Of a stretch of 64,000 nucleotides of DNA, positions 1 through 64,000 are shown piece by piece. Source of the DNA: an uncultured virus (IMG/VR IMGVR_UViG_3300028564_000002) (Duplodnaviria > Heunggongvirae > Uroviricota > Caudoviricetes); the IMG/VR virus record IMGVR_UViG_3300028564_000002. One strand, given 5' to 3'. The position numbers and the translations under genes were made by a program. The notes beneath the pieces were generated by a model that ran no database searches, had not been told where the DNA came from, and saw nothing but the letters and a program-made list of their open reading frames with translations. How positions within the stretch are numbered: the first letter of the stretch is position 1; every line of letters starts with the position of its first letter.

Positions 1-146
1 GCGTGAGAAAGGTCGAGGAACTCAACAGGTGTCAGGTCGATAACCCACACTTCACCCTTTACGGTAAAGCCCACCTTAAAAGACTCTATTTCGAGCCTCT
101 TGACATACTTCCAGAAATAACCAGCGATTGCACAATTTGTGTTCAT
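1..146 (-). CDS. Hypothetical protein, 5' part only (runs off the window start)
   Basis: ATG at 146 preceded by AAGGAG; open frame MNTNCAIAGYFWKYVKRLEIESFKVGFTVKGEVWVIDL to the window edge; lies downstream of two leftward promoters. Confidence 0.6.
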   Translation of the reverse strand, partial: MNTNCAIAGYFWKYVKRLEIESFKVGFTVKGEVWVIDLTPVEFLDLSH

Positions 147-197
147 AAGAACAACTCCTTTTCTTAAAATTTTGTAGCACCTCTTGACTACATTTAT

Positions 198-226
198 ATT
201 ATAGCATATTCAAAACGATTTGTCAA
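198..226 (-). promoter_or_regulatory. Sigma-A/70-type promoter, leftward
   Basis: Minus strand TTGACA-N17-TATAAT with extended -10 TG. Confidence 0.8.
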
Positions 227-292
227 TACCTTTTTTAAAATTTCTTGAATTTTTTTTTCAAGGTTTTTTCGTTTTGCCCTTGCCATGATTAT

Positions 293-321
293 AGTATAGC
301 ACTTAATATATAAAAAGTCAA
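293..321 (-). promoter_or_regulatory. Second leftward sigma-A-type promoter
   Basis: Minus strand TTGACT-N17-TATACT with extended -10 TG. Confidence 0.65.
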
Positions 322-540
322 CCGTTTTTTGAAAAAAGCCTTATATAAAAAATATATGTGCGGTATATGGTTTTATATATGGCGGGGCGGGTATACTCCA
401 TGTAATATTTTAATAATGTTATACGGGGGGTTGATTTTTTTTAACAATTGCGAAGAAATTCGCAAACCCCCGGGGCTAGTCCAAAAATTTCAAGGAGCAT
501 TTTTTTCTTCGAGGCCATGCCCGGCTACTGTCTCGATACC

Positions 541-569
541 TTGACTTTCCTCACCATCTATGCTATAAT
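541..569 (+). promoter_or_regulatory. Sigma-A-type promoter for the packaging/virion operon
   Basis: TTGACT-N17-TATAAT with extended -10 TG, 45 nt upstream of ATG 615, which has AGGAGGT at 601-607. Confidence 0.8.
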
Positions 570-614
570 AATATTGGAAATGAGAATGAAGCTCATTCCG
601 AGGAGGTAATAACT

Positions 615-1820
615 ATGCCAATGAGATTTAAACTTGACTTTACTCTTAAAACCTCCCAAGAAAGACTCAGCTACTTAAAGGAAAATGTTGATTTCGATTA
701 GCTAACCAAGAAAGACATTGAAACTTGTACGGACTATGTGTTGTATGGTAAGGACCCAGATAAGGACGATACCTCTATGGTAGACCGCAAAGAAATCTAT
801 ATCAAAACCCGTTACAACTCATATAATAAAACAGAACCCGTTTCTTTGGAAGGACTAATGGAAAATCCCGCATTTGACGAATCAATGTTGACGTAGGACA
901 GACACATTTACAAGAAAACCAAACCAACTATTGACAGAGAAAAATGTAAGGACATACCCGGTATGTAGGAGTTATGGGACGCCATAGATAAGCTTGACCA
1001 CCTGTTAAAGCTTGCTAAGGGTGAAGTGGAACCGCAGGAAGGCGAGTCAGTGCCCAACTACGATTCCAAGCAACTATACCATTTAAACCACCACCTAATT
1101 GCGCTAAGGAAACAGCAATATATGTTGAAAGACAGCGCATTCCCTGAGTTCATGGCGGCGAAGAATTACGGCTCATTTTACGAATCGCCCACTATGGCGG
1201 AGATGAACTATCCAGTGTTCCCTTGTGGGACTATGAGGTCTGAGAATGACCCTGACTTCATGAACCCAACTATTTCGCAGCGAGAACTGGTGACTAATGT
1301 GGAGGAGAAGATAGAGGAATTGAAGAAGGCGAACAAGCCTTACTTGAACTTTATGGATAAGAGCCACATTTATTAGCTGTGCCTGAACTATTATCAGATA
1401 AAGGATTAGGCTGAGAAGAACCCTGATTCGCCCCTAAACAACCTATTGTGGACGCTGGACTTTTACATTGAGAAGGCTAACCTGAGCGAACAATAGAGGC
1501 TGATTGTGGCGGCGAAGAAGGAAGGCCTATTGAATAAGGAGATATGTGATTTGTTGATGGAAAAGATGGGGATTTACCATCAAGAGAACTATATATCGAC
1601 TATATGGAATAAGGTATGTGGCTTAATCGCTGCCGCCGCCGACCTTAATTATGATGAATGGTGCTGTAAGGACTATAAGGCTGCTTGGAAGAAATGTAAT
1701 TGTTGTGGAAGATTGATGCTGAGAGACCCACGTAATTTCGTGAGAAAGGCTAAGGCATTGGATGGGTTGACTAACAGATGCAAGAAGTGTGATTAGAAGA
1801 AGAGAAGAGGTGAGATATAA
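615..1820 (+). CDS. Hypothetical protein with C-terminal HTH-like region and CxxC..CxxC zinc finger (401 aa, TAG read-through)
   Basis: ORF fragments 1026..1376 and 1506..1796 share a frame with ATG 615, are separated only by TAG, and end at TAA 1818-1820. The C-terminus contains KKCNCCG...RCKKCD. Confidence 0.7.
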
Positions 1821-2132
1821 GTGACGAGTATGGAAGCGAAACTAATGGAGTGTTTGACTGGATTTGATATGATGGACCTGATGGGGTTTGCGAGAATGTT
1901 GAAAGTTGATGGAGAGTGCGTGAAGAAAGCTCTCTGCTCCGCCGCCATGGCTCCTGAGAATCTGGTTGATAGGCAGGAATGGGAAGACTTTATTTGCTCT
2001 ATTGTTGAACAGTTTGAAAAGTGTAATAGAAAGCAAAAGAGAGAATTGTTAAAAATGGCGAAATAGATTGTGAAAGAAAATAAGGATGAAAAAAGTGGAG
2101 TAAGTGAAGAGGACATTCCACCTCAGGAATAA
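1821..2132 (+). CDS. Hypothetical protein (TAG read-through)
   Basis: GAGGTG RBS before GTG 1821; frame continues past TAG 2064-2066 to TAA 2130-2132. Confidence 0.65.
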
Positions 2133-2145
2133 GAGGTGATGAAAA

Positions 2146-3069
2146 ATGGCAATGAAAAAGTGCCTGTTGTGCAAAGAAGATAAAAGCACAGCGAATTATA
2201 TAGGATTACGTTCAGAACTATTGAACGGCTCAATGCCGATTTGTAGAAGTTGCATAGCTCGACTTTTAGGCGGCAAATCAGATGAATAGAGATGGAATAT
2301 GGCGAATAAGCTTTGTTAGCTTGCTGACGTTCCATTCGTTCCAGAAGTTTTCGAGAAGACCTATTAGGCTCATGGAACTGATGCTTTTGGAACTTATTGC
2401 TATATGTTTAGAGAGAAACCTTATGATACTCTTGACTGGACGGAATATAATAATGCTTATTTGATATTATAGGATGAACAGCGTGTTGAAGATGGACTCC
2501 CTGAAATAAAGGCAAGCAGAATTAATAAATTGCATAAGAGATGGGGACAAGAATATGATGAACAACAGCTTGAATATTTGGAGAATTTGTATAGTGGTAT
2601 TACACAAACTACTGGTATTGTTGGCGCTTTGAATGAAGACCAAGTATTGAAGTTGTGTAAGATTTCTCTGATTATTGAAGACAAGATAAGAAGCGGCATG
2701 GAGTTTGATAAGGATTTGAAGGCTTATGATAACTTGTGCAAACTTGCTGGTGTTACTACTCAGGCTATCAAGGAAGGTAGTGAGTTTAACTCTACTGGCG
2801 AGGTATTTGCTTATCTTGAGAAATTGGGCTATAAGATTAACTACTATGACGGTGCAGTAAATGATGAAGTTGACAAGACTATGAAGGATATACAGTATTG
2901 GTCAAGATATCTTTATATTAATGAAACTGCTATCGGGGAAGAAATTAAGGAACGTATTGAGAACTTGAAGACAGCAGATAAGATTACTAACTCTGGTTTC
3001 GACTGGGGCGAATATGAATCATTTGCTGACGATGTTGACGAGAACGAAGAGTTCAATATTGAAATTTGA
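2146..3069 (+). CDS. Zn-finger protein directly upstream of terminase; candidate small terminase or packaging factor (307 aa)
   Basis: ATG 2146 with GAGGTG RBS; N-terminal KKCLLC...PICRSC; joins ORF 2530..3069 through TAGs. The function is inferred from position only. Confidence 0.6.
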
Positions 3070-3080
3070 GGCGATGCGGC

Positions 3081-6000
3081 ATGACTATGAATATATTGTT
3101 GCCGTAGTAGATGATTAATGCTACTACTCAAATTTTAACTAAGGGTGAAGTTTTCTATCGTAATGGTATTGCCTTAGAGAAAGGCGCCGTAATAAGTGAG
3201 AAGAGAATATAGAAGAAGTAGAGACTGTATGAGCAGTATGCGGACTTGTTCTCTTCTTACCCCGACCTTTATTTGGAATTGATTAAACCAGTGGGGTCAA
3301 AATTTAAGTTGAAGTTCTTCCAAGTAATGTTTATCAGAGCGTGTCTACGCTACGGACGTGTGTTAACAATCGCACCGCGTGCCGCCGGTAAGTCGTTTAT
3401 ATGCATCTTGGCGCTGTATCTGATTTGTATATTCAGACCGGGAAGTCACGTTAATACTAGATAGCGCTGTCGTATTGTGAAGTGCGACAGATAAGATTGG
3501 TTAAAAGCTGGGAAATCCAAGAATTTAATATTACTACAAAGCACGAAATCCTGTGCTTGAATGTTGCGAAAGCAGAAATAAATATATTAAATCGACCTAT
3601 GGTTAAATCCTAAGGGTTTCTAATGGACAATCAGCACTAAAGGAGGAAAAGTAATGACTGAAAAAGAATTAAGAGATAGGATTTATAAGAAATTTGGTGA
3701 CATCAATTATGATATTATTACCTTTAGGGTAATGAGAGAACCTGCTGACTTTAAATGTTTGGATTGTGGAAATGTTGTTCACATGGAGCATTTACAGAAT
3801 TTGTTCAGAAAAACAAAAAGTGAGTTTTGTCCTTTCTGTGCTAACACTTATAAAGGAAACAAAATCGGAAAGAAGTTACCTTTAGAAGAAGCACAGAACA
3901 GATTAAAAGAAGCCTTTGATACTGAATACGAGATTATTCCTGATAAGTATTAGGGATGGTCACGAAAGGCGTTAATTAGACATACTTTATGCGGCAAGAT
4001 ATTCTCTGCTCAACCAAGAGATTTACTATATCACAGCCACTGTCCATGCTATACAATCAACTCAAAAGGAGAGTTAAAAATTAAAGAAGTATTGGATAAA
4101 TACGGCATAAAGTATGAACAGCAAAAACGTTTAGAAAACATCAAGAAAGCTCCATATGACTTCTATCTACCAGACTTCAATTTACTAATTGAATTTCAAG
4201 GTAGACAACACTATGAGTCAGTGAAAGTCTTTGGTGGAGAAAAACAATTTGCTAATCAGCAGGAAATTGATAAAAGAAAAAAGCAAATAGCTCATGAAGC
4301 AGGTATTGAGCTACTTGAAATCTCTTACTTAGAAAAGTCATTAATTGAAGAAATTTTAGTTCAACGACTATCCTTGACAGGAGTAGAGCCAAGTGGCTCG
4401 AAATGCCAATCGCCTCAAAATGAGGATTGATTTAGTCTGGTCTTATGCGAGAGTATAAGAAGGGTCTGCGTAACGAACAGACTCGCAACATTACGATTCT
4501 AGTGCGCCCCTGGTAAGGCTCAGGGTGCTAAAATTGCGAACCAGAAGATACATTAGCTTTGGGACTTCTTCCCGCTACTTCAAGACGAGATTATTGGTAA
4601 CGGTAATTTTGGTAATGACTATGTTTAGTTAATAGACATACATTTTGGTAACAAGATGAAAAAATAATGCTTTTAATTGCTGGGAAATCGTAAAGTCACT
4701 CTTGCTAAAGATATTTCCTCAAATATCAATGCGACGAAAGTAGAAATAAAAGAGTGAATGGCATATGGTTAAATCCTAAGTGCCAACAATTGATAATCAG
4801 CAGCCAAGGAGGAATATTATGACATATGAAGATTTTATGATAAAAATAAATAATAAATTTCCAGAAGAAGAATTTGAAGTAATTCAATGGGGAAAGAATT
4901 CTTCTGAGAATAGTATAATAAAGTGTTTAAACTGCAATAGAGAAATTACAGTTAATACTGGAGAGTTATTTAGGAAGAGAAGAACAAAAATTTGTTCTAA
5001 ATGTAATTATATTAGGAAGGATACTCTAAAAAATAGAGAAATAATTAAAGAAAAAATTGGAGACAAGGGATATAATATTGAATTTTATATGGCACAGCAA
5101 AGTAAAAATGGAAACAAAGGAGATAAGGTTCGTTTTACTTGCTCTAAATGCGAACGAGTTAATGAATTTTTTGTTGGTAATTTACTAAAAAATAATTCTT
5201 CTATTGAATGTCAATACTGCTCTGGTCAAAAAAATAAAAAAGACCATATTGCCTATAAATTTGAGTTAAACGAAAAATATCCCAACGCTTTTACTTTATT
5301 GTCTGATTATGAGGACATAGACAAAGAGATAAAAATTCGATGTAATACTTGTGGTTTTATTCGCAAGGTTAAACCTACAAATCTTTTACGTAATGGTTTT
5401 TGTCCCAAATGTGGTAAAAATAAATCGACAGGAGAAGCGAAAATATGCGCTTGGCTTGATGAAAACAATATAAGATATGAACAGCAAAAATATTTCAAAG
5501 ACTGGAATATTGGACTTCATTATTTTGACTTTTATCTTCCTGAGTATAATTTAGTGATTGAATATCAAGGTATTCAGCATTATGAATTTAATCCTTATTT
5601 TCACAAAACAATAGAAAATTTTTCTTATTGTAAGAATAAAGATAATATAAAGAAAAATGCGGCTATTGAAAATGGATTGAATTATTTAAGTATTAAATAC
5701 ACTTTATATCATAAAATTGAAAAAATATTAGATAATATTCTTAAAGGTTCAACGACTATCCCGCAAGGGAGTAGGGGCAAGTGCCTCGAAATGGAGCACT
5801 TCCAGTAGGAAGAAGATATAGTCTGAGCTTAATAGAAATATTAAGAAGGAAGAGTGTAACGAACTCTTTCGTAACAAAACTGAGATTAACTTTTAGAAAT
5901 AAGTCAGTGTTTGACGTTATGACACCACTTAACTCTACTCGTGGTAACCGTGCTACTTGTGGTATTTTGGACGAGTTCCGTGACCACTTGGCTGAGGATA

Positions 6001-7187
6001 TAAATGAGATTATTCTTCCTTTGTTGAACGTTGATAGACCTATGGTTAACGGAGACAAGAATGAGAATGAGCCTCAGCAGGTTCAATTATGGATAACCTC
6101 CGCCGCCGAAAAAGGCACGTTTTGTTATGACAAGACGATAGAGTTACTGGAGCAATAGATTATCAATCCAAAGGAAACATTTGTTTGGGGCTTTGATTAT
6201 CGTATTCCAGTTCTTACTGGACTTCTTTCAAAGGACTACCTTACTGAATTGAAAATGTCTCCAACCTTCAATGAACTTGGTTTTGCTAAGGAGTATATGA
6301 GTAGATTTGTTGGTGGTTCTGCCGACGCTTGGTTTGACTATGAGAAGCTAAGTCGAGCAAGGAAACTTGTCAATCCGGAAACATCCGAGAAAATTAGAGA
6401 TGGTATTGAATCGTTCTACATAATCAGTGTGGATGTAGCGAGACTTGGTTGTTAGACTGTTGCTACTGTCCTCAAAGTATTCCCTAACAACAGTGAGGGA
6501 TATAAGATTAATCTGGTCAATTTATTTGTTCTTGGTAGAACTAATCAAGAAAAGGTGTTTGATAAACAGGTTGTTGAATTAAAGCGACTTATCGCGGCGT
6601 TTAACCCAAGAGAAGTCGTAATAGATATCAACGGTCTTGGTGTTGCCTTTGGTGATGCTATGATTAAAGAAAGCACTGATGAAGAGGGTAATACTTATCC
6701 TGCTTATGGTTTCTTCAATGAGGAAAGTAAGTATATTGATATTCAGCCAAGAAATGCTATTAAGATATTATATGGTATTAAGGCTAACGGACAAATAAAC
6801 AGTGAAATGCACTCTGCATTATATGCAAAGATTTATTCAGGACACATGAAACTTTTGATTTCTGAACAGCACGCACGTAGTAAACTACTTGCTACTCGTA
6901 AGGGATAGAGAATGAGTCCAGAGGCACAGAACGCACGTTTAATGCCACATATTTTAACTTCAAGTTTGGTTAATGAGATTATGAATTTGAAGGTAAAGCT
7001 TACTGGTGTTAACAATCAGATTGCTGTTGAACAGATTAATAACAGAACATTGAAGGATAAATTCTCTGCACTTGAAATGGGAGTTTATCGTGTTGTTCAA
7101 ATTGAAAATAAAGAGCTGGCTCGCCGCCGTAATCGTGGCTTGAAGAGACAGCTTACATTCTGTACCAGAGGAGGTGGAAGAAGGTGA
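3081..7187 (+). CDS. terL: Terminase large subunit, spliced from exons 3081-3451, 4496-4625 and 5883-7187 (601 aa)
   Basis: Walker A-like IAPRAAGKS, Walker B GILDEF, motif WITSA, nuclease motifs ISVDVAR and IDINGLG, C-terminal KDKFSALEM. Exons join in frame as PGSHV/FQCAPGK and GNDYV/RLTFRNKS; several internal TAGs. Confidence 0.92.
3452..4495 (+). ncRNA. Group I intron 1 of terL
   Basis: The exon ends in U and the intron ends in G. Core elements: AAGCTGGGAAA (P), AATCAGCA (Q), TCAACGACTA (R), GATTTAGTCTG (S). The 5' ACTAGA can pair with exon 2 TCTAGT (P10). Removal restores the reading frame. Confidence 0.88.
3654..4430 (+). CDS. Intron-encoded homing endonuclease: zinc-ribbon repeats plus Vsr-like/DUF559-type PD-(D/E)XK domain (258 aa)
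   Basis: ORFs 3654..3953 and 4092..4430 are joined by a TAG; CxxC motifs; SKGE...PYDFYLPDFNLLIEFQGRQHY; AGGAGG RBS. Confidence 0.85.
4626..5882 (+). ncRNA. Group I intron 2 of terL
   Basis: P1: exon TATGTT pairs with GACATA giving a U-G pair at the splice site. P10: AGTTAAT pairs with exon 3 ATTAACT. Core: AATTGCTGGGAA, AATCAGCAG, TCAACGACTA, AAGATATAGTCTG. Terminal G at 5882. Confidence 0.92.
4819..5826 (+). CDS. Intron-encoded homing endonuclease: three zinc-ribbon units plus Vsr-like nuclease domain (335 aa)
   Basis: ATG 4819 after AGGAGG; repeated CxxC; STGEAKI...YFDFYLPEYNLVIEYQGIQHY; reads through TAG 5806-5808 to TGA 5824-5826. Confidence 0.85.
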
Positions 7188-8767
7188 GTGAGATAAAGGA
7201 AGTGACACCAGAAATGCTGAAAGCTCAACGTGTTGAAACTTTTAAGAAAGGTATTGAGAGCATGATTGCTAAGAGCCGTGCCGCCTTGGTAAAGTCGAAT
7301 AATCGTGAGCCAAGCGTGAATAGATTCAGAAGAGACTATTCAAAGGCAGAGATTCATCGTATTATCACAGAAGGAACTGCCGTAGAAAAGTCTATGTTGT
7401 CTGAATATTTCTTTTCAGTAAGTGGTGTTTACAAGCGTATTATTCTTCACTATGCTACCTTTCTTACCTATTCTTGGCTTCTCGTTCCTCATATGAATAA
7501 ATATGAAGATAAACTTAAAGAAAAGAAAAACAAGAAGATATATTTCGATGCCGCAAATTTCTGTTCAAATTTCGGCATCGAGAGAAAATGTGCTTGGTTT
7601 GCTAAGAATGTTCTTGTTGATGGCGGATTCTATGGAATTATCCATGATAGTGGAACAAGTATAGCAATTCAGGACTTACCATTCTCTTATTGTCGTAGCC
7701 GCTTTAAGAATCATTAGGATATTGATGTTGTTGAATTTGATATGCGTTTTTTTGACACAATTCGTGAAGAGGACTTACGTAAGCAAATTCTCAAAACCTA
7801 TCCGAAGATTGTTCAAAAGGGATATAATAAGTGGCACAGCGGCAAGACAGATGACCCTTGGATTTTCTTGCCAGTTGAGCTTGGTATTTATTTCACTTTG
7901 TTTGACGAGAGTCCATTCTTTCTTGATTTAATTCCTCTTATCGATGATTTAGAGGATTACAAGATGATTGATAAGCAAAGAAAATAGTTAGCATTAAAAC
8001 GTATTATTACACAAGAAATTCCACATGATGGTATGTAGCTTGTATTTGAACCAGACGAAGCTGCTGATATGCATGACGGTGTTCTGGAAATGTTAGCCGA
8101 TAACCCCGATGCCGATGTTATCACATCCTACGGTAAGGTTAACCTATTGGATTTGAGCGGAGATGGACAGCAAAATACTGACGTTACCGAAGCTCAACAA
8201 TTAATTTATGATTCTGCGGGCGTATCAAAGGAACTGTTCAGCGCCACATCCGATGCAGGCCTTCAATTCTCATTGAATAATGACCTTGCTATGATGATGG
8301 TTCTTGGCGAAGGATTTGCACACTTTTTTACTGCTTTGTTAAATAATAAATTTGGCAACCGTAAGTTGTCATTCAGAGTATTGATTCTTCCAATAAGCTA
8401 TTACAACAGTTATGAGTATACTTCAAAAGCTAAGGATTTAGCAGCATTTGGTTATAGCTTCTTGACTCCTGTTCTTTCAACAGGTATCGACCAGACAAGC
8501 CTTGCTGACCTTAAATCATTAGAAAATGATGTACTTGATTTGGATGAATACCTTAAGCCGCTCCAGTCAGCGTATACTCAGTCTGGAAAGACCAATGCTA
8601 TTACTGCTGAAGCAGGCAAAGCACCTGCTCAAAACCCAAACGATTCTACTACTGCTGAAAAGGATGAAAAGGAAAAAGAGAAAAAAGAATCCACATCCAA
8701 AGATGAAAGCAAAGCGAAGAAAAGCGACGCCGCAGAAAAAAAGAGTGACGGAGGTGAGGATAAATGA
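7184..8767 (+). CDS. Portal protein (527 aa, TAG read-through)
   Basis: Three in-frame ORF fragments joined by TAGs; directly after terL; typical size; SAGVSKELF motif and acidic/charged C-terminal tail. Confidence 0.8.
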
Positions 8768-10317
8768 AGCTTGATGAAAGTATGCTAAAGTTTAATGTTA
8801 CCATTTATGGTGATGTTGAGACTCTTTCTCCCACTCTTTCTAAGAGTAGATTACGAATTTTTTATAGGGGTCTCAATAGGAATCGTACATTTATATCAGA
8901 AGACTTCGCCAGACAATTGATTGAATCTTTACCATACGTGCCAGTTAAGGGTATATTTGATGGAGAGAATCTTGATTATGGCGACCACGGAGAGAAAAAC
9001 TCTGATGGACGTATTTATGGTATAGTTCCTGAGAATCCTAACTTTGCTTGGGAAAAGCACGTAGACGAAGATGGGGTCGAAAGAGAGTATGCTTGTGCGG
9101 ATGTTTATCTCTACACCGCTCTCTATCCAGAAGCAAACCTTATTTCTGGAAAGTCCCAATCAATGGAGATTCATAAGAAAGGACTTGACGGAGAATGGAA
9201 AATTTGGAGCGAGGATGGACAACCTTATTTCGAGTTCCAAAAAGGACATCTGCTAGGTCTTTAGGTGCTTGGCGATGAGGTTGAGCCTTGCTTTGAAGGT
9301 TCCGCTTTCTTTAGTCTGTATAAAGACGCTAAAGAAATGTTTGACTATCTAAAAAATTCTAAGGAAAAGGAGGAGAGCAAGAAAATGGAGAAAAATATCT
9401 TTAAGCTATCAGATAATGATAAGTGCAATCTTATTTTTGATGCGCTTAACACAACAGAAGATAGTTTTAAGTTAATTTGCAATATCTATGATGATTACGC
9501 AATTGCTTACGATACTGCCAATGGCAAGTATCTTCGTGCTTACTACACAAAAGATAATGAAGCAAATACTGTTACAATCGACAGAATTGAAGATTGTTAC
9601 ATTGTAGATGTTTCAGAAAGCGAGCTTAATGCTCTTAATGCTATGAAGGCAGTTGGCACTTATGCTGAGGTTCAGACTAAGCTTGAGGCTCATGAGGCTG
9701 AGATTGCTTCATTTACAGCTGAGAAGGAAAGTCTTAATGAACAGCTTACAAATGCTCTTGCTGAACTTGAAGAGTATAAGAAAGACGATGATGATGACGA
9801 GAAGAACAAGTGCGCTAAGAACGACGACGAGGATGACAAGAAAGACGGCGGCGAAGAAGGCGACGATGAAAAGAAGAAGGACGATGACAAGTCTAAGAAT
9901 TCTCTCGAAGAGACTAATAACGAACTTCAGGCATAGGTTGATTCTTACAAGTCAGAACTTGAAGAAAAAAATGCCGAAATTAGTAGATTAAATCAGTCTC
10001 TCATCGACATAAATAATGAAAAGTCAGAGCTGGAAAACTTTAAGAATACAATCGATACAGAAAAGAAGTCAGCTATTATTGATGAATTTTCTACTTACCT
10101 TAGCGATGAGCAGGTAGCAGAATTTAACAGCAAGATGAATGACTACTCTGTTGAAGATTTCAAAAAGGAAGTTTGCTTTGCTGCTTATAATGCAGATACT
10201 TCTGTTTTCTCAAAGAACAAGGACGAACAGCCCGACTTGATTTACAAGAGTTCAAACAAGGTTACAGAAACCGGTGCTCTTGCACTTTTAATTAAACACA
10301 AAGGAGGTAATAGATAA
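8764..10317 (+). CDS. Prohead protease/scaffold fusion (517 aa)
   Basis: ORFs 8764..9264, 9265..9936 and 10135..10317 share one frame, split by TAGs. N-terminal NRNRTFIS..DHG..QSMEI..LGDEVEPCFEGS protease-like region; C-terminal coiled coil with a D/E/K low-complexity tract. Confidence 0.75.
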
Positions 10318-11033
10318 TGGCATTTGTTAAATTTGACCGCGGTCTTTTCCGCAACGGTAACTCTGCTAAGGGTCTCAGCTATGGCCAGATTGAACCTAAC
10401 CAGGTTTGGTTCGATAGAGCTGGTATGGTTGAAGCACAGTGCAAGCTTGATACAAATGATTTTGCTGACACACAGGTTGCTCCACTCACAGTTAGCGGCA
10501 AGATAGGCGCAGCAACAACAACTAATAAGATTGTAGCTCAGAACGGTGCTTTCCTTCAGGTTGATAAGGCAAGCTATACAGTTTCAATTCCTACAAAGGC
10601 TGGTAAAACAGCAGGAATGCCAGTAGGTATTAACTACTCAACAGAAAAACTTTATGACCAGTTTAATCCTCAGAGAAGAAACTTCTTCCTCACAACAAAC
10701 GATTGGCTTCCAAGAATTGGTTACGTTGAGAGAGGTATGAGAATCACAACTAATGCAGTTCAGTGGGATACAGATTTTGATGAACCAGCAGACTTTTCTG
10801 GCTTTACAACAACTGCTGATTCACTTCAGGTATGGCAGGCAGTTCAGCAAATTATTGCTCAGAAGGGCGTTGTCTACGCAGCAGTTCGTGATGGTTCAGA
10901 TGGTGAGTTCGTAATTGGTGTTACACCTGACGCAACTGAAGATATTATCCTTGCACAGGTTGTAGCAGCATACACAAACGCTGACAGAACTTGCTCATTT
11001 ATGTTCCAGATTCTCGACGGCGGCACTAAGTAA
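10317..11033 (+). CDS. Capsid-associated (decoration/cement-like) protein
   Basis: Intact 238-aa ORF between scaffold and capsid genes, with strongly biased codon usage; the function is inferred from synteny. Confidence 0.6.
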   Translation: MAFVKFDRGLFRNGNSAKGLSYGQIEPNQVWFDRAGMVEAQCKLDTNDFADTQVAPLTVSGKIGAATTTNKIVAQNGAFLQVDKASYTVSIPTKAGKTAGMPVGINYSTEKLYDQFNPQRRNFFLTTNDWLPRIGYVERGMRITTNAVQWDTDFDEPADFSGFTTTADSLQVWQAVQQIIAQKGVVYAAVRDGSDGEFVIGVTPDATEDIILAQVVAAYTNADRTCSFMFQILDGGTK

Positions 11034-11055
11034 TTAAAGGAGAGGTGAGAAAGTA

Positions 11056-12189
11056 ATGAATAAAAATGATATCAGAGACCTTTACATTCATGCATTCAAG
11101 GGCACTTCCCCTGACGTTACACGTTTCAGTGTTGCTGACGTAAAGGACACTTTAGTTGAAGAGCTTCGTGCTCTTGCACCTAACAAATATGAATATGAAA
11201 AGAATAAGCTTGACATTTTCCAGATTGTTCAGGAAACATTTGATGAAGTTCTTCCTTCATATGTTGGTAACTTCATTGGTCAGTTTGCTGAAATCAAGTC
11301 AGTTGGTAATGGTCAGAGAGCTTCATTCATCGTTAAGAGAGGTCGTAGACGTGCTAAGACATTCGTTACAGAAGTAGGTCTTGCAGGTGTATACGAGGCA
11401 TTCAGACTTGACGTTGACACCTTCGAAGTAAGTGCTAAGGCTTACGGTGGAGCTGCTTACGTTGACTTCGAAAGAATGCTCGACGGTTCAGAAAACCTCA
11501 CAGAACCACTTCAGCTTCTTCTTGAAGGTCTTGAAGAGGCTATTTACAGAGAACTTCTTAAGGCACTTATCGCAGCAACAACTAACAGCGATATGCCAGC
11601 AGCTAACAAGGTTACTACAAACACATTTGACCCAGAGGCAATGCAGAGACTTTGCACAATCGCTAAGAACTATGGCGGTGGCTCAGCAGTAATTTTTGCT
11701 TCACCTGAGTTCGTTCAGTCAATGGGTCCTGATGCAATTGGTATGCCTGTATATGGTCTTGGTGCAAGCGGTGTTGCTCCTACTACCCCAGCTTAGGCAG
11801 GTTATGCAACACCTGTTTACAATCCTAACGATATTGCTTCAATTGCAGCAACAGGTTATATCACAATGTTCCGTGGAACTCCTATTGTTCAGCTTCCACA
11901 GGCATTTACTGATGAAGAGAATAATGAATATCAGACACCTACTGATACAGCATTCATCTTCCCTGCTGGCAACCAGAAGATTATCAAGGTTGTATTTGAA
12001 GGTCAGACAGACGTAAGAGACTGGCAGCACAGAGACCGTCAGATGGAGATTGAAATCTATAAGAAGTTCGGTGTAGCTATACTCACTACAAATGACTGGT
12101 GCGTATATAAGAACACAACTCTTACAACTCAGTATCCATATGCAAGCCCTGACAGAAGCGGCAATCCACACAACGGTATTTACAGATAA
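11056..12189 (+). CDS. Major capsid protein (377 aa, one TAG)
   Basis: ORFs 11056..11796 and 11866..12189 are joined by one TAG; HK97-like size and position; FRGTPIVQLP motif; followed by a terminator. Confidence 0.8.
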
Positions 12190-12202
12190 TAAAAACGATA
12201 AT

Positions 12203-12237
12203 ACGGTGGGTGAGAAATCTCACCTGCCGTTTTTATT
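12203..12237 (+). terminator. Intrinsic terminator after the capsid gene
   Basis: Hairpin ACGGTGGGTGAG-AAAT-CTCACCTGCCGT followed by TTTTATT. Confidence 0.8.
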
Positions 12238-12259
12238 GAGATAAAAGGAGGAAATAAAA

Positions 12260-12802
12260 ATGATGGATAATAGAATGGTAGTTCTTCAGAACACACAGGC
12301 AGGTACGGTAGAAATTTATTCTCCCGCATATAATGTAAAGAGAATATTCCCAGGTAAGGGTACAAAGCAGGCTCTTCCATTTGATATTGTTGAGCAGCTT
12401 TTATGGGATTAGGGCTTCAGATACATGATTGATACAGGTTTGCTGTATATTGATGATATGCAGGCAAAGATTGACCTTGGTCTTGAAGAGCCCGGCACAG
12501 AAACTCCAACAAGAATTAAAGTCTTTACTCCAGAACAGATTCTTACTCTTTTGAAGATAAAGAAATATGATGATTTCAAAGCTGAAATCGATTCAGTTTC
12601 TATCGAGCAGGCTAATGAAGTAGTTAAGTATGCTGTTGAAAACAATCTTGTTGATAACGATAAAGTTAACTATCTCAAGGAAGTAACTGGCAAAGATGTT
12701 ATTGCTATGATAGCAAGAAAGCGTCTTGAGGCTGATGCTGAAAAGGCATATGACGCCAAGAACAAAGATAAGAAACCAGAAGGTGTATTTACTTCAGTTT
12801 AA
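12260..12802 (+). CDS. Hypothetical virion/head-completion protein
   Basis: ATG 12260 after AGGAGG; joins ORF 12425..12802 via a TAG. Confidence 0.65.
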
Positions 12803-12815
12803 TAAGGTGATGTGA

Positions 12816-13292
12816 ATGGTTACTTTAATGAACGTTTATGAAGCGTTCCTTTCAAAGGTAAATGAAGATGACTGGTCACACTGCTACTCAAAAGAGGATT
12901 TAGAATGGTTTCTCCTTGACTGGAGAGCCTTTCTCAATTCCGCTATACCTTATTTCAAATTCCCAAGATGCCGCCTTGACATCGACGAAGAAAAACAATG
13001 CTTTGTTGATGAAAAAATGGGGCAGGCAGAAATATAGGTGCTTGCATTATTTATGAAGCAGGAGTGGCTTAAAAGAACAGTCGATTCTTGGGAAAATATT
13101 AAAACACAGTACGATGAAGCCGATTTCTCTCAGGCAAACTTGCTTCGTCAATTCATTGAATTGAAAGCACAAGCAACTGCCGACGCTCGTCAAGTAGAGG
13201 CAAATTATTACCGCTCACCTGACCATCGTACTTTTAATTTTAAATCTTTGGCAGGAGGAGGTGTAAGACGTGGACCGAGATTTCGTCGCTAA
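12816..13292 (+). CDS. Putative head-tail adaptor
   Basis: ORFs 12816..13037 and 13038..13292 are contiguous through a TAG; synteny. Confidence 0.6.
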
Positions 13293-13536
13293 GCACAAGG
13301 AAGTCTTGAAGAATCGTCTATATGGACTTCTCTGTGAAAAAGAAAAAGATGGCTCATGGGAAGACTTCCTTGATAATATTTTAATTGATTTGGGAAACTT
13401 CGCTAATGAGGATAGAAGTCTTGAATATTATGTTCTTGTTTCAAAAATCTCAAATTGCAGATACTTGTCCTATAAATACTTCAGAAAGACAATTTTTGAA
13501 TGTATGAACTTAATTGATAGGATTGATGTGATATGA
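13270..13536 (+). CDS. Hypothetical protein (neck region)
   Basis: 88-aa ORF with GGAGGAGG RBS, overlapping both neighbours. Confidence 0.6.
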   Translation: MDRDFVAKHKEVLKNRLYGLLCEKEKDGSWEDFLDNILIDLGNFANEDRSLEYYVLVSKISNCRYLSYKYFRKTIFECMNLIDRIDVI

Positions 13537-14267
13537 GTTATTTTGATGAAGTTTATTTAAAACGAATGAACAAGAACGGTAATACAATGCAGGAACGCAT
13601 CAAGACAGCAAAAGAAAATGAGTTTGATAAAATCTATTTGAAAAGAAGTCCATATCAGTCTTTGATTTATGAAGTTAATGAAACGCCGCAAGAAATTGTG
13701 TGTGTTGTTGCTCCAACACGCTGGAAAGACAAATTGCTTTCTAATCTCCATTGCTCTATGAAAAGTCCCGTTTTTAAAACTGGTGATGTGCTTAAAATAT
13801 TACAGAAAGTTAAAAACGAGGAATTTGACCGCTACTGGATTGTAATATCAGTAAGTGATGATATTACACATGGATACCGCGGCTATGAAGTAATGGTGTT
13901 AGATACCTTCATCAACCAGACTGATGAATATGGCGACACAATTCGCACTATTCCAATAAGATTTGTTAATGAGACTTCTACATTTGTTCAAGATAAATTT
14001 ACTTCCTATGGTGCGGTATCATACAGGGAGCCACTTGCCCATAGAAAGTTTATAGCACAAGATAATGACTTCCTAAAGAAGAATATGTATTTTGATTATA
14101 AAGATAGAGGATGGGAAATAGTAGGTAAGGATAACTTAAGTATCGATGGTGTTGCTTATGTATCTATTGCTGAATATCTTACTAAGCCGCCAGAGCCAAA
14201 GACTACTGCGGATATTGAGATAGGAGAAGATAAGAATTTCTTCTTGAATGCTTTGAATAAGGGGTGA
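13533..14267 (+). CDS. Putative head-closure/neck protein
   Basis: Intact 244-aa ORF; function inferred from synteny. Confidence 0.55.
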   Translation: MSYFDEVYLKRMNKNGNTMQERIKTAKENEFDKIYLKRSPYQSLIYEVNETPQEIVCVVAPTRWKDKLLSNLHCSMKSPVFKTGDVLKILQKVKNEEFDRYWIVISVSDDITHGYRGYEVMVLDTFINQTDEYGDTIRTIPIRFVNETSTFVQDKFTSYGAVSYREPLAHRKFIAQDNDFLKKNMYFDYKDRGWEIVGKDNLSIDGVAYVSIAEYLTKPPEPKTTADIEIGEDKNFFLNALNKG

Positions 14268-14272
14268 GTTAA

Positions 14273-14782
14273 ATGGAACTTTCAAAAGTTAATTATGGTT
14301 AGGAACTTGGTCCAAACCTTGAAAAACTTGCCAAAAAACTTTTAAATAACCAATAGCTTGTAAAGCTTTTGATTAATACAGACAGAGACCCTGTAAATCC
14401 AAATTTACATCCAGACTTGACTGATGAAGAAATTATGGAATGTTTTGGAAAGAACATTAGAGTAGTTCCTCTTGTTACATCTGAGGATGAAACAACAACA
14501 AGTAAGATAGTAATGGTTTTCAGCGGCTCTCATATAACTGATACAAACACTTGCACTGAAGCAATTTAGTTGCTTATCTACGTTTACACTCCTTATAAGG
14601 AATGGTTAATAGCAGGTAATCAACTTCGTCCTTTCGCCATCATGGCAGAAGTGCGTAAGTCTCTTTAGAACAAACGCATTAATGGACTTGGAGAAATTCA
14701 ATATGAAGGCTTTGATATCTCATCTCTCACCAATCAAACAGGAAGTTATTTGATGAGGTTTACAATCAATGCTTTCAGCTAA
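14273..14782 (+). CDS. Putative tail terminator/completion protein
   Basis: Single frame from ATG 14273 through several TAGs to TAA 14780-14782; LRPFAIMAEV..INGLG motif; synteny. Confidence 0.55.
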
Positions 14783-15518
14783 TCAAATGTCAGTTATTAA
14801 AGAACAAGCCTATGGCGGCTACGCATCTGTGCTCCCGGAGATTTGCGAAGTATCGCCAATAACAGTTGGGGAAATGTTAGAAATGGGTAGTGATATATAT
14901 AGCACAAGATTAAATCTACTTCTACTCACAGAAGAAAACATCACAGAAATTCTTGAAAAGAAGAATGTAAAAGTTGATGAAAACACTGACCTTTCGCCGC
15001 TGTCCTATTTGATGAAAAATGCTGCGGTTAGTGATGCGTTTTTTTTAGAGCTTACAGCAGCCTTTTCCACTTTTATAAAGAAGGAAGCAGTATTACTACT
15101 TCCGAAGTTCAAAGCGGTCTTAGTAGGTCCACCTGAAGAACGAAGACTTATCACGGAATAGAATTTCACAGACTTTCAAACTATTCTTAGACTGCAAAAT
15201 CGAAAAGAGGTTCCAAAGCCGCCGCCAGAAAATGAATCGGCTGTTGCGAGAAATATGCGATTAAAAGCTGAGTATCGTGACAGAATCAAACGTAAATAGC
15301 AGTAGAAAAATGGCGAGGTATAGGAATTAGCAGACCTTTTGGAAATTGCAGAAGTTTTTGGAATTGATTACAAGAATAAGTCCATCTATGCTTTTTATGG
15401 ATTAATACAAAGACATTAGCTGAGAGAAAAATGGACTTAGGATATACAAATGCTTTGTGCAGGCGCAGATTCTAAGCAAATTAAAGCAAAATATTGGGGA
15501 AGTAATTCCGAAAATTAA
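14769..15518 (+). CDS. Hypothetical tail-module protein (possible assembly chaperone)
   Basis: ORF 14769..15161 continues through TAGs to TAA 15516-15518. Confidence 0.55.
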
Positions 15519-15541
15519 TAAAAGGGAGGTTGATGACAGAT

Positions 15542-18500
15542 ATGGCAGAAAATCTTTTTGAGAAATATGGTATTAAGGAAGTTGCTGACGTAACTCTTTA
15601 CCGTATTGAGAGAAAGGACGAGACCTATGAGTCACAGAGAAAAATCTCAGTTTCCTCAATTCTCAAAGGCGCACTTGCAAGAGAGATTGTTTACCCTCTT
15701 GATGAAGATGGCAAGGGCGAAGTTGAGGGTTATGAGGCATATGTGTTTAAGAAAGCAGATGTTCTTACTCACTTCAACTATGATTGCGACGATGTGTTCG
15801 ATGTAAAGGGTTCAGCTCTCTTTGTTGATGATGGTGAAAATCCTATTACAACAACAAAGTACACAGAAGGAGACGATATTACAGACCCTGTCCGTGCAGC
15901 TATTGTAGCTTATCTTACAACAGGCGAAAACTCAAGCGACCCATACCACCCACATCTCTTCTTTGATAGCAATGTTGCTATTCTTTCACTTAGTGAATCA
16001 TCAAGTGGCAGAAATCTTATTGATAAGACAGGCTATCTTTTCAGCCACGGCTATGGCGTTAATACAATTGTTATTGGCGATGGTTCAACAAGCGGCGTTA
16101 TTAGCGCAGGTCAGCATACAGAGAATAAGTTCAGCGGCAGAATTGTACTTGAGGTAACTGATACTGCAGAGCATGAATATATTGTTACTATTGAATATAC
16201 CAATGCTACAATTGATAATGCTACATTGGCTATCATTAATGCAGCTAAGGGCGGCAGCATTACAACTACTCAGGCTACATCACTTATCACAGAAGCTAAA
16301 GGCAATGCTGATGCAGAGGTTGAGACTGATGAAACTACTAACCCACCTTCAGGCGATGAAATGGGCACTATTAATTATGTTAACGTAATGGTAAATGATG
16401 AAACAAGAAGTCCTAACCAGTTCCTTATCACATTCACAGCTAAGTTCGTTGCTCATGCAGAACTTGAAACAGGTATTTATGACCTTGGTTCAGGTGCAGA
16501 AGGCGGTCACTTTGCTATGGACGCAGATGGTGAACTTCACGGCACACATGAGTTCTCATATGCAGAACAGATTTGTATGCTTTTCGCTAAGAATCAGAAC
16601 CTTATCACAAAGGCTGGTACACGTTATCAGTTCGCAAATCCAGACGGTATGTTCCCAGGTTTCGAGTTTGACGATAATTTCGCAACAGCTCCTAACGGCA
16701 AGGAAAGAGTAGTTGTTGTTGGTCTTAGCGGCAGAATTTCTGAGAATCTTTACGATATCGAAGAAGTAGATGCAGCTATTAAGGAATTAACAGCAACAGT
16801 TGAGGCTAAGGCTTATGACGTTGTTTACTCTGACTATGCAGAACTTCTTGTTGAGGATGAGATGGGTTACTACCTTCCACAGCAGCTTGGTGGCGCATAC
16901 AATAAGAGAACAGGCGCAGTTGTATTCTTCGACCAGACTACAACTTATGAAGACTTCGCCGCAGCAAGAAAGGGTATCGACCTTGGTATTCTCGGTGCAG
17001 TAAATACATGGGGCGACGATACACACTACAGCATCAACGATGCAATCGATGCTCTTAAGCAGGAGAAACAGCTTATCGATAGTTCAGCAGACTCTGTAGA
17101 GACTGGATTCACTCGTGTATTCGGTGGTTACAAGGTAACAGGTGGAGTATCAGAATCTGAACTTCCTCTTGATGATGTTGGACGCGGCGTTCAGTATGAA
17201 GACTACACACTTAATGGTGTTGCTCTTAACGATGTTGTTGGTAACAAGCTTTCATCACTTTATAATCTTGACAGTGTTCTTCAGGCTCTTTCAATAGCAG
17301 ACCTTAATGGACAGGTTGATCAAATTAGAATTAGCTCAACTACTCAGATGAAATCAAATAGAGCAATCTATGTAAATCCTAATAACAATTTAATCACAAA
17401 CAGAGCAAACATTTACTTACTCAGAAACGTTAACGTTCGTGCTCTTAGCGGCGATAAGGAAGGCGTATTTGAGTTCAATGATAAGAAGGGCAACAGACTT
17501 TACTACCAGGATAAGGTATTTGCAGGAACTCCTTACCTTACACTTATTACAATCGATGCTTACGGTCTTGTATTCGTAGCAAATAGACATTGCAACAAGA
17601 ATGTTGAAAAGGTTGCTTGGATGATTAACGACAATGGTTACATCACTGACAAGCAGGCAGAGAGAATCGTTAAGAACGGTCTTATCCACACAGTGGACAT
17701 TACAGTTTGCGACGAGTCATTCGATGCAACTTGCACAGTTGGTTCAATCAAGGTTCGTAAGACAAAGAAGAACGTTCTTCGTTATGTTCCAGTTCTTTTC
17801 CTTGATACACTTAAGGTTTCAACAATTGAGCAGGCTTCTGAAAAGTCTGACGCTACTGGTGGTCACGGCAACAGCAAGCTTATCACTTGGGACTATGGTA
17901 AGGAAATTACACTTTCAATCGAAGATGCTCTTTACACACCAGCTTCAATGGCAACAATTTGGGGCGGCGAAACTGGTAAGAGCGGCGTAAAGGAAGCTAA
18001 CGTAATTGACCGTTTCGAGAAGATTACTGCAAAGCGTAACTTTATCGTTCCTGCTGGTAATAGCGAGGGTGCTCCTTCTGAGGGTAACATTACAGCTCAG
18101 GCTGTATACTATGACCCTAAGACAATGGAACCATTCCAGGATGGTACTCCAATTGCAGAGGGCGAAGTTATTTACAAGTTAACACGTTCTGTTGCTTATG
18201 ATAACAACAGTCTTGGTAAGGTAATCGAAATCAGCGCAGATAAGTTCCCAGGAACTTACAGAGTCGTTGGTGAGACACTTGTAAGAGACAAGGCAACTGG
18301 TGAAGACCAGAGATTCCAGTTCATCATCCCAGAGGCTAAGATGTCTTCAGCAGATACATCTATCACTCTTGAGGCAGATGGCGACCCAGTCGTATTCAGC
18401 TTCACAATGGATGTTCTTAGACCTGAAAACGGTGTAATGATGAAGTTCGTTCAGTTCGATGTTGTTGAAAATACTGAGGAGAACGATGGTTCTACTATGG

Positions 18501-18601
18501 TAAAGGATACAGAAAATCTTAACCTTCTTGACAGCGCTGAAATGTATAAAGTAAGCGGCGAAGAGGATGAAGAGTTCGTAATCGGCGCAACAGAGTATTG
18601 A
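15542..18601 (+). CDS. Tail-tube-like protein, paralog 1 (1019 aa; probable major tail protein with a roughly 720-aa N-proximal insertion)
   Basis: Core motifs YGIKEVADV, YVPVLFLDTLKVST, ATGGHGNSKLITWDYGK, IEDALYTPAS, FPGTYRVVGET, LEADGDPVVF; no TAG codons; followed by a terminator. Confidence 0.7.
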   Translation: MAENLFEKYGIKEVADVTLYRIERKDETYESQRKISVSSILKGALAREIVYPLDEDGKGEVEGYEAYVFKKADVLTHFNYDCDDVFDVKGSALFVDDGENPITTTKYTEGDDITDPVRAAIVAYLTTGENSSDPYHPHLFFDSNVAILSLSESSSGRNLIDKTGYLFSHGYGVNTIVIGDGSTSGVISAGQHTENKFSGRIVLEVTDTAEHEYIVTIEYTNATIDNATLAIINAAKGGSITTTQATSLITEAKGNADAEVETDETTNPPSGDEMGTINYVNVMVNDETRSPNQFLITFTAKFVAHAELETGIYDLGSGAEGGHFAMDADGELHGTHEFSYAEQICMLFAKNQNLITKAGTRYQFANPDGMFPGFEFDDNFATAPNGKERVVVVGLSGRISENLYDIEEVDAAIKELTATVEAKAYDVVYSDYAELLVEDEMGYYLPQQLGGAYNKRTGAVVFFDQTTTYEDFAAARKGIDLGILGAVNTWGDDTHYSINDAIDALKQEKQLIDSSADSVETGFTRVFGGYKVTGGVSESELPLDDVGRGVQYEDYTLNGVALNDVVGNKLSSLYNLDSVLQALSIADLNGQVDQIRISSTTQMKSNRAIYVNPNNNLITNRANIYLLRNVNVRALSGDKEGVFEFNDKKGNRLYYQDKVFAGTPYLTLITIDAYGLVFVANRHCNKNVEKVAWMINDNGYITDKQAERIVKNGLIHTVDITVCDESFDATCTVGSIKVRKTKKNVLRYVPVLFLDTLKVSTIEQASEKSDATGGHGNSKLITWDYGKEITLSIEDALYTPASMATIWGGETGKSGVKEANVIDRFEKITAKRNFIVPAGNSEGAPSEGNITAQAVYYDPKTMEPFQDGTPIAEGEVIYKLTRSVAYDNNSLGKVIEISADKFPGTYRVVGETLVRDKATGEDQRFQFIIPEAKMSSADTSITLEADGDPVVFSFTMDVLRPENGVMMKFVQFDVVENTEENDGSTMVKDTENLNLLDSAEMYKVSGEEDEEFVIGATEY

Positions 18602-18609
18602 TGCAATCG

Positions 18610-18641
18610 GTGCGCCAATCAGTGATGGTTGGCGCACTTTT
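18610..18641 (+). terminator. Intrinsic terminator after tube paralog 1
   Basis: Stem GTGCGCCAATC...GGTTGGCGCAC followed by TTTT. Confidence 0.7.
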
Positions 18642-18668
18642 ACTATAAGATTGTGAGGTGAATAGATA

Positions 18669-20687
18669 GTGAATATTTTTGACCAGTATGGTATCAAAGA
18701 AGTAGCAGATGTAACTATTTACAGTATTCACAAAAAGGAAGATGGTTCTGGCGACGTTTACTACGTTCCTGCCCTTTACCTTGATACTTTAAAGGTTTCA
18801 ACTGTTGAAAAAACTGCCGAGAACACTTGGGCACAGGGTGGTATTGGCAACTCAAGACTTGTATCTTGGGATTACGGAAAAACAATTAATTTAACACTTG
18901 AAGACGCACTTTGCACACCTGCAAGTCTCGGTCTTTGCTGGGGCGGCATTTTGGGTGCAGGTTGGAAGAATGGTCAGGTTCAGCACAAGACTGGCTTCCA
19001 GTCATTGGAATGTGGTATGGAGAGAATTTCTCGTTTTGAGAAGGCTTTCTATCCAAGAAACGACACAGTCAATGCTGTTGTAAGCAACCTCCTTCCAAGA
19101 GACTATTCAGAGGATATTCTCGTTGACCAGAGCGGCGACCCAGTATTCCTTCAGCGTTCATCAATTCTTGATGGTGTTAATATCAAGGGCTTCGGCTATG
19201 TAGCTTCTAAGCCTTATAAGTGGAAGTTGGAAATTGAGACAGAGGTAAAATCAATCGCTGTCGTTCCAGATAGATTCTTCTCTATCTATGGTAAGTCATA
19301 CCCAATTAAGAGAATGCAGACTGTTGGTATTAATCAGCCTTCTGAACTCTTTAAGTATGAGATTATCTATGAGAGAGGTTATGACCAGTATGACCAGGAG
19401 CCACCTGTTGCAAAGATTATCTACCATGCTCAGGCAGAAGGTAAGCCAGTAACAGATGTATGTGCAGCAACAACAGACGATGCACTTGCTCTTAAAATGC
19501 TTGATGATTACATCAACTATCCATATCTCAAACTTCGTGTTTGTCTTGATGGTTCAGTAAGAGCATATCTTGGTACAACTAATGTTGACTGGGATTTAAC
19601 AAGATAGATTGAGGAAGACCACGGCTCACAGGATGATGCTTGGATTGAAATTCCTCAGATTAATACAGACCAGTTCAGAAATATCGACCTTTGGATAAGA
19701 TTCGATAGCATCAATGCTCTTTCTTACTACTTAATCACTAAGTATCAGGATAATATTTTTGATATTTCTCCTAAGAGTGTTAAGGGTGGTCTTGAAGCAG
19801 CTCGTCCTACATCTTCAAATAAACTTAACGTAAGAGTAGTTGCAGGCGAAGATGATGTAGAGCAGTTCGAGACAGATATCACGGCAATTAAGATTAACGA
19901 GAATTTCACTATTAACAAATGGTGGACAGCATCAGACTTCAAGGCTTTCTCAAGCAATGCAGACTTTGGCACATTACTTGACCGTCTTGCAGTAGATGCA
20001 ATTCCTGCTGACTTAAAGGCCCATGATACTGACCCTGATATCGTAGATACAGACCCAGCATCATTCATTTACAGAATTGATGGTCAGGGCAATGTATTCA
20101 TGCAGACAAGCTATAAAACTGGTTATAGCAGCACTTGTGGTAATGTCAATAACGTTGTAGGCTTAGATTACACACTTGAAGATTCAGAAGCAATTTCTGA
20201 CCCAGCTTGCACACCATGCTGCAAGAAGGATAACCTCAGCCGTTCAATTTGGGCTTATGTAAATCCTAAGACAATGACTCCTTATGATGATGACTATTGG
20301 TTCCATCAGGGTGAACCTTACTACAAGGCTTCACTTACATTGAGCACTAAGCAGAATCCTCTTGATGCTCAGAGAATCGTTGTTGAACAGGGCGTATTCC
20401 CAGGTATGTATAAGATTGTATGCGAAACATACATTCGTTCACGTGATACAGGTGAGGATGAAAGAGTTTAGATTAGTCTTCCACTTTGCAAGATTAAGTC
20501 TGACCAGACATTAACACTTCAGTCTGACGGCGACCCAACAACATTCAACCTTGATGTTGAAGTTGCTACACCACAGAATGGTATTCCTATGGAAATCACA
20601 TTCTACGGCGTAGAAAAGGAAATGAAGTAGGGATGCGCAGGAACTATGATTGAAAGAGACGGTTCTACAAAGATTTCTACAAAGTAA
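18669..20687 (+). CDS. Tail-tube-like protein, paralog 2 (672 aa)
   Basis: NIFDQYGIKEVADV..LDTLKVST..WDYGK..LEDAL..FPGMYKIVCET..LQSDGDPTTF; one frame through TAGs to TAA 20685-20687. Confidence 0.7.
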
Positions 20688-20704
20688 TAAAGGAGGGATA
20701 ATAG

Positions 20705-22705
20705 ATGAACATATTTGAGCAATACGGTATAAAGGAAGTCGCAGATGTGTGTCTTTATGCCATTGAGCTTGATGAAAATGATGATGAAATCTATGTCCCA
20801 GTTCTCTACATGGACACCTTAAAGGTGTCCACCGTAGAGGAATCTACATAGACCACATCTGCACAGGGAGGAATTGGAAACCCCAAATTAATCACTTGGG
20901 ATTATGGTAAAGATATCACAGTAACTCTCGAAGATGCACTGTTTACGCCGGCTTCAAGTAGTATGAATTGGGCAGGAAAACTTTGTGCAAAAGGATTACA
21001 ATTACAACTTCGTTATTTCTTCGATAGAAATACTGACAATAACGTTCCAGATACGTGTCTAAGAACAGGAATCCTAACAGCAGAAAAATTTTCTGACTTC
21101 CTCATTATACCAGACAGATGGCCTGTGTATGAGGGCATTTAGTGTAAATGTAGTAAAAAGGATGAAGGATATGTAGGTGGAACGTCTATTTATTGCTGGA
21201 TGATTTCTGGACATATCAGTTCTAATGACGGTAAGAAAAGAGTTAATTTTGAAGACTTAATTCTATTCTATCGTGAAGCAACTTAGAGGTGGTATTTCTT
21301 CAATGGTCAAGGTCCAACAAACGACCCTGAGACTTGGTGGAAAACTCCATATAAACATGAGCCAACACCGGAAATAAGAGTAGTTTCTTATGACAAAGAA
21401 TACTTCCCTATTTATTATCAATACGGCAAAGAAGTGTTTGAATGGATACGCGAACATATCGCCAAGAACACGGCGGCAGTAGACTATGGAGAATATGAAC
21501 CAATTGCAAGAGCAACAATTGCTTATTGGCTTGGTGATGATATATCAATTCCAGAAGATGATGGCATCTTCTTTTTAACATAGAACTTATACATTGATGG
21601 ATATAGAAAAATGTGTGCGAAAGACAAGAGATACAGCGAAATTACAGACGCAGAAGTTCAAAGAATATATATCAACAAATATATGCCTTATCGCTATTTC
21701 GCAAATGTCGGTGTAGAATATAACACAAATGTTTCGCCGCCATAGGATGCTATATATTCCATTGATACAGCATTGGAAGATGTTTACCTCCACGAACGAA
21801 TAGAAAAGCATATTGCCAACAGAACCTTCTGCATAGATGCTGATGAAAATATGAAACATTCTCAGTACAGATACTTGGAAAAATACTCAGAAACTCCCCT
21901 CACAGTATTCATCGACCCAAGAACTATGGAACCATTCTTACCAAATGCTTCACAATTTCATCGTCAAAATGGACAGAAAATTACTGGTAATTTAACAATC
22001 ATTCAAAAGGGTAAACCTTATTTAAAGTGGATAAGAGAAAAGGCAAAAGAGAACACTTCTCTTGGAAAACAACTCATTATCGACCCAGTTCACTATCCAG
22101 GTTGTTATCGCCTCGTAGGAGAAACAACTATACGTGATAGACTTGGAATAGACCAGCCTTATCAGTTTGAAATTCCACTTTGTAAACTCAGTGCTACAAA
22201 CAAACTTCTTCTTCAAGCTGACGGTGAGCCAACAACATTCACAATGAAGCTTACGGCTCTTCGCCGCAATGACGGTGTAATGATGAAACTTACATCATAT
22301 AACCTCATCACAAATCCATGTCCATGTGGAGCAGAAGAATCCACTATTGAGCCATTTACAAGTGTCGAAGGTGAAGCTATGGTTAAACCTTACACTGGCG
22401 GCATAGACCCACATCTTGAAATCACTATGGATGCTCACACACCAAGAGACTTCGCAGACGTTATGCTTAATGGTGAAGTAGTTGATGGAGAAAATCAATC
22501 AGATAACATTGGTTTCTTCAAAACAAGACAATGGACAGAAAACCCACAAGACGAAGGAGTACAAATGTCAGAAGTTGTAGCAAAAATTAGTGGTTACATC
22601 GACCTTTATTCAATAGATGGTACTCTATATGATGGACAAATCTATAATGATACGATTGCTCCAAAGGACTATACAGCTACTATAACAGGAAGTGAGAGCA
22701 GATGA
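20705..22705 (+). CDS. Tail-tube-like protein, paralog 3 (666 aa)
   Basis: MNIFEQYGIKEVADV..MDTLKVST..WDYGK..LEDALFTPAS..YPGCYRLVGET..LQADGEPTTF; the N-terminal half is missed by the ORF track because of TAGs. Confidence 0.7.
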
Positions 22706-24885
22706 ATATATTTAAACAATACGGAATAAGAGAAGTGGCTGATGTAGTATTTTACTCCATTACCAGAATTGGGGACGAAGAGTTCTATGTTCCAGTTCTG
22801 TTTTTCGATACATTGAAAGTTGCTAACATTGATAAGTCTGTGACCGCCGTAACAGCGAGCGGCGGCACAGGCAATAGTAAAGTTTTATCTTGGAGTTTTG
22901 ACAAGAACATAAAACTTAAACTGGAAGATGCTCTATTCTCTCAAATGTCCTTAAACACTTTTCTTAATGGTAGGGTCATGGCTAAAATGTCAGATTGGAC
23001 CTCGGCAATAGCAAAGCTTAACGTAGCAAACAAATATGGACAAAAGCATTATTCCACTAAGGCTTATCCATCTCCTGAAATAAATGATGATGAATGGGAG
23101 ATTATATATAGATGTGCTTAGAAAGCGGGCTTTGACCCTCGAAATGGATACAGTGGTGACAATGGAGAAAACCCACTTGAAGATGAAAAGAATCATGCTT
23201 GTAAATACATTTACGATTCAGAGGATGAAAGTGAAGACATTGACAGGCTTGTTGCTGAAAACAGATGGTTGTTAAAAGACAACTACTATCGCAGAACTCA
23301 GAAAACCCCTCATCCAAGAGATATATCTTAGTTCCTTGATTATAACGCAAGAGACTATGAGGGCATTAATTTAGTTATTAAAGAAGTGAGCAAGCAAGCC
23401 GAACTGCGCGAAGCGTAGACTGTCCATGATTTAGCGGTTGGAGAGTGCTGGGGCGGCATGAGACACGTATCCATGACTTATCGAGAGAAAGACAGTGAGT
23501 ATGATTTGTTAAGAAGAGAAAGTGCTGAGACTGGTACTGCATCAAAAGATATAGCAACTACTCTTTGTTTTCAAGTTGAGAAGACAGTAAGCGGCTACAA
23601 ATGTAACTGGGCTTATCTTACAATTGACAACCAGACTGTGCTTGATGGTTAGCCAATAGTATCTACTATGGAAGTCTTTAAGCAAGTATTCACTGGCTAT
23701 AATAAAGATTTGGAAGGACTGGGCGGCAATGTTAATCCTACATTCCATATTGGTAATGAGTTCCTTCTCAATCATATCTTGTTTTATGTATTCCCTAATT
23801 TCTTGGAAGACGCAATTGGCGATTTATGTTGGTGCGATTTAAATGATAAAATTTATCCTGCTATGCCGCAATAGGTTATTGATTATATTGCTGAGGAAAT
23901 AGATAGTTTCAGTAAAGCAGGAAGATTTGAAAATGATTTATATGAAGCACAATATATTGACCGCTTTGAGAAATGCGTTGTAAAGGATAAGAAGGGATTG
24001 AAGATAGATTTGGTAGAACAAATGTTAAATGTTAAGAAGTTGTATAATAACGAACAGTCAACCTTTACTGTTTTCTATGATTAGAAGACAATGCTTCCAT
24101 TTATGGGTTCAAAGATAATTGATGAAAAAGTATTAGCTCAGAAGTGCGTGAGAATATTTAAAGAGGGACCGATACTTCAAGAGGAATATCTTGCCGCCAT
24201 AAAGAGTTATATGAGAAATCAATATCCTGATGAATGGGTTGACAGTTTAACATATGATGACTATGTTATCAATAAGGTCACTAACCAATATGGTGAAGAG
24301 TTGATTATTGATAAGTTATTCAGAACGGTTAAGGATGGTAATAATATCATGACTGGTTCTGGCGATGATTATGGACCAGAGATGACTGAAAGCAACGACT
24401 ACTATCTTGTTTATTTCAGTATTCTTAAACGAGATTATTACTATTTGAAATATGGTACTGTATATCTTAAGCGTTGCCGCGTTATCGATGAGGATGTAAA
24501 TGATATTACATTCTTGGGAACAAACCTTTCTATTGATACGGATACCTTCCCAGGCGAGTTCTTAATCGTAGGCGAAACCTATGTAAGAGAACAGCAAACA
24601 GGTAAAGACCGTAGATTACAGTTCGTTATTAATCGTGCCGCCATATCAGCGTCTACAAAGATTTAGTTGTAGGCAGGCGGCAATCCAACCACATTCTCTA
24701 TCGATGTTGATGTTTTAAGACCTAAAACCAAGAAGAAGTCAATGATTGAACTTATTCAATATGATGTTGAGGAAGATAAGGTAGGGGGCGGCACAAAAGT
24801 CGTTCCACAAGACAAACATCATTCATATACACCTACAATCCAAACAGAAGAATAGATTATTGGAAAGAACATTGAAATATATTAA
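22702..24885 (+). CDS. Tail-tube-like protein, paralog 4 (727 aa)
   Basis: MNIFKQYGIREVADV..FDTLKVAN..LEDALFS..FPGEFLIVGET..LQAGGNPTTF; four ORF fragments in one frame ending at TAA 24883-24885. Confidence 0.7.
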
Positions 24886-24889
24886 TGTC

Positions 24890-24925
24890 AAGGAGCAGAC
24901 TCAATGGTCTGCTCTTTTCTGTTTT
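24890..24925 (+). terminator. Intrinsic terminator after tube paralog 4
   Basis: GAGCAGAC-TCAATG-GTCTGCTC followed by TTTTCTGTTTT. Confidence 0.75.
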
Positions 24926-24987
24926 ATAGAGACTACTTCTACGAAAATTACTTTATATAAGAAGATTATTAGAGGAGGTGTGAAAAC

Positions 24988-25896
24988 ATGGAAGATAACA
25001 ACTATGTTGGTATAAAGGAACTATATGATATCAATATACGCTTGAATTAGCCACTGGAAATTGGCGGACGTAAATATGATGTGAACGAAACCATATTAAG
25101 TTTTGAACGAGCAGATATCGCTTAGATATAGGAGGTTAAAACCTATAAAGAGGCGACAGGCGGCTTCAATAACAATATTCTCCTTGATTGGGAAACAGAT
25201 AGGGAAGCTACTTTTGGTATCAGTCATGGTGTTCTTTCTCCAAGCTCTTGGGCAGTATTAAGTAATTCCAAGCTGAATAAAAAGGAAAAGAAGTCAGTAT
25301 CATTCAAGGAACAGCTTGATGTTATTGAAGATGACGATTGCTGGTTTGTTCTTTTAAAATACATTCCAAATCATGTAGATGGAACTTGGGGATTACAAGG
25401 AAATCCTGAAAATGAACCAATGCCAATGGGAAGGAGAGAATGGCTTCCTTTAAAACCATTACCTCCACAGAAGGATAAATTCCTATTCTGTTATGACATG
25501 GAAACTGGTAAGAGAATTATGAAGTTTGATGTATGTGGCAATAAGATTGTATTTAAAGGCGAACACAGAAAGGTCATGGTAGATTATACTTTTGATTATT
25601 CTGACGGCATTACAGAACTTGGTATTGGTAATAGATTGTTCAATGGTTTCTTGAACTTAACTGGTAAAATGACTACTAAGGACTATTTCAGTGGCGAACC
25701 TAAGACAGCTATTATTGAAATACCACGTTTGAAGATATCTTCAAATATCGTCATGAAACTTGGCACTTATTATGATGACCCACTGGTAAGTGATTTCTAT
25801 TTTATAGGTTATCCGTAGGAAGGTAGACTTCCAGAGGACACTAAGATTATGAATATCACTTTCTTGGACAAGGAGTTAACAGGAGACTATGTGTGA
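24988..25896 (+). CDS. Divergent tail-tube-like protein, paralog 5 (302 aa)
   Basis: ATG 24988 after GGAGGTG; degenerate motifs YVGIKELYDI, EATGGFNNNILLDWE, FNGFLNLTGK, IIEIPRLKI; ends at TGA 25894-25896. Confidence 0.55.
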
Positions 25897-25902
25897 TGTT
25901 TT

Positions 25903-27984
25903 ATGGGAGAAGTTAAAAATTATCTTGATATTCAGTTGAGGGATATGGACTATGAAAATAACTATCCCGGCAACCTACGTTTAAAATTTTTGGGCTTAGA
26001 CCATTATTACAGAGAAGATGATGTGTTTGATCAGAAATATAACACAGCGTTGGAAAAAGCTAAAAGAAGTCTTGATTTAAAAATGTCAGGAACAAAGGTT
26101 GAAAATGACCCAGTAGTAAAATCGCTTGTGTTATTGTATAAACAAAGACTTCAAAGAGAATAGCGTTTCATTAAGGAATGGGAAAAAGAGTTTGGCATGA
26201 ATCGTAAGGATGCGAAAACAAAAGTAGTTTTCCCTCTAAACGGTGATTACACATTAAGCACAAGTAGGGCTTATGCTTATTAGTTTTCAAACTTCTTAAT
26301 TACAGCCATCGGCGCACAAGACAATGAGATAATCAAGTGTCTTAGAAGTGATGAATTAGCCGCCGCCGTTTCAGGTTTGGCTTCAAAGGTTTTCTCTTCA
26401 CGTGCCGCCGAAGGACATAATTCTAATAAAAAAGGTTAGTCTGATATTAACCTTTACTATGAAAATCTGTTTACTACATTTTTCTTTGGAAAGAGAACCC
26501 GTAAAGATGAATATAAGGTAAGCTTGGAGGAAATGACAAAGAAAGGTTCTACTGTTGGTAGTTAGACCTTTAAAGAAAAGTTCAACAAGTTTATTCAAAC
26601 TTACTATGGTAGTAGAGATTCAAAATTCGGTGAAGCAATTAAACGAGGTTTGGCTTCTTTAACAGATGAATGTGCCGAAAGAATTTATCAAAATTTTAAT
26701 ACTTCAAATCCAAAATACTTTACCTTCACTCGTTCTGAAGGACGTGGTGCTTCTGAGTTAACACAGCAACAGTTGAAGAAAATGTTATTACAAACTATCA
26801 GAGAAATAGCTGATGCTAATGGAGCAAACGGAAACTATGATGATTATACCATTCCAGGACTTATCGAAGTTAATGCTGAGTGGCGAGAAATGGATGGAAA
26901 ATATAATGCCGTCGTTCAGACTAAGATTGACGATATGAAGAAGAAAAGAAGTAAATTAAAGGCAGACAAAAGAAGTGGTAAACACGTTGATATGCGTCAT
27001 TACAACAGAACCTATGGTGTTGATGAGCATGACGAGGATGCTTACGAAGGCTTAGAGGGCGACCCTGTATAGCTTAAAGAGTTGTTCTTACAATTTATAA
27101 CAAACAAAATTGCAGAACTAATAAAACGCCCTTTAAGTAAACAAGAGGAACATACATTATCCAGAGCCGTTTTCCAAAAGATTGATAAAACAATCAAAAG
27201 AGGAGATAAGGCACTGAACGCAATGACTGCTTATGGTCCAACTCAAATGAAGGGTTTTCTCGGTGAGGTTGCTACTGCTTATTCACTTCAACTTGGTTCA
27301 GCAAACACACAGAGCGGCATTTATACAGAGGTCACAGGTGCTGAAAGAACCAGTGTCGCAGGACAAGCAAACTTTGACGTGGCGGCACGAATAGGTGAGT
27401 CTACTATTGGTTTTTAGGTTAAGAATTATAAAAGCAAAAGTGCTACATTATATACTGAAACCGTTCATTTAGGTAGACAAGAAATGTATAAGTATTTTAG
27501 TGATAATGATGTTAAGGCTTATAGATGGCTTTTTGCTAACGGCTTATATCTTACATCAGTAAATGACATTCCTGACTTAAGAAAGAAAATGGAAATGTGT
27601 TTCTTCAACTCCATTAGTGATTTCTTACGTATCACGGATGCTTCATATGAAGGTATGATAGAGAGCGATGTGTATGTAATAGGAAGTAATTATTTCCCAA
27701 GTTCATATCTCATTGCCGCCGCCATAGATAGGGTTAAAAAGGAACTCGAAAAGAATAATGGCAATGACCAGACAATGTTTAAGTTATATGGCTCTTTCCC
27801 AAAATATCGTGAAAAAGCAAAGCCAAAAGAGAAAACGGTAAACAGGAACGGAGTAATGGTAAATAAAACGTTTTATGGTAATAAACGAATGCCTGATAAG
27901 AATATCGTGTATATTGATAGAAGTAGGGTATTGGATAACGGAGAAATTAAATTCAAAGGTATCACAATAAATTTTTCAATTTAA
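25903..27984 (+). CDS. Hypothetical protein with a possible PD-(D/E)XK-like motif (693 aa)
   Basis: Four ORF fragments in one frame split by TAGs; contains KGFLGEV...NFDVAARIGESTIGFQVKNY. Confidence 0.6.
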
Positions 27985-27999
27985 GTGAGGTGAGTATGA

Positions 28000-30900
28000 A
28001 TGGGTGATACAAGGGAAACTTATGTATTAGACCTGGATGTCTCAAGTTTCGTCAATAAGTATAAGAGTGCCATCGATTAGATGAAGGCTGCTGGCTTATC
28101 TGGTGATGTTACAAAGGGATTGAAAAAAGAACTTGATACTCTTACTGAGTCTTTAAACTATTTGCAGGAAGAGGGCAAAGAAGGCTTTCTTGACGGTAAA
28201 TAGGTTGAGGATTTTAGAAGACGTGTTACAAAGGTATTAAAGGAATTTACCAGCTTTGAAAATCGTATTGATAATATCGGAACAAAGCTTGGTCAGTGGG
28301 GCAGAAAGTCTGCTTAGGCAACTGCTAAGATTAAAGAAGCCCTTAATGCTTTACAGTTAACAGATGTTGAAAACGGACTTGATAGAATTGTTAAAGCTGA
28401 AAATAGACAGAAAGAGACTGAGAAAGTATTAAATGAAGAACTTGAAAAAAGAGTAAAATTATATGATTAGCTTGCTGCTAAAAGTAAAGAAGGAAGAGAT
28501 ATATCAAGAGTTTTTAATGATAAAAATGAGAGTATTTTAACTGATATATCTTCAGGAACCGCTACTTATATGGACCGCGGAAAGGAAAAAAATATTTATA
28601 AAAGCGGTAGTATAGGTCCTACCAGTGATGAGAGAAGTGCATTATATCAAACCATTCGAGATGCAGTTGGCTACGCAAATACTTTAGAAGAAGCTTTACA
28701 AAGAGTAGATAGTTTCCTTAATAAAGATAATTTTAAATCAAAATTAACCAATTAGGGTCAGGGCGTTAGAGCATTTACAAGAGAATTGTGGCAGAATTGG
28801 CAATAGTCACAAGCTGCGATGTAGGGCGCAGAACAAGCAGACCAATAGCTTATTAGTGCTGAACAAAGACTGCTTGCAATGGGCGAAAAGGTTGATGGAG
28901 AATGGAGACTTAGAAGTGATGTAATGAAAAACGCATCTTCTTCTACTAAAGACCTTGATAAAGTTGAACGTAAGCTTGATGAGACTTTAGACGCTTCAGC
29001 AAGAAGCGCAGAAGGTCTTGCTAATGCTGAAAGAGACGTTAATGAAGCAAGTAACGGTTTAAAAGGCTCTGCCGCAAAAATGGGACAGGTCTTAAACCAG
29101 AATGTAGACGTTATTAATCAAAGTATTGATAGTGCTAAAGAAGCTTCATCAACATTTGATTAGTTGAAATCAAGACTTCTCATGTTCTTCAGTGTCACTT
29201 CTGTTATTAACACTTTAAAGAAACAGATTAGAGATACTTATAATGACGTTAAGAAACTTGATAAAGCCTTCGCTTCAATTGCGATGGTTACATCAAACAG
29301 CGTTCAAGGAATGTGGTCTTCTTATGGAAGATACGCATCCATGGCGGCAGAACTTGGTCAAAAGACAGAAGACGTCGTTAAGGCATCTGCTTTGTTCTAT
29401 CAGCAAGGTCTTGATACTAATGAAGCATTTGAATTGACAACCGACACCATGAAACTTGCTACATTGGCAGGTAATGACTTTAGTACAGCTACCGAGGAAA
29501 TGACATCAGCTATCCGTGGTTTCCGTATGGAAATGGATAATGGTGCTCACGTTACCGACGTTTACTCAGAGCTTGCCGCTCACGCTGCTGCTAACGTTGA
29601 CGGTATCGCACAGGCTATGGCGAGAACTGCTTCAATCGCTAACTCTGCTGGTATGAGTTTTGAGAATACAGCCGCTTTCCTTACTCAGGTTATTGAAACC
29701 ACACAGGAATCTGCTGAAAACATCGGTACATCTTTGAAAACTATCATTGCAAGATTTACTGAATTGAAGACAAACGTAGCCGGTACAGCTGATTCTGAAT
29801 TTGATGATTTGGACTTCAACAAGGTTGATACTGCGTTAAAATCTGTTGGTGTTTCATTAAAGGATACTAATGGACAGTTCCGTGACCTTGACCAAGTATT
29901 TCTTGAGTTAAGTAAAAAGTGGTCAACACTTGACCGTAATACACAGCGTTATGTTGCTACTATCGCCGCAGGTTCACGTCAGCAATCACGTTTCATCGCT
30001 ATGATGGATAACTATGACAGAACTGTTGAACTTATAGAAATGGCAGCTAATGCTGAGGGTAAGGCTGATGAGCAGTTTAATAAGTATGCAGATACAATGG
30101 AATATAAGCTCAATCAGTTAGGAACTACATGGGAGCAATTCAGAGTTCGTTTAATGGACGCTGATATGTTTAAGGATATAGTTGATGGTGTTAATGAATT
30201 AGTTAAGAGAATTAATGCGATAAACTTCTCAAATGCCTTTGACTTCTCAAAGTTCGCTATTGGTATTCCTGTTATAGTGAGCAAAGTGAAATCAATGTCT
30301 GTCACTTTCATTAGATCTTTTTAGGAAACTACTAAACAAATTAAAATATTAGGAACATCCTTAAGAACTAACATAGGTAATATACGTCCGTTTAATACTG
30401 CAAAAAAAGACCTTATAAAATATGAACAAGAACTTGTTACAGCGATTAATAAAACAGAAAATCTTAAAAATGTAAGTGCTAAGCCTCAAATGGTAAAAAT
30501 CATTTATGATGCTTATACCAATTCTGGTGACAAAGTTTCTACTTTTCTTAATAATCTCAAAGAACCTATTCAAACTCAATTTAAGCTTTCTGATGAAGAA
30601 ACGAAAGAAAAGATAAACCAAATAAGAGAAGCATTAAGACTCTTAGGTTAGGAAGGAGCAGCAGACGGTCCTGAAGCAATAGCTAATGGTTTTAGAAGCC
30701 TTAAAGGAGAGATACAGGGTGTTGGAGCCGCCCTTGACAACGTTGCAAAACAAAAAGCTAAAATAACCCAAACGCAGAAAATTGTTGCTTCCTTTGGACA
30801 GATAGGTGCGCAAGTCTTTAATGCTTTAACAACTTCCTTGATGGGATGGATAAACGGTCTTACAACCTTTGAATAGGCGGCTAAGAGTTTTGTCGGAATG

Positions 30901-33900
30901 TCTGTCGTAATGGTAGCCCAGCTAGGAATGTAGAAAGCCGTTACCATCGCTTCAACAGTAGCAAATCAGCTTGCAAAAGTTTCAGAAGATGAACTCACTG
31001 CGGCAAAGGCAAGAGATGCCACTGCAACAAAATTAAAGATTGCTGCACAGAAAGCAGAAGTTAGTTCAACTCTGGCAGTTGCCGCAGCCACCACAATTGC
31101 TATCGCTGCTGTTGCTGCTCTTGTTGCAATTTTTTATACTATTGGCAGCGCGGCGAAGAGAAGTAGAGAAGCCAAATAGGCTGAAGCTGCTTCAACCAGC
31201 AAACTTGCCACAGAAAATGAACGACTTAGTGATTCCTATGCTAAGACTAAAGAAAAAGCAGAAAAAGCTAGGTCTGTAATGGAAGATTCTAAAGAAGTTA
31301 TTGATAGATTAACTGAAGCAGACGAAAAATATTTAAAACAGCGTTATTTAACAGACGAAGAGCTTGAAGAATGGAAAAATGAATAGCAAGAAATTGCTAA
31401 ACTTGTTCCAGAACTTGTTGAAAGATATGACATAGAAGGTAATGCCATATTAAAGATGGGTCAAAGCTGGGATAAAGCACTTGAATCTAAGAGAGCATAT
31501 TATGAAGAATCAAATGCAGAATATAATAAATTAAATCTTGAAGCAAGTGTATTAAAAATTCAAGAAAGTTAGGGTAATCTTACATTAGATGAATTATATA
31601 AAACTTATTCTGAGGATAAATATATTGATAGATTAATGAAAGCCACTTCAGCCAATAAGAGCGGATATGATAGATATGGCATTTGGGATGAAGAAGGAAA
31701 CTTCCAGGAATTAGAAAATCTCACAGGTGTGGGCGCCATTAAAGCAATGCGTGATTCAGATTAGGCAGAAGACTATGGTAAATATTTAAGAGAAGCAATT
31801 ATTTCTGGCGGTCTTGGTAATAAGTTTAGTGTTAATGAAGATTCTTCTGGTCTTGATACTCTTGAAAAGATTGATGAAGCATTGCACAAGGGCGGCACCG
31901 ATATTGAAGATGCAACTTTAGAACAGCTCATTACAGCCCTTGAAAATTATCCAAGAGAACTTGAGAAAAACATAAATGAGAATAAACAATTAATATAGGA
32001 ACAAAAAGCAGTTTTTGATAAGGGTATAACTTCAAGTGTAACTGGAACTCTTGAAATGACTGATGTATACAACGATGCTGAAGATGCTAATGTTAAAAAA
32101 ATTATGGCTCAATACGTTGCATCTATAAACAATCTGTCTTATGAAGAGTTAGAAAAATCATTTAAAGAATTAGATGGAACAAAACAGTGGCTTGATGAAA
32201 ATGGAGAAGTTATTCCAGAATATATTACAGATTATAATAATGCACTTAATAAATATATTGAAGAATAGACTGATAAAGAAGCTATAATCCCAGATAATCT
32301 CGAAGAAATATTCACAAAGACTGCTCAGGCGGCAATCGAACAATTCTATTATGAATTAGAATCTAAAGGATTGTCAACAGAAGATGCTTATAACTTACTT
32401 GTTGATACATATAAAAACATCTTACCAGAAGAAGTATTTAATGTAATAAAAAGTAATTATGAAGACCTTGAGAAATTAAGAGAGCAGAGAAAGAAAGGAT
32501 TTACTTCTGCTACTGGATGGAACCCAGATATAGGCGGCACAGAGACTAAAAAGCAGGTTGTTGATTATTATGACTCTCTTGGAGACGATGCTCAGCAAGC
32601 CTTTGTTGACGCTCTTGGTAAAGTTGACAATACGAAAACTGCTCAATAGCTTGCTTAGAGACTTACTTCTGCGATGTCGGATGCAAGCGAAGATGTAAGA
32701 AATTATTTATCTACTTTAAATTGGGAAGAAGATTACTCACTTCTTACCGAAGACAGCTTTAAGCAAGGAACTCTTACTACTTTGGCAGAAGAATATCATA
32801 TTTATGGCGAAGAGGCTCTTAAATACTATGAAGCCATGAAACAATTCATGTCAGATAGCGGAGTAATTAATCTTGAGTATGTAAATACAGCTCAGCTTGC
32901 TTCATGGCAAGAGAAGATTGAAGCTATTACTGATGTTATTTAGAAGAATGATGATATAATTAAGAAATACGCATAGGATAACAGAGAGTATATAAGACTA
33001 TCATAGGAAGATTATGATAAATTAAATGATGCTAAGAAAGCCCTTGAGGATGCAGGTGTATCAGCTGAACAGCTTGACGCGGCACTTGATTTTAAAGGAA
33101 ACGAGTGGGTTCTTAATGGTAAATTATGGAATGACACCATAAAGAAAGCAAGTATTGAAACTTCTGCTTTAGCTCAATAGTAGTTAAAGGTTAATGAAGA
33201 AAAGCTTAAAGACGTTAACTTAACAACTGAAGAACGTCGTTCAATTGAAGTAGCCAATGAATAGCTCAGTAAGATGATTGTAAGCCAGCAGGAACTTAAT
33301 AAGCATACTGCGGCGACTGCTGGATACTGGGTAAGTATTACAGATTTAATTGAAAACTATTCAAACCTTTCATCTGCTTTCGGAACTGCTGGTAAGGCTC
33401 AGAAGACAAATGGCTATCTTGGCACAAAGGAGATTCAAGGACTTGTTGATGCTTTCCACAATATTGGCGATACAAGCTTTGATGTTTCTAAATTTGTTAA
33501 TAACCAATTACAGCTTAATATCGATGCACTTTATGATTATGTAAATGCTCAGATTAGCGCGCTTGAAGCAAGTGGTAAATTTGCAGAAGCTAATGGCGAA
33601 TAGATTATGATTTGGCAGGCAATGAGAAAAGAACTCATTGCTACAAAGAATGAGGTTAACGCTACTGCTAATGCACTTCAAGATAATCTTACTGAGGCTA
33701 CTGATAACTACAACAAACAGCTTGAAGCTATTAATGATAAACAAGAGGCTCTTAATGATAGGTTGAAAGAATATTAGGATTTACTTTACGGTTCTGATTA
33801 TAGAAAGAGTGGTCTCGACCTGCTTTACAACTATGAACAAGCTATTAGTAGTCTTAATGAAGAAATGGAAAGAACTAAGGACCTCCTTGGCGATTCCAAG

Positions 33901-35865
33901 ACAATCGATGAAGCTTACACCAATCTTAAGAAATACACATCTGCTACTCATGATTATCTTGTAGAAGAAAGAGCAAGACAAGAAGTTATCAAGCAAGGTT
34001 TAGCAAACTATGCTAACATGATTGAAAACGGTTCTGCTTCATATACAGACCAAGAGAGCGGCAGAAGAATTAATATTAACTTTGGTGACTATGCTCGACT
34101 TGATTCAAGAACTGGTAAGTATATGCTTGACCAGAGACTTCTTGAAGAAAGCAAGTTTGCTGACAAGTATAAAGATTTAATCGAACAGCAAATCAGCGAA
34201 CACAATTCTTATGTTGATAAGCTTAAACAAAGTGAGGATGGACTTCTTAAAATTGAGAAGGAGTTCCAGAAACAGAGAGAAGAAGCAGTTAAGAATTATG
34301 CATCTATGGAAAAGACACTTGCTGATGCTCTTAAAGCACAGTATGAGGAAGAGGTAAATAACCTTAAAGACAAATATGATGCAATGAAGGATGCTGACGA
34401 TGACTATCTCGATGCATTGAAAGATGCTATTGATAGACAGAGAAAATTAAGGGAGCAGGAAAATAGCTTTGAAGAGTTAGCTAAAAAGGAAAAGAAACTC
34501 TCATTAATGAGAAGAGACACTTCTGGTGCTAATGGAGTAGAAGTTAGAAATCTTGAAGACGAGGTTCAGAAAGATAGAGAACAGCTCCTTGATAGTGCTA
34601 TTGATAATGTTATTGATGGTTTGTCAGAACTTTATGAATCTCAGCAAGAACTTAGAGAGACAGAAATGGAACTCAAAGACGCATTGCTTGAAAACACTCT
34701 TTACTGGAATATGCAGGCTCAAGACCTTGCGGCATCATTTACAAATGCTGATGAATATGCTCAATATCTTTCATCAATTTCTAAAGAATACGCTGAATCT
34801 ACTTTGGCTATGCAGCAGGAGAAATTGAATGAGTATGGTAATGAGTTCTCTTAGGCTTCACAGTATTTGGCTATGACAGCTATGGATGCGGCATCTGAAA
34901 CAGGGGATTTCGTCGTTGATGTAATGACAGTTTCGGGTGAGGAAATTAGTAATGTAGTTGCTAACACTTCTGAAACCTTTACGACTGAGGTTACAAGAGC
35001 ATACAATGAAACTACTGATGCGTTCATTGAAGACCTTGAAAAAGCACAAGATGCTATCAAGAAAGCAAGAGACGATTTATAGGAGGCTATTAATAAGCTC
35101 AGCGAATTGGCTACTAAGGCTAATGAAGCTGCTGCCGCATTAAACAATGCGAATGAGACTATTGTAATGGAATCACCAAATCCAAATGCCGCCGCCATAG
35201 ATAGGGTTAAAAAGGAAGAAGATGTTAAAGCAGAATATGTTGAAACTGCTGCTCGTGCTGGTGCGCCTGCTGCGGCAGTAGAAGGTATATCTGCAAACTT
35301 TGATGGTGATGCGGCATCTGAAAAGCTTATCAAAATGATAGCTACAAAGGGAAGTAGAGTTTATTTAACTCCAGAGCAGATTGAAGCAGCTAAACGTTTA
35401 GGATTTTTAGTAGGAAGAGTTGGACCAGAAGATGGAAATAATTACAGAATATTTACGCCAGATAAAGAAAGAGAACTTGAAAATTGGCTTAATGCAAATG
35501 CTGTTTCATATCAAGGTAATGTAAAACGTTATCTTGAAGGTGGTCTTGTAAACCAGACAGGTCTTGCCTATGTTGATGGTACTCCGGAGCGTCCAGAGGC
35601 ATTCCTTAACGCAGAGGATACCAAGAACATTGGTGAAGCGGCTAAAATCCTTTCAGACATTCCATACTTCAATGGAGGTCGTGATGAATCAACAACTATC
35701 ACAAACAACAATGGTGGCGACATAAGCGTAGAAATCAACCTTAACATTGACCATATCTCATCTGATGTTGACATCGATGAAATGATTGAAAGAGTTAAGG
35801 AAGAGGTTGTTGAAGTGGCTCGTCCTACTGGAACAAACGTAATACTTAATCAGCAACTCGGCTGA
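28000..35865 (+). CDS. Tape measure protein (2621 aa)
   Basis: All plus-strand fragments in this frame from 28570 to 35865 are collinear; TP901-like core (LFYQQGL, SAENIGTSLKTIIARF, AGSRQQSRFIAMM); long coiled coil; many TAGs. Not every codon was rechecked. Confidence 0.88.
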
Positions 35866-35869
35866 TATT

Positions 35870-35903
35870 AAGGGGCTTAGATAATATCTAAGCCTCTTCT
35901 TTA
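35870..35903 (+). terminator. Intrinsic terminator after the tape measure gene
   Basis: AAGGGGCTTAGATA-A-TATCTAAGCCTCTT followed by CTTT. Confidence 0.65.
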
Positions 35904-35947
35904 TTAGAGCAAAAACAGCTCTTTTTTACATTATTAAAGACAAAGGC

Positions 35948-35976
35948 TTGACTTTGGATACGTTTTGAAGTATAAT
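35948..35976 (+). promoter_or_regulatory. Sigma-A-type promoter upstream of the distal-tail genes
   Basis: TTGACT-N17-TATAAT. Confidence 0.65.
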
Positions 35977-35997
35977 AAAGAAAAGCGAGGTGAAATT

Positions 35998-38900
35998 ATG
36001 CAACCTAATGATTTTTTAGGATTTCGTTTTGGAAAAATTCACACAAGTGATATCCATCTCGAAGTCGTAAGTAGTTCTGATAGATATGAACCAAGAATAC
36101 TTCCTGCTCCAACAGATACCGTAGCAGATATCCCTGGCGGCGATGGACAGTACTATTTTGGTTCTGTTTACAAAAACAGAGAAATAACTTGCAACTTGGC
36201 ATTTGACAATGTTTCTGAAAATGACTATCGTAAAATCAGAAAACTTCTTGCCATAGATAAGTTATAGGATTTGGTTTTTGATGAAGAGCCTTACAAAACA
36301 TGGAAGGCTAAAATTAAATCAAAGCCAGAATTCAAGTCGCTCTGCTTTACAGATAAAGAAACTGGACAGCGTGTGTATAAGGGAACAGCTAAATTGGTGT
36401 TCGTTTGTTATTATCCATATGCGTTTGGTTTCGACAAATATATTGTAAGGGCGGCAGATTATTACATGACAAATCCTCCTGAGTGTATTATACAGGAGGC
36501 TTACAGTGATGAAACTTTTGTCAAGACAAAGAAGGACAAGCCTTAGATAAGAGAACTCGACAAAGACCTTAGCTATCACTACAATACCAATCCAAGCGAC
36601 TATGAAGGCGGCACAACACTGGATAATATTAACAATGTTCAGTTAAGAGACAAGTCTCATAGAAATCGTGAAAACAGAGGATGGGAGCCTAATGACAAAA
36701 CTCCGTGGAAAACTGGTTTTCCAACTCCATGGCAAGTGGAGCAAGGAGAGCTTTTCTTTGATACGCCAGACGGCGAGAAATCAATTGTCAATGTAAGAAG
36801 CTATTGGGATAATGTTCCTCAATGGGAAGAAACTGCTAAACTTCTCTACACACCTACTTTGGACTATGAGCAGGAACTTATGTATCTGCCACAATATTCA
36901 AAGACAGATTTTGTTAACATGGAGATTGGCTTTAATAGTGCTCGTCCTATGATTGGTTCTCGTATGCTTGTTTACAATCCTGGCGACCTTCCAATTGAAT
37001 GGGAGATACGCTTTGATGAAAACAAAAGAAGTTTCTGGTCATGCCGCGGCGGCACAAAGTTTAGAATTAGACGCTTTAATGTTGAACGACTTAAACTTGA
37101 AAATGCTGTTGATTGGTGTGGACTTACCACTTATGAAAAGGAAGATGATAGACCTTTCAGATATGGTAATAAGTATTTCAAGAGAAGAAGTTCTGGACGT
37201 GATGAACTTATCAAAGCTATTGAAAGACTTAATGATGAAGAGATACCAGAGATTTACAAACCAACCATGAATGATACTCATGAGAAATATAATAAAAGAG
37301 AACTCATTCAGTTAATAAAGTCAGGTATACTTCCTGCTGACAAGAACTGGGGCGAACAAGGAAACTATCGTTATTCAGCTACTCAGACAATTGGTGAAAT
37401 GAGTTCAACATGGGATAAGAAACAATACAAGAATGACAACTCTCATAAGGTAGGATTTAACCTCCATCTTGATAACAGATATTGGGCTGACATATTGGCA
37501 ACCAATAGTCTTACTGCTCTTGGTAAAGCACATCCACATCACTGTTATTATGTTGAGCCTATTCCTCGTTAGAAACTTGGACACTATATCAAGTTATTCT
37601 TCTGGCAGACCATACAGTGGCGCGGCGACAGAATGGCTAATGGAGAATGGGTAGGAACTGACAGATATCTTGAACTTGCAAAAGACGTTTTAGATAAACA
37701 TGAAGATGGTTCTTACTACGTAAAAGATGAACACAATCCAGTAGTTGAGTTCATTAAAATGTTCGCTACCATTGCTTCTGACGGAAAAGTCAATACAAAG
37801 AATGACAACACTTATAGAGAAATCTATAAGGGCCTTGATTATGAAAGAGGCATTGATTTTGCTAATCGTTATGAAGAAATGTTCTCAGAATGTATTGACG
37901 AGGAAGAAGAGTATGAACTTTATTGGGATACTCTTAAACAGCTTCTTCGTGAATATTATCCAATAATGGAAAAAACTTGTAAGGATGTTGGCATCGTTGC
38001 TGATGAAAAACACATCAATGAGCAAATCAATAAATTCATTGATAGCTATATCAATCATCCAGTTGAATATATCGGTGAAGACATGAGAGATTTGGACTAC
38101 AATGACGATGTATTCAATGGCTACAAAATGCCGCAATGGATGACCGAAGATTACATGGAAATTGACCAAATGGCTTTATCTGGTGTAGCTACTGTAAAGG
38201 CTTACCTTGATGCTATTGGCGAAGGTTACGATAAAATCTTCACTGGCAAGAGAGTAAAATATACAGCAGAAGACCGTCAGAAACTTATCGATGATGGTAG
38301 TTATACAAAGCTTATTCGTTCACTTGACTCCACAATCGGTGTCGGTGGATATTTGAATGACCTTCTTGATGATTATTACTATCTCAACACTGACAACCGT
38401 ATGCTCTATACAACAGCTAATCCTTATGGAATGGAGTTTGTTTATAAGCCAAACAAGGTTGTTATGAATGAAGCTATTACAAAAGGTAAATGGTTTAAAC
38501 TACCACCTGGCTGGTCATTAATCTGTGTAGAGCCAGTAGTTGATGAAACATTATGGGGTGGTAAGACTTGGGAAGATGGTCGTCCATATGACTGGGGTTA
38601 TGGTGGAGACTTAAACAGAAATAAACGTGAAGTTCAACAGCTTTATGACTTTGTTTATGACCTTGCAAGAGAAGAGTTCTTTAAAATCTACTCAAAGGAA
38701 GATATACTTAATATCATTCCAAGCAGTAATTTGGAAGGCTATTCAGATACCCAAGATACAGACGGCGGCACAGAAGACCCTGTTGATGAATTACTTAAAT
38801 TTAAGGTGTGGTATGAAAAGGAATTAAATCTTCTTACAGTACCTACTGCGGCAGGTTATAATAACTATTTTGGCAGAGGACTGTTCAACAAATATAAGAA

Positions 38901-39210
38901 TGATGGAGAATATCAGTTCTTAAAAATCATTCACAGCATTTGGACAATGATTGCTTCATATTACTCATGGACAGCATTGAAAGGCGTTTGGTCTGACCCA
39001 GATGCGGTCGAACCTGGCGATGTTATTGAAGGACCACAGCTTGACGATTATGATGTTACTGGACTTCCACTTCGTTGTATTAACAATGATATCAGCGATT
39101 GGTGGTGGTATGCTTGTAACTATGTATGGGCACAATTTCCACCTCTTTACTGGGCTACTGCTGATATGCTCAATAAGATAAGTATTAAATATACACCATT
39201 ATACTATTAA
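35998..39210 (+). CDS. Distal tail (Dit-like) protein with large insertions (1070 aa)
   Basis: Directly follows the tape measure gene; N-terminal FLGFRFG..IPGGDGQYYFG..LVFDEEPYK..FVCYYPYA Dit-like region; later YNPGDLP and WFKLPPG motifs; ends ISIKYTPLYY; four fragments joined by TAGs. Confidence 0.7.
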
Positions 39211-39220
39211 GGAGATTAAT

Positions 39221-39721
39221 ATGAAAGAGATAAAAGGATATGAAGGCTATGAAATAACAGAAGATGGTCGTGTTTGGAGTAACAAAACGAATCGTTATTT
39301 AAAACTAAGTAAAGATAAAGACGGATATTATAAAGTTACTTTATCTAAAAATGGTAATGAAAAATAGTTTTTTTGTTCATAGATTGGTTGCTGAAGCTTA
39401 TATAAAGAATCCAGAAAATAAAAAACAGTAGACCACATAGATGGTAATATTAATAATAATCACTATACTAATTTATAGTGGGCAACGCATCATGAACAAA
39501 ATGAAAATTATCATTGGAAAAAAGCAAAAACAAAACTAATTGTTTGCGAAGAAACAAATAAAATATATTTTGGAATTACTGAAGCGCATAAGAAACTTGG
39601 TGTAAACATGGGCCATGTGTCAGAGTGTTGCAATGGTAAAAGGAATACGTGTGGCGGTTATCACTGGAGATACGCCACACAAAAAGAAATTGAACAGTAT
39701 CATATTACTAATACGAGGTGA
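39221..39721 (+). pseudogene. NUMOD4/HNH homing endonuclease disrupted by two compensating homopolymer frameshifts
   Basis: MKEIKGYEGYEITEDGRVWS..., then an extra T at 39368-39374 puts VHRLVAEAY out of frame (TGA 39392 and TAA 39419 in the main frame). A missing A near 39420-39425 restores the frame for TVDHIDGNINNNHYTNLQW and a C-terminal ECCNGKRNTCGGYHW. Confidence 0.8.
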
Positions 39722-39725
39722 TACA

Positions 39726-42700
39726 ATGGCAATTTAGAAAAGACCTTATGAGCTTTCTGTGTGGATAGAAAAGCTCAACGGCAATAATTCTAAAATTGAA
39801 GAAAAGGGCGTCATTATTGGCGCCCATGATATGTCATATCTAGGCAGGGCAACTGGTATTGTCCTTAAAAGGGAAGTTAAGGGTACTAATACCCTTACTT
39901 TCCAAATGCCTGACAAATACTTTGATTCTCTCACCGGTGAATATGTGAGAAATGATTTTATAGATATGATGTATCCAGAAGTAAAACTCAAATTGTTTTA
40001 CAAGAATAGATGGTATGAGTTCTTTATAAAGAAAGTTGATGAAAAGAAATAGCTGAAAAGCTACATGAAATCATTTACTTGCTCAGATGCATCTATTGAT
40101 GAACTTTCAAGAAACGGTTACGGTATTACTTACGATACTGAGCTGAATAATAACGTAGAGGAAATCGGTGTATTCACTGAGGAAACTCTTGAAGACAGTA
40201 TATGGCAATATCATCCTGAGAATAACTGGGGCGATTTCACAGAGTTTAAAGAAGAGAAATTATACCGTATTCCAATAAGTTGCTTCGGCGGCTCAATTAA
40301 TGGTTATAAACTTAATTTTGAATTGGAAAATGGACAGAGAGAAGATATAAAGGAAAGAACTGGAACAGACATTGTTACAAACCTATACACTGACGAAATT
40401 CGTCCAGTAGAGTTAAGTGACGATTTGGCAAGAGGTTCATTCTGGGACGAGTATGTGGAAGATGATTCACCACGTAATTCTCTTACAAAGGACTATCATG
40501 TAGATATTCCAAATGACGGTTATATCTATGTTCCTTATTCATGTCTTAGCTTCTGCTATGGAACTCCATACGAGCCTGACTTCTCAGAGACTATCAAATA
40601 TGATAGGGCGGCGACCGAAACAGCTATTGACATAAATAAGAAACTTATTCTTTCGCCGCCGTCCGTAGACCCAAGAGGTATTATTCAATTCTATGCTATA
40701 CCAAGTACTGCTGAACTTGAACTTGACGAAGACGGCGTTATTCTTAACAAAGAATATGTTTACTTTATGACACTTACTGAATGGAATAGAGCAGTACAGT
40801 TAGATAGAGACTGGTGGTATATATTTGAAGATACAAGACTTTGTCAAGCAGAAGTTCTTGGTTCTGCTGATATCGCTGCACCTTCCATAAGCCATACTTT
40901 TAAATATTTAAAAGATGGTCAAGGGCAGATACTTGGAACTGACTATGAGTACCGCGGCAATAAGTGCGTATTCTATGACGGTTATCTTAGCGATGTTAAT
41001 AATAATACTATTGTAAAGGGTAAGAAGTTCTCTATCACAGATAGAACGGAAGTAAACATATCAGAAGACATAGACCAATACACAACTATATATAATTCTC
41101 ATGCCGATGAATTTGTAAACGAATATAGTAGTGAGGATTGGGACTATCGTACTGAAAATAGAACCGCTGAGGGCAAACAGTATCGTGTATGTTCTAAATT
41201 AGAAACACGACAAATCATTCCTCAATTAGCAAGAAACCTTGTTCAAAATGGTAGCGATATGGATTCTATTGATGGTTGGTCACCAATGTCTTATCTTCTT
41301 GAAAACTCTATTTTCATTACTCCAAACGTTGTCTTACGAGGAGTATCAAAACCAGACCAGCAAGACATTAGCACATCATCAATTGTTTACACTCCTGCTG
41401 TTGCAAGGGTAGCATAGATATGTCAAATTAAGCTAAAAGATGGAACTACTCCAAGTGCCACAAATCCTTCTTAGTCTCAGCTTGATGAAATGTATTTCAA
41501 TTACAATAAAACTAATTACTACTGGGGCGGCAGATAGCCAGATATTGAATGGTGTGATATGAAGGACCGTGTTGAGAATTGGATAATCAATCCTCTCCGT
41601 GCATCTGGCGGCGCAATAAATATCTACGCAATTGGTTTGAATTACTACATCATGGATGCTGAACATAACTTCCAATTTTTATTTGAAAAAGGAGACGAGG
41701 TTTATGCAGGAGTAACAAGAAAGCTCCTTAAAATAGAACCAACTACTCAATATTATAATGCTCCTATTGACCCTAATACGGGCGAGGTAAGATATGTTAT
41801 TAATAAAGGAGAGTGGGCTTATCAGTATAACAATGGAAATGTAATTAATGTTATAAACAAAGAAACAGAAGTTAAAACTGGCTACATCTCAGACAACAAC
41901 GGACAGGAAATAGCAAACTTCGGTATTATTGGTTAGAACAAGATAATTGAGAAGGATAAGATTTATTGTCTTGGTATTTCTGCTTGGGCAACAAAAGATT
42001 TCCATATTAAAATTGGTAAGGGTTCATTGATATCTGATGGTGAATATACATTAAATGGTGATGTTCTTGATTTTGGTGTTGGTATAAATTAGGATATTGA
42101 CATTGAGATTTACAACACAATGCCAACCAATTTTTATGAAGAAAAGAAGAACCTTGAAATAGAAACATTGCCAACTTCAAAATTCATTCTCTTTAAAGCA
42201 AAGAAGAGTATAGAAAATCCTTATATTGTTATTTCATCAGAAAATACAATTATACTTTTCAAACTCTACTTATTTGAAGCCTATACAAAAGGCGTGGATG
42301 CTTTTCCAAATATAAACAATAAACTCATTTACCGTTATAGTGGAAGAGACTTGTTCTGGCCGCCTAAGAAGTTGTGGATTGAGGACAAGGGCAACTATGA
42401 AAAAATCACAGAAAGTCTTACAGAACTTACTATGAAAGAAATGATAATCTTTGAAGACGATATTATGCTTGGTTCAACCTACGGCTATGAGCATTACTTT
42501 ATTCAAAGATTAAAAGCAAATTCAAAGGCAGATAATGAATTTATCTATTGTGACACAATGGGCGAAAAGGAATTTATCACTTCAAATCCAAAGTTAATAC
42601 AATAGAATAGTTTGCCGCTCGATGCTGCTAAATACACACTTGACGATTGTGAAATTCAGACAAACTACATTGACCTTAATAAGTGTAAATACTACGACCA

Positions 42701-45700
42701 GATGGCGGCGCTTGACGAACTTGATTGTAAATGCGGAAATGGTCATACCTGCTTCTATCAAAAGTTCGGTTACTGTCCTTTCAGATTTAAAACTGAAAAG
42801 CATGACCGTAGAATTAGAACAATGACAGTAAGCAAATCAAATCGTTTCAACATCATTCAAGAAACAAGTAAGGTATTTGAAGTTTATCCACAATTCTACA
42901 TCGACCACAAGTCTAATGGTGCTGTTGTAAAGGATGAGAATGGAGACTATATTAAGAAAGTTTTCTTCATCACTGAAAAGGGTAGAGAAAATAAAGTTGG
43001 TTTCAGATATGAGAAGAATCTTAAAAACATCAGCCGCAACATAGTAAGTGACCAAATCGTTACTAAATTGTATGTATTAGATGTTGATAGTGAAATTTCT
43101 AAGACAGGACTTTGCTCTATTAAGACAGCGGAAGATAACCCATCAAAGGATAGTTACATTATAGACCTTAGCTATTACATAGAGAAGGGTATGCTTGATG
43201 GAGAAGAAGTTGAACAAGACCTTTATGGTATTACTCCTTCTGATATTCCATTAAAGAATAATTATGATGTTATACCACCTGGTTTCCTTAAACAACTCGG
43301 TTATTACAATACAGAATATGATAAATTATCCAATAAGATAATCAACTTACAAGACAGTTCATTCACAGAACTTGAAGCAAATCTTACTGTTAATTATCAG
43401 GGAATTATCACAGCTCAGGAACAAATCCTGAAAATTAAAAAGCAGATTGATAAATATAAGAATATGTACACAGAGGCTTCTCAATATGAGACATAGCAAG
43501 TATATCTTAACTATCTTGTAAAGCTATCAGAACAACAGTCAATTCTTACTCAGCTTATTTACAATACTTTCTTCACTGATGGCATATGTGATACAGAGGC
43601 ATTTGATTTAACAAAGGGATATGCTGATAGTGTTCCTGCGGCGAACGCAACTGCTATTGAGTTCTTTGATTGTATCAAAGACTTAGAGGAAAGTAAGAAA
43701 TATTGGATTGACCAACACTCTTATACAAAAGGTATCCTTGGTCAATTTAATAGCGAATACTTACAGATTCAATAGTGGAAGAGAGAGCGAGCAAGTTACT
43801 TAAAACTTATCAATCAAATTTCATCTGCTTTCTATAAGAAGTATGAGCCATACTTAAAAGAAGGAACATGGTCAGATAGCAACTACTTAACTGACAATGC
43901 TTACTATTTTGGAGCACTTGATGTTGCGGCAGACGGTGCAGTTCCAAAAGTTACTTATACAATTGATGTTATTGATATCTCACCTTTAAGTGAAGAATAT
44001 GATGATATCTATGATTTTGATTTGGCAGATGTAACTTATGTAGAAGATATTGGTATGTTTGGTATTAATAAACACACTGGACTTCCAAACAGACTTCGCA
44101 CATTGATTTCCAATATCGAGGAAAATCTTGACGACCCATCAAAGAATAAAATCACCGTTCAGAATTACACAACATCATTCCAAGATATATTCCAGTAGGT
44201 CACAGCATCGGTTCAATCACTAACTTATAACGAGAATATCTATAAGCGTTCTTCAAACTTTACTTCCATGTAGGCTATATCAAATGATAGCTTATAGGGC
44301 GCACTTGATACAAATGACTTAACTCTTATCAATACAGAAGAAAACAATATTCAAGTTGATAACACTGGTACAAGTGGTAGTGATATTAACAACCATGCCA
44401 ATAAATATCGTCTTGATGGACAAGGTTTATTCTTCTCAAACGATGGTGGACAGCATTGGAGTGTCGGTGTTGGACCAAGCGGTATTAATGCTGATTATAT
44501 TAAAGTCGGCACACTTGATGCAGGTAAGATAAGAATTGCTGATAGTAGCTATGTTTACTTCTCATGGGATAAGGATGGTATTGTAGCTTATCGTGACCCA
44601 TAGGCAGTCACAACAGACTCAAAGAACCTTAACGATGCGGCTATATTTAATAAGTATGGTTTAAGTATCGTATCTAATGGAAACATTAAGTTAAGAGCAG
44701 GTTATTCATTTAACAACGAGTCTGGCGGCGAAATGACGGGCGAAAGAGACTTGGGAGACGAAATTGGTTTCTACCTTTACAATAACAACGGTGAACCAAT
44801 CTTCTCAACAACTTCTTCTGCGTCTGGTAAGCGTGAGAGTGCTATCATTAAGCTTATTGGTGAAATGATGGTAAGTAATACACTTACGGTTCAGAAGTCT
44901 GGCGGCGATAGTTACAGCAATAAATTAAAACCACTTACTCCCGCTAAGTTCGTTTATTCACCTTATCTGTTTGAAATCCCATCAGCTTGGGTAACAACAG
45001 TTATTGAAACAAATCCAGACACTCATGAAACAATCCATTACTTTGATGGTACATCAATACCAATTAGCAACTCAATGCTTGGGGCTTATTTCATTGGTAA
45101 TGAGAATCTTACAGAAGTAATGATTGAAAGAGAGGGCATGGTAGAGATATATACCAAGACTTCTATAAATGAGACTTCAATAGTATCAACTTATTGTGAC
45201 ACTACAAATGAGTCTATCAGATATAAAATAAACAAGAGACACCAAGTAGCAGTAAATCATCTTGGTGGTAAAACACATTACTACTATGAAATTAGCGATA
45301 TAAACGGAAACAACTCTAAGAAGTATTTCTTCAATAGCGAAGGCACAGAGTATGGACAAACAATGGATATCACCATTTACAATGGAACAGAATCCGTTAC
45401 TCCTGTCACTGGCGCTGCCGCCATAGGCGTAGTTTATAATTGCTATGACTGGGGTAATCCACTTACAGCTAAACAACCATTTAATACCTATACAATTGAC
45501 GGTATTGAATACTTAACAAGAACCTCTGGCGGTGGAGGAACAGTCACACAAGATTCGTCTGTTGGACTTTACCTTAACAATCCAAGTCTTAATGGATAGG
45601 AAGCAACAGGTTCTGGTGTTGAACGTTTATTCCTTTGCTGTGCTCAAAATGGTGATTAGGTTGCGAACTTATTTGCCGTAACCAAAGACGGTTCAGCTTA

Positions 45701-46148
45701 TTTCGGTGGACGCATTGAAAACGAAAACAGTGCTATAAATGTATCTGATAAAATCACAATAGCAAATCCATTAATACGAATTGATAATGATGGTAGCTTA
45801 TCAATTAGTTTCGGTCAAATTAAAGACCCAAACAACGGTAAGAGTTTGAACCAATATATTGCTGACCAAATCAATGATGCAGGTAGCGAAATTCGTCGTG
45901 CTCTTGATAATGAGATTAACAATGTTAATAACAGAATATCATCAGCGATTGGAAGTATTGAGAGTTTCAGAGACCATTAGCATCAATTTAATGTCAGGGG
46001 CGGAACAGCTCATTTCTCTCCATCAGCTGGTGAACCTCCACATGATATTCCTTACAGTCAGCTACGAGTAGTTGTATGCACGGGTGATACAAGTCATTGT
46101 GGAACAGTTCCAATTGGAGAAATATATAGTGTAGGAGGAGTATGCTAA
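39726..46148 (+). CDS. Tail hub/spike (Tal-like) protein (2140 aa)
   Basis: Follows Dit; GTNTLTFQMP, SKSNRFNIIQ..FEVYP, IVTKLYV and GINADYIKVGTLDAGKIRI motifs; C-terminal H-Q-H; all fragments in one frame through TAGs to TAA 46146-46148. Confidence 0.75.
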
Positions 46149-46525
46149 TGATTTATTCAACAGCAGAGATAAAAGATTTATCTACGCTTATTAGTGAGAT
46201 AAAGGAGAAAGTGTTTGATATAAACACACAATATAAGTTTCTTAAAATTGCCAAAGCAATAAAAGAGGAAGAGGAGTTCGTTCATGAGTAGGAACTCCTC
46301 CTACTCAAACAGTATGGCGAGAAAGATGAAAATGGAAAACTTATTACATCACCGGACGGCGGCGTAAGAATACAAAAAGAGTTCTTAAATGAATGTGGGG
46401 CAAAGGTCATGGAGATTCACAATAGACAGATACAACTGCCAGATATCTATTTCAGTCTCGATGAACTTGAACCGCTTGGACTCACTTTTGGATAGCTCGT
46501 GCTACTCGACCCGTTTATAAAATAA
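46148..46525 (+). CDS. Small tail-associated hypothetical protein (125 aa)
   Basis: TAATG overlap with the previous gene; two TAGs; LLKQYGEKDENGKL motif; ends in TAA. Confidence 0.65.
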
Positions 46526-46560
46526 AAAAGAAACCCTTCTCAATTGAGAAGGGTTTTTCA
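46524..46560. terminator. Bidirectional terminator between the convergent virion and replication modules
   Basis: AAAAAAG-AAACCCTTCTC-AATT-GAGAAGGGTTT-TT. Confidence 0.85.
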
Positions 46561-47280
46561 TTAGAATTGAATCATCATATTTTGTTTTCTGTCTGACACT
46601 CCCCATCGTCCTATGAGGATTGCGTCGGCTTCGTCTTCTGTTACCTTTATGTCATATAACTTCTTAACAATAAGCTAAGCACTTTTCTTTTTATCTGTTC
46701 TTGTAGAACCTTTAACTTTACTATGCGCTCTCCAAATTTGAGGAGGAACCATCTTGAATATAAATCCATTCTCATAGCAATAGTTTTGAAGAACACCTTG
46801 TAAATGAGCAAGTATCTTAAAAGTAAGGACCTATTCCTCACCACGCTCATTCTTTTGAAGCTGTATGTCTTCAAAAATTACAAGGTCAGGTTTCCACATT
46901 TGTATCATATTTGCTACCCAGCTTTTGGTTTTCATAATCTTTTCTGTACTGTATATTACACCAGAATCCTATGCTCCATATTTGATTAATTCATCATCAT
47001 CATATACTGACCAACCAGAGATACCGCTTGCTTGGTCAAAAGCTAAGATTCTGAAACCTTTGCTCTTTGGCGCAGAGTCGTTCATCCGATAATATCGATT
47101 ACTCTTACATATTGGGCATTCTTTGTGGCGGCGCCAATAATCAAAAGTCATAAAATTCTCATGTCCACAAGGACACTGAAAATCCATTTGTGTTTTTAAA
47201 TTAGTGTAGGAGTCAGAGAGAAGTTTCCATCCCGCTGCCTCCACCTCTAATTTTACATCATCATATTTAAGTTTTGACAC
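46561..47280 (-). CDS. ruvC: RuvC-like Holliday junction resolvase with N-terminal zinc ribbon (239 aa)
   Basis: ILAFDQASGISGWS, PDLVIFEDIQ, PPQIWR and EDEADAILIG motifs once TAG is read through; N-terminal CPCGH..CPIC. Confidence 0.8.
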
Positions 47281-47285
47281 TTAAA

Positions 47286-48101
47286 TCAGCCCTGGTTAAC
47301 CGCCTTATTTGAAGTGCTGCCAAAACCACCTTCGCCACGTTCTGTAGTTCCGAGCTCCTCAACAGATTTTACAACATTCCATCTTATCATGGGTGTTGGA
47401 GCAATTACAAGCTGAGCAATCTTCATGTTCTTGTCAATAACATAAGGAATGTCATTTGTATTTGTCATGATAATACCAATCTCACCACGATAATCAGCAT
47501 CGATAGTGCCAGGCGCATTGGCGATTCTTAAACCGCTCTTCAAGCTAAGACCGCTACGAGGTCTTACCTGAATTTCATAGCCTGCGGGCACTGCTACTGC
47601 AATACCAGTCTTAACGATTTTTGTTTCGCCAGGTTCAAGTCTTGTTTCCTCAACTGCGAATACGTCAGCACCAGCATCAGTAGGATGAGCATACTCTGGA
47701 ATAGTAGCATCCTTACTCAGCTTAACAATCTTGACATCAACAGAAGTTCTGTTACTTTTGATGAGGTCTTCATGTGTATCTGTAATACTTGAAAAGAGTA
47801 ATGAGAAAAACTCTTTCTTATTATCAGAGAGGTCTGGCTCTTCCATAATCTCATCAAGCATTTCCTTGTAAAACTCTTTTTCTGCCTTTATCTGGTCAAC
47901 TGATACATCTGGAACTGAAAGTAAAGCTTCTCTCTGTTCGTTTTGAAATTTCTCTGAACGTATCATGTTCTTGAAGCTATTCTTGAACATCGGCCACATA
48001 GCGTCAAACTCTTCATCCTTCATCTCCACAAAAGCCATAAACTGACCAAGTGAATCCTTATCCACTGATGAGTTTAATAAGTTCATAAAATCATTATTCA
48101 T
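47286..48101 (-). CDS. dut: Trimeric dUTPase with a roughly 125-aa N-terminal extension
   Basis: Motifs AGADV, RPRSGLS, GTIDADYRGEIG, KIAQLV, RGEGGFGST. Confidence 0.92.
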   Translation of the reverse strand: MNNDFMNLLNSSVDKDSLGQFMAFVEMKDEEFDAMWPMFKNSFKNMIRSEKFQNEQREALLSVPDVSVDQIKAEKEFYKEMLDEIMEEPDLSDNKKEFFSLLFSSITDTHEDLIKSNRTSVDVKIVKLSKDATIPEYAHPTDAGADVFAVEETRLEPGETKIVKTGIAVAVPAGYEIQVRPRSGLSLKSGLRIANAPGTIDADYRGEIGIIMTNTNDIPYVIDKNMKIAQLVIAPTPMIRWNVVKSVEELGTTERGEGGFGSTSNKAVNQG

Positions 48102-48846
48102 CGTCGTATATACCTCCATTTACATCTTTACTCATTTCATCAATAACACCAATTTCAAGTGCCTTTTCGGCGCCGAAATACCAATCATCCTTTGCGTGCT
48201 GTTCATAAGTTGATTTGCTAATTTTAGTAAAGGAAAGAACAAGTTCCTTAATCTGTTTAAGCTGATACTTCTTATAGAACTCTGCTTGCTGACTTATTTT
48301 ATGAGCATCGCCTTCCATTATAGCAGAACCTTCATGGAAAAGGAAAGTAGCATTTGGAAATGCCATTCTCTTATCTGCGGCTATTGCAATGAAGAATCCG
48401 CCGCTGTAAGCCTTACCCGTAACTACTGTGTAAATAGGAGTCTTAGACATTCTTATCACATCAGTGATAAGTAATGAAGTTGTAAGACAGCCGCCGGGAC
48501 AGTCAATATAAATCTGAATTGGTATTCTTTCATCGATTGGAGTTCCATTGAACTCGTCTTCTGCGTTCCAAAACTGAATAGTTTCAAGGAACTGTCTACC
48601 AATAGATGGTTCAATTTCACAGTTCAAATATAACTTTCTTTCAACGAAATGATATTGAGTGAGAACTGCGATTGGGTCGAACTGTGCTTCTGGGTCTGCG
48701 AATAAATCAAGGAACTAACATTCGTCCTCTCCTTCCATTTCTGTAAGGTCGTTATATGCTCCTTCCAGCTCCTTCATAAATTCATCCTTTGGCTTTAACT
48801 TACCGTTTTCATCATAGATGTTAATGTTAATCGGCTGTTTGCTCAT
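48094..48846 (-). CDS. clpP: ClpP-like protease (250 aa)
   Basis: IQIYIDCPGG, GKAYSGG, FLFHEG, DWYFGAEKALEIGVIDE; extends upstream through one TAG to ATG 48846. Confidence 0.85.
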
Positions 48847-49018
48847 TCTCCTTTTCCTCCTTAGCGTCTATTGCTGTTTTTATTTCTTTTATTGATTTTG
48901 TCAATTCAAAAATTTTTGGATTGAGAACAAAAGTATCAACAGAAATAGATTTTAATTCCTCTTCTGCTTTGTTCAATTCAAATTTCAAATCATCAAGAGT
49001 GAAATCCATAAAGTCCAT
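48827..49018 (-). CDS. Hypothetical protein (63 aa)
   Basis: AGGAGG RBS and its own promoter upstream. Confidence 0.6.
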   Translation of the reverse strand: MDFMDFTLDDLKFELNKAEEELKSISVDTFVLNPKIFELTKSIKEIKTAIDAKEEKENEQTAD

Positions 49019-49040
49019 TTTTCTCCCTCCTTATGTATAT

Positions 49041-49069
49041 ATTATAACATAATTTATAATAAAAGTCAA
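49041..49069 (-). promoter_or_regulatory. Sigma-A-type promoter
   Basis: TTGACT-N17-TATAAT with extended -10 TG. Confidence 0.8.
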
Positions 49070-49980
49070 TAACTCAACACTAATTCTTCAAAGGAAATTG
49101 TCTTTGGATTCTGTTTGAGTAAGAGTCTTTTTGGAAAAGTAATGTAGTTAGATTCGTTAAAGGAGTCACCCTTAAATTCCTTGAAGCTGATTTGACCTTT
49201 CGTTGCCCATGATAATAAATCTTTTTGGAGTTGTGTTTCTCCTTGTTTATAAAAATGTATAGGTTTATCGGTCAATGTTTTGGCGGCGAGAATGAAGGTA
49301 CATAAACGCTCTTCTGAAACATTAGTGTTATCAAAACGATAACAGCTTTTGCCTGCGAATGTTTCAATCATTTCTTTATCAAGGTCAAATGGAATCATTA
49401 TTCTTGACTGATAAATATTTGTTGCCAACTGCTCGAACTCTTTTGCGTCTTCTTTTGAGTTACATTTTACAGTATGTAAGAAGCGTATCTTATTGTCGAA
49501 ATGCTAAAACATTTCTCTCCAATCGTCCTCTAAGGTAAAATCTCTGTCATTTATATAAGTAAAATGAGCGTCAGCTTTTGATAAGGAGAAATCTTTCGTT
49601 CTCCAATCTATTAAGCTATTTTTCTTTACCGAGCCATAGAGCACCTTGTCTCTTATCTTATCCTTAAATAAGTCATAAGGTAAGAATGACGGCTCATAAC
49701 TATTAGTCTTTTCATTAATACCTGTTTCTCCAAAGAAGGCTCTTCCACAGAACACTCCTTTATTTTGGTCAATTACTAACTTTTTAGGAATTGGTAATGC
49801 GATACTATCTTTAAAGTAAAATATCTTATTATAACGTCCTGTTTTTTCATAAGGTTTCATCATTATTACTTGATGACCCTCATCCATTAATCTTGCATAT
49901 GCTTTCATTAAGGGCAGGCTTAATGTAAAGCCTGACCCATGATGAAAATCGATATCGTATAGTCCTATGGTAGCGATAAT
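49066..49980 (-). CDS. Hypothetical protein whose N-terminus resembles phage IGLxDxD..LxLMK proteins; apparent non-ATG start
   Basis: ORFs 49504..49908 and 49066..49428 are joined by a TAG; the frame extends upstream as IIATIGLYDIDFHHGSGFTLSLPLMKAY with GGAGG just before ATT/ATC. Confidence 0.6.
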
Positions 49981-50277
49981 TATCCCTCCATTTTATTCAA
50001 TAAATTATATAAGTACTGTTTATCAATTTTATTATAGTCTTGATATGGTATATAATATAGAGGAATTTTATGTAATAAACAGTAGTCCTTTTTTAATTTA
50101 TCATATTTAATACGTTTTTTAAATTTTTCTTCTCCGCCCCAAAAAGATATTGGCATTTGATGTTCATGTCCCTAACATTCAATTAAACAATATAAAGTAT
50201 TATTTTTAAATATTGCAAAATCAAATCGCAAGGGTTTAGAATCACCAACTAAATGCTTGTTGTTTTGTATATGTCAT
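49980..50277 (-). pseudogene. C-terminal remnant of a Vsr-like/DUF559 homing endonuclease
   Basis: MTYTKQQAF, a frameshift, then LVGDSKPLRFDFAIFKNNTLYCLIECQGHEH..WGGEEKF..YCLLHKIPLYYIPY. Confidence 0.75.
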
Positions 50278-50297
50278 GCTTTATCACCTAAAAATTT

Positions 50298-50488
50298 AAA
50301 AGAGAGAAACTTCGCACTTGCAACCGTTTCTCCCTTTAGTGTCTGATTTTTCTGTTGTCCGCCAACGAATGCCGCCCATAAACGACTTGTCTCAGGTTTT
50401 TCTGTTGCCTGCCAACTAATGTTGCTCTTAAAACAACTTTCGTTCGGATTGACGTCGTGTCAGACCACGTTGACAACTTCTGTTGTCA
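50298..50488 (-). ncRNA. Candidate structured small RNA (about 190 nt) with two 50-nt imperfect repeats
   Basis: Own promoter (50494-50523) and terminator (50298-50335); GC-richer than its flanks; no ORF beyond 9 codons; repeats at 50347-50388 and 50397-50439 with compensatory changes. Confidence 0.7.
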
Positions 50489-50493
50489 TTATT

Positions 50494-50523
50494 ATTATAC
50501 ACCCTGAGAGGGCATTTTGTCAA
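50494..50523 (-). promoter_or_regulatory. Consensus sigma-A-type promoter of the candidate sRNA
   Basis: TTGACA-N18-TATAAT with an A/T-rich upstream tract. Confidence 0.75.
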
Positions 50524-50606
50524 TAGAATTTTTGAAAAATACAGAGAATTTTATATAATTTCTTTTAGCTGTTCAATAGACAAAGTTTCATATTTTTTCA
50601 TATAAA

Positions 50607-53600
50607 TCAATCCTCACATTGAGCACGTTCTGTTGTGGATTTTGTGATGAATCCTTCATCGTCCATTTCTTCAATTTTCTCAAAGAGTGGGAATGAAGTA
50701 CTCTTATATTTCTTTGGAACAAAATCATCATCACGTCTGATACCAGTTATGATAAGTTTATTACCTCTTGCGAAGAAACTCTTTTCAACAACTGTCTTTG
50801 TTCCATCAGGATTCTTACGTGAAATCTGTCTGTCCCACTTTGCATACTGATTTTTCCAAACCTTTACGTTTACAACCTGCATTGTTGGAGTTAAGAGAAC
50901 TACTGTACTCTTATTCTTATCCTTATCAATTACAGTTCCACAGATTCTTGAAATCTCATACATTCTTATCATGCCGCCTTCCTTAGTAAGGAACTCTGAG
51001 GCAATCACTGGGTCTTTATCCAAATCCTCGAAATCAACAATCTTGTATGCTCTCTTGTTAAGATTAGCAAGCTCATGATTGTGACAATATGTGCCAAGAG
51101 CATCCATATCCCACTTATCAATGCCGCCCTGAGCATACTTTTCAGATACCTCAGTAACAAGTGTAGCATTAAGTTTGTTTAAAATTTCCTGCTGTTTTTC
51201 CTTCATCCATGCTCTTACTGGATTCATTGCTTTATCATATGTATTGTCCCAAGTTGTTTGCTTGATTTTAGCATGGTTGTTTTCACCATCAATTACTGCA
51301 TCTACAAGAACATCTGTGTCATAGTGTTCAAGGAAGAATCTCATGGCATTTCTGTCAAGAAGGTAATAGTCTCCATCCTTGAATTTTCTGATATATTTTG
51401 TGAAGTTATAAACCTTTGCTTCAAATGAGAGTTCCTCTGGAATAAGACCTCTGTTGAATAACATTGTCATATTCTGTAATGTAATTCTCTTTTTCTTGTC
51501 AGCGATGAGGTCGAGATAAGAGTTCATTGTAGCAACTCTGTTCTCATAAAGATTATCAAATGCACCTGCCTTTATCAAGCTGACCATTTGAGTTTTGTTA
51601 ACCTTAACCTTGCTCATAAAGTCTTCAAGAGAACTGTAAGGACGATTCTCAATAATTTCATAAACAAGATTTGTACCAATTCTATCAATACCCTTCAAAC
51701 CATAAATGATAGCGTTCTGCTCAGAGTCAGGCTTAAAGATAAGGTCTGATTTATTGATATCTGGCGGCAAAACATTTATACCAGCTTTCTTGGACTTACC
51801 AAGTGCAACACTTATTTTACCATAGTTAACACTCTTGTTTTTCTTCTTTGTTGGTGTCTCTTCCTCTTCTTCATCGAAGTCTACCTCTCTATCTACATCG
51901 TCTACTTCAAGAAGGTCTGCACCACCCGCGTTTGTAATCAAACAAGCACAGTTCCAATAAATATCGGAATATGTTGTTGCAAGATAAAGAGTCTGAAGAC
52001 CAACAAATGAATAAGCAAGTGCGTGAGGTTTCGCACTGTACCACTACTACTTTCATAGTCCGCTAAAGCGTTGTGGTCTGGACTATACCATACATTTCAA
52101 AACGAAATGGAGTTATTATAGTCTCTGAACGTCTCTCCAATTTAAATGTGTAATTTTATTAGAGAAAATACATAAAATTGAGATTTCGCTGCGTTTGATT
52201 ATCCAATCCTTAACGATGTTACCATACCGTTCCCGTTACTAAACGCCACAATAGAGTTACCTACTATTGCTTGGTTGTTAAGGCTCTAAGGAACTCCCCG
52301 CAATTTAAACTCTTTAAACAGCTCTGCTAAAGTTAAAGCTGTATCCCATCTGAGGCCCCATTGTTGTCTTCCAAACATATTCACCGAATTTCTTTGTAGG
52401 ACAAGCATTTACAAACTTTTCATGAAGAGCCGGAATCTGGTCCATTTTCTTCTTTGCAACTATCTTTCTTGTTGAGTTTGCTTCAGAAAGACTAAAGTGT
52501 GCAATGTTTTCGTCCATACAAATTTCCATCATATCTTCCTGTGATGAAGGAACGCCATAGTTAGGAAGATAATACGGTTCAAGAGTTTTAATCTGTTCTT
52601 CTGTCAATCCCGCATCTTTTGCTTCCATATACCATGCTCTCATATCTTCCTTAAGGCGACAATATCTGTCGAGAGGTCTCTCTTCACCAGGCTCACCCAT
52701 AAGTCTCATTACATACCACTATAGATTTCTCTACCAGCTGGGTAACTGTTTGTGGTCTGGACTATCTTTTACCTTACGGCACACCATTTCGATTTACGTA
52801 TCAATAGTAAACCTACTCTCTGTCTAACCAGAGATAGTCTCTACAGGTTTATTGATTCACCTTTCTTATATTGTTAATTAAATTTGTATAACAATATACT
52901 AAGTGCATTTTATATCACCTCCAATGAGGTGAATCAATATTTCCCACGGGATTACCATACCTATACCTCCCGGCAGTGGCTCCAGGCTTCCCCGTTAGCT
53001 AAGATTAAATCTTAACCCCTTTGATTAAAGGTAAAGTGTGTAAGCGCCAATGTCGACGCATTTGCGTTAAGCATATCAGTTGGGTTCTGCGGCTTAACTT
53101 GTTTTGCAGTTGCAAGACCTACACCAGTACTGAACTGGAATACATCGAGAACTTCACCATTACTAAGTGCATCCCAAAGTCTCTGGTTCTTAATGTCAAG
53201 AACATCAGGATGGAGATATTTATTATATACTTCTCTCAATGAGAGGTCAGGCTCAATCAAATTATCTTTCTGAAGAAGCTGTATTGCAATTGTAAGCTTA
53301 TCACAAATTTCAGTTACAAGAAAGTCATACTTAACGTCACCAAGTTCCTCTGCTTCATGGAGAGAATACTGAGTTGTTAAGTCACCATTCGGGCTTCTCA
53401 TAATTGCACCAGTTTCAAATGGGCTATCATTATAAAGAATAACACCAGATGCGTGCTGGCCTCTTTTATTTACAAGACCATCAATTGATTCGATAATCTC
53501 AAGAAGTCCTGGATACTTGTCAAGCTCATTTACGAGCGCTGTGATAGGTGCTCTACCCTTTTCTTCATTGCCATAAACGGCATCATGAATTGACCAAAGG

Positions 53601-55725
53601 AATCCACGCTCTTGAGGAATAAGAGAACTAAGATACTGTGCTGTATCTGTATCAATTCCATCGGGGAGGTACTCTGAACGATAACCACGACAGGCGGCAG
53701 CGATTGCTGAACGAGTTCCTTCTGTACCATAAGTACAAACCTGAATTACGTTAAGTTCACCACGCTCTTTACGAAGTGCCTCAAAGATTCTCTTTCTCTT
53801 TGAAGGGGTAAGGTCAATATCAATATCCTTTTTATACCCTCGGTTTCCCGATATTTATTAGGGGAATAGACTATCTCTTTAGGACTTTTGTCCATAATAG
53901 GCACTACGGAGTGGTATTCATCTCCACTCCTCTTAGAGATTTTATAATCTCAATTTAGTCGTTACATCTTCTCAATCATTTTCATATTTCCAAAATTTCA
54001 ATAATAAAGTTTTCTTTTCCATATTTCTAAACTGCGCTATAAATTAAAGTCTAATTATGATTACAATGTTCTTGAAAACGAATTTTAATATCACGAGAAG
54101 TAATTCCTATATATTTTTTATTATTAATTAAATTTGTTATGCAATAAACTTTGAAAATATAAATCACCTCCATATTAATATATGAAAATGATTGAGCTTG
54201 ACACGGTATCAACTGCTATCCTTTTCAGGACCGTAGTCTCTCTTACGAAGCTGCTTCGCGCATTGCCTTATTCCACTTCTACCGTTAGCCTTCAATTAAG
54301 AAGACACCGCTGAATGCGTTCACCTATTTTATACTGCCCAATATAAAGTTTAGGCAGTTCCACACGTTCCTCATTCAAGAATCTCCAGTTCTTAAGTCCC
54401 CACTGAAGAGGGTCAAGCTGAGTTATTCCAAGAAGATAGTTTGAAAGGAAACATACTGCCGAACCACGTCCAGGTCCAACAATTGAGCCCTGCTCCCAGA
54501 ACAAGTTAATCATGTGCTGGAAAGTATTAAAATACTCATACAGACAGTTACCAAGTTTCTCTCCAACAACCTTAATTACTCTTGCTTCTGTTTCAAGAGC
54601 AATCATATAATTCTCTTTTCCAAAGAGACCTTTGTCAATCATACTGAGCAAACATTCTGTTACCCAATATTTCTCCTGCACATTATCACTTTGGATAAGT
54701 TCTGTAAGTACTGGACACTTATCTTTCCAAATCCAATCGGGAGTTACTGGACAATCCTTCGGTACCACATTAACTCTTGGAATAATTGGCTTTCTAAATA
54801 TATCATAAGTTCCAATCTTATTATAAATTTCCATTGAGTTATCGCAGAAGTTTTTAAAATCTTCTTCTGTAAAATCAGAATCTTTTAAATACTCAAAAGC
54901 TTCAATATTATCCATCATGTGAGAATAAGTATAGAAATCATCAACCTCTCTTTCACCATCTTTTGAGTTAAGATAAGCTTTATGAACTGGACGCTCTTTT
55001 GAAGTAAGATAATGAGCATCTGAACCAATTACAATTTTAATATTGTAGGCTGCGGCGATACTTACGACTCTTTTATTAAACTTAATCTGGTCTTTTGATG
55101 AGGCTGCGGCGATTTCAATATAGAAATCTTCGCCAAACAAGTTCAAGTTCCAACGAATGAAGTTATCAATTTTCATCTTCCAGTCATAAACGTCAAACTC
55201 ATCGCCTTTCTTTTCAGCCTTAACAAGCTCTGCAACAAAATGAGGAAGTTCGCCACCAAGACAAGCTGTTGTAGCAATTAGAGTGTTTGGATATCTTCTT
55301 ACAATTTCTTCAAGTTCTTTCTTCTCTGTTGGAACACGATATAAACCACGAGAACTGAAGCCATTATACCATGCGGTTGAACTCAACTCTCTTAATGCTC
55401 TATGTCCTTCTGTATTCTTTGCTATGAGAATGTAGTGCCAGTATCTTTCAATATTAGCTCTATCATCAACAAGATAGATTTCGTTACCACAAGCACACTT
55501 GAAATCCTGCGGAATCTTGCCGCTTGCCTTCAAATCCTTTTCGCACTTCAACCATTCAACATGACCAGCAACTGTCTCATGGTCTGTTAGGGCAATACCT
55601 GACATACCAAGTTCATGTGCCTTGAGAATCATATCCTTTGGTCTGTTGATTGAGTCGATAAGATTGAAATTTGAAAACATACTGTGTGAGTGGTTATCAA
55701 ATCTTTTTAAAGTTTTTATATCCAT
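50607..55725 (-). CDS. dnaE: DNA polymerase III alpha subunit, spliced from exons 55725-54352, 53827-53056, 52711-52336 and 52035-50607 (1316 aa)
   Basis: PHP motifs (NHSHS, IALTDHE, SDAHY), GPGRGSA; junctions restore ERVELP/DIDID, NANAL/MRLM and GYSF/AKPHALAYS; also QHASGV, VKYDFL, VLPPDINKS, YGLKGI. Confidence 0.93.
52036..52335 (-). ncRNA. Group I intron 3 of dnaE (no ORF)
   Basis: P1 CAGCTT/GAGCTG with U-G; core AATTGCGGGGA, TCAGAGACTATA, GGTATAGTCCA; terminal G. Confidence 0.88.
52712..53055 (-). ncRNA. Group I intron 2 of dnaE with a 19-codon GIY-YIG vestige (52849-52908)
   Basis: Core GCTAACGGGGAA, AATCCCGTG, GTAGAGACTA, AAGATAGTCCA; terminal G; internal GGAGG followed by MHLVYCYTNLINNI. 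Confidence 0.88.
53828..54351 (-). ncRNA. Group I intron 1 of dnaE with a truncated GIY-YIG remnant (53982-54158)
   Basis: P1 CTGCCT/GGGCAG; core GCTAACGGT, ATACCGTG, GTAACGACTA, GAGATAGTCT; a 17-bp stem (53971-53987 with 54180-54196) encloses FKVYCITNLINNKKYIGIT..RFQEH..KYGKENF. Confidence 0.9.
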
Positions 55726-55801
55726 TTATTACCTCCATCCACGTCGCCGAGCACAATGCAGGGACGTTAACTTTAATAATTATTTTTAACTTTCTATATA
55801 T

Positions 55802-55830
55802 ATTATAACATAAATTATAAAAAAAGTCAA
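55802..55830 (-). promoter_or_regulatory. Sigma-A-type promoter for dnaE
   Basis: TTGACT-N17-TATAAT with extended -10 TG; nearly identical to the promoter at 49041-49069. Confidence 0.8.
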
Positions 55831-55864
55831 GAACTTTTATGGCTCTTGACTTTAAAATTAAAAA

Positions 55865-56053
55865 TTATTTCTTGCTACAACCCTAATTAGACTTGCAGAG
55901 ATTTTTACACTTAGGACATTTATGTGTCCAAGGAATACTATGGATTGACCAATCTTGGTCACATTCCTCTTCATCAACTTCAAATATACAATCGCATTTT
56001 GAACATTTGAAGAGGACTTTCCCATATAATCCTTCGTTAAGAATTTTTACCAT
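55865..56053 (-). CDS. Small zinc-ribbon protein (62 aa)
   Basis: FKCSKCDCIFE...KCPKC; one TAG near the C-terminus; ends in TAA. Confidence 0.6.
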
Positions 56054-56142
56054 ATCACTTATTTCTCTTTTTCTTTTCTCTGTTCTTCTGAATGTCCTTA
56101 TTCATGCGCTCTATTTCATCCTTCATTCTATCAATTTTCTTT

Positions 56143-56634
56143 TTATAGTTCTCCTTTTCGTCTGTACGAATCTTCACTTGGCTTCCCTCCTATTTTTTCA
56201 TAAAAGCTATTTATGAAGTTTATTTGTTTGAGTTTATTATACTCAGCTTTATTTTCTCTGTAATCTTCTGCATCCCAGCTACGTTTCTGATAATCTTCAA
56301 GCCATGTATAGTGGACGGCGGCGAATAGCGCTCTACGTCTATCATCTGTTTGACATATGAAATCAGCGAATAATTGACGAACTTTTAATTCAAGCTGCTC
56401 ATCGAAATCGCTATCATATAGGGTACTATATCTTTCATCATCTGGAACTAAGTCCCATAAAAAATCCACAACATCTAAAAACGATGGTGTGTGCCACTTT
56501 CTTTCCAATTGGAAGAAGGCTTTTGTATCCTCATCCAATTCTCCTATGCTAACGAGATAGCTATAGAAATCATTTAACCAATGGTCAAAAAAGAAATTAC
56601 AGGTCTGGTCAAAGAAATCTTCTCCCAATCGCAC
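56143..56634 (-). CDS. Hypothetical protein
   Basis: 163-aa ORF in the operon orientation; the start position is uncertain. Confidence 0.55.
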   Translation of the reverse strand: MRLGEDFFDQTCNFFFDHWLNDFYSYLVSIGELDEDTKAFFQLERKWHTPSFLDVVDFLWDLVPDDERYSTLYDSDFDEQLELKVRQLFADFICQTDDRRRALFAAVHYTWLEDYQKRSWDAEDYRENKAEYNKLKQINFINSFYEKIGGKPSEDSYRRKGEL

Positions 56635-56734
56635 TCACAACATCTTATAATATTATAACAGTTTATAGGGTGTTTATAATGGTCTATCTCTTTATTGATT
56701 TTATCAATTCTTGGAGTTTCCATTTAACCACTCC

Positions 56735-56932
56735 TTACCATCTTTTTACTATTTTGACAATATAATATGAATCAATTATTTCTCCTTTAGATTTCTTTTC
56801 TTTAAGAGTTGCAGAACTACTAATTACATCATACCCTTCTTCTTTAGCATCAGATTTAAACTTTTCAATTAATGCCTTAGCTTCTTCATAAGAATCAACA
56901 CGAATTTCATCAGTCTGTTTCATTATTTCCAT
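56735..56932 (-). CDS. Hypothetical protein (65 aa)
   Basis: GGAGG RBS; KEKKSKGEIIDSYYIVKI. Confidence 0.65.
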   Translation of the reverse strand: MEIMKQTDEIRVDSYEEAKALIEKFKSDAKEEGYDVISSSATLKEKKSKGEIIDSYYIVKIVKRW

Positions 56933-57254
56933 AAATAAATTCCTCCAGTTTATTTATAATATTATCTTTATAAGAAATTTCATATAAGAGAATATTGTGT
57001 GATAAACAATATTCTCTTTTCTGATTATCTCTTAACTACTATTTCTATAACCCTTCTAATCCGCCATAAAATTCTATTGGCTCATAATGCTATTTTCCCT
57101 AATATTCTATTAATATCATATTTGGATTAAAAATAGCAAAATCAAACTTTAAAGGATAATTATTAGGCTTTAAATCTTCAAAGTAATACTGTTTCTGAAA
57201 TCTAATATTGTGATTTTTAAGCCACTATTCAATTTCATATTCTCCTTTAGACAT
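56910..57254 (-). CDS. Free-standing Vsr-like/DUF559 nuclease domain (114 aa, six TAG codons; possibly a remnant)
   Basis: MSKGEYEIEQWLKNHNIRFQKQYYFEDL..PLKFDFAIF..ILIEYQGKQHYEPIEFYGG; invisible in the standard-code ORF track. Confidence 0.7.
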
Positions 57255-57373
57255 ATTCTTAAATATCCACTTTTCTACTAAATTGGTTTTAGAAATTTTT
57301 TAGAAGTATAGGAATATATTTTTCCACAAGAAGTAATAGCATATAATCCTTCATATCCTTTAATATCTTTTAT
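57245..57373 (-). pseudogene. NUMOD4 (HNH endonuclease N-terminus) remnant
   Basis: IKDIKGYEGLYAITSCGKIYSYTSKKFLKPIQQKSGYLRICL, with no ATG start and no HNH domain. Confidence 0.65.
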
Positions 57374-57380
57374 CTAAATA

Positions 57381-59177
57381 TTAGAAATCATAAAGAGCCG
57401 ACTCCTTTAAATCAATACTATCAATATAAATCTAAGGAGTTGTTCTGCCGCCCCACTTATTGATATTGGCACGACCTGCACAAGTAATATTCAAAGTGTT
57501 GCCGCTGAAGGCATCAATTTGGTCGATAACATCCTAAGCCTTAAATATCATATAAACCATGTCATTAAAGATAAACTTAACCGTATCCTTCTTTGAACCA
57601 ATATACTGAATTGATTTCTTTGGAATGGTTATGTTTTCAACAATAATAACTGGTTCTTTACTATGCTGTCCCCAAAGGTCTGCGTGAGTTCCGAGGTCAG
57701 TTACCAAATTACCAATATCTGAATAGTTACCAGAAACAACAAAGTCTGCTTCATAGTATCCTTCATTGAAGTCAATATCTTTCAGCTCTCTGTTCGCATA
57801 GTCATACAACTTGGAAACGTTATTTTCCTTTAAGCTAAAGCCGGCGGCATTAGCGTGTCCTTCAACCATGTCAGTTAATCCGCTGTCTTTTAAGAATCCT
57901 TTGAAGTCTTTAAGAGCACTTTCCTCTCTACCTCTGATAGAACCCTTTAAGAATCCGTCAGGACTTATTCTACCAAGCAATGTAGGCTTCTTATACTTCG
58001 CCGCGATACCCATAGCGATTAAACCAGTAAGGTTTGTTGATACGTTAAGGTCATCAGCATTAAGGATAAGAATTTTATTTTCATCAAGGCAGTCATTCAT
58101 AATCTGAATATCAAGAAGTTCAATAGCCTTATCCTTTTCTCTATTCTAACGAGAGCGGGCATTTACACAGTTTCTTGTAGCCTATTCAGCTATTGTCTCC
58201 ATTTCACCTTTTGCTCCACGCTTGGTTGAAGCAATTTGAGTATTGCCCTCAATAAATGCTCTGAATAGCATTTCCTTTTCAGACTATGAACCAACACGGA
58301 TAAGAGCGTTGATAAGTGGAGTAACATAGAAGGCAACTTTTATCTGTGTTAATTCGCCATTGGTAAAGTAGCTGTCATTCCAATCTGCTTCATAAAAACC
58401 GAAAAGTGAATAGCATTGTTTCTTAATAATGGCTTTAAATAGCTCATTGCGAATTTTCTTTAAACCGAATACGCAGAAATATCTATTTTCCATTGTATTC
58501 ATATTCATCATATCACTAATTTCACCAAGTGCAACGAGGTCAATATATTCCTCTGCATAACCAGTGCCTTCCATTATATCGAAGAACTGAAGGAATTTAT
58601 AAACCACACCAACGCCGCTTAATGACTTGTTAGGATACCATTGTGAAAGCTGATTGTTAATAACAACTGCACTCTCGCTATACTTATCTGCATCGTGGTG
58701 GTCAAGAACAAGAATATCATATCCAAGATTCTTTAAAAATGTATGTTCTTCATAGTCATTTGAAGAACTATCGGGCAAAATAATTAAATCACAAATCTTA
58801 GCATCATTGAAATCATCCATAACAGAACGAAGTCCATGTTCCTTGCCCTCTGGCACGTGATAAGTAAACTCAACATTTGGATACTTTTCTTTCAAGTGGT
58901 CATTAAAATAATTCATTAGGACGGCGGCAGAAGTAAAACCATCAACGTCGCAGTCAACATAAACTCTTATTTTACTACCATTCTCCAAATGCTTTTTAAA
59001 CAATTGATATCCCTCTTCCATGTGGTCAAGTAATAGCGGGTCGCACATATTATTCTATGCATTGGGATAGAAATACCAATCGCTTTCGCCATCATCTGGC
59101 AATATGTGTCTGTCTTTCAACAGTTCCATTGTGTAGTCAGAATGAATATCATGACTTGTTTTTCTTACATACTTCAC
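57381..59177 (-). CDS. recJ: RecJ-like ssDNA exonuclease (598 aa)
   Basis: YVDCDVDGFTS, LVLDHH, SLSGVGVVYK, LVALGEISDMM, PLINALIR, GSIRG, EGHANAAG; about seven internal TAGs. Confidence 0.9.
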
Positions 59178-59178
59178 T

Positions 59179-60234
59179 TTATAACCATACTCCCTTTGAT
59201 ATTAATTTAGTCGCTACTTCTGGTCCGCAGTCAAAAGGTGACTGCTTTAATTTCAGTAGATTACTATTATCAACTATAAAACCCATTGTGGCATAGTTCT
59301 TATATTTTTCACATATGCCCTTTAATTTAGCATAGTAGGCTTCCTTTTCTTTCCATGTTTCTCCTTCTTTATCAAAGGCAATAAGAATCTTTTCTGCTCC
59401 ACATTGTAATAACAAGTCAAGCTAATATTTATGGAAACTACTACCACAGGCGGCGACAACGATATTCCTATCCTATCCAAACATTGTTGAATATTGTAAG
59501 CAGCTCTTTTCTGATTCTGCTACTATCGCCATTTTATATTTCTTTACATTCTCTCTTACAAAATTCAATCCATATAGATTATAGCCTAAAGGATGGGCAT
59601 ACATTTTACCTTCTAATTTAACGGGCATATACTTGCCATACACCAAATCTTCATCATTTAATGCTCTTCCTCTTATACCGACCAAGTTACCATTCATATC
59701 ATAATGAGGTATGATTATCTTGTTTTCTTGAACTGAATAGAGAATGTTATATATTTTCATTGCTTCTTCACTAATTCCATCCTCCAACCATTCAGGAGTT
59801 GGATAAAATTTATAAGCATTTAACAATCCTTTATTAAGAATTGGCAGCTTAACATCTGCTTCATGATTCTCTGTTGTATAAATTGAGTGATATGGCTGAT
59901 AAAAACTTTCACGAGGTTTACTACCAGCTTTACCACCAATTCTTATTACGATATCTTTAAAAAAGTCATATTGAACATTTAACAGCTCATAACGCTTTTT
60001 AAACATACCAATTATATTAAAAGTACAACCACAATCTGTGTAGCAGTGAAAAGTTTTTGTTCGAGGATAGTAATACAATTTCATACTTGCATCAGACGAA
60101 TCATGATTATGACATATCGTCGGGAAGATAATTGCATTACCAGTTTCCTCAAATCTATCTGCGCTAAGCTGAGTCATTATTTCGATAATTTGTTCATTAC
60201 TTAAGCTGTCTACCAACTCATTTAAATCACTCAT
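59179..60234 (-). CDS. dnaG: DNA primase (351 aa)
   Basis: Zinc-binding TICHN..FHCYTDCG, IIIPHYD..GIRGR, LYGL, TOPRIM AESEKS..IAFD; two TAGs join the fragments. Confidence 0.85.
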
Positions 60235-60245
60235 TTAATCACTCC

Positions 60246-63200
60246 TTACAAAGCACATAATTCTGCAAAACTCTTATTTTCAACACGTCTCTTTATATCA
60301 TCTTTATCATTGAAAGCTGCGGCAGCATCAAGTATAAGTTCTTCTGGCTTAATGTCAGAAACAGAATAAAATTCATCGTAAATTTCATCTGAGACAATGC
60401 CTTCATTATATAAGTCGCACAGGTCTTTAAAAGCCCCATAATTTATGGAGTCAAACTCAACAGCCTGAAATTCCTTTATTGGTTTCATATCTGCGGTAGT
60501 TACAAACAAATCTTCTCTACGGCAACAGCCAAGGTCATTATAACTCCATACTCTTACCATATTCCATCTACCACGACGGTTTTTATAAATGTCTGTAACA
60601 AGATTTGGAACAAAAGAAAACTGAGATTGGAATCCTGCCAGTTCTTGTAATTCTGTCTTGGTTGGACGAGACATTATACAAGCAAAGTCAGCAAGGTTTA
60701 CAATAGCCTTTGAACCTTGAATGTTCTTCTGGTCTCTGAATCCGCCCTTGTCATCATCGTCATTACTTATCTGAGTTGAACTCATAATAAAGGCATTAAG
60801 TTCAACCGCAAGATTCTTCAATGTTGTTGTGAACAATCTAAGACAAACCATATTTTTCTTTTATTTCTAAAAGTATAGACTATATTTCACCATTAGGTAT
60901 AACTCTTTCGGTTCTCAGCCGCATTGTTACCACCGCGGCGGCACGTATCAATAGTGCCCCTACTCTCTCATGATAAGAGATAGTCGTTACAGGTTATTTT
61001 ATTAGCGTAATCGGCTTAATTTTGTAATATTCCTCTTATTACTCTAATAAAATCATCCCTCGGTATTGCCTGCTATCCATTTCTGGACCGTAGGTTCTCT
61101 TAGTCAGCGTATTCGTCTTTAGGATGCAGCGTCATCTCGCTATTTACGCCAGTCTTATTTAGCTGATACCGATAGCCACTTATTTGTGACCCCGCTGATG
61201 AGGCGGAAAAGTTATTTTGAGGACATTTTATCTTAGTTTATCCTCGCGAAGTTTTAAATCACGATATTCATTGAGCATTGCAGGAGAAGAGAAGATGTAG
61301 TCATAGAAGATATTTTCAACACCATACTGAATGTTGTATCTTCTGAACAGATTCTTTACTGCTGACGCACTTGGGTCTGGCATATGAGCGAATAACATAT
61401 TTCCCTCATACTTCTTCATGATATCGATAGCCTGCTGAATACGAGGCATTTCCTTATCACCATAAGTACCGTAAAGGAAAATTTCTTCGTTATAGCCAGT
61501 AAGATAAGCAAGAATCATTGTCTGAATTTCAGCGGGGTCTTGCTCTGTCATTACATAAAGAACTTTTTCACAACTACCAGTTGATACCCATTTATTTTTC
61601 TTTCTATCAAATCGAATTGGATAAGCGATATTACACGCATCACCAACCATAGAACGAGTATTATGTGTACAAATGTAATTATTCATTAAGAATAAATGTT
61701 CATCATTGTCTACATAAAAACAAGTCATATCAACAAATTCTCCGGTTGATTCAATTTTTATAATAGAGTCTCTGTCACGTCTTTCTTCTCTTTTCCCGTT
61801 ATTTGTATAGGCAATTGCGATATCTAATTTTCTTTTTAGTTTAAAAAGTTTTGCTTTTACCGCTTTTGGAGCCTGGATGTGTAGATTATAACATTCTCCA
61901 ATTGTATATTTGTCACTTCTTGTGTCTGTACTATAGTTACAAGTCAATCCGAGACTTTCGCACAGTTCAATAATATTATCTCTTAAAATGGGGCTTATAG
62001 TAGTAAAACCTATTCTGCCCTTTTCATCAATTGAGCCATCGGTATCAAGTAAGCCGGCAAGTAAATCATATCTTTGTTCCACTGAGCCTAATAAAAATTC
62101 TTGTGGTATGTATTTATCTTCTGACTTTAACTGCCATAATTCTGGGTATTCGCTTAATATGTCTTCAGTCCATACATTTTTGTGCTTTTCTTGATTAACC
62201 AATTCAAAGCTCCAATTATAGTTATGGTCAGAGTTCTTCTTATAAGTTGAGTATCCTTGTCTATCACATATTGCTTTAACAAGTTCTTCGTCTGAGCTTG
62301 AGAATGAAAAACTTTTGTTTGATAAATCATATCTAAAGCTTCCATCTCCAAGTATTAAGCCCATAACATAAGGGTCAATCGAATAAGACTTTTCAGGATA
62401 CTTTACTGGTTCTGTTACTGGAATACTCCATCTATAGCGTCCCTTTGTATCATGAAGTCCACGAGGATTGTCGATTATATTTCTTAATGTTGTCGTTATC
62501 AGTTTATTTGGATTTCTGTCATTCTTATTCGAATAGTAACTCCATAAATGCTCATCGCAGCATTCTGCAACTCTACCCGATTTAAAGTACACTTTATAGA
62601 TTTCTTTCTTTTCTTGCTGAGGAAATACTTTCAGTACTTTAGTTGGATTACCAAATCTGTCAAAAAGTAAATCTCCAACTTTAATTTCGCCGACCGATTT
62701 CCATCCATCTGGTGTTGGGATTCTTGTAAAATTTGGTAAGGCTTTACCAACACCAGAACCAGCAGAACGTAAATAAAATTTACCCTTTCTGCCGCCTCGT
62801 GTAATGGCATTTATAATCTTTCCCTAAAGTTGACATCCTATTTCAGGCTTTTCTTTTAGGGATATAATAAGTTGTTCAATACCATCTGTTGCCTTTGATT
62901 CCTCAACAACGCTTTTAAGAACAAACTTACTTTCATAACCGTTGATTTCCATTTTGAGCATATTGAGAATATCCTCAACAGTCATTTGCTCAAAACGTTC
63001 ATTTATCTCAGCATACTTTGGATTGAAAATATCTTCACAATAAATCTCATCCATAGGTCTGCCAGACTTCTGTAAATCTCTTACGAAATTCAGCTTTTTA
63101 AGTTTATGATAGTAATACTTAAAGTTAGCTGGGTCGCCCGCTGTTTCGCAGTCTTGTAAGAATGTTTCGCCATTTTCTTCTTCCAACAGGCTGGCGGCGG

Positions 63201-63423
63201 AAACATTGTTTTTTAAGTAGTTAATAACATCTACACTTCGGATGTTGTTTGCTCCATCGCCACTGTTGTATAGATTGTTAATTGCTGAAAATATGAACTT
63301 ATCAAGTGAAGTAGGAAAATCACTTAATTCAAATCTGTATTTGTCGATATCGTTTAAAAATTCGGGATGATTCATAAGTCCACCAAGGACTTGAATAACC
63401 GTGTGACGGTCAATTTTTATCAC
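60246..63423 (-). CDS. dnaB: Replicative DnaB-like helicase; exons 63423-61240 and 60848-60246; 928-aa precursor, 567 aa after intein removal
   Basis: P-loop SAGSGVGK/T split by the intein; LYVMTEQ, IFYDYI, IMSSTQI, IYKNRRG; the junction KLRED/VCLRLF is restored by splicing. Confidence 0.9.
60849..61239 (-). ncRNA. Group I intron of dnaB (no ORF)
   Basis: P1 GAGGAT/GTCCTC with U-G; core GCTATCGGT, ATACCGAG, GTAACGACTA, AATATAGTCT; terminal G at 60849. Confidence 0.88.
61660..62742 (-). mobile_element. Class 3 intein with LAGLIDADG homing endonuclease (361 aa) in the DnaB P-loop
   Basis: Begins ALPNFTRIPTPDGW (Ala1); block B CCDEHLW; LAGLIDADG blocks MGLILGDGS and LAGLLDTDGS; block F MTCFYV; ends YICTHN followed by Thr+1. 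Confidence 0.92.
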
Positions 63424-64000
63424 TCAGCATCACCTACAATCTGGTCAAGGTCAATCATTTTCTTTTTCTTCTTTGCACCAATATAATCACTTGGATTATA
63501 TTTAATTTCGATACGGTCTTGTTCAAGCTGTTTCTCAATAGCTTGTTCAACTTCAATCCTTTTCTTTTCTTGCTGTCTGTAATAAGACGCCGCCTTGTCA
63601 TAAATATAAGGAATAATTCCTATTGTCTTATACTTATCAGAAACAGGATGCTTTTCTATCTCATAGAAGAATTTTAATGTTAACAGCTGAGACTTGTAGT
63701 TCATTCCCATTTTATTGAATTTTTGCATTTGAGTCACATTCCAATCACTTACTGGCTTATCGCCGTCGGCACCAAATAAACGATAAATATAAAACCATAA
63801 AGCGTCTCTATCATCATTTATTTTTTCCTTCAACTTTAAATTCTCTTCATTCAAATGATTCTTTACAGTAGAAGGGGAGATACCCAATTCTTTTGCTACC
63901 TACGCCATGTTTTTACAAGCCTTGTATTTTTCATTAATTTGAGCTATAAGCTCTTCGTCAATCTTTACCCTCTTTTTAGCTACTACCTCTACGGGCGCAC
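63420..64000 (-). CDS. HTH-containing protein upstream of the helicase; 5' end lies beyond the window
   Basis: ORF 63420..63887 extends through a TAG as NMAQVAKELGISPSTVKNHL (HTH-like) and stays open to the window end. Confidence 0.65.

Follow-up and report, generated by a model that had tools for sequence, protein, structure and literature searches.

Two questions are raised by the 64,000-nucleotide stretch of viral DNA analyzed here (the window): whether TAG is a stop codon or a sense codon in this phage and, if it is a sense codon, which amino acid it specifies and how it is decoded. A preliminary description, made from the letters alone, had proposed that TAG is recoded to glutamine throughout the window and that every gene end that was traced is TAA or TGA. 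When stop-to-stop frames of at least 300 amino acids were counted across the window, 17,718 nt in 13 frames were obtained with table 11. With TAG as a sense codon the count was 47,985 nt in 22 frames, a rise from 17.7 to 48.0 kb. The control recodings gave 20,526 nt with TGA as sense and 19,365 nt with TAA as sense; the gain is specific to TAG.

A set of 41 tiling genes was picked from the list of open reading frames made with TAG as Gln. The set spans 58,302 of the 64,000 nt (91% of the window) and contains 19,393 codons. A total of 144 in-frame TAG codons are found in 32 of the 41 genes, and TAG accounts for 18.9% of all Gln-coding codons in the window. The terminal stops are 25 TAA and 16 TGA, with no TAG, but this tally is partly circular because the reading frames were defined without TAA and TGA. 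For this reason, the result was tested in two independent ways against G006, a relative that uses the standard code. The stops that fall within tblastn alignments of the G006 proteins to the raw window are 100 TAG, 4 TAA, and 6 TGA. Of 37 window genes compared, 29 end within a few codons of the end of the G006 orthologue; at these ends the window has 16 TAA and 13 TGA, and G006 has 21 TAA, 4 TAG, and 4 TGA, so that the earlier statement about gene ends holds here as well. The TAG codons are evenly distributed along the genes (KS against uniform, p = 0.32, n = 144) and are therefore unlike leaky terminators near gene ends. The same phage continues beyond the window for ~43 kb (L099 and G007); of the 31 ORFs there, 15 contain in-frame TAG codons (58 in total), and every one of the 31 terminates with TAA or TGA. 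In this phage, TAG is a sense codon.

The genes of the window are listed in Table 1. The window most probably forms the left-hand 64 kb of the genome of an uncultured tailed phage, for which a total of ~150–185 kb is expected, and its virion and replication modules are of the kind found in phages of Bacillota.

Table 1. Genes of the window, the matches behind their names, and their in-frame TAG codons (x of y, TAG among Gln-coding codons)
Feature	Position	Strand	Basis	In-frame TAG
Sigma-like regulator (PHROG label only)	615..1820	+	phrog_5767, E 1.6e-24	7 of 16
Two genes, function without assignment	1821..3069	+	phrog_3314	1821-2132, 1; 2146-3069, 4
Split putative packaging ATPase, first piece	3066..3494	+	phrog_15503	5 of 8
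Two endonuclease ORFs	3654-4430, 4780-5826	+	phrog_559, phrog_9084	1 each
Split putative packaging ATPase, second piece	5781..7187	+		3
Portal protein	7184..8767	+	phrog_2739, E 4.9e-63	3
Head-module genes (11056-12189, probably the major capsid protein, by inference)	8764..14267	+		few or none (10317-11033, 0; 11056-12189, 1; 13533-14267, 0); Gln almost only CAG
Two TAG-rich virion genes	14273..15518	+	phrog_6123, phrog_4051	14273-14782, 4 of 8; 14769-15518, 6 of 14
Five virion (tube-like) paralogues	15530..25896	+	phrog_2729	0, 3, 5, 9, 4
Gene, function without assignment	25903..27984	+		6
Tape measure protein	28000..35865	+	phrog_4211, E 1.1e-51	31 in 2621 codons
Distal tail protein, 2177-aa tail protein, small gene	35965..46525	+	phrog_33, phrog_6211, phrog_1401; Pfam Sipho_tail	3, 17, 3
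RuvC-like resolvase, dUTPase, ClpP-like protease, one unassigned gene	46561..49908	-		3, 0, 1, 1
DNA polymerase III alpha-like gene, four pieces	50607..55725	-	phrog_405, phrog_12219, phrog_20695	52314-52787, 2
Free-standing endonuclease, 114 codons	56910..57254	-	phrog_559, E 1.2e-30	6 of 9
RecJ-like exonuclease and primase	57381..60234	-	phrog_2484, E 4.4e-138; phrog_47	6 and 2
DnaB-like helicase (two pieces, LAGLIDADG intein) and HTH gene	60246..63998	-	profile matches	helicase pieces, 0 and 1; HTH gene (runs off the window), 1

Pfam matches were obtained for 3 of 27 proteins. The sigma label of the first gene found no support from Pfam, NCBIfam, or a PDB sequence search; Foldseek returned nothing at E 0.001 or better, the top structure being an ECF sigma H with a non-significant E of 0.36, and the AlphaFold model of the protein is mediocre (pLDDT 64.6). 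The putative packaging ATPase owes its name to a motif resembling a P-loop and to its location ahead of the portal gene, and the first two endonuclease ORFs sit between its two pieces. Rfam gave no match at the gathering score and none at E 0.1 in the whole window, nor any at E 1 in 51900-54350, and hence gave no confirmation that the split genes are interrupted by group I introns.

The residue specified by TAG was addressed with a Codetta-like test on those TAG columns that have coverage in standard-code relatives (95 of 144, with a total of 314 cells). Gln fills 42.0% of these cells, compared with 44.5% in the genuine CAA/CAG columns of the same alignments, and it is the best residue by log-likelihood (Q -663, E -930, K -981). 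Gln is the plurality residue in 35 of the 95 TAG columns (198 of 470 control CAA/CAG columns) and occupies 12 of the 18 TAG columns that are invariant in at least three standard-code relatives (59 of 88 in the control). The glutamine reading passes this check. The portal TAG at residue 178 aligns with Gln in 13 of 13 standard-code loci, and two TAG columns in the second piece of the putative packaging ATPase align with Gln in 10 of 10 and 13 of 13. In G009, a relative at ~78% nucleotide identity, the 77 TAG sites covered carry TAG (24), CAA (22), CAG (10), or another codon (21); one of the three codons TAG, CAA, and CAG is thus present at 56 of the 77 sites. TAG and the two Gln codons CAA and CAG replace one another among close relatives.

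The short motifs quoted in the preliminary description were all exact when checked codon by codon. The endonuclease ORFs at 3654-4430 and 4780-5826 contain EFQGRQHY (CAA, CAA) and EYQGIQHY (CAA, CAG), compared with EY-TAG-GK-TAG-HY in the free-standing endonuclease at 56910-57254. Among the tube-like paralogues, RFQF, PYQF, and RLQF are all encoded with CAG and correspond to RV-TAG-I in 18669-20687, and LQSDG (CAG) and LQADG (CAA) correspond to I-TAG-L-TAG-AGG in 22702-24885. The first of these paralogues has LEADG at the LQADG/LQSDG position. Judged from the sequence comparisons, TAG is predicted to stand for glutamine (NCBI code 15).

We regard it as highly probable that the window comes from a code 15 phage whose genes end only in TAA or TGA, and we infer that TAG is decoded by a tRNA(CUA) of its own. 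The decoder would be a phage-encoded, glutamine-type tRNA with the anticodon CUA, and synteny with G010 would place its gene at ~150 kb in window coordinates, within the right-hand third of the genome that lies beyond the sampled contigs. The tRNA would be charged by the glutamine pathway of the host and, once accumulated, would out-compete host release factor 1. Under such a scheme the TAG-free genes could be made at once and the TAG-bearing genes only after tRNA(CUA) is present. There is no clean early/late split, since TAG is found in the genes for RecJ (6), primase (2), and RuvC (3).

The search for tRNAs found none at all in the 64-kb window, which bears out, and broadens, the earlier remark that no CUA tRNA was seen there. 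The window was extended by exact end patterns from its right end to L099 and then to G007, with 99.92% and 100% identity in the overlaps and ~43 kb added rightward. No tRNA was found in this extension or in the 1.5 kb to the left of the window (G001), and hence none across the ~108 kb known for this phage population (G001, window, L099, G007). Beyond G007, no further contig was found by end pattern or in the metagenome collection, and a protein search gave no contig of the same species. The unsampled portion is about a third of the expected genome and is where the relatives G010, G011, and G003 keep their tRNA arrays. These genomes contain two (G003), two (G010), and one (G011) tRNA(CUA) genes, and among complete relatives G010 is the nearest, with 80% identity in RecJ and a gene order collinear with that of the window lineage. 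All five tRNA(CUA) have U1-A72 and A73. The U1-A72 pair is a mark of glutamine identity in tRNA; in these genomes it occurs in 11 of 11 phage tRNA-Gln, in 1 of 8 tRNA-Lys, and in none of the 9 tRNA-Glu, 4 tRNA-Trp, and 4 tRNA-Tyr. The suppressor tRNA of G011 shares 85% identity with a tRNA-Gln(CUG) of G010. By these features, the tRNA(CUA) genes of the relatives are predicted to be of the glutamine type and closest to tRNA-Gln. It is plausible that the decoder is elsewhere in the genome of this phage.

The alternative that survives best, although we consider it quite unlikely, is that TAG is Gln in a lineage without its own suppressor tRNA, where the host, a co-resident element, or an unrecognized factor does the decoding. 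The ~108 kb without a tRNA speak for it, as do G002 and G004, which are recoded and rated complete and contain no tRNA(CUA) visible to ARAGORN or Rfam; a phage-borne suppressor is therefore not universal in the family. In the 28 kb added by G009, which is the closest distinct relative, there are just two tRNAs, and CUA is the anticodon of neither. A release-factor domain (PF00472) was found in 0 of 10 related records, which also fits this alternative, and a Glu/Gln-tRNA synthetase domain (PF00749) in 0 of 5 records. However, the unsampled third is the very region of the tRNA arrays in the three relatives, the nearest complete relative carries its two tRNA(CUA) genes, and bacteria that read TAG as Gln are not known.

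It is very improbable that TAG is a sense codon for another residue, whether Glu, Leu, Lys, or pyrrolysine. Lys and Glu are the next commonest residues in the TAG columns (39 and 32 of 314 cells), but the true CAA/CAG columns show the same background, with Lys and Glu as the plurality residue in 61 and 56 of the 470. The log-likelihood is worse by 267 for Glu and by 318 for Lys, Leu is outside the six best residues, and where G009 has a codon other than TAG (53 sites), that codon is CAA or CAG in 32 cases. In the ARAGORN output the CUA tRNAs of the relatives are named "tRNA-Pyl", but the program derives this name solely from the anticodon, and these tRNAs share U1-A72 with all of the tRNA-Gln, to which they are closest. 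Pyrrolysine decoding, which would go with rare TAG in few genes and with a tRNA and a synthetase dedicated to Pyl, was rejected on the TAG share of Gln-coding codons and on the tRNA-Gln-like character of these tRNAs. The probability that the TAG codons are damage or error, in a decaying prophage or an assembly artifact whose genes are not expressed in full, is negligible, since only the fragmentation under table 11 favors it, whereas the 19,393 codons contain no in-frame TAA or TGA, relatives keep the TAG sites or swap them for Gln codons, the proteins are conserved full-length across these sites, and an independent record (G001), 99.86% identical over positions 1-52143, has TAG at 126 of the 131 sites covered, which excludes assembly error.

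The glutamine reading leaves the distribution of TAG among genes to be considered. TAG load is heterogeneous among genes (chi-square 92.4, 40 df, p 5e-6) and is conserved per gene family when the window is compared with G002/G003, which form a separate clade (Spearman 0.77, p 5e-7, 31 genes). The dUTPase and the homologous parts of the DNA polymerase (0 TAG vs 34 CAA/CAG) are TAG-free, and few or no TAG codons are found in the most abundant virion proteins. Both TAG codons of the polymerase piece at 52314-52787 lie in the first 26 codons, before homology starts; the polymerase gene is also TAG-free in G002, G003, and G004 and has one TAG in G009. The two endolysin genes found in the rightward extension (G007) contain no TAG. 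The highest loads are found in the small endonuclease, which has the top TAG density of the window (Fisher p 0.002, BH 0.087), in the sigma-like gene, and in several minor virion genes. The sigma-like gene is among the most TAG-rich in every recoded relative (23 of 29, 10 of 24, and 5 of 20 Gln-coding codons), the last value being that of G004, which has few TAG elsewhere. In two standard-code loci (L012 and L025), the in-frame TAG codons of the sigma-like gene were rejected, since they proved to be genuine stop codons that translation with TAG as Gln had passed over.

A tentative and rather doubtful proposal is that TAG load is a conserved, gene-specific setting that acts as a translational timer upstream of late transcription. 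Synthesis of the late regulator, which would be the product of the sigma-like gene that opens the virion module, would have to await accumulation of the suppressor tRNA. If this were true, suppression would switch on the late program and would not merely be tolerated by it.

The recoding of TAG to Gln is real in this phage and is of a kind that has already been described (Borges 2021, Babkin 2023, Peters 2022). Since this biology is established, the finding adds a lineage and not a principle. Annotation with table 11, as in a catalogue, misdescribes this phage; the standard code splits its genes into 68 ORFs of at least 100 amino acids, compared with about 41 genes, and breaks the tape measure gene at 31 places. 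The family is useful for the study of how a code change arises, because its genomes are collinear at 50–80% protein identity and range from the standard code through light to heavy recoding. Recoded members exist both with and without a visible suppressor tRNA.

Gut phages with TAG-to-Gln recoding include crAss-like, Lak, and "gemstone" clades, according to the parts of Borges et al. (bioRxiv 10.1101/2021.08.26.457843) used here, and metaproteomic proof in crAss-like phages is given in the excerpted text of Peters et al. 2022 (PMC9523058). A suppressor tRNA(CUA) is common but not universal in the published code 15 clades. The present phage resembles these phages in having in-frame TAG in structural and some replication genes, in not using TAG as a terminator, in having relatives with a suppressor tRNA(CUA), and in having close relatives that use the standard code. 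It belongs to a different lineage. In the same parts of Borges et al., recoded lysis genes are stressed, whereas both endolysin genes are TAG-free here, and RF2 is reported in six Lak and two Agate genomes, whereas it was not found in the 10 related records. An endonuclease gene is the most heavily recoded one here, much as those parts describe for the endonuclease of a group I intron in Agate phages that recode TGA.

Membership in the proposed genus Phassvirus was considered and rejected. The sections of Babkin et al. 2023 (PMC10607447) used here describe phAss-1 as a gut phage of 136 kb in which 41 of 147 ORFs contain TAG, with three tRNA-SUP(CUA) genes, no synthetase of its own, and a host guessed to be in Clostridia; two other members of the genus have 82.7% and 86.4% nucleotide identity to it and share its synteny. 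Phass-1 is the best portal match among GenBank phages, but at only 27.7% identity over 85% of the query it is therefore not of the same genus, and no Phass-1 match was present among the megablast matches listed. Together with its relatives, the phage of the window makes up a separate group with genomes of 147–186 kb. This size is like that of the Agate clade, for which the consulted text of Borges et al. gives a mean of 154 ± 27 kb and codes 11, 15, and 4 within the clade, a comparison of published descriptions. Endonucleases inside split genes, as seen in the window, are a further listed likeness to Agate, and standard and recoded codes are likewise mixed within the family of the window.

The TAG codon was confirmed to be a sense codon across the window, as the preliminary description had proposed. 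Under translation table 11, the window (36.9% G+C) is fragmented into 68 ORFs of at least 100 aa, and frames of at least 300 aa cover 17.7 kb. With TAG as a sense codon, frames of this length cover 48.0 kb; control recodings gave 20.5 kb for TGA and 19.4 kb for TAA (stop-to-stop). The long TAG-as-sense frames tile the plus strand from 615 to 46525 and, from 46561 up to the end of the window, the minus strand. A set of 41 genes, covering 91% of the window, was picked from the TAG-as-sense ORF list, and PHROGs labels were obtained for 34 of them (E ≤ 1e-5). In-frame TAG codons were found 144 times, in 32 of the 41 genes (19,393 codons in total).

Features of the window, in window coordinates, and of locus L102 from G007, a record of the same phage population
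Feature	Coordinates	Location	Label source
Sigma-like gene		+ strand part	PHROGs
Split putative packaging ATPase, two endonuclease ORFs inside	3066-7187	+ strand part	PHROGs
Portal gene and head genes		+ strand part	PHROGs
Tube-like virion protein, five paralogues	15530-25896	+ strand part	PHROGs
Tape measure protein, 2621 aa		+ strand part	PHROGs
Distal tail protein		+ strand part	PHROGs
Tail protein, 2177 aa		+ strand part	PHROGs
RuvC-like resolvase; dUTPase; ClpP-like protease		- strand	PHROGs
DNA polymerase III alpha-like gene, four pieces	50607-55725	- strand	PHROGs
Small endonuclease, 114 codons	56910-57254	- strand	PHROGs
RecJ; primase		- strand	PHROGs
DnaB-like helicase with intein	60246-63423	- strand	PHROGs
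Two endolysin genes, TAG-free	L102:955-1488 and L102:10700-11806	G007	

The 41 genes end in TAA (25) or TGA (16) and never in TAG, as had been claimed, a count that leans on ORFs themselves delimited by TAA and TGA. Checks independent of the gene calls were therefore made. In tblastn alignments between the proteins of G006, a standard-code relative, and the raw window sequence, 100 TAG codons are crossed but only 4 TAA and 6 TGA. The end position matches that of the G006 orthologue in 29 of 37 compared genes; at these co-terminal ends the window has 16 TAA and 13 TGA, and G006 has 21 TAA, 4 TAG, and 4 TGA. The positions of TAG along the genes are even (KS p = 0.32). G001, an independent record that is 99.86% identical over window positions 1-52143, retains TAG at 126 of 131 covered sites.

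Among the contigs of the viral collection with a related portal, some use the standard code and others are TAG-recoded. The residue read at TAG was determined using standard-code subjects only (11 loci and G006, a genome of 167 kb), with identical subject segments entered once. These subjects span 95 of the 144 TAG columns, with 314 cells, and Q occupies 132 of these cells (42.0%), compared with 44.5% for true CAA/CAG columns in the same alignments. Using substitution profiles derived from these alignments, the log-likelihoods of the TAG cells were determined to be -663, -930, and -981 for Q, E, and K, respectively. The most frequent residue is Q in 35 of 95 TAG columns versus 198 of 470 control columns, and among columns invariant in at least three subjects Q was found in 12 of 18 TAG columns and 59 of 88 controls. 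At 77 covered TAG sites, the recoded relative G009 (~78% DNA identity) has 24 TAG, 22 CAA, 10 CAG, and 21 other codons. The paralogue motifs from which glutamine had originally been read are all exact at the codon level. With the Q profile the best and the Q share near that of the control, the interpretation of TAG as Gln in the window is supported. The alternatives Leu and Glu are rejected by this comparison with standard-code subjects.

TAG makes up 18.9% of the Gln-coding codons overall and is unevenly distributed among genes (chi-square p = 5e-6). The TAG-richest are the small endonuclease (6 of 9 Gln-coding codons), the first piece of the split ATPase (5 of 8), and the sigma-like gene (7 of 16), together with the stretch at 14273-15518. 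The homologous parts of the polymerase pieces have 34 CAA/CAG and no TAG, for which simple arithmetic at the mean rate gives ~0.0008. The dUTPase gene is TAG-free, and the probable capsid gene has a single TAG, its remaining Gln codons all being CAG. The per-gene TAG share tracks that of the separate clade of recoded relatives G002 and G003 (Spearman 0.77, p = 5e-7, 31 genes). The five tube-like paralogues are consecutive, all match phrog_2729, and have their N- and C-terminal ends in common; the first (1023 aa) is TAG-free, with CAG at 24 of its 25 Gln codons. In four presumably abundant virion genes (within 10317-12189 and 15530-20687), Gln is encoded by 80 CAG versus 2 CAA, and CAA is slightly commoner than CAG in the remaining 37 genes. 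This preference for CAG suggests codon selection linked to expression level.

Three essential genes are found in pieces: the putative packaging ATPase, the DNA polymerase III alpha-like gene, and the DnaB-like helicase. The two ATPase pieces are separated by the endonuclease ORFs; the helicase carries a LAGLIDADG intein, and its C-terminal piece stands apart. An Rfam search of the window found no group I intron at the split genes. Between two of the polymerase pieces, at about 53817-53877, there is a stretch of ~55-60 nt with counterparts of 90-94% identity in 210 records of Staphylococcus, Listeria, Enterococcus, and Bacillus phages; these counterparts often lie within or adjoin split terminase or polymerase genes. 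The stretch could be a conserved element of an intron core.

More of the phage population was recovered beyond the window. L099 was reached by exact-end search (99.92% identical to the window over a 1290-nt overlap), and G007 (38.5 kb) was reached from L099 (100% identical over a 4201-nt overlap); with G001 and the window, these amount to about 108 kb. G007 is also recoded, with 58 TAG codons in 15 of 31 ORFs, every one of which ends in TAA or TGA. TAG is absent from its genes for topoisomerase II, ligase, RNase H, and the two endolysins; its NrdD pieces contain one apiece, and its tail-fibre-like giant genes, near the endolysin genes, contain 4 to 17 each. The window has no tRNA gene of any kind, in accord with the earlier failure to see a decoder there, and none was found across the 108 kb.

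Genomes collinear with the window measure 147-186 kb, and their tRNA arrays lie 50-90 kb past the point equivalent to its right end. Among recoded relatives, the CUA anticodon was found in 2 of 26 tRNAs of G003, 2 of 46 Rfam tRNA matches of G010, and one tRNA of G011; it was not found among the 8 tRNAs of G002, the 2 of G004, or the 18 of standard-code G006. G002 and G004 are rated complete and are TAG-recoded, yet are without a visible tRNA(CUA). The two tRNAs of G004 are a tRNA-Gln(UUG) and one whose anticodon loop has 6 nt; of those in G002, three are called Lys(UUU), one with C at position 33. All five CUA tRNAs of the relatives carry U1-A72 and A73. U1-A72, a glutamine identity mark for bacterial charging enzymes, is present in 11 of 11 tRNA-Gln of the same genomes, compared with 0 of 9 tRNA-Glu, 1 of 8 tRNA-Lys, 0 of 4 tRNA-Trp, and 0 of 4 tRNA-Tyr. 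One CUA suppressor shares 85% identity with a tRNA-Gln(CUG). Searches for a release-factor domain (10 records) and for a Glu/Gln-tRNA synthetase (5 records) found neither. The nearest complete relative is G010 (RecJ identity of 80%, versus 55% for G003), and synteny with it would place the suppressor at around 150 kb in window coordinates. TAG is confirmed as a sense codon, its reading as Gln is supported, and a decoder tRNA of this phage itself is predicted from its relatives.

A tRNA with anticodon CAA is also present in G009 (L181:13956-14420), G010 (L191), and G011 (L193). It adjoins a tRNA-Gly(UCC) in G009 and G010, and in G009, where the arm was inspected, it does not have the long variable arm of leucine tRNAs. 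The start of the protein encoded at L181:2612-3484 in G009 resembles a signal peptide, and its C-terminal repeat, which we take to resemble dockerin, points tentatively to a cellulolytic member of the Clostridia as host.

In the portal tree, the window and the loci L001-L003 and L004 form their own recoded clade with full support, and a second recoded clade falls among standard-code clades. This topology would call for two code changes at most and possibly only one. TAG-to-Gln recoding in gut phages, with suppressor tRNAs and standard-code sister lineages, has been established, and a heavily recoded intron endonuclease has been described in TGA-recoded phages (Borges et al., bioRxiv 10.1101/2021.08.26.457843). 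In crAss-like phages, the TAG-to-Gln reading was shown by metaproteomics (Peters et al., PMC9523058). In GenBank, the portal matches that of Phass-1 best (27.7% identity); Phass-1 is a 136-kb TAG-recoded phage that has three suppressor tRNAs (Babkin et al., PMC10607447). In genome size and mixed codes, the relatives of the window resemble the Agate clade described by Borges et al. In contrast to the bias toward recoding of lysis genes described in that report, the endolysin genes of G007 are TAG-free. The phage of the window is a new lineage within the already described TAG-to-Gln phages.
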